Part shown: piece by piece, positions 1 through 17,640 of the stretch | Numbering within the stretch: the stretch's first letter is position 1 | Layout: each line of letters opens with the position of its first letter | Assembly: GCA_964247135.1 (NCBI GenBank) | Contig: CAXTTL010000088.1 | Span: forward strand, 1 to 17,640 | Length of the DNA stretch: 17,640 nt | Reading direction: 5' to 3' | Origin: an uncultured Deinococcales bacterium | GTDB taxonomy: Bacteria > Deinococcota > Deinococci > Deinococcales > JAAFIG01 | The notes under the pieces: generated by a model | The model's database searches: none | What the model was told of the DNA's origin: nothing | What the model saw: the letters and a program-made list of their open reading frames with translations, nothing else | Position numbers and translations under genes: made by a program

Positions 1-308
1 GCATCCTTTTGGTCTTGAGGCAGCACGCCAAAAATGACGAACGACCGTATTCCCAACTTTATGCCTCGCTCGAGTTGCGGCAAGAATTCGTCAACGCTAA
101 ACCTCGAGATTCCTGGCAGCGCCCCAATGGGTTGAATGGTTTTTGAGCCTGGAACCACAAAAAACGGCGCGATAAAATCTTGAGGGCGCAAGACTGTTTC
201 CGCCACGGAATCGCGCAATGCCGCATTCGAGCGCAACCGTCTCGGACGTTGTAAAAGCTCGAGGGCTGATTCGAGCAAAATGCTGGGTCGTTCAGTTAAA
301 TCGTGCAT
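1..308 (-). CDS. hemB: Porphobilinogen synthase (delta-aminolevulinate dehydratase), N-terminal part; runs off the window edge
   Basis: Not in the ORF track; translated by hand from ATG at 308: MHDLTERPSILLESALELLQRPRRLRSNAALRDSVAETVLRPQDFIAPFFVVPG...LPGISRFSVDE...FGVLPQDQKD. Contains the RPRRLR...AET.L HemB N-terminal motif. GGAG SD at 314-317; overlaps the hemD stop. Confidence 0.95.
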   Translation of the reverse strand, partial: MHDLTERPSILLESALELLQRPRRLRSNAALRDSVAETVLRPQDFIAPFFVVPGSKTIQPIGALPGISRFSVDEFLPQLERGIKLGIRSFVIFGVLPQDQKD

Positions 309-984
309 TGATTCTCCGATCTTTTAAGGCTTCCAACACTTCGATCACCGCAGACATCTCCGGTTTTTGCGCAACCACGCAAGCCCAACCTCGAGCCAGG
401 ATGCTGGCAGCCGTGGTCTGACCCAGCGCCACCAAATCGGCAGCTCGAGCCACATTTTCTGGAATCACATTGACCGCGCTCGGACTCATCAAGACAATCG
501 CGTGATGCTCAAAACCCAGAACATCATCCCAAGAATTGGAGCGGGTTTGATACACCTCGAGAAACCGAACCTCGAGATTTGCCGCACGTAACGCTTTAGG
601 TAAGGTCATGAGTGAATGATCGCCGCCAATGACGGCAATCGGTGATTGGGGTTTGTACTCGAGGAATTCTTTGGCGAAACTGGCACTGTTGCCGCCGATA
701 GCCATAAACGCGACGTTCGCACCAGCTTGACGCAATGCCTGCGCCGTGGCGACACCCACCGCTGCCACTTTACGCCCGACCAAAACACCAGTTTGCTGTA
801 ATGCCTCAACCGCCGCGACGCTGGTAAAGAGCCACCATTCGCAGTCCATGATTGACTCGAGGTTGACGTTAGGGATTGCGCGAGTACGAACGAGCGGGTG
901 ATGCACCACCGAAAAACCGCGTTGCTCGAGAACGGTTTGCAAAATTTCAAAACGGTTGTTGGAATGGGTCAAAATCACGTTCAT
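292..984 (-). CDS. hemD: Uroporphyrinogen-III synthase
   Basis: Motifs FTSVAAVE, AAVGVATAQAL, EVYQT, MSPSAV, ALGQTTA. Start moved from 1143 to the ATG at 984, which forms an ATGA overlap with the hemC stop (981-983). Confidence 0.92.
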   Translation of the reverse strand: MNVILTHSNNRFEILQTVLEQRGFSVVHHPLVRTRAIPNVNLESIMDCEWWLFTSVAAVEALQQTGVLVGRKVAAVGVATAQALRQAGANVAFMAIGGNSASFAKEFLEYKPQSPIAVIGGDHSLMTLPKALRAANLEVRFLEVYQTRSNSWDDVLGFEHHAIVLMSPSAVNVIPENVARAADLVALGQTTAASILARGWACVVAQKPEMSAVIEVLEALKDRRINARFN

Positions 985-1874
985 GATTTCACCAACATGT
1001 TCTCTTGGACAATCTCGGAATGAATTTTGGCAATAACATCTTCGCTCGAGCCGTGGGCTTTGTAAAAACGCCCGCCGTACCAAGCCAACAACGACACGCC
1101 ATCCTCGAGTTTGACCGCACTTGCGCCGAGCGCCAATTGACAACCACCCTCGAGACGCGCCATCAAACCACGTTCGATTTTCACGGTTTCTCGAGCTTCA
1201 AGGTTGTCCAAGGTTTTCAGAAGCTCGAGCGTTTGCACATCGTCAGTACGACACTCGAGCGCCAGTGCACCCTGTCCTGGGGCGGGAACAAAAACTTCAG
1301 GCTCGAGCGTGATGACCTCTAAATCACTCAAATCCAAATTGAGGCGTTTCAAACCCGCCACCGCCAGCACAATCGCGTCGTAATCGCCACGCCGCAATTT
1401 TTCGACCCGGGTCGGTACGTTGCCACGCAATTCGCGCAACTCGAGGTCGGGACGCAAGGCATTCAGTTGGGCTTGACGACGAACCGCACTTGTCCCAACG
1501 CTTGCGCCCAAACGCACTGGAAGTTTCAAAGCGCTCGAGTCAAAAGCGTTTGGATTGATTAAAAGCATTTCTCGAGCATCTTCACGCGCTGGAATCGCGG
1601 CGATGGTCAGCCCTGGCGTGACGGCGCTCGGCAAATCCTTTAAGGAATGCACGGCAACATCTGCGCTTCCCTCGAGCACCGCCTCTTGCACCGCCTTGGT
1701 GAAAAAACCCTGCCCCAGCATGTTGCGAAACGCTGCCGATTCGCGGTCGCCTTGGGTTTCGATAATTTTCAGTTCAACGCTTCCACCGCAAAGCTCGAGT
1801 TGCAGCCGAACCCAATTGGCTTGCCACAACGCCAAAGCGCTGCCCCGCGTTGCAATCCGAATCTTATGCACCAA
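981..1874 (-). CDS. hemC: Hydroxymethylbilane synthase (porphobilinogen deaminase)
   Basis: IATRGSALALWQA, VHSLKDLP, GTSAVRR, LRGNVPTRVEKL, PAPGQGALA, EGGC cofactor cysteine. Start is TTG 1874 or GTG 1871, overlapping the hemA stop. Confidence 0.97.
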   Translation of the reverse strand: MVHKIRIATRGSALALWQANWVRLQLELCGGSVELKIIETQGDRESAAFRNMLGQGFFTKAVQEAVLEGSADVAVHSLKDLPSAVTPGLTIAAIPAREDAREMLLINPNAFDSSALKLPVRLGASVGTSAVRRQAQLNALRPDLELRELRGNVPTRVEKLRRGDYDAIVLAVAGLKRLNLDLSDLEVITLEPEVFVPAPGQGALALECRTDDVQTLELLKTLDNLEARETVKIERGLMARLEGGCQLALGASAVKLEDGVSLLAWYGGRFYKAHGSSEDVIAKIHSEIVQENMLVKS

Positions 1875-3060
1875 CCATCACCTGATCTTCTGGTTGAAAA
1901 TTCCCTCGAGCCAAACCCGCTTCATCCAAAAAAGAGTACGCCATTTCCAGACCGTGCGCTCGAGCCAAACCGCGCAAACCCTTGACCGGAATGTGCGCGA
2001 AACGGTGCGCCAAACGCGTGACATCTTCGGGCGCGAGCAAATCGCCCACCGTGCGTTCGATGGTTTGGCGGTAAACATCACGCAGTTGACTGATCGCCGC
2101 CCCCAAGGAGCGTTCGGCAAATTCGCCCAGCGCAAGCTCGAGTTCGCTGGCAACAATCATTTCGGCTTGCGCGAGAAGGGTTTGTAATTTTTCGCGCCGC
2201 GCATCGCCCAGTTTTTGCAATTGCGCCAGATCAATCAAACGCAGGTTTGAAGCTCGAGCGTCGGTTGGATTAACGTTGCGCGGCAAGCCCAAATCGACCA
2301 GGATTTCAAGGTTTTTTTGGGTCTCGAGAAAACTTGCATTGATGATGTTTTCGGCACCTGTCGCGCAGATGATGGCGTTGACTTGGGTTGAGCCTTGCAA
2401 AAAATCCTGTAACGCCATCGCTCGAGCATTGACGCTCAAAGCCAGATTTTCAGCACGCTCGAGGTTTCGATTCACAATCAACATTTCAAACCCTGAATCC
2501 GCGAGGCTTCTTGCCACCAACGCACCCATTTCACCCGCGCCCAAAATGGAAACTCGAGCGTTTCTGGGCAGTTTCTCGAGTTCTGGTCTCGCAAGGCTGA
2601 ACAAACTCGTGTTGGCTGGCGCGAGTGCAACCTCACGGCGCACACGTTTGGCAATGCGCAAGGCAGTGTTAAAAGCAAAACTGGTCGTCGAACCCACGCG
2701 CCCAGCCTTTCGCGCCGTTTCAAACGCGACCCGCACTTGGTTCATGATCTGATCCTCGCCAGGGTTGAGCGAATCGAGCGAAGCCGCCACCCGACACAAA
2801 TGCTCGAGCGCGGCATCCCCCAAAAAAGCATAACCTCGAGCTTCAGAACCCGCGATTTGCTGACGGATTTGCTCGAGGTTTGCCGTGTCATCGAGTGCCA
2901 ACACCAACTCGCAACGGTTGCAGGTTTGAAGGCTGACCAACTCGAGCACGCCTACTGGAAGGGGCTGCTCGAGCACACCAGTCAAGGTTTCAGTCCAGGC
3001 GGTGAGCGCATCCGCGCCGCCTCGTCGTCCAGAAACCCCAATCAGTGCCAGTCGTTCCAT
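1864..3060 (-). CDS. hemA: Glutamyl-tRNA reductase
   Basis: TCNRCE catalytic Cys motif, HLCRVAASLDSLNPGEDQI, GAGEMG Rossmann motif, NRNLERA, DLGLPRNV. Start placed at ATG 3060 (alternative ATG 3072) because the longer ORF would cover the promoter region. Confidence 0.95.
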   Translation of the reverse strand: MERLALIGVSGRRGGADALTAWTETLTGVLEQPLPVGVLELVSLQTCNRCELVLALDDTANLEQIRQQIAGSEARGYAFLGDAALEHLCRVAASLDSLNPGEDQIMNQVRVAFETARKAGRVGSTTSFAFNTALRIAKRVRREVALAPANTSLFSLARPELEKLPRNARVSILGAGEMGALVARSLADSGFEMLIVNRNLERAENLALSVNARAMALQDFLQGSTQVNAIICATGAENIINASFLETQKNLEILVDLGLPRNVNPTDARASNLRLIDLAQLQKLGDARREKLQTLLAQAEMIVASELELALGEFAERSLGAAISQLRDVYRQTIERTVGDLLAPEDVTRLAHRFAHIPVKGLRGLARAHGLEMAYSFLDEAGLARGNFQPEDQVMVGA

Positions 3061-3095
3061 GCTGTTGACCATGTTGCAACAAAAGGCAATGAGGA

Positions 3096-3113
3096 GTGTC
3101 ACAAAACTGTCAG
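3096..3113. promoter_or_regulatory. OmpR/PhoB-type direct-repeat box upstream of hemA
   Basis: GTGTCACAAAACTGTCAG has TGTCA repeated with an 11-bp period and matches the Pho-box CTGTCATAAAACTGTCAT at 15/18 positions. Confidence 0.5.
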
Positions 3114-3133
3114 AGGGTTGAAACTCGGCAAAC

Positions 3134-3162
3134 TTGACTTCCAAGCTGAACAACATTATTGT
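3134..3162 (+). promoter_or_regulatory. Sigma70-type promoter for the NTase-Xre module (probably leaderless mRNA)
   Basis: TTGACT (3134-3139), 17-bp spacer, TATTGT (3157-3162), then 6 nt to GTG at 3169; no SD. Confidence 0.75.
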
Positions 3163-3169
3163 TGTTCAG
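3146..3169. promoter_or_regulatory. Palindromic operator over the -10 box, probably bound by the Xre protein
   Basis: CTGAACAACA-TTAT-TGTTGTTCAG, perfect 10-bp arms. Confidence 0.75.
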
Positions 3170-3621
3170 TGATTCCACCTTTCGACGAGCATGGAAACCT
3201 GCCCCCAGGTGAACACCCCTGCTCTTGGGACGAACTCGAGCATCGCTACGCCACCACCAGTCACCGAATCAACCTTTTAAACGGCTTGCAAGCGGCTTTG
3301 CACAACCTTCAAAGCGCTGGTTGCCGCACCGTTTGGATTGATGGCAGTTTTATCAGCGACAAAGCACAACCCAACGATTACGACGCCTGCTGGGATTCAG
3401 AAAACGTTGACCCAGATTTACTCGAGCCAACCCTGCTCAATTTTGCGCACCCTCGCAATGCCATGAAACGCAAATACCGAGGCGAATTGTTCATTGCCGA
3501 CCTACCCGCCACACCACACGGCGAAACCTTTCTGGATTTCTTTCAAAAAGACCGCAACGGCAACCCAAAAGGCATTCTCAGGCTCGACCTCTCGAGTTTA
3601 GCAACGCCAGAAAGGACGTGA
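3169..3621 (+). CDS. Minimal Pol-beta-superfamily nucleotidyltransferase-like protein (DUF6932-like), putative toxin/effector, 150 aa
   Basis: MIPPFDEHGNLPPGEH...WIDGSFISDKAQPNDYDACWD has the GS-x(8)-DxD nucleotidyltransferase motif. Start is GTG 3169; the upstream part of ORF 2737..3621 is antisense to hemA. Family name is from recall and needs an HMM check. Confidence 0.8.
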   Translation: MIPPFDEHGNLPPGEHPCSWDELEHRYATTSHRINLLNGLQAALHNLQSAGCRTVWIDGSFISDKAQPNDYDACWDSENVDPDLLEPTLLNFAHPRNAMKRKYRGELFIADLPATPHGETFLDFFQKDRNGNPKGILRLDLSSLATPERT

Positions 3622-3624
3622 ACC

Positions 3625-4020
3625 ATGATTCAGAACGAACATCAATACCGAATGACCAAAGCAGCCTTAAAGCGCTTTACGCTCGCCTTAAAAGAATATC
3701 AACCGAGTCCAAAACTTCATCCAAAACTTGCCACTGCCCAACGCGAAGCCTTTCGGGGACAGATCGATTCGCTCAAAGCCGAACTCGAGGAATTTGAACA
3801 ACTCAAACAAAATGCTTTGAATTTGGACACCGAACCGCTCGAGCGCATCGCTGAAAAACTCATTCAAGCTCGGGTTGCTCGTGGGTTCACACAAGCCGAA
3901 CTGGCGGCAAAACTCAAAATGAAACCGCAACAGATTCAACGTTACGAAGCGAGCAAATACGCCAGCGCCAGTCTTGCCAGGGTACTCGAGGTGGCACGGG
4001 TCTTACAAAACGCGAAGTAG
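3625..4020 (+). CDS. Xre/Cro-family HTH protein with N-terminal helical extension, putative antitoxin/autorepressor
   Basis: LIQARVARGFTQAELAAKLKMKPQQIQRYEASKY is an HTH_3 pattern. AGGA SD at 3613-3616; 3 nt after the upstream stop. Confidence 0.88.
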   Translation: MIQNEHQYRMTKAALKRFTLALKEYQPSPKLHPKLATAQREAFRGQIDSLKAELEEFEQLKQNALNLDTEPLERIAEKLIQARVARGFTQAELAAKLKMKPQQIQRYEASKYASASLARVLEVARVLQNAK

Positions 4021-4083
4021 TCTCGAGCTTCAGGTTTTGTTGCCCCTTGCCATCAAGCGAACTCGGGTTGTAAGGTTCGCACC

Positions 4084-5406
4084 GTGAACCCGAAACCAAA
4101 CACCACAACATCCAGTCAACTCTTCCAACGCGCCCAGCAAGTCATCCCTGGCGGCGTCAATTCTCCTGTGCGGGCTTTTGGTGCGGTGGGCGGCGTACCG
4201 AGGTTTATTGCCAAAGCCAATGGCTCGAGGATGTGGGACGAGGACGGCAACGAATTTGTGGATTACATCGGTTCGTGGGGTCCGATGATTCTTGGTCACG
4301 CACACCCAAAAGTGGCTGACGCGATTCGGCTGGCGCTCGAGGGTGGCACGAGTTTTGGAGCGCCCACAAAGCGCGAGATTGAACTTGCCGAGTTGGTCTT
4401 AAATGCCTACCCAAGCTGTGAGCGTGTGCGTTTTGTCTCGAGCGGGACTGAAGCCACCATGAGCGCTTTGCGGCTCGCTCGAGGGGTCACGGGTCGCAAG
4501 TACATTGTAAAATTCCGTGGAAATTACCACGGGCATTCGGATGGATTGTTGGTGCAGGCAGGTTCGGGCATGTTGACGGCATCTGGAGGCTCGAGCAACA
4601 GTGCGCCGAGCAGCGCTGGCGTACCAGCAGAATTTGCCAGCCTGACCTTGGTTGCCGATTACAACGTTCCTGAAACACTCGAGCAATTGTTTGCAAATTT
4701 TCCAGAGCAAATAGCCGCCGTGATTTTTGAACCCGTGGTCGGCAACGCGGGGCTGCTCGAGCCGACAGCAGCATTTTTAAAAAGCCTGCATGAACTTTGC
4801 AAAACCAATGGCACGCTGCTTATTGCCGATGAAGTCATGACCGGTTTTAGACTCTCACCAGGCGGCGCAACCCAACTTCTCAAACTCGAGCCTGACATTG
4901 TTTGCTGGGGTAAAATTATTGGCGGCGGCTTGCCCGTCGGAGCTTACGGTGCAAAGGCGAGCATCATGGATTTTGTCGCACCGAGCGGTCCTGTCTACCA
5001 AGCGGGAACACTTTCAGGCAACCCACTGGCGATGGCGGCAGGCATCGCCACCCTGACCGAACTCGCGCTCAACCCACCGTATGCACAACTCGAGGCTTAC
5101 GGAGCACAGTTGCAATCGGGGTTGGAACTGCTGGCGCTAGAAGCTGGCGTACCATTGACGGTCAACCGCGTCGGTTCAATGATGACGGCATTCTTTCAAG
5201 CTGGTGAAGTTCGGACGTACAACGATGCCGTGAAATCTGACACCGAAGCCTTCAAAGTGTTTTTCAACGCCATGCTCGAGCGCGGCGTGTACTTTCCTCC
5301 AAGTCAATTTGAAGCCGCATTCATCTCGAGCAAGCACGATCAAACCGACCTCGAGTTGACCTTGAATGCGGCGCGAGAAGCGTTAGGGGTTGTTGCAAGA
5401 GGTTAA
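4084..5406 (+). CDS. hemL: Glutamate-1-semialdehyde 2,1-aminomutase
   Basis: PGGVNSPVRAF, DYIGSWGPMILGH, SSGTEATM, DEVMTGFR, GKIIGGGLPVG (PLP lysine), YQAGTLSGNP. TAAGGT -10 box at 4071-4076, 7 nt before the GTG. Confidence 0.98.
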   Translation: MNPKPNTTTSSQLFQRAQQVIPGGVNSPVRAFGAVGGVPRFIAKANGSRMWDEDGNEFVDYIGSWGPMILGHAHPKVADAIRLALEGGTSFGAPTKREIELAELVLNAYPSCERVRFVSSGTEATMSALRLARGVTGRKYIVKFRGNYHGHSDGLLVQAGSGMLTASGGSSNSAPSSAGVPAEFASLTLVADYNVPETLEQLFANFPEQIAAVIFEPVVGNAGLLEPTAAFLKSLHELCKTNGTLLIADEVMTGFRLSPGGATQLLKLEPDIVCWGKIIGGGLPVGAYGAKASIMDFVAPSGPVYQAGTLSGNPLAMAAGIATLTELALNPPYAQLEAYGAQLQSGLELLALEAGVPLTVNRVGSMMTAFFQAGEVRTYNDAVKSDTEAFKVFFNAMLERGVYFPPSQFEAAFISSKHDQTDLELTLNAAREALGVVARG

Positions 5407-5414
5407 ATCTTGCT

Positions 5415-5801
5415 TTAAATATCTATTTGCTCTGATGATCTAATTTTTTGTTTGATTTCTCTATAGAAATTCAGTGTATCTCAAGGGTAAATAACGTAAC
5501 CTTGAAATTTTTCAGTAAAAGCAAATTTAACTTTGCGATTCGTAGTGATATAAATTTTTGAGATGGGAAGTACGGTTCTTGGGTCTGGGAAGGAGGTTTT
5601 ACTTGAAACAATATTCATTTTTTGATTATTGATGGAAAGAAAAAGAATTTCACTATATTTAATGAAATTCTGTTGATAATTTAGAAAATAGATACCAATA
5701 CCGTCTTTTTCTAGTTTATATCTGATAAGTATTTTATGGTAGCCAAACAGTGCAACGTATACATACAATACAAAAAATATCGTAACAAAAACTTCGCTCA
5801 T
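5415..5801 (-). pseudogene. AT-rich small membrane-anchored protein (TM helix plus possible bacterial PH-like domain) interrupted by an in-frame TGA at 5481-5483
   Basis: ATG at 5801 lies 1 nt after the permease stop. MSEVFVTIFFVLYVYVALFG TM segment. After the TGA the frame continues DTLNFYREIKQKIRSSEQIDI to TAA at 5415-5417, 8 bp from the hemL stop. Domain call is tentative. Confidence 0.6.
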
Positions 5802-5802
5802 A

Positions 5803-6633
5803 TCATAAATCTTTGCGTTCAAACAATGCCACGGCAGCCACAGCACACGCAATGGTGTACATCAAAAGTAAAATCAGGGATTGCTCGATCTTGAAATGAC
5901 TGGTGCGAATTGGTGAGTACGCATCCAAATGCTCAGTCAAGAGAAGGGGTTTAAGCCAAGTGAACACCGCCAAAAGCCGCATCAAAATAATACTGGCAAC
6001 GGTGGCGAGTGCGGCGGCGGCGGTGTTCATGTACAAAATGCCGAAGACAATCCCCAAACCTGCAATTGGGGACAGCACCAAACCCGCAATCAAATAGGCT
6101 CGAACCAACTCGAACAACGCGGTCATCGGCTCGAGGTTGCCAATGCCGTTAAAACCGCCCTCGGCAAGTCCTGTGCCGCCAAAAAAACTGCCAAAACCGA
6201 AGCGAAGCCCACCAATCAACAAACTGCTGAGCAAAGTTACCAGCAGCAGCATGAGCGGGTAGAGCACCGCAACAAACAGTTTGGAGAGGGCAATGCGGGT
6301 TCTCGAGACAGGTCGGAGCAACAAGGGCGCGAGTGTCCCCCAGGCAACCTCACCCCCGACAATTTCGGCACAGGTCACGGCGACCAGCAAGGGCAGCAAA
6401 AAGGGCATGACGATAAACAGCGTCAAGCCTGGAACTTGCCAGCCAGACACCAGAATCAGGTTTGCACCGACCACCTGCGACAAGCCGTCGTCGGGCGCGA
6501 AAATCAGCAAAATCGGAATAAAAAACGCCACGATCAAACCAAGGCGCACGCTGCGAAAACCGATCAATTTGCGAAACTCGAGTTGCAACAACCCGTAACC
6601 AGAACCTGGCAGTTTGATGTTTGCTTGTGTCAT
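5803..6633 (-). CDS. ABC-2-type exporter permease
   Basis: About six TM segments; [25 protein letters not shown] motif; C-terminal FERKDL; ATGA overlap with the ATPase stop. Confidence 0.92.
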
Positions 6634-7601
6634 GCTCTCTCCACGCGTTCACGGTAGTATTCGTACAGGTCAAACAAATCCGGCGCGGCTTCAAAAATTC
6701 GTACACCCTCGAGCGCCAACACCCGAATCGCGGCGGGGGCGTGCATTTCGCCCTCCAAATGCGCGATGGTGTACGGCGGACGGGCGTATGCCCTGGTGAC
6801 AAACGGTTGCGTGCTGAGGGCGGCGGCGGCTCTGGCGGGATCATCGACCCGAAAACGGTACGCGCTTTGGCGGGTGCTTAAATCCACTTCCTCGAGCAAC
6901 CTGCCGCCGCCCAGAATGCAAACCTTGTGGGCATAACTCGAGACTTCGCGCAAATGGTGCGTGCTGAGGATGGTCGCCGTGCCGCTGGATGCCATGCTCG
7001 AGAGAATACGGTGAATCAGACCGATGCCGAGCGGGTCGAGACCGCTGGTGGGTTCGTCGAGAATCAGCACTTTTGGGTTTGCCAAGATTGCACCAGCCAA
7101 GCCGAGCCGTTGACGCTGCCCAAGGCTGTACTCGCCCACTTTACGATCCTGCATTCGCAAGAGTTCGGTCAGCGTCAAGACTTCGCGAACCCGAGCAGCA
7201 TCAAGTTTGAACAGCACGCCATCGTTGCCGATTCCGACGCCGCCCGCCAACCGCGCATGAGCCTCGAGATTCTCACGACCCGTCAAGTGCGGGTAAAAGG
7301 CGGCTGGCGCTTCGACCACCGCGCCCATAAAACGCCGCACCCGAGGTCCGCCCTGGTGCACGTCCTCGCCGTTTAACAGCACCTTGCCGCTGGTCGGAAA
7401 CGACAAGCCCGTAATCAGGCGAATCAAGGTGGTTTTACCTGCGCCGTTCGGACCCGCTAGGGCGTAAACTTGCCCGGGCAAAACGTTGAAGTTCACAGCC
7501 TCGAGCACCGGAATTTTCCCGTATTTCTTACCCAAATTGATGGCGCTCACCGCAGGTACGATGGCGGTTGAGGGCGGAGCACTGGCAGGTGTTGAAGTCA
7601 T
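6630..7601 (-). CDS. ABC exporter ATP-binding protein (BcrA/DrrA-like)
   Basis: Walker [10 protein letters not shown], signature YSLGQRQR, Walker [12 protein letters not shown]-loop STHHL. Start ATG 7601 (alternative 7616, which lies inside a TATGCT -10-like box). Confidence 0.95.
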
Positions 7602-7704
7602 GCTGTCAGGAAGCATACCGCATTCGGTCTAAGTCCAGCGCAGGTTTTTCGCATCGGGAATTCTGACCCCTGAAATCCAGGCTCGAGTGCGGTACGCTAA
7701 CCCC

Positions 7705-9153
7705 ATGAGGGCTATCTCAGTTTCAAACTTAATCCCAACTGCCTTGCTCGAGGCGTTAAAAGCCGTACTCGGCAGCAAAATGCACACCAACGCCACAGAA
7801 ATGCTCTTGTACCGTTACGATGCCATCGCGCAAGGTCCTGCGCCCGTGGCGGTGGTCATCGCCGAGAGCACGCAAGATGTGGCGACCACCTTAAAACTTT
7901 GCAATGCCTACAAAATTCCGGTGGTGCCGCGTGGAGGCTCGAGCGGTCTGTCGGGTGGGGCTGTGCCTGTGGGTGCGTGCATCATGGTGGCAACCAACAA
8001 AATGACCAAACTCGAGGTTAATGGGTTGGCTCGCACGGCAACGGTGCAACCTGGCGTGATTACCGACGCGATCAGCGCCAAAGCCAAAAGGTTTGGTTTG
8101 TACTACCCGCCCGACCCAGCCTCGAGCCGTCAAAGTACGATTGGCGGCAACATTGCCGAGAACGCTGGCGGTCCGCAGTGTTTGAAAAAAGGTGTGACTG
8201 GGGATTATGTGCTCGAACTCGAGTTTGTCACCAGCGATGGTGAAATCAGACGCATGAACCGCGCGGGTTTGGACATTCCTGGGGTGATTATCGGGTCTGA
8301 AGGCACGCTGGCATTTGTCACCGAAGCGCTTTTGAAACTCGAGCCGATCCCGAAATTCACGCGCACGGCGTTCGCGGTGTTCTCCGATCTTGGGCAGGCG
8401 GGTCGTGCGGTGGCACTGATTACCGCCAGGGGTTTAACGCCCGCCAAGCTCGAGTTGATGGATCAGAACAGCATCAAAGCGGTGGAGCAATTTTTGCATT
8501 TGGGGCTGCCCGTGGATGCCGAAGCGATTCTGGTTTGCGATTGCGACGGTAATGATGCGCAGGTGGTGAATCTCGAGATTGAAAGTGCCGCCGAAGCATT
8601 TCGTGAAGCTGGCGCGACCCAAACCAAACTGGCTGCCGATGCACTCGAGGCGGCGCAACTCTGGAAGGCGCGGCGCAGCGTCTCTCCTGCGCTGGGGAAC
8701 ATTCGCCCAAACCGTTTCAACGAAGACATTGTTGTGCCGCGCAGCACCCTCGAGCCAGCCATGCGAGAAATGCAGGAGATCGCCAAACGCTATCCGTTTC
8801 CGTTCGCCATTTTTGGACATGCGGGCGACGGCAATTTGCACCCGAATATTTTGTTCAACCGCACCACCGACAACATCGAACAGGTGGACGAATTCGCGCA
8901 CGAAATTGCTCGAGTTGCGCTAAGGCACGGTGGCGTCCTCAGTGGCGAGCATGGCATTGGACTGATGAAACGCGGCTTCATGACCGAAGCCACCCCTCGA
9001 GCGACCTTGGAAGCCTACTGGCGCATCAAACACGCCTTTGACCCGAACGGCATCATGAACCCTGGGAAGTTGCTGCCCGATCTCGAGGGTGCAGCAATTC
9101 CAAAACCCGAACGGGTGGCGTTGGGTGAACGGGATTTTGATTTAACGACTTGA
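7705..9153 (+). CDS. FAD-linked oxidase, GlcD / D-lactate dehydrogenase family
   Basis: PRGGSSGLSGG, YPPDPASS..STIGGNIAENAGG, GSEGTL, GHAGDGNLHP, SGEHGIG, DPNGIMNPGK. Start moved to ATG 7705, 6 nt after TACGCT (7693-7698). Confidence 0.93.
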   Translation: MRAISVSNLIPTALLEALKAVLGSKMHTNATEMLLYRYDAIAQGPAPVAVVIAESTQDVATTLKLCNAYKIPVVPRGGSSGLSGGAVPVGACIMVATNKMTKLEVNGLARTATVQPGVITDAISAKAKRFGLYYPPDPASSRQSTIGGNIAENAGGPQCLKKGVTGDYVLELEFVTSDGEIRRMNRAGLDIPGVIIGSEGTLAFVTEALLKLEPIPKFTRTAFAVFSDLGQAGRAVALITARGLTPAKLELMDQNSIKAVEQFLHLGLPVDAEAILVCDCDGNDAQVVNLEIESAAEAFREAGATQTKLAADALEAAQLWKARRSVSPALGNIRPNRFNEDIVVPRSTLEPAMREMQEIAKRYPFPFAIFGHAGDGNLHPNILFNRTTDNIEQVDEFAHEIARVALRHGGVLSGEHGIGLMKRGFMTEATPRATLEAYWRIKHAFDPNGIMNPGKLLPDLEGAAIPKPERVALGERDFDLTT

Positions 9154-9163
9154 AGGAGGCTTG

Positions 9164-9574
9164 ATGATTGCCTCTGCCGAAGAATTTGTTCAACTGCGAG
9201 GCAGCAGCCTCATGCACGAGTACCTACGAGCCGCCCATGAATCGGCTGAGATTCAAGTGTGGCTCGAGGTCATTGAAAAATTTCCCGAGTATCATTTTTG
9301 GGTTGCACACAATAAAACAATTCCGAACGAGATCATCCAACTGCTTTCAGAATCATCCGATACTCCAGTAAGGCATATGATTGCGAGCAAAAGAAAAACC
9401 CCAGCGTACATCCTCGAGAAACTCTCTCGAGATACCGATGAATCTGTGCGTTTGCGGGTTGCGTATAACGCCAAAGTTCCCACAGAAATTCTTGTTGCGA
9501 TGCTTGATGACCCTTGGGAAGAAGTCGTCAGAATCGTGCAGGAAAAACTAACTCAACGCGAATCAAAACCTTAA
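9164..9574 (+). CDS. Small HEAT/LRV-repeat hypothetical protein
   Basis: GGAGG SD at 9155-9159. About 24-aa repeats: VAHNKTIPNEIIQLLSESSDTPVR / IASKRKTPAYILEKLSRDTDESVR / VAYNAKVPTEILVAMLDDPWEEVV. Confidence 0.8.
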   Translation: MIASAEEFVQLRGSSLMHEYLRAAHESAEIQVWLEVIEKFPEYHFWVAHNKTIPNEIIQLLSESSDTPVRHMIASKRKTPAYILEKLSRDTDESVRLRVAYNAKVPTEILVAMLDDPWEEVVRIVQEKLTQRESKP

Positions 9575-10839
9575 TTCCCAACATCCTCGAGTGAGCGCAA
9601 TGCCGTCTCGAGGATCACATCTCGTCCCAAGCTGAGCGAAAGCATGTCCTCGGGCACGATTTGATCTGGTGTGACACGGTTTGGAAATTTTGTACCGTCC
9701 GCGTTTTGGGCGCGTCCCAAACTGATTGCCATGCTCGAGCCGTCGGGCAGGTTAAAAAAACTGTTGCTGGTGTCGAGTGCGCCCAGGGTTGGTGTGCCAT
9801 AGACTTTGGCGCGGGCGTTTTTTTGCAGGATGTACGCCAAATATTCGGGCGCACTTTTGGCAATGCTGTTGGTTAAGACCGCAAGTTTTCCCGTCCAAAA
9901 CGCGGGTTGCGCGACCAGTGGCACGGTACTCACGCTATCGTTTTCGGTTTGCATGAATTTGCCGTTTGCAAATTCAAATTTCAGTTTGCCCCAACGAAAT
10001 TCGTCGAGCAGCACTGGATGCTCGACGAATGCGCCGACGCTGGCAAGCATTTCGGTGACCAAACCGCCGGCGCTATCACGCACGTCTAAAACAATAGCTC
10101 GAGGTTGATTCTTTTGGGCTTGACGCACCAGGGCATGAATTCTGCTGGCGACTTGCCCACCGGCTTTAAATTGAAAAATCGTGATGATGGCAACGTTGCC
10201 GCGCCACTCGAGTTGCGGCGACCAGGGTGCAAGGTAGCTGGGTGTGACCTCAAGCGTGTGCGTGGCAGCATCGACGCTGGCAACTCGGATTTTAAAGCTT
10301 TTGTTTTCCGCCTCGAGTGCTTTGAATGCGTCGATGGCTTCGATTTCGTTTTTGAATTGACTGGTTTTGAAATCCCCAAATTTGTAAATTCGGTCGCCTC
10401 GTTTTAAACCTGCTTTATCGGCGGGACTGCCCTGCAAGACCCGATTGACCAGCAGCACATCCGAATCGGGCAAGCTGCTCAAACGCACGCCAATGCTGGT
10501 GGTCGGTAAGCTCTGCCCTGCAAATTCTCGGTCCCTGGCTTTGGTTTGCTCCACGTCCAACCTGTAAGTGTGCGGGTCGTTCAGGCTCGAGATCATGGCG
10601 TTCACCACACCCTCGGCGGCGCTGAACGGGCAAGGATTCAGGTTTTTGCAAGCCTGCTCGAGTTGCGGTTGAAATTGGCTGCGTAAATCCTTGATGTTCA
10701 AACTCGAGTAACCGTAATAGTTGGTGTCCAGCAACTCGAGGGTTTTTTCAAACAGTTGCACCCCTGGCGCGACAAGATCGGCTTTGGAAAATGACAATGC
10801 CAGCAAGAGCACAACAATGCCGAACGCAGGAAATTTCAT
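9571..10839 (-). CDS. Secreted S41-family peptidase with PDZ domain
   Basis: Signal peptide MKFPAFGIVVLLLALSFSKA, LNDPHT, PDZ GSPADKAGLKRGDRI, LDVRDSAGG, KSAPE catalytic Ser, VTPDQIV. TAAGCT box 8 nt before ATG 10839. Confidence 0.9.
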   Translation of the reverse strand: MKFPAFGIVVLLLALSFSKADLVAPGVQLFEKTLELLDTNYYGYSSLNIKDLRSQFQPQLEQACKNLNPCPFSAAEGVVNAMISSLNDPHTYRLDVEQTKARDREFAGQSLPTTSIGVRLSSLPDSDVLLVNRVLQGSPADKAGLKRGDRIYKFGDFKTSQFKNEIEAIDAFKALEAENKSFKIRVASVDAATHTLEVTPSYLAPWSPQLEWRGNVAIITIFQFKAGGQVASRIHALVRQAQKNQPRAIVLDVRDSAGGLVTEMLASVGAFVEHPVLLDEFRWGKLKFEFANGKFMQTENDSVSTVPLVAQPAFWTGKLAVLTNSIAKSAPEYLAYILQKNARAKVYGTPTLGALDTSNSFFNLPDGSSMAISLGRAQNADGTKFPNRVTPDQIVPEDMLSLSLGRDVILETALRSLEDVGN

Positions 10840-10952
10840 TGGGGTAAAGCTTAACGCCGCAATGCTTGAAATTCTCGAGAGGGCTTTAAGAAACGTGAGT
10901 TTAGATTCCATGACAAACTTCATGAAGACCAGATTCAAACTACACCCGAGAT

Positions 10953-11492
10953 TTAGGCGGGTACAAGTAAGGCGTGCAAGACATCAAAGACCAGTAAAAA
11001 ACCGCCTTGAATCAATATTGCTGTGCCAGCGCCGCGCCAAGTCTCTTCTGTTCTCGAGACCAAATACAAGCCGCTCGCCACGTACAAAATGTCCAAACCA
11101 GCGTTGATCCAGAGTGTGTTGCGCAACCCCGCATAATCTTGGGTTTCAGCGCCGAGCAAGCCAATCAAAGCGATTGCACCATTCACAAACCCCCAAGCGC
11201 CGCTCATGCCCCAAAACCCTTTTTGCGAATCGGTACTCGAGAGCCACAAACCCAGCACGCTCGCACCCATCCAAGGGATAGCCCAAACCAGCAGACGTTT
11301 GGAAATTTGAGAACCCGCAAATCCTGGCTCGAGGTTGCCGAACAGGGTTTGCAGGACGTTCAAACTTTTTGCAATTGTTGGTGTTGTTTCTGGGGCGGCT
11401 TGCAAGCTCGAGAATACGATGTGAAATTCTTGGGCTTGGGTGGGAACGAGCGCCATAACAAACACGAGCACAAAAACCAGGAATACTTTCAT
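10953..11492 (-). CDS. Hypothetical membrane protein (signal peptide plus about 4 TM; DUF6992-like)
   Basis: WGFVNGAIA, INAGLDILYV, GTAILIQGGFLLVFD pattern. TAAACT box 6 nt before the ATG. Family label is from recall. Confidence 0.8.
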   Translation of the reverse strand: MKVFLVFVLVFVMALVPTQAQEFHIVFSSLQAAPETTPTIAKSLNVLQTLFGNLEPGFAGSQISKRLLVWAIPWMGASVLGLWLSSTDSQKGFWGMSGAWGFVNGAIALIGLLGAETQDYAGLRNTLWINAGLDILYVASGLYLVSRTEETWRGAGTAILIQGGFLLVFDVLHALLVPA

Positions 11493-11501
11493 GGCTCGAG
11501 T

Positions 11502-12767
11502 TTAAAGCATTTCGAGACTGGATTGATGGTCATTCGGGTCGGCGATTTGACCATCATCCTCGAGCCTTAAATCTCGCAGTTTCGGCGCGAGAATTGTGCT
11601 GCCCGCCACCACGCCCAGCGTCACCAGTCCACCCATCCAAACGCTGCGCACCACACCAAGCAAGCTGGCGGCAAACCCGCTTTCAAACGCCCCAATCTCG
11701 TTGCTCGAGCCAATAAAAATCCAGGTCACGGCGGCGATCCTGCCGCGCATGTGCTCTGGGGACATGACGCGTTGGATGGCGCTACGGATAATCATGCTGA
11801 CGCCGTCGAACGCGCCCGAAAGTGCCAGGGCGAACATTGAAAGCCAGAGGTTCCTCGAGAAGGCGAAAAGAATAATGGACAAGCCAAAGCCTGCGACTGC
11901 CAAGAGCAGGTTGCGTCCCGCCGTGCGGGTGGGTGGATAACGCGTGGCAATCAGCATGGTCAGCAGCGTGCCGATAGAGGTTGAAGCGCTGAGCAAGCCC
12001 AGACCGCCAGCGCCAACGTGCAAAATGTCGTTGGCGAACACGGGCAGCAACGCGACCGCGCCACCGAACAAGACCGCGATCAAGTCCAGCGCCATCGAAC
12101 CGACCAGCACTTGGTTGGCGAAAACATATCGCACACCTTCAGAAATACTTTGCCAAATATTTTCACTTTCATCTGGCACGGGCACGGGCTTGCTCGAGAG
12201 GCTGGCGATGCAAAGCCATGACAACCCGAGCAGGATGGCAATCAAAACATAAGTGGCGGTCACGCCAAAGGCATCGTAAGCCACGCCGCCCAAAGCGGGT
12301 CCAATGATCGAGCTGCCCTGCCCAACGCTCGATAAGAGCGCACTCGAGCGAACGAACGTGGCTTGTGGGATGACCTGGGTTTCAAAGGCGCTGGCGGCAG
12401 GATCACCGAATCCTCTGGCAAGACCCGCCACAAAAACCACGGCGTACATCGACAGCAAGCCAAAACGTTGTGGCTCAAGCGAGAACACGGCAAACGCCAC
12501 AATGCACAAAATGTTGATACCTCGGGTGACCAGGACAATCAAACGGCGGTCGAGACGGTCTGCGACATGCCCACCAAAAAGTGCCAGCGACAAAGCCGGA
12601 ATCGCTTCGACCAGTCCCAGAAATCCGAGGCTGAGCGGATTTTTGGTGAGGGCATAAATTTGGTATCCGATCACCACGGTCAAAGCACGATTGGCAAGCG
12701 CACCGAACATGCTCTCGAGCAACAATATTCTAAACTCGAGCGGTAAAGAGACAGCATTGGGTTTCAT
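11502..12767 (-). CDS. MFS transporter (DHA3/EntS-like)
   Basis: About 12 TM segments; motif A GGHVADRLDRR; PEHMRGR; AAGGA SD upstream. Confidence 0.93.
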   Translation of the reverse strand: MKPNAVSLPLEFRILLLESMFGALANRALTVVIGYQIYALTKNPLSLGFLGLVEAIPALSLALFGGHVADRLDRRLIVLVTRGINILCIVAFAVFSLEPQRFGLLSMYAVVFVAGLARGFGDPAASAFETQVIPQATFVRSSALLSSVGQGSSIIGPALGGVAYDAFGVTATYVLIAILLGLSWLCIASLSSKPVPVPDESENIWQSISEGVRYVFANQVLVGSMALDLIAVLFGGAVALLPVFANDILHVGAGGLGLLSASTSIGTLLTMLIATRYPPTRTAGRNLLLAVAGFGLSIILFAFSRNLWLSMFALALSGAFDGVSMIIRSAIQRVMSPEHMRGRIAAVTWIFIGSSNEIGAFESGFAASLLGVVRSVWMGGLVTLGVVAGSTILAPKLRDLRLEDDGQIADPNDHQSSLEML

Positions 12768-12841
12768 GAAATTCCTTGGTTGGTCTGGAGTTTGCTCGAG
12801 CGCTGTGCGAGACTTCGGAATTCATCATGCCATGAACTCAG

Positions 12842-12873
12842 AAAAAAACGCACGACTGAAACCAGTCGTGCGT
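12842..12873 (-). terminator. Rho-independent terminator of the foldase gene
   Basis: Perfect 11-bp stem ACGCACGACTG/CAGTCGTGCGT with a 4-nt loop, followed on the minus strand by a T run; 16 bp after the stop. Confidence 0.92.
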
Positions 12874-12889
12874 CGCTCGAGATTGATGT

Positions 12890-14923
12890 TTACTTTGAGG
12901 CTGGCGGTGCGGTTGGGGTGGTTGGCGTTGTGGTTGGAGTCGTTGGCGTGGTGGTCGGAGTTGTGGTTGCGCCAGGAGTTGTGGGGGTTGTGGTTGGGTT
13001 TAGCTTCTCGCGTTCGGCTTTGGCTTTGGCATCGGCGGCGGCTTTGTCGGCATCGGCTTTCTTGGCGCGAAGCTCGAGTTGTTTGCGGACATCGTCGTAC
13101 TTTTTGACGGGTTTGGCGGCTTTAACGGTGTCGGTCAGCCATTTTTGTCCGACCACGGCGCGTTTGCCGATCAAGGCTTTGTCTTTGGCATCACTGGCAA
13201 CCTCAGTAAATGGTTTGACGCTCTTTTCGATGTAAGATTTCACGCCGACCACGACAAACTGCTTGTTGTTGGCGATCACGTCAGTGACTTGTAACGCGCC
13301 CGCTTTGGTCAGGGCTTTGGCTTCAAACAGCACTTTTTTGTAGGCTGGATTGACGCTCTCTGGGGTCACAGAACCAGTCTCGGTGACTGTCCCTTTTTGC
13401 TTGGCGGCATCCTTGGTGAAATCCGTTCCGCCGGCAATGAACGCGGTGCGGAAGGCTTTGGCTTGCTCGAGGGTCTTGAAGCTTGCCTCCTCGATGTCGG
13501 CGCTGGCTGGGGTGGTGTAGGTGGCGATGTTGTCGGTGTAATACTTTTTCACGTCCGCGTCGGTGATGGTGGTGTCTTTGGATTGATAGTTTTGAATTTG
13601 TTGCAGTATGTCTGCGCTCGCACCGAAGAAGGGTTGCCCGCTCTTCTTGGCGGCTTGCACGGCGACCTCTCGGTTGATCAGGTTGTCCAGGCTTTGCGGT
13701 TTGAAGAATTGCTCGACCAGCGTTGCGCCCTGGGCACCCTGCTGCAAGAATTGTTGAATCTGTTGGTTGCTGTAGACCTCACGGTTGAGTTCTGAAAGCT
13801 TGATGTCGGTTTTGCCGACGGTGGCGACGGCAGGGTCGTAAAAGTCGAGGGTCGAATCTTTTGGAAACTCGAGTTTGGCGTTTTGCTGTAAGCCCTTGAC
13901 CCAGGCTTCGATGGCGCCGTTGCCTTTCAAGGCTTTGGCATCTTCGGTCAGTTTGTTGGTCTCTTTACCGTCGGCGGCTTTGTCCATTTTGGCTTTTAAA
14001 GTTTCAAAACTTGGCACGCCGGCAGGCAAGAATTTTTCGACCTTGACAATGTAGAATTTGCCGCCGTCGGCGATGGTTGGCGTCACGCCGCCCTGTTTGA
14101 GTTTAAACGCGGCATCGGCAATGTTTTTGGGCAGGGCGATGTCGGCAATCGGTTGCGGGATTTTCTCGCCCGTTTTGGCGCCCAGAGCGCCGTCTTGATC
14201 TTTGCCAATCGTGCTCTTTTCGTGCGCGAGTTTGTCGAAGGCTTCGCCAGCTTTGAGGCTGGCTTGAATCGCGTCGGCATCGGCTTGTTTGTCCACCACA
14301 ATTTGACGCGCCAGAATGCGGTCGTTTTCTTTGTAGTTGTTTTTGTTTTGATCGTAAAAGAATTTCAGTTCGGCATCACTTATCGTGACGCCCTTTTGAA
14401 TCTCTTCGATGCGTTTGGTCAATTGCAATTGTTGACGCACGGCATCGCGGAAGGTGGCGTCGTTGTAACCGTTGGACTGCACAAAAGCCGTGTAATCCGA
14501 ATCTTTGGTCAGTTGGCGTTGGGCGCGAAGGTCGGTGATGTACTTGCTGACATCGCCACCGCTGACGTTGGTGCGGCTGGCATCTTGGCGGGCGCTCGAG
14601 ACGAGCACGAGTTGGTTCATTAAAAGGTTGTTGACGTCTTGTTGAAACGTTCCGCCGTTGGCGAGTCCGAAGAGTTGATTTTGCTGTTTGGTTCGGTCGT
14701 AATCTTGTTCGGTGACGGGTGTGCCATTGACGCTGAACAAAGTCTTGCCATTGGTACGCTGCGGACCACCGGTCAAAGACGCCAGGTTGGGCGTAAATTG
14801 CACGATCATGCCCGCCAGCAATGCCACCGCCACAACGCCGAGCACCACCCGTGCCAGGACGGTGCGTTTGGAGGTGGGTTCGGATTGCTCGAGGGCTGCG
14901 TATTTCTTTGGTGTTTCTCTCAC
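12890..14923 (-). CDS. Membrane-anchored parvulin-type peptidyl-prolyl isomerase / foldase (PrsA/PpiD/SurA-like)
   Basis: AGGAGG 7 nt before the GTG. N-terminal TM, SurA_N-like SVNGTPVT, parvulin ARQIVV...GEAFDKLAHEKS...GGKFYIVKVE, a second degenerate repeat, and a Thr/Pro tail. Confidence 0.9.
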   Translation of the reverse strand: MRETPKKYAALEQSEPTSKRTVLARVVLGVVAVALLAGMIVQFTPNLASLTGGPQRTNGKTLFSVNGTPVTEQDYDRTKQQNQLFGLANGGTFQQDVNNLLMNQLVLVSSARQDASRTNVSGGDVSKYITDLRAQRQLTKDSDYTAFVQSNGYNDATFRDAVRQQLQLTKRIEEIQKGVTISDAELKFFYDQNKNNYKENDRILARQIVVDKQADADAIQASLKAGEAFDKLAHEKSTIGKDQDGALGAKTGEKIPQPIADIALPKNIADAAFKLKQGGVTPTIADGGKFYIVKVEKFLPAGVPSFETLKAKMDKAADGKETNKLTEDAKALKGNGAIEAWVKGLQQNAKLEFPKDSTLDFYDPAVATVGKTDIKLSELNREVYSNQQIQQFLQQGAQGATLVEQFFKPQSLDNLINREVAVQAAKKSGQPFFGASADILQQIQNYQSKDTTITDADVKKYYTDNIATYTTPASADIEEASFKTLEQAKAFRTAFIAGGTDFTKDAAKQKGTVTETGSVTPESVNPAYKKVLFEAKALTKAGALQVTDVIANNKQFVVVGVKSYIEKSVKPFTEVASDAKDKALIGKRAVVGQKWLTDTVKAAKPVKKYDDVRKQLELRAKKADADKAAADAKAKAEREKLNPTTTPTTPGATTTPTTTPTTPTTTPTTPTAPPASK
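12902..12998 (-). repeat. Low-complexity Thr/Pro (TTPT) coding repeat at the foldase C-terminus
   Basis: Encodes PTTTPTTPGATTTPTTTPTTPTTTPTTPTAPP with varied synonymous codons. Confidence 0.85.
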
Positions 14924-14984
14924 GTTACTGCCTCCTGTGACGGTTGGATCACGTTGTTAATTTCATTGCTCACACTTTATTGGC

Positions 14985-15014
14985 TTGCACTCTATCGGGT
15001 TGTCAGTGTACTCT
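14985..15014 (+). promoter_or_regulatory. Candidate tRNA promoter
   Basis: TTGCAC (14985-14990), 18-bp spacer, TACTCT (15009-15014). Confidence 0.45.
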
Positions 15015-15049
15015 TCAAACAGATGCTTGACGCATCGTTGGTTCTTTTT

Positions 15050-15126
15050 GCACCCGTAGCTCAGCCGGATAGAGCGTTGCCCTCCGGAGGCAAAGGTCAC
15101 AGATTCGAATTCTGTCGGGTGCACCA
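15050..15126 (+). tRNA. tRNA-Arg(CCG)
   Basis: Acceptor GCACCCG/CGGGTGC, D arm GCTC/GAGC, anticodon arm TTGCC-CTCCGGA-GGCAA (CCG at 15084-15086), T arm ACAGA-TTCGAAT-TCTGT, encoded CCA; 77 nt. Confidence 0.97.
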
Positions 15127-15469
15127 AAAACAAATTCCTTTCAAGGTTTCGGCACGGGTTTGCACTTGCAAGCTCGCGCGCGAAATTCTAGCACGGCTTT
15201 GGGGGTTTGATGTACCAAAACCCGATAACACGCCGTATTGGTCGCGCGTCCATGATTTCAGGCTTTGCTGTGCAAATGCTGAACCGACTTGCAGCAAGGC
15301 GTTGAACTCGAGTTGCCTGCGAACTTCATGGGTTTTTGAAATCGGTAATGGATTGGAAATGCTCGAGCCATACATTAAAAGTTGCTCGAGTGTTCAGATC
15401 GGTTGAAGTTTTTTAACAAACCAATTTTCCAAGTTGAGTTTTAGCACTCTGCCTCTGACTTTTTGGGTC

Positions 15470-15498
15470 TTGACAAATGATTTTAAAGCCTGTAACTT
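15470..15498 (+). promoter_or_regulatory. Sigma70 promoter of the LacI/ABC sugar operon
   Basis: TTGACA (15470-15475), 17-bp spacer, TAACTT (15493-15498). Confidence 0.8.
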
Positions 15499-15530
15499 TA
15501 CCGCTAAAGAAACCAAGTTTACCGCTAAAG
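15496..15530. promoter_or_regulatory. Two tandem LacI-type operators
   Basis: TTTACCGCTAAAG at 15497-15509 and 15518-15530. Quasi-palindrome TTTAnCGnTAAA with central CG; 21-bp period; overlaps the -10 box and the expected TSS. Confidence 0.85.
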
Positions 15531-15592
15531 CATGGGCTTTCAATTGAAAGCACTATTGTTTAGTCGTATTTAACGCCCTACGAGGTCTTTCT

Positions 15593-16675
15593 ATGGCTGA
15601 ATCCAATTCAGGGGTCACGCTCGCCGATGTCGCCAAGCTTGCCGGCGTTTCCAAAATGACCGTTTCCAACGTCATCAACGGCAAAAACGGCATGTCGCAG
15701 GAAACCCGTCAGCGCGTCTTAAAGGCGATCAGCCAATGCGGTTACGTGGCAAACTCGGCGGCTCGAGTTTTGGCTGGGCAGAGCATGAACCTGTTGGGTG
15801 TGATTTTGCCCCAGTTTGATTCTTTGTACCTCAACGAAATTTTGCTGGGCGCGAGCGTTGCCGCCGAAAAAAATGGTTTTGATTTGGCGGTTTTTACCAC
15901 CTCGAGCAACATCAAACGTGAACGCGAACGGGCGACTTTGCTGCGTAGTCTTGCCGATGGGGTTTTGCTTTTGATGCCCGTGGCGGACGAGCATCAGATT
16001 TTTATGAATTCCATTCCGGTCGTGACCATCAATGCCGACGGAACCTACACCATTCAGGCGGACAACAAGCGCGGCGGTCAACTGGCGGCACAACATTTGC
16101 TCGATCTGGGTCATACCCGCATCGCGCACATTCATTTCCCAACCGAAACCGTCAAATCCAAAGAAGATGTTGTCTATGTCCCCCGAGCCGATGTCCTCGA
16201 GCGTCAGCAAGGGTTTTTGGAAACCTTGCAGTTGGCTGGAATCAAAACCCCTAAAGAATATTTGGTTAAATGCAACACCATCAATTGCTGGGTTGAGGGT
16301 GCCGCCCAAGACGCAGCACTGACCCTGCTCAATCTTGATCTGCCGCCGAGCGCCATTTTTGCCGCCAGCGACGAGATGGCAATCGGTGTTTTGCGAGCCG
16401 CCCAGATCATGGGCTTGCGCGTTCCCGAAGACCTGTCAATCATTGGCTTTGACGATGCGCCACGTTCCGCCAACACCAATCCCCCCTTAACCACCGTGCG
16501 TCAACCCTTGCGCGAGATGGGCGCGGCTGCCGCACAACTCTTAAGCGACTTGGCTCGAGGGGAAACCCCATTTGAGCCTCACCCCTGTTTTCCAACTTCA
16601 TTGATCGTTCGCGCCTCAACGGCTTTACCAAACAAGCAATCTCGAGTATCAAAGGTTCTGGAACTGAGGAGGTAA
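15593..16675 (+). CDS. LacI-family transcriptional regulator
   Basis: TLADVAKLAGVSKMTVSNVIN HTH, AARVL hinge, LGHTRIA, AIFAASDEMA, VPEDLSIIGFDD, PPLTTVRQP. Confidence 0.97.
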   Translation: MAESNSGVTLADVAKLAGVSKMTVSNVINGKNGMSQETRQRVLKAISQCGYVANSAARVLAGQSMNLLGVILPQFDSLYLNEILLGASVAAEKNGFDLAVFTTSSNIKRERERATLLRSLADGVLLLMPVADEHQIFMNSIPVVTINADGTYTIQADNKRGGQLAAQHLLDLGHTRIAHIHFPTETVKSKEDVVYVPRADVLERQQGFLETLQLAGIKTPKEYLVKCNTINCWVEGAAQDAALTLLNLDLPPSAIFAASDEMAIGVLRAAQIMGLRVPEDLSIIGFDDAPRSANTNPPLTTVRQPLREMGAAAAQLLSDLARGETPFEPHPCFPTSLIVRASTALPNKQSRVSKVLELRR

Positions 16676-16733
16676 AGGCAAGGAAATTCGTTTTTTTGGT
16701 TCGCAGGATTCAAACGTTTTCAGGAGGATTGAC

Positions 16734-17640
16734 ATGAACAATCGAAACAAGAGTTTATTGGCAATGGCAGGGGTCGCGGCGGTCAGTTTCTTCGCCTTCG
16801 CCCAAGAACTTCCGCGCAATCAAACGCTCTACATTGGCGGTTTTCAATGGGGACCACCGACCAGTTACAACCCCGTCGGTTCTGGTGTGGCTTGGCCCGC
16901 TCAAGGGCAGTACGAGTACATTTACGAAACCTTGTACGGCTATAACCTTCTCACCGGTGCGCTCGACCCGATTCTGGCTTCCAAACTCGAGCAACCAGAC
17001 GGATCAACCTTAAAAGTGACCCTGCAAGACGGCACGCGCTGGCAGGACGGCAAAGCCTTGACGAGCAAAGATGTTTTGTACAGCTTTGAGCTTGCCAAAC
17101 GCCAAAACGTTTCTTACACCGCGTTCTGGGATTACGTCTCGAGCATGACCATCAACGATGCCAAGACCTTGACGATCAAACTGAACACGAAGAAACTCAA
17201 CATTGGTCTGGTCAAACAAAACCTGGCGTACACCGCTATTTTGCCGCAACACATCTGGGCTGGACTCGAGAAGAGCGAAAAGTCATTAATCGGTTATTCC
17301 AACATGAAACCCATCGGTTCTGGACCCTATATTCTCAGCAGCGCCAACAATGAACGCGTTGTGCTACAACGCAACGAAAAATATTGGGGCAAAAAAGTCT
17401 ACGGTATGCCAGCTCCCAAGTACGTGGTTCACCCGATTTTCAAATCCAACGACGCGGGCAACCTGGCGTTCGAGCAGGGTCAAGTTGATCTAAGCCAGCA
17501 ATTTGCGCCCGAAATCTGGAAGATGTGGGAAGACAAGAAATTGCCAGTTTCCACCTGGTCAAAATCTGAACTGATCCACGTTCCTGGTTCGATCCCACTG
17601 GTCTTTTTCAACACCGCCACGAAAGGGCTTGACAACGTGT
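16734..17640 (+). CDS. ABC transporter family-5 solute-binding protein, oligosaccharide-binding type; runs off the window edge
   Basis: Not in the ORF track; AGGAGG SD then an open frame to the end: MNNRNKSLLAMAGVAAVSFFAFA-QELPRNQTLYIGGFQWGPPTSYNP...RWQDGKALTSKDVLYSF...PIGSGPY...RNEKYWG. Resembles Thermotoga cello-oligosaccharide-binding proteins (recall). Confidence 0.92.
   Translation, partial: MNNRNKSLLAMAGVAAVSFFAFAQELPRNQTLYIGGFQWGPPTSYNPVGSGVAWPAQGQYEYIYETLYGYNLLTGALDPILASKLEQPDGSTLKVTLQDGTRWQDGKALTSKDVLYSFELAKRQNVSYTAFWDYVSSMTINDAKTLTIKLNTKKLNIGLVKQNLAYTAILPQHIWAGLEKSEKSLIGYSNMKPIGSGPYILSSANNERVVLQRNEKYWGKKVYGMPAPKYVVHPIFKSNDAGNLAFEQGQVDLSQQFAPEIWKMWEDKKLPVSTWSKSELIHVPGSIPLVFFNTATKGLDNV

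Follow-up and report, generated by a model that had tools for sequence, protein, structure and literature searches.

The uptake sequences of Haemophilus (USS) and Neisseria (DUS) are non-palindromic words of 9-12 bp, present roughly once per kb, which are thought to build up by molecular drive and are absent from recently acquired DNA. The targets of restriction-modification (R-M) systems are normally avoided in host genomes, and in E. coli the Dcm/Vsr very-short-patch repair restores the palindromic target of the methyltransferase and biases word frequencies, resulting in an excess of CCWGG. Among known systems, this last one comes nearest to a working model of site-directed conversion. HIP1 (GCGATCGC) and the alternate HIPs of cyanobacteria, according to PMC5861425 and PMC4390886, are short GC-rich palindromes, over-represented tens of fold, located in all frames of coding DNA and in non-coding DNA, conserved between relatives, lineage-wide and of debated mechanism.

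The hexamer CTCGAG of an uncultured Deinococcales bacterium shares these traits with the HIPs, although the word itself, its length (6 bp versus 8 bp) and the phylum (Deinococcota versus cyanobacteria) differ. Its density, ~6,660 sites per Mb, is higher than the 300-2,700 per Mb given for HIP1 in PMC4390886 (Table 2). HIP1 tracks DmtA and DmtC, whereas no co-distributed methyltransferase was found for CTCGAG, and a long-range periodicity of 10-90 kb has been reported as a feature of HIP1. With USS and DUS the hexamer has in common that it is over-represented family-wide in genic and intergenic DNA, alters proteins and is absent from acquired DNA, but it is an exact 6-bp palindrome, randomly spaced and found 6.7 times per kb. 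Dcm/Vsr acts on T:G-type transitions, while the CTCGAG bias also covers transversion neighbours; the E. coli CCWGG effect is far smaller than the about 25-fold excess of CTCGAG, and the Vsr family was not found here. The same hexamer is the target of XhoI/PaeR7I-type R-M systems. The avoidance expected of such a target is seen in a Deinococcus-like family (0.01-0.46 sites/kb), the opposite of the CTCGAG-rich family, in which neither the XhoI-type endonuclease nor its linked methyltransferase was found, unlike in Thermaceae.

The CTCGAG array of the window

The whole stretch analysed, 17,640 bp long and hereafter called the window (GC = 0.530), contains exactly 122 CTCGAG sites where the initial annotation had counted about 122, the first at position 69 and the last at 17265-17270. 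Shuffles of the window preserving dinucleotides (n = 200) gave a mean of 2.90 sites (sd 1.63, maximum 7), and in 0/200 were 122 or more obtained. The 4-5 expected sites and the about 25-fold excess of that annotation were right, because the zero-order rate of the genome predicts about 4.7 sites per 17.6 kb. The occurrence of the hexamer in all three codon phases was confirmed in the ORFs of the window (Table 1; phase 0 being CTC-GAG, phase 1 nCT-CGA-G and phase 2 nnC-TCG-AG), and the context quoted at 3781 was found as given, with GAG inside CTCGAG and GAA next to it. Eight of the nine positions that had been listed as non-coding are so on the ORF map, and the remaining one, 10874, lies within the ORF of an S41 peptidase. 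The low density of the PpiD-like gene agrees with a shortage of sites seen across the genome in genes for exported and solute-binding proteins.

Table 1. CTCGAG sites and genes of the window
Feature	Position	Strand	Remarks
Array of 122 dispersed CTCGAG	69..17270	.	6.92 sites/kb; 114 in ORFs (69 phase 0, 19 phase 1, 26 phase 2), 8 non-coding
Phase-0 (Leu-Glu) example site in HTH gene 3625-4020	3784..3789	+	Context GAA CTC GAG GAA TTT GAA
Non-coding site, gap between HTH gene and hemL	4022..4027	.	ORF map
Site in divergent ABC ATPase / FAD oxidase intergenic region	7682..7687	.	Site end at 7687 doubles as the first letter of a GTG start
Closest site pair of the window	9413..9431	.	13 bp start to start
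Site inside S41 peptidase ORF 9571-10938 (-)	10874..10879	.	Earlier listed as non-coding; ORF called from a putative TTG start
Non-coding site, gap between DUF6992 gene and MFS gene	11495..11500	.	ORF map
Two non-coding sites (12795-12800, 12876-12881), MFS / PpiD-like gap	12795..12881	.	ORF map
Gene for a PpiD-like periplasmic chaperone, lowest site density of any gene in the window	12890..14923	-	5 sites, 2.5/kb
Three non-coding sites (15307, 15362, 15385)	15307..15390	.	669-bp gap between PpiD-like gene and LacI-family gene
SBP_bac_5 gene	16734-17639		3.3 sites/kb

Genome-wide excess at the DNA level

The genome examined (5.09 Mb, 386-contig assembly) contains 33,925 CTCGAG sites, 24.7 times the expectation and about one every 150 bases, so that 4% of all bases lie within the hexamer. 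In coding sequences 27,111 sites were found, against 3,774 ± 59 in a shuffle preserving amino acids and codon usage, and this 7.2-fold genome-wide excess extends to the three phases (16,984, 3,956 and 6,171 observed in phases 0, 1 and 2; 2,956, 265 and 553 shuffled). In short intergenic gaps the count is 2,247, versus 51.9 expected (43-fold). Leu-Glu is the most over-represented dipeptide in the genome, and 77% of its 22,002 occurrences are spelled CTCGAG, whereas codon usage predicts about 11%. The excess acts at the DNA level, with enough force to alter both the codons used and the proteins encoded; the earlier claim that protein or codon bias is insufficient holds, since the excess survives the codon and dipeptide nulls and is stronger in non-coding DNA. 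TCGA outside CTCGAG is found at expectation (20,685 versus 19,771), the hexamer containing 62% of all TCGA in the genome, and because the core shows no enrichment on its own, the earlier remark on TaqI gives no help. Lower-order bias does not account for the excess either, with Markov observed/expected (O/E) values of 24.7, 35.2 and 14.4 at orders 0, 1 and 2; the drop to 3.4 and 1.2 at orders 3 and 4 occurs because 33,925 of the 38,652 CTCGA (88%) belong to CTCGAG, the order-4 figure being circular.

It is hardly credible that all this is a side effect of composition, whether through the codons favoured (CTC, GAG), the frequency of Leu-Glu, a bias in TCGA or of lower order or the avoidance of other palindromic words, or that it arose as an artefact of assembly or binning. 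The location of 63% of the coding sites in phase 0, the order-4 Markov value and the Thermus count, wholly explained by codon usage, go in that direction, but the amino-acid-preserving shuffle, the intergenic gaps, the spelling of Leu-Glu, the TCGA counts and the circularity just mentioned go against it, as does the excess in 19/19 family genomes, including four public MAG records (L001-L004). A compositional or artefactual origin is refuted by the amino-acid-preserving shuffle, the codon-null ratios given below and the TCGA counts.

Exact hexamer, spacing and conservation among relatives

The nine one-mismatch neighbour classes of CTCGAG have 203-4,350 copies each, in comparison with the 33,925 sites, and when sites are compared with neighbours for each mutational route, in eight classes with the CTAG-containing class CTAGAG/CTCTAG left out, the log ratio is 2.75-3.9 for transitions and transversions alike. 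Depletion of near-cognate words was not seen (O/E 0.5-1.7, the CTAG-containing word apart). The palindrome does not extend into its flanks, whose weak preferences do not differ between non-coding DNA and the genome as a whole. What is read is the full hexamer, exactly six bases, nothing longer or shorter.

Spacing between sites is near-exponential, Poisson-like (mean 148 bp, CV 0.96), and shows no periodicity at the helical repeat genome-wide; spacings below about 20 bp are under-represented, a 6-bp spacing is never seen, and all the 5-kb windows examined hold at least 8 sites. Of 70 lost sites, only two were offset by a new one no more than 30 bp away, versus about 3.7 by chance, indicating no local compensation. 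Density increases as constraint decreases, from zero in the 135-aa and 156-aa ORFs directly upstream of EF-G, which by their position we take to be rpsL and rpsG, to 6.56/kb in coding sequences and 9.15/kb in intergenic DNA, and this trend, with the spacing and the uncompensated losses, counts for a force favouring CTCGAG that appears to be independent of site density. The EF-G gene has 4.2 sites/kb, the solute-binding protein genes 3.0 versus 6.5, below their own operon neighbours too, and low-GC, apparently acquired genes have none.

In four relatives with 84.5-87% nucleotide identity, 68/92, 45/59, 72/100 and 17/21 of the window sites are kept (72-81%), against 38-44% of control 6-mers in the same comparison, and identity at third codon positions is 0.860 within sites versus 0.679 outside. 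The 19 genomes sampled from the uncultured Deinococcales family all contain 4.3-6.8 CTCGAG/kb, while the other Deinococcales genomes sampled (n = 232) have at most 3.5. Observed counts are 5.8-8.1 times the codon null in the family and 1.9-9.5 times in some neighbouring lineages, whereas Thermus matches the null (1.0) and Deinococcus falls below it (0.3). The trait is lineage-wide and graded across neighbouring lineages. The sites are almost randomly spread over coding and non-coding DNA, and held over evolutionary time. The excess is therefore not confined to the window or to one assembly, and the initial proposal of a HIP1-like iterated palindrome created or maintained by a genome-wide process at the DNA level is borne out by the nulls, the non-coding DNA, the orthologues and the whole family. 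The affiliation to Deinococcota guessed at the outset proved correct as well.

Candidate enzymes and origin of the bias

The methyltransferase/Vsr route, placed first among the three agents initially suggested, ahead of an uptake or recombination signal and nucleoid protein binding, met with nothing but negative outcomes in the gene-content searches; since the family genomes are MAGs, 57-94% complete, absence means here 'not found'. Vsr-family proteins, XhoI-family endonucleases and any XhoI-type endonuclease or methyltransferase were each found in 0/19 family genomes. Thermaceae, of the same order, carry an XhoI-family endonuclease with an adjacent PF01555 methyltransferase, of which no close homologue was found in the family. 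No methyltransferase orthologue common to the whole family was found. The four methyltransferases of the source genome searched across relatives (tracing left out the C189, C207 and C4-fragment N6_N4 enzymes, two MmeI-like enzymes and the C112 fusion) are patchily distributed. A C5-MTase match was not found in one or two family genomes (one of them 91% complete), nor an N6_N4-MTase match in the single-contig genome, and the D12-class and N6_Mtase matches split into unrelated groups. Five representative genomes have no common orthologous group in PF00145, PF01555, PF07669, PF02086 or PF02384. The methyltransferases conserved best form D12 group A, with a match to M.CbeI (PDB 7M6B, E 1.7e-91), an enzyme that targets GGCC, and D12 group B adjoins a conserved candidate endonuclease. 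The family genomes carry many methyltransferases, and in other respects the lineage bears an extreme imprint of R-M enzymes.

These gene contents weigh against the methylation-centred HIP model (Elhai 2015), in which CTCGAG would be marked by an orphan methyltransferase, with methyl-directed mismatch repair or a self-marking function generating and preserving the sites. CTCGAG is a genuine methylation motif in nature, methylated as m5C in Halorubrum and common to thermophile genomes (PMC8112702 and bioRxiv 10.64898/2026.06.24.734251, respectively), alternate HIPs of cyanobacteria co-occur with cognate methyltransferases (PMC4390886), and the family is rich in such enzymes; nevertheless, the patchiness of the four searched, the lack of a shared orthologue or group, the M.CbeI match and the endonuclease beside group B make the model quite improbable. 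Non-orthologous methyltransferases of one specificity may act in different genomes, specificity not being readable from sequence here. A chromosome-organising role, the reading favoured for HIP1 by Xu et al. (PMC5861425), would imply weak additive selection for the sites of an abundant CTCGAG-specific nucleoid-associated protein. Besides the HIP1 precedent, the conserved positions, including synonymous and non-coding ones, the uniform coverage and the deficit in likely highly expressed genes (solute-binding proteins, EF-G, the presumed rpsL and rpsG), which would fit occupancy hindering transcription, are in its favour. Irregular spacing, the lack of helical phasing and of compensating turnover, a palindrome short for a dimeric DNA-binding protein and the lack of a candidate protein render it unlikely.

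Thermus and Deinococcus are naturally competent, and CTCGAG might be an uptake or transformation signal subjected to molecular drive, a reading that we consider doubtful. The competence machinery or a post-uptake step would prefer CTCGAG DNA, methylated or not, and conspecific alleles richer in the hexamer would be taken up and recombined more often, like those with Haemophilus USS or Neisseria DUS. A family-wide motif with graded versions in neighbouring lineages, present in coding and non-coding DNA, altering amino acids and missing from low-GC acquired genes, together with ComEC and DprA, is consistent with this. However, both proteins also occur in the genomes of Thermus and Deinococcus used as controls, from lineages without the enrichment, and known uptake sequences are 9-12 bp long and non-palindromic, in contrast with the exact six bases and weak flanks here. 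At one site per 148 bp, kilobase fragments already hold several CTCGAG; therefore an extra site would hardly alter uptake, classical drive saturating near one site per fragment. Spacing is no evener than chance would give, and the loss of a site goes uncompensated. For HIP1, such a drive has recently been proposed; the palindrome is reported to boost transformation depending on its methylation, and its occurrence to vary together with that of secretion and competence genes (PMC13756078 and bioRxiv 10.1101/2024.09.10.611283).

The pattern would correspond to a weak, ubiquitous fixation bias, independent of density and specific to the whole hexamer, whose scaled strength, from the site-to-neighbour ratios, would be about e^3 per site. 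We tentatively favour, as a possibility held at less than even confidence, that such a density-independent bias reading the whole CTCGAG is exerted, probably, by site-directed gene conversion or repair by a candidate enzyme. A putative CTCGAG-recognising enzyme of R-M ancestry would act on mismatches in the heteroduplex of replication or recombination, resolving them towards the strand carrying the intact hexamer; near-sites would be converted to CTCGAG and existing sites restored. The enzyme would belong neither to the Vsr nor to the XhoI family, with no tie to any methyltransferase orthologue shared by the family, and since R-M enzymes have strongly shaped the lineage, it could plausibly derive from a protein of R-M type that was domesticated. 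The lack of CTCGAG in low-GC acquired genes is expected under gradual conversion of resident DNA. Against conversion, a very efficient converter might deplete near-cognate words, yet, the CTAG-containing one apart, they are not depleted, and weak additive selection on binding sites would predict just as well that sites are conserved, spaced in a Poisson-like manner and sparser where constraint is stronger.

In the literature searched no description was found of CTCGAG iteration in this uncultured Deinococcales family. Its excess poses a HIP1-like puzzle in a phylum, Deinococcota, new for such palindromes.

CTCGAG as an iterated word

The window, positions 1-17640 of contig C88, contains exactly 122 copies of CTCGAG, the figure that the initial annotation had reached approximately by hand, while dinucleotide-preserving shuffles (n = 200) averaged 2.90 copies and never exceeded 7. 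The enrichment of about 25-fold claimed at the same time agrees with the zero-order expectation for the source genome, G000 (5,091,702 bases in 386 contigs, rated 84% complete, GC 0.527), where 33,925 copies give an observed to expected ratio (O/E) of 24.7. At Markov orders 1 and 2 the ratio is 35.2 and 14.4; its lower values at order 3 (3.4) and order 4 (1.2) have no other cause than that such short words are largely built from the site itself. With one site per 148-150 bp, 4.0% of the bases of G000 lie within the word; TTTAAA, the runner-up among the enriched 6-bp palindromes, reaches 3.7-fold. What is iterated is exactly this hexamer. CTCGAG accounts for 62% of all TCGA, and TCGA elsewhere is close to expectation (20,685 versus 19,771), so that a TCGA bias is no explanation; the one-mismatch neighbour classes have 203 to 4,350 copies each. 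The comparison with other nTCGAn words, proposed in the initial annotation, gave 121 to 2,188 copies for the remaining 15. The flanks do not extend the palindrome and have weak preferences (A at −3, 0.37-0.42; G at −1, 0.36-0.39), which are the same in non-coding DNA.

In a crude ORF-based set of 4,092 genes, covering 81% of G000, coding sequences contain 27,111 sites, as against 3,774 ± 59 after shuffling synonymous codons within each gene, a null that keeps the protein and the codon usage of the gene, the latter already inflated by the sites themselves; codon permutation leaves 1,620. Phases 0 (CTC-GAG, Leu-Glu), 1 (nCT-CGA-G) and 2 (nnC-TCG-AG) hold 16,984, 3,956 and 6,171 sites versus 2,956, 265 and 553 in the amino-acid-preserving shuffle, an excess of 5.7-, 14.9- and 11.2-fold, respectively. 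Intergenic gaps of 30-300 bp (246 kb, GC 0.467) have 2,247 sites versus 51.9 expected (O/E 43), and their density (9.15/kb) exceeds that in genes (6.56/kb). The claim that the word occupies all three phases and non-coding DNA, beyond the reach of codon or protein bias, is thus borne out by the codon null and the intergenic excess.

The force behind CTCGAG has also bent the protein level. Leu-Glu is the most over-represented dipeptide (O/E 2.35, versus 1.01 for Glu-Leu), with about 12,600 extra copies, and 77% of its 22,002 occurrences are spelled CTCGAG when codon usage predicts about 11%; Ser-Ser, read in phase 2, is third (O/E 1.62). Of all CTC and GAG codons, 44% are part of a site; for CGA the share is 31% and for TCG 29%. 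Around gene starts and ends the sites are evenly distributed, with no fixed position except for a small spike after stop codons: in 197 of 3,933 genes CTCGAG begins exactly 2 nt past the stop (TAA/TGA-NN-CTCGAG), consistent with the preference for A at −3, for which the final A of the stop would serve.

Conservation in orthologues, another check suggested at the outset, is well above background. Four relatives with 84.5-87% nucleotide identity share 68 of 92, 45 of 59, 72 of 100 and 17 of 21 sites with the window, that is 72-81%, versus 38-44% of the 6-mers not touching a site. Third codon positions have an identity of 0.860 within sites and 0.679 elsewhere; for DNA outside called genes the corresponding identities are 0.895 and 0.813. 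Lost sites are not replaced nearby, since a site found only in the relative lies within 30 bp of just two among 70 (about 3.7 expected). Private sites in aligned DNA number 24 versus 9, 14 versus 9 and 28 versus 10 (unpolarised) when the window genome is compared with three public family MAGs (L001-L003); either site gain may be continuing in its lineage, or site loss in the relatives.

Spacing in G000 is near-exponential (mean 148 bp, CV 0.96), except that distances under about 20 bp are too rare and one of 6 bp never occurs; there is no helical (10-11 bp) or other short-range periodicity. None of 1,473 windows of 5 kb has fewer than 8 sites. The ratio of sites to one-mismatch neighbours per mutational route is 16-49 (ln 2.75-3.9) in the eight classes computed, alike for transitions and transversions. 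Treated as a mutation-fixation balance that ignores coding constraint, these ratios suggest a scaled advantage of about 3 per site, which would match codon-usage selection or biased gene conversion in magnitude, unlike that of an individually essential element.

Site density drops with high constraint, expression or foreignness. Two ORFs of 135 and 156 aa directly upstream of EF-G, taken from their position to be rpsL and rpsG, have no site, and EF-G has 4.2/kb; ribosomal protein L2 was not found in the G000 assembly, so the main ribosomal operon is unusable as a high-expression control. Low-GC, acquired-looking genes with no site include those of an AAA_16 protein, an O-antigen ligase and a reverse transcriptase-protease fusion that looks like a recently acquired defence-type retroelement. 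A distinct deficit marks the solute-binding protein genes, a class that supplies seven of the 20 poorest long genes: its 39 homologues average 3.0 sites/kb versus 6.5/kb for the rest, and permeases encoded in the same operons have a higher density. The deficit may reflect how strongly these genes are expressed, the export of their products or a low content of Glu. Site density is low, too, in ammonium transporters, secreted peptidases and genes whose N-termini look like signals.

Distribution across Deinococcales

The genes of the window are ordinary housekeeping ones (hemA/C/D/L, ABC transporter parts, an FAD oxidase, an S41 peptidase, an MFS transporter, a PpiD-like chaperone and a LacI regulator). 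Its HemL is 87-91% identical to that of four public 'Deinococcales bacterium' MAGs, whose loci have 6.4-8.2 sites/kb, and 64-66% identical to that of Deinococcus species. In a species-level genome collection, the 18 other genomes of the uncultured family of G000 (five genera, 57-94% complete) carry 12,028-35,442 sites each, or 4.3-6.8/kb. Over 251 Deinococcales genomes density is bimodal: all 19 family genomes have at least 4.3 sites/kb, and none of the other 232, one of them marked unpublished (G250) and used for this count alone, has more than 3.5. Several relatives at 2-3.5 sites/kb have genomes that are 99-100% complete. The enrichment is therefore not a property of one window or assembly, a possibility that the initial annotation had named as fatal to its reading.

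Ratios over sampled DNA, which for three moderately enriched genomes was a short first contig (G128, 18.5 kb; G126, 5.8 kb; G152, 2.9 kb), indicate that the trait is strongest in one family, weaker in some neighbours, absent in Thermus and reversed in Deinococcus. Sister lineages thus show opposite biases: the Deinococcus-like family strongly avoids CTCGAG in all 70 genomes sampled, with 0.01-0.46 sites/kb. No XhoI-family endonuclease was found in the six Deinococcus-like genomes searched.

CTCGAG in sampled DNA of the family, its neighbours and controls
Genomes	Codon-null ratio	Non-coding O/E
G011, single-contig family genome (80 kb)	5.8	21
L001 + L003, public family MAGs	8.1	31
G019, neighbouring family	1.9	6.5
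G128	3.4	5.5
L010 MAG	6.1	6.3
L013 + L014, two low-GC 'Trueperaceae' MAGs	9.5	5.1
Thermus (L011 + L012)	1.0	0
Deinococcus (L005-L008)	0.3	0

Methyltransferases, XhoI and Vsr

The XhoI endonuclease family (PF04555) was found in none of the 19 family genomes. It is present in two Thermaceae genomes, adjoining a PF01555 methyltransferase that has 63-73% identical homologues elsewhere in the order; its matches within the family are at motif level only, none above 47% (about 70 residues). With neither the endonuclease nor its linked methyltransferase found in the family, CTCGAG as the target of an XhoI-type restriction-modification (R-M) system was rejected. So was very-short-patch repair of the Vsr type: Vsr (PF03852) is in none of the 19 genomes, and two of them, G008 (91% complete) and G015, gave no match to two C5 methyltransferase queries, G008 having no PF00145 match either.

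Four methyltransferase or methyltransferase-like genes of G000, on contigs C14 and C178 (C5), C36 (N6_N4) and C4 (466 aa), were traced over 40 relatives and are patchy, each having close orthologues, with identities from 89% to 50%, in only two to four further family genomes; additional methyltransferase-family hits outside this tracing were three of N6_N4 type (C189, C207 and a fragment on C4), two MmeI-like proteins and a methyltransferase-SNF2 fusion on C112, whose locus is possibly a defence island. No N6_N4 match was found in the single-contig family genome G011. PF01555, PF07669, PF00145 and PF02384 in five representative genomes, and PF02086 across the 40 relatives, gave no common orthologous group. 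Hits of about 500 aa to 'Eco57I' were discarded as candidates, being mostly type I HsdM: three of five have HsdM_N, and the G011 protein matches solved type I HsdM structures.

Many other words are extremely scarce in G000. GAGCTC is absent, and GGGCCC (1 copy), CGGCCG (3), AGGCCT (4), CGTACG (5), GGATCC (7), CCGCGG (11), CAGCTG (15) and GCATGC (17) are nearly so; among the 2,080 canonical 6-mers, 49 have an O/E below 0.05, 19 of them palindromes, and the avoided patterns match restriction targets (GGCC, GRGCYC, RGATCY and similar). GAGCTC has fewer than 30 copies in most family genomes, and its absence from G000, considered as a mirror of CTCGAG enrichment, was found to belong to the general avoidance of GRGCYC.

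Methyltransferases of the D12 class occur in 18 of the 19 family genomes, in at least four unrelated groups. Group A matches M.CbeI (PDB 7M6B, E 1.7e-91), an alpha-class N4-cytosine enzyme according to an excerpt of PMC8616854. It is found in seven family genomes and one neighbour (G011, with orthologues in G002-G005, G007, G016 and G019), and no obvious endonuclease accompanies the G011 gene, whose neighbours are housekeeping genes (GH76/GH125 hydrolases, prfB). If its target is GGCC, like that of M.CbeI, group A fits the near-absence of GGCC (380 copies, O/E 0.02) and not CTCGAG; in a lineage almost without GGCC, the enzyme may act as an orphan GGCC methylase. G000 and G011, members of two genera, share 83% identity in group B, an adenine methyltransferase of seven family genomes, and identity to G005 and G001 is 77%. 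In both genomes examined the group B gene is followed by a conserved ORF of 364-365 aa without a Pfam family, and from their arrangement the two look like an ordinary type II R-M pair with a candidate novel endonuclease.

The gene content thus gives no support to a conserved cognate methyltransferase, to Vsr-type repair or to an XhoI-type system. As to the proposed correlation of the enrichment with methyltransferases or repair genes, the CTCGAG excess is family-wide; no shared orthologue was found in five methyltransferase families, nor Vsr in any of the 19 genomes. Non-orthologous enzymes with the same target are possible, because most of the genomes are incomplete MAGs and specificity is unreadable from sequence.

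Viral contigs with the family signature were also sought. A triple-site pattern was discarded, the matches listed being mostly of GC 0.6-0.7 and GGCC-rich; a narrower pattern gave 40 stretches, none combining GC near 0.5, few GGCC and at least 5 sites/kb, and phages of the family are perhaps absent from the collection.

Coordinates of genes discussed in the text
Gene	Location	Strand	Features
D12 group A, G011	L130:2977-3825
D12 group B, G000	C320:1061-2985	-
D12 group B, G011	L138:2977-4904
Methyltransferase-SNF2 fusion	C112:1668-6167	-	1,499 aa; N-terminal N6-adenine methyltransferase domain, C-terminal SNF2 helicase
Gene next to the fusion	C112:8744-10603		No Pfam family; 1 CTCGAG in 1,860 bp
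Reverse transcriptase fused to trypsin-like protease	C4:51606-53234	+	542 aa; GC 0.35; 0 CTCGAG
Site-poor genes, e.g. solute-binding type	C1:85083-86447
	C69:2-1345
	C1:60250-61809
	window 12890-14923
	window 16734-17639

Candidate forces and significance

CTCGAG is a highly iterated palindrome of the same kind as cyanobacterial HIP1, as the initial annotation had held, and it is real, very strong and spread through a whole lineage: it is over-represented genome-wide by more than the 15-fold used to delimit the class, it is found in all frames and in non-coding DNA, its positions are conserved above background, and it is shared by all 19 genomes in the five genera. It differs from HIP1 in word and phylum and is shorter and denser, and no methyltransferase association was found for it. 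HIP1 proper, GCGATCGC with its inner CGATCG/GATC, is not the iterated word of G000, where CGATCG has 47 copies (O/E 0.03).

The data require a force that acts on DNA as such and reads all six positions, that works per site independently of the number of neighbours, and that is weak per site, ubiquitous and heritable at the family level. The probability of a composition artefact is practically nil. Our preferred reading, tentative and rather doubtful, is a site-directed bias in conversion or repair exerted by a putative R-M-derived enzyme; such a bias would be density-independent by nature. A methyltransferase-centred model, to which HIP1 thinking is anchored by the methyltransferase link of that word, appears distinctly improbable, no orthologue in the five methyltransferase families having been found common to the family. 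Preferential uptake or transformation is unlikely. The competence proteins ComEC (C337) and DprA (C148) are present in G000, as an uptake sequence of the USS/DUS kind would need, but also in the Thermus and Deinococcus controls without the motif. Moreover, a classical uptake drive should saturate at one site per fragment, a point long passed when sites are 148 bp apart on average. Known uptake signals also differ in form, being longer and not symmetric; USS/DUS have an asymmetric core of 9-12 bp with an extended consensus, whereas CTCGAG is an exact 6-bp palindrome. Uptake is ranked below conversion or repair bias on account of this saturation and of the form of the known signals.

Nucleoid or structural binding, that is, weak additive selection for sites of an abundant protein, is given the same low probability as uptake. 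It fits nearly as well as conversion or repair bias, and it would explain the deficit of sites in highly expressed genes. For HIP1, conserved positions have been read as evidence for selection (in an excerpt of PMC5861425); here positional conservation is no guide in choosing between the models, since under a transmission bias, too, sites would be lost more slowly. The remaining probability falls to something else.

A full-text literature search, with most subscription journals outside its scope, yielded no paper on CTCGAG hyper-abundance, and Elhai 2015 (PMC4390886) has no mention of CTCGAG or Deinococc. An independent case in another phylum makes the phenomenon general. To our knowledge, highly iterated palindromes have so far been cyanobacterial only, with no agreed mechanism after three decades. 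The order offers a natural experiment, with one family strong, some lineages weak, Thermus neutral and the Deinococcus-like genomes avoiding the word, and this gradient makes comparative gene hunting and bench tests possible. The case shows the reach of a DNA-level force over the proteome. In practice, the density of the motif gives a sharp signature by which genomes of the family can be binned and foreign DNA in them recognised, and XhoI would cut unmodified family DNA to fragments of about 150 bp.

We propose, as a possibility somewhat short of even, that one family carries a previously unknown sequence-specific genome drive, whose agent would be either a new class of conversion or repair enzyme, not related to Vsr and needing no conserved methyltransferase, or a competence or nucleoid system reading a 6-bp palindrome. 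If this is true, the drive has written its word into 4% of the bases and added about 12,600 Leu-Glu dipeptides to the proteome; a weaker drive would operate in neighbouring lineages, some with 99-100% complete genomes and perhaps cultured, and the family would provide a second, independent and possibly more tractable system for the 30-year-old HIP problem.

Follow-up and report, generated by a model that had tools for sequence, protein, structure and literature searches.

Introduction

Nucleotidyltransferases (NTases) are found in toxin-antitoxin (TA) and defence systems as MNT, which AMPylates HEPN, and as AbiEii/MenT, toxins with a tRNA-modifying activity. Other systems place a small gene ahead of a regulator with an Xre-type helix-turn-helix (HTH) domain. 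RosmerTA, reportedly described by Millman et al. in 2022, is said to consist of an upstream toxin-like gene and a fusion of an Xre-HTH with an ImmA/IrrE peptidase. PD-lambda-2 likewise has an upstream toxin-like gene, followed by a fusion of this type and, in third place, a P4 Beta-like gene, and excerpts of the original report state that its B component alone is toxic and is rescued by A (Vassallo et al. 2022, PMC9519451). The upstream gene of published Xre-COG2856 operons is, in excerpts of their description, a RelE- or PIN-type toxin (PMC2701414). The PADLOC candidate PDC-M63AB gave no defence in its single test, in E. coli NILS69, reported in an excerpt of the study concerned (PMC12409345).

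Here we describe a two-gene module within a 17,640-nt stretch of DNA from an uncultured Deinococcales bacterium (the window, meaning the whole stretch analysed), which an initial annotation had taken for a poorly characterised NTase-Xre TA or defence pair. We read it, with a probability of roughly 60%, as a type II TA-like module that is mobile and autoregulated, belongs to an uncharacterised family, has an NTase-like toxin and lies among heme genes incidentally. What stands of the earlier proposal is a conserved module with TA-like anatomy and an NTase-like gene in first position; the NTase fold is the less secure part.

Organisation of the locus

The module and its immediate flanks comprise the following features.

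1864..3060, minus strand: hemA (glutamyl-tRNA reductase), flanking gene (GlutR_N 1.8e-25, Shikimate_DH 5.8e-22)
3134..3139, plus strand: -35 hexamer TTGACT, from a promoter scan
3146..3169, unstranded: perfect palindrome CTGAACAACA-ttat-TGTTGTTCAG with 100% complementary arms, presumed operator for the gene-2 HTH
3157..3162, plus strand: -10 hexamer TATTGT, lying in the palindrome's loop and right arm, from the promoter scan
3169..3621, plus strand: gene 1, DUF6932 protein of 150 aa, GTG start at 3169, TGA stop at 3621
3343..3384, plus strand: putative catalytic motif G59-S60-F61-x8-D70-Y71-D72, from conservation in 40 homologues and placement in the AF2 model
3625..4020, plus strand: gene 2, 131 aa, ATG start at 3625, TAG stop at 4020
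3625..3819, plus strand: N-terminal helical hairpin of gene 2, residues 1-65, predicted to bind and neutralise the DUF6932 protein (AF2, complex model)
3850..4008, plus strand: Xre/Cro-type HTH of gene 2, approximately residues 76-128, presumed to bind the operator (HTH_3, 434 Cro)
4084..5406, plus strand: hemL-type class-III aminotransferase, flanking gene (Aminotran_3 1.7e-74)

The pair splits hemA (1864-3060, minus strand) from hemL (4084-5406, plus strand), as had been described, and hemC and hemD lie beyond hemA; hemA and hemL are themselves outside the module. A terminator scan of 4020-4084 returned no terminator-like site on the plus strand.

Conservation of the gene pair

Of 375 confirmed loci, our survey took the 80 best, each with 47% identity or more to gene 1. 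The initial annotation had made its proposal depend on co-occurrence of the two genes in other genomes, and this was borne out. In 77 of the 80 loci tblastn places a full-length gene-2 homologue immediately downstream and in the same orientation, and the three misses each possess the gene-2 N-terminal domain (N-domain): L021 has a full N-domain and HTH homologue (read from ORFs), in L013 the N-domain is joined to RHH_5 (7.9e-07) in place of the HTH, and the ORF of L012, at 71 aa, comprises the N-domain only. An N-domain gene therefore adjoins DUF6932 in 80 of 80 loci, each a small, adjacent, co-oriented and conserved pair of the kind that defines type II TA systems. The pair occurs in Deinococcota, Chloroflexota, Cyanobacteria, Pseudomonadota, Acidobacteriota and other phyla. 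The genes overlap by 4 nt in 64 of the 76 pairs in which overlap was measured; the window pair has a 3-nt gap (3622-3624). Since pairing, the 4-nt overlap and the operator described below recur across phyla, the arrangement is more than chance.

Short HTH forms account for 70 of the 80 surveyed partners. Another eight are 480-488 aa long, and four of the five of these that were scanned contain Peptidase_M78 (PF06114); the long relatives match RmrA in PADLOC. On three inspected plasmids, too, the gene-2-type partner carries an ImmA/IrrE peptidase, and PD-Lambda-2_B matches of 7e-78 and 9e-74 were obtained for plasmid partners. An Agrobacterium plasmid relative (L083) has DUF6932 in the A slot, followed by the B match at 9e-74 and then a Beta_protein match at 1.4e-70. 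The gene-2 profile aligns to an Acinetobacter partner over residues 1-127 (hhalign 91.9%, E 7e-7).

Gene 1 and the NTase question

Gene 1 is a full-length match to DUF6932 (PF22014; Pfam E 9.7e-43, residues 3-140), scoring 146.4 bits against a cut-off of 27 and spanning model positions 1-142 of 142, so that the family search suggested in the initial annotation succeeded for this gene as it did for the HTH_3 domain of gene 2. It also matches the PADLOC model PDC-M63A (E 1.3e-15), and its AF2 model (pLDDT 92.6) depicts a minimal alpha/beta protein. A profile search recovered 5,230 representatives of 50%-identity clusters at E<=0.001, nearly all of approximately 145-150 aa. An additional Pfam domain was absent from all eight longer members scanned, and these eight long profile matches are probably over-called starts; a dedicated search for fused forms turned up one longer protein. 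No NCBIfam family corresponds to gene 1, and DUF6932 is catalogued solely as that Pfam entry and as the PADLOC candidate PDC-M63A. The literature searched contained no mention of DUF6932 by name, and the titles listed for RmrT with nucleotidyltransferase point to no such pair. Searching 50,697 phage records with gene 1 returned nothing.

The gene is under purifying selection: against three Deinococcales copies dN/dS is 0.06-0.14, with pN of 0.10-0.19 set against a pS of 0.63-0.79 that is saturated. At one locus (L006) an in-frame stop breaks gene 1 and leaves gene 2 intact.

In Pol-beta-type NTases the signature hG[GS]-x(9-13)-Dh[DE]h is joined by a third carboxylate, located on the strand that comes next. 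The initial annotation had reported an intact GSF-x7-DYD motif in gene 1; the motif is present, with a spacing of x8, not x7. Among 40 homologues G59, D70 and D72 never vary and conservation of S60 is 90% or higher, while position 106, on the next strand, is E or D in most aligned members when judged by eye. In the model, strand 54-58 leads into the GS pair at a helix start, and D70 and D72 stand at the start of strand 72-75, so that both the residues and their strand/helix/strand placement fit the Pol-beta signature. No NTP_transf Pfam model matched any of the 40 DUF6932 members at E<=10, Foldseek comparison of the model with PDB and BFVD gave nothing at E<=0.001, and a PDB sequence search with the gene-1 profile produced nothing meaningful (best E 0.6). 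Below significance, the top solved structure was an MNT antitoxin (8xeo_B, E 0.26, TMq 0.35), the weak fold matches were enriched for MNT, AadA/ANT, pol mu/lambda/beta and CCA enzymes, and the top Atlas feature matches were all NTP_transf_2/Polbeta, at 0.82-0.84 and thus under the 0.9 mark. The motif and these sub-threshold fold and feature matches weakly support an NTase fold. Hence the earlier identification of gene 1 as an NTase keeps its conserved motif, and lacks both a significant fold match and an NTP_transf Pfam match at E<=10.

Gene 2 and the predicted complex

That gene 2 consists of about 70 helical residues followed by an Xre HTH, as the initial annotation had it, agrees with the AF2 model, in which helices 5-23 and 33-62 precede the HTH, and with a Pfam HTH_3 match at residues 80-128 (E 4.4e-10). 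Within the hairpin M1, I2 and N4 do not vary, and Q7 and Y8 hardly do; in the recognition region of the HTH, Q102, Q103, Q105, Y107 and E108 are invariant. The gene-2 profile matches 434 Cro (E 7.5e-05), and the PDB profile matches are confined to the HTH apart from a weak HigA match (6af3_B, E 0.0041) reaching back to profile position 42. Against Pfam the hairpin gave nothing above a curated cut-off, and Foldseek matched essentially the HTH part, giving the hairpin no counterpart at E<=0.001. A word-based search, which is weak evidence on this point, found no longer proteins with the window N-domain (residues 1-70). The possibility that the hairpin is HigA-like was considered and discarded: it shows no similarity to the bona fide HigA next to L013 (hhalign probability 0.2), and 'HigA-like' is accordingly valid for the HTH and layout only.

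Predicting the structure of the complex had been proposed in the initial annotation, and the outcome favours an interaction. The modelled complex of the gene 1 and gene 2 proteins has an ipSAE of 0.75 (0.75, 0.77 and 0.75 in separate runs), as against 0.46 for the best of three controls. Of 157 solved complexes 116 attain the pass mark for this score, as do 2 of 215 mismatched pairs; these counts hold roughly here because the alignments were made in this analysis. Contacts agree between runs to at least 95%, with a partner pLDDT of at least 86. Gene-2 residues 2-52 are predicted to face gene-1 residues 66-131, and the modelling supports binding of gene 1 by the N-terminal hairpin. The predicted interface omits gene-1 residues 59-60, 70, 72 and 106; with the putative catalytic residues thus off the interface, neutralisation by occlusion of the active site is not indicated. 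The gene-2 tyrosines Y8, Y57 and Y107 are also outside it.

Promoter and presumed operator

The module has its own promoter and a perfect palindrome upstream of the pair, as the initial annotation had noted. The hexamers, TTGACT and TATTGT, are separated by a 17-nt spacer and form the sole sigma-70-like match in 2950-4200, where shuffled sequences gave a mean of 0.4. The palindrome has arms of 10+10 nt (3146-3155 and 3160-3169) about a 4-nt loop, its last base being the G of the gene-1 GTG start codon. About 6 nt separate the end of the -10 hexamer from the GTG, and relatives show the same geometry of -10 and start; we infer from this spacing that the module is transcribed without a leader.

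The core of the window operator, ACAAC-N6-GTTGT, is widely conserved. Within 50 nt before the gene-1 start, ACAA[CT]-N6-[AG]TTGT is found in 62 of the 81 loci that form the base of the operator survey, ending 3-4 nt before the start codon in 56 of those 62, against a background of 3 matches in 638,855 nt. Most loci that depart from the exact core have one-mismatch versions in the same spot, and of the 63 loci with a perfect palindrome 44 have a TTGAC 23-27 nt upstream of its centre. A candidate DNA-binding antitoxin domain (HTH_3) thus accompanies a putative operator at the promoter, the palindrome recurring in 62 of 81 loci, as expected of a type II TA system.

Genomic neighbourhood and mobility

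The initial annotation had speculated on a functional link to HemA and its Glu-tRNA substrate, allowing that the position might be incidental; it is the second suggestion that the relatives bear out. Neither hemA, hemC, hemD nor hemL lies beside the pair in any of the 80 related loci, the lone match being a class-III aminotransferase of 28% identity situated 3 kb off (L009). The three closest copies, in Deinococcales MAGs, adjoin CorA, an AddB-like gene and an ABC transporter. Placement of the pair between hemA and hemL hence appears incidental.

The module is presumed to have been inserted into the heme cluster. Neither convincing flanking direct repeats nor a break in composition marks an insertion: the module has a GC of 0.48-0.51 and the flanks one of 0.55-0.58, and its CTCGAG density (6.6-7.6 per kb) is the same as the average of 6.9 for the window. 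A homologue occurs in 32 plasmid records, and one is carried as Tn7-like cargo directly after tnsE. By our reading of a scan of the first 104 of 146 neighbour ORFs, the large gene nearest to the pair has to do with defence or mobility in 15 of 55 surveyed loci; most surveyed neighbours are housekeeping genes. Five Dehalococcoidia loci share one context, with Metallophos-GNAT upstream and COX2 downstream. As a separate observation, one locus (L020) has a genuine AbiEii domain of 315 aa as a distinct neighbour.

Discussion

The roles of the two proteins might be the reverse of those we propose, or the pair might be non-toxic, in a PD-lambda-2-like scheme: the long type of gene 2 would be dangerous through its peptidase and DUF6932 would be its keeper or modifier, much as MNT acts on HEPN, with the short form, which lacks the peptidase, either a regulatory remnant that does no harm or a plain regulator-enzyme pair. 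The PD-Lambda-2_B matches of DUF6932's long partners, at 7e-78 and 9e-74, accord with this, as do the MNT antitoxins that are the best, non-significant structural neighbours of gene 1, and in excerpts of the PD-lambda-2 report it is the Xre-peptidase B that is toxic and A that rescues (PMC9519451). We nevertheless consider such a reversal unlikely, given that gene 2 of the window has no peptidase and that 70 of 80 partners are short, yet both genes are under strong purifying selection with overlap and operator kept. The putative catalytic motif is invariant, the modelled interface excludes both the conserved Y8, Y57 and Y107 of gene 2 and the candidate catalytic residues of gene 1, and the A slot of related operons holds the known toxin folds HigB, RelE and PIN in excerpts of the published descriptions.

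It is considerably less probable that gene 1 is a housekeeping or resistance NTase, for example a small-molecule modifier, under a dedicated Xre repressor and with no role in addiction or defence. Its weak fold matches do include AadA, AAD(9) and ANT(4''), albeit at E >=0.85 over about 50 residues, and gene 1 has no second, substrate-binding domain. Many loci lie among metabolic genes, and the common context of the five Dehalococcoidia loci suggests stable vertical residence; on the other side stand the occurrence of the pair on plasmids and as Tn7 cargo, the RosmerTA or PD-lambda-2 type of the long forms, and the regulator's predicted binding to the enzyme, a trait typical of TA systems and unlike repressor-enzyme operons. 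L013, moreover, swaps the DNA-binding domain for RHH and keeps the N-domain. The negative result for PDC-M63AB in E. coli NILS69, in the excerpt of that study, is a counterpoint to a defence role (PMC12409345). A heme-linked function, in which the NTase would modify tRNA-Glu or tune HemA or HemL after recruitment into the cluster, can appeal to the location between hemA and hemL and to read-through from the module promoter into hemL, which is possible because no plus-strand terminator intervenes. With heme genes adjoining 0 of 80 relatives, and the closest Deinococcales copies located by CorA, an AddB-like gene and an ABC transporter, the neighbourhood survey leaves this account close to refuted.

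We therefore favour a TA-like module with an NTase-like toxin, and envisage it working as follows. Gene 1 would be a minimal enzyme, probably a Pol-beta-type nucleotidyltransferase core with G59/S60, D70, D72 and E106 as candidate catalytic residues, and the likely growth-inhibiting effector. The gene-2 hairpin would clamp and so neutralise it, and the HTH would bind ACAAC-N6-GTTGT over the -10 and start codon, shutting off the operon. Should gene 2 be lost, through degradation or a phage or stress trigger, the enzyme would be freed and the operon de-repressed. The window has the short version without a peptidase; in a minority of relatives N-domain and HTH are fused to an ImmA/IrrE metallopeptidase, as in RosmerTA and PD-lambda-2.

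A bolder interpretation, which we offer tentatively and would not yet back in full, is that DUF6932 constitutes a new and widespread class of minimal NTase effector, inhibited by a hairpin, in TA pairs and PD-lambda-2/Rosmer-type systems. Jointly with this, the 150-aa enzyme might nucleotidylate an RNA end or a protein, might be the killing or arrest module of peptidase-less pairs and anti-phage systems alike, and might have retained its superimposed operator, -10 and leaderless start from Deinococcota to Cyanobacteria and Proteobacteria. Such superimposition means that one repressor dimer would block a message needing no ribosome-binding site, and the conserved leaderless promoter and operator would form a testable regulatory unit. 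If gene 1 is an active toxin, TA and defence systems would gain, beside MNT and AbiEii/MenT, a third NTase lineage of much smaller size, and the pair would provide a two-gene entry into the poorly understood Xre-ImmA systems, RosmerTA and PD-lambda-2, the short form separating binding and repression from the peptidase. For genome annotation, the pair is best treated as a passenger of the heme cluster and not as a heme gene.

Comparison with known systems

MNT-HEPN pairs resemble the module in the similar size and GS...DxD motif of the NTase, with MNT antitoxins the top, non-significant structural neighbours; they differ in that gene 1 has no NTP_transf_2 sequence match and its partner in 80 loci is the N-domain protein. 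As the initial annotation had stated, no HEPN gene is present among the 17 window proteins scanned (Pfam). AbiEii/MenT offers a precedent for an NTase being the toxic partner in TA or abortive-infection systems, but gene 1 and its 40 homologues have no AbiEii match at E<=10, and at 150 aa gene 1 falls below the size of approximately 230-300 aa for that group, being about half of the 315-aa AbiEii of L020; the partner type also differs. PDC-M63 is matched by gene 1 and its homologues through PDC-M63A (E 1.3e-15 to 5e-8), whereas no partner among those scanned matches the PDC-M63B model.

HigBA, like the window pair as we read it, has a toxin-first order, an HTH antitoxin, coupled small genes and a palindromic operator over the promoter, and solved HigA (6af3_B, E 0.0041) is among the weak HTH matches; gene 1, however, has no RelE/HigB fold. 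PD-lambda-2 and RosmerTA are alike in placing the small gene first and the HTH protein second, and gene-2 relatives with the M78 peptidase match the RmrA and PD-Lambda-2_B models. Unlike RosmerTA, gene 2 of the window ends after the HTH, matching RmrA models over the HTH alone, and contains no peptidase. Unlike the three-gene PD-lambda-2, the window has two genes and neither peptidase nor Beta protein, gene 1 is a DUF6932 protein and not HigB-like, matching PDC-M63A and no PD-Lambda-2_A model, and the toxic part there is, in excerpts of its description, B. The N-domain and HTH of its gene 2 do align to the first 127 residues of a protein of the PD-Lambda-2_B type.

Structure of the locus

The pair in the window is a real, conserved, toxin-antitoxin (TA)-like module of a family that is already catalogued and unstudied. 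Both genes lie on the plus strand, situated between hemA and a hemL-type gene and separated from each other by 3 nt.

Features of the locus
292-3060, minus strand: hemD-hemC-hemA (Pfam scan of window proteins)
3134-3162, plus strand: sigma-70-like promoter, TTGACT at 3134, 17-nt spacer, TATTGT at 3157-3162 (promoter scan)
3146-3169: perfect palindrome, 10+10 with a 4-nt loop (inverted-repeat search)
3169-3621, plus strand: gene 1, GTG start, 150 aa
3625-4020, plus strand: gene 2, ATG start, 131 aa
4084-5406, plus strand: hemL-type aminotransferase (Pfam scan of window proteins)

The pair, promoter and palindrome described in the initial annotation were all borne out in the sequence, although the spacing of the gene-1 motif is x8 and not x7. 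The longest open reading frame would start gene 1 at 2737, but its upstream stretch overlaps hemA on the opposite strand; the start at 3169 is backed by aligned ATG/GTG starts among relatives. Gene 1 matches Pfam DUF6932 from end to end (E 9.7e-43) and the PADLOC candidate model PDC-M63A (1.3e-15), and matched no family in NCBIfam. Residues 80-128 of gene 2 match HTH_3 (4.4e-10), and the first ~75 residues of the protein match no Pfam family above the curated cut-off.

Family breadth, pairing and selection

A word-indexed search returned 137 homologues of gene 1, and a profile run against 1.84 billion cluster representatives gave 5,230 family members at E<=0.001, nearly all of 140-155 aa. When the family alignment was used to scan genomes, 375 loci were confirmed, and the best 80 were retrieved for survey. 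Their sources include Deinococcales, Dehalococcoidia and other Chloroflexota, Cyanobacteria, Alpha-, Beta- and Gammaproteobacteria, Acidobacteriota, Armatimonadota and Actinomycetota. By tblastn, 77 of the best 80 have a full-length gene-2 homologue as the next gene downstream, in the same orientation. The three misses all keep the N-terminal hairpin domain: L021 has an ordinary gene-2 homologue, found by reading frames (HTH_3, 1.1e-11), the cyanobacterial L013 has the hairpin fused to RHH_5 (7.9e-07) where the HTH would be, and L012 has a 71-aa frame consisting of the hairpin domain alone. The pairing thus extends to 80/80 loci among the best 80 of 375, the constant partner of DUF6932 being the N-terminal hairpin, with a DNA-binding domain that can be swapped. 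The L013 partner (4438-4911) is followed directly by a separate HigB/HigA pair on the opposite strand (4982-5657).

Both starts could be assigned in 76 loci, and in 64 of these gene 1 and gene 2 overlap by 4 nt. Both genes are under purifying selection: compared with three copies from Deinococcales, the window genes diverge by 0.10-0.19 at non-synonymous sites and are saturated at synonymous ones (pS 0.63-0.79), and dN/dS is 0.04-0.14 where computable. On this comparative evidence, overlap and selection argue that both genes are functional.

Predicted structures and complex

The AlphaFold2 model of gene 1, built from a 40-sequence alignment, predicts a confident alpha/beta fold (pLDDT 92.6, pTM 0.87). 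G59-S60 come directly after strand 54-58, where a helix begins, D70 and D72 stand at the head of strand 72-75, and the acidic E106 lies on strand 106-109, a motif placement that agrees with the Pol-beta nucleotidyltransferase (NTase) signature. G59, D70, D72 and K134-G135-I136 are invariant in the 40-member alignment. A Foldseek search of the PDB returned no significant match for the gene-1 model; its top entry was the MNT antitoxin 8xeo_B (E 0.26, TMq 0.35, non-significant), and Pol-beta-type proteins (MNT, HI0073, AadA, ANT, AAD(9), pol mu/lambda/beta and CCA-adding enzyme) are well represented among the weak matches. BFVD gave nothing at E<=0.001. Among the ESM Atlas matches listed, feature neighbours with a Pfam family were all NTP_transf_2/Polbeta clusters (scores 0.82-0.84, lead level only). 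Given this motif placement and these weak, non-significant fold and feature matches, we regard gene 1 as probably NTase-like, and not as an established NTase. Of the earlier proposal of an NTase-Xre toxin-antitoxin or defence pair, the conserved TA-like pair stands and the NTase is probable; the domain searches it suggested recovered DUF6932 and HTH_3 but no significant NTase structure.

The gene-2 model (pLDDT 91.4) opens with a long hairpin of helices 5-23 and 33-62, after which comes an HTH of five helices; relatives of the HTH part include 434 Cro (7.5e-05), EDF1/MBF1 and a HigA (0.0041). Modelled together, the two proteins scored 0.75 (0.75, 0.77 and 0.75 in three runs) against 0.46 for the best control, with contact agreement of at least 95% between runs and partner pLDDT of at least 86. 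The pass mark is reached by 116/157 solved complexes and 2/215 mismatched pairs, counts that are rough here, where our own alignments were used. The predicted interface joins gene-2 residues 2-52 to gene-1 residues 66-131, and the putative catalytic residues of gene 1 are absent from its list. The model supports, rather than demonstrates, the binding of gene 1 and gene 2.

Promoter and operator

The promoter is the single sigma-70-like site found by the scan in 2950-4200, where shuffled sequence gives a mean of 0.4. The final base of the palindrome is the first base of the gene-1 start codon, and the palindrome includes the strict core ACAAC-ATTATT-GTTGT. Upstream regions of relatives share this control design. 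Among the best 80 of 375 loci and the window, 63 of 78 cases have a perfect CAA-containing inverted repeat in the 60 nt preceding the start, and in 54 of the 63 it ends -1 to +5 nt from the start codon. In 44 cases TTGAC stands 23-27 nt ahead of the palindrome centre, the loop being A/T-rich and -10-like. The core ACAA[CT]-N6-[AG]TTGT is present within the 50 nt preceding the start in 62/81 loci, ending 3-4 nt before the start codon in 56 of them, and occurs three times in the remaining 638,855 nt; most of the 19 loci without the exact core have a one-mismatch version at the same spot.

Since the -10 element lies inside the putative operator and the start codon follows it by ~6-7 nt, the geometry implies a leaderless transcript. 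Leaderless mRNAs are common in Deinococcus. The HTH recognition-region residues Q102, Q103, Q105, Y107 and E108 are invariant across 40 gene-2 homologues, in keeping with the invariant core of the putative operator.

Four cyanobacterial loci with long, peptidase-bearing partners have two tandem operator copies, not one, upstream of 4001 in L009, L018 and L041 and upstream of 3104 in L004; an example is CACAACAAAAAAGTTGTG, which occurs twice, ~30 nt apart. Visual inspection suggests that hemL could be leaderless as well (TTGCCA, 18 nt, TAAGGT, 7 nt, GTG 4084; window 4047-4086), its candidate -10 TAAGGT being too weak to pass the promoter scan.

Genomic context and mobility

A functional link to heme synthesis had been speculated upon, but in none of the best 80 of 375 loci does hemA, hemC, hemD or hemL adjoin the pair, and the connection is positional only. 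The three closest copies among these 80 (Deinococcales MAGs, 74-84% identical) adjoin CorA, an AddB-like gene and an ABC transporter. In a survey of the largest frame on each side of 55 loci (104 of 146 frames scanned), we assigned a defence or mobility neighbour to 15: HNH, Fic, HsdM, integrase, IstB, AbiEii with DUF2397, Mrr, serine recombinases, Cas3 (twice), ResIII and UvrD helicases, and ResT. Neighbours in the remaining loci were metabolic or of no known type, and five Dehalococcoidia loci share one context. TA modules typically show this kind of dispersed distribution, in which some loci lie in islands. One locus, L020, has a defence-island-like setting, with a DUF2397 gene upstream of the pair and a genuine AbiEii nucleotidyltransferase toxin gene (5742-6689, 2.5e-47) ~900 nt downstream.

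The window contains 122 copies of CTCGAG in 17.6 kb against 2.9 expected (maximum of 7 in shuffles), the next most frequent palindromic hexamer having 18; of the 111 copies inside genes, 67 are read in frame as CTC-GAG (Leu-Glu). Its density is 4.7-7.8 per kb in three Deinococcales MAG loci and 0-0.8 per kb in five loci checked from other phyla, so that it looks like a lineage-specific highly iterated palindrome; a literature search found no paper joining CTCGAG with such palindromes. The module carries CTCGAG at average window density, its GC is slightly below that of its flanks, and no flanking direct repeats were found, which together argue against recent acquisition of the pair, unless its donor was a close relative. 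Between hemL and an ABC-2 permease gene, an AT-rich island (5407-5850, GC 0.28 against 0.53 for the window) lacks CTCGAG and is probably foreign or recently acquired DNA; its 123-aa frame (5481-5852, minus strand) has no Pfam match.

Peptidase-bearing relatives and polarity

Partners of 480-488 aa occur in 8 of the best 80 of 375 loci (L004, L008, L009, L010, L018, L041, L068, L080), and four of the five scanned have Peptidase_M78 (ImmA/IrrE) after the HTH. PADLOC, run on three, matched RmrA over the peptidase region in L009 and over the HTH only in L008 and L080. RmrA is described as pairing with different toxins (PMC10440598), and Xre-COG2856 fusions as sharing operons with RelE and PIN toxins (PMC2701414). 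A ~335-aa frame without a Pfam match at 1e-5 recurs ~600-700 nt after gene 2 in L004, L010, L018, L041 and L068, and may be a third component of long-form pairs. In L009 the downstream frame has a DUF4186 domain, and on a Tolypothrix plasmid a separate DUF4186 gene lies between the pair and the downstream frame.

Gene-1 homologues are found on 32 plasmid records, of which three loci were inspected. On the Tolypothrix plasmid the DUF6932 partner is a 487-aa 'XRE family' protein. On an Acinetobacter pittii plasmid (L082, 3956-7846) the pair directly follows tnsD/tnsE of a Tn7-like element and the partner is annotated ImmA/IrrE; ImmA is given as the commonest TA component in Tn7 cargo (PMC8649781). 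An Agrobacterium plasmid has an AAA-ATPase, helicase and reverse-transcriptase cluster, then the pair, then a 'beta family protein' (Pfam Beta_protein, 1.4e-70). In L082 the Beta_protein gene after the pair is a 66-aa fragment adjoining an IS30 transposase and blaNDM-1. The Acinetobacter and Agrobacterium partners match PADLOC PD-Lambda-2_B (7e-78 and 9e-74), and hhalign aligns the former with the profile of gene 2 across residues 1-127 (probability 91.9%, E 7e-7); gene 2 of the window thus corresponds to the N-terminal part of this protein type.

We propose that gene 1 would act as a nucleotidyltransferase and form the toxic or effector component, that the gene-2 hairpin would neutralise it and the HTH repress the leaderless promoter, and that loss of gene 2 would activate the system. 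This polarity agrees with a single case, L006, where the gene-1 homologue (4001-4438; either a pseudogene or an assembly error) has one in-frame stop at codon 47 and the gene-2 homologue is intact. The opposite polarity, with the gene-2-type protein toxic, draws on PD-lambda-2, a system described as defending against lambda-vir and comprising a HigB-like A, an Xre-peptidase B and a P4-antitoxin-like C, in which B was unexpectedly toxic on its own and rescued by A (PMC9519451). It is a live explanation for the long forms but less likely for the peptidase-less short form.

Gene 1 as toxin and gene 2 as antitoxin remains our reading of the window pair. For the catalogued pair PDC-M63AB, deletion in E. 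coli NILS69 is reported to give no defence phenotype with 10 phages (PMC12409345). In anatomy, the window pair is a peptidase-less version of the RosmerTA / PD-lambda-2 type and has an NTase-like first gene.
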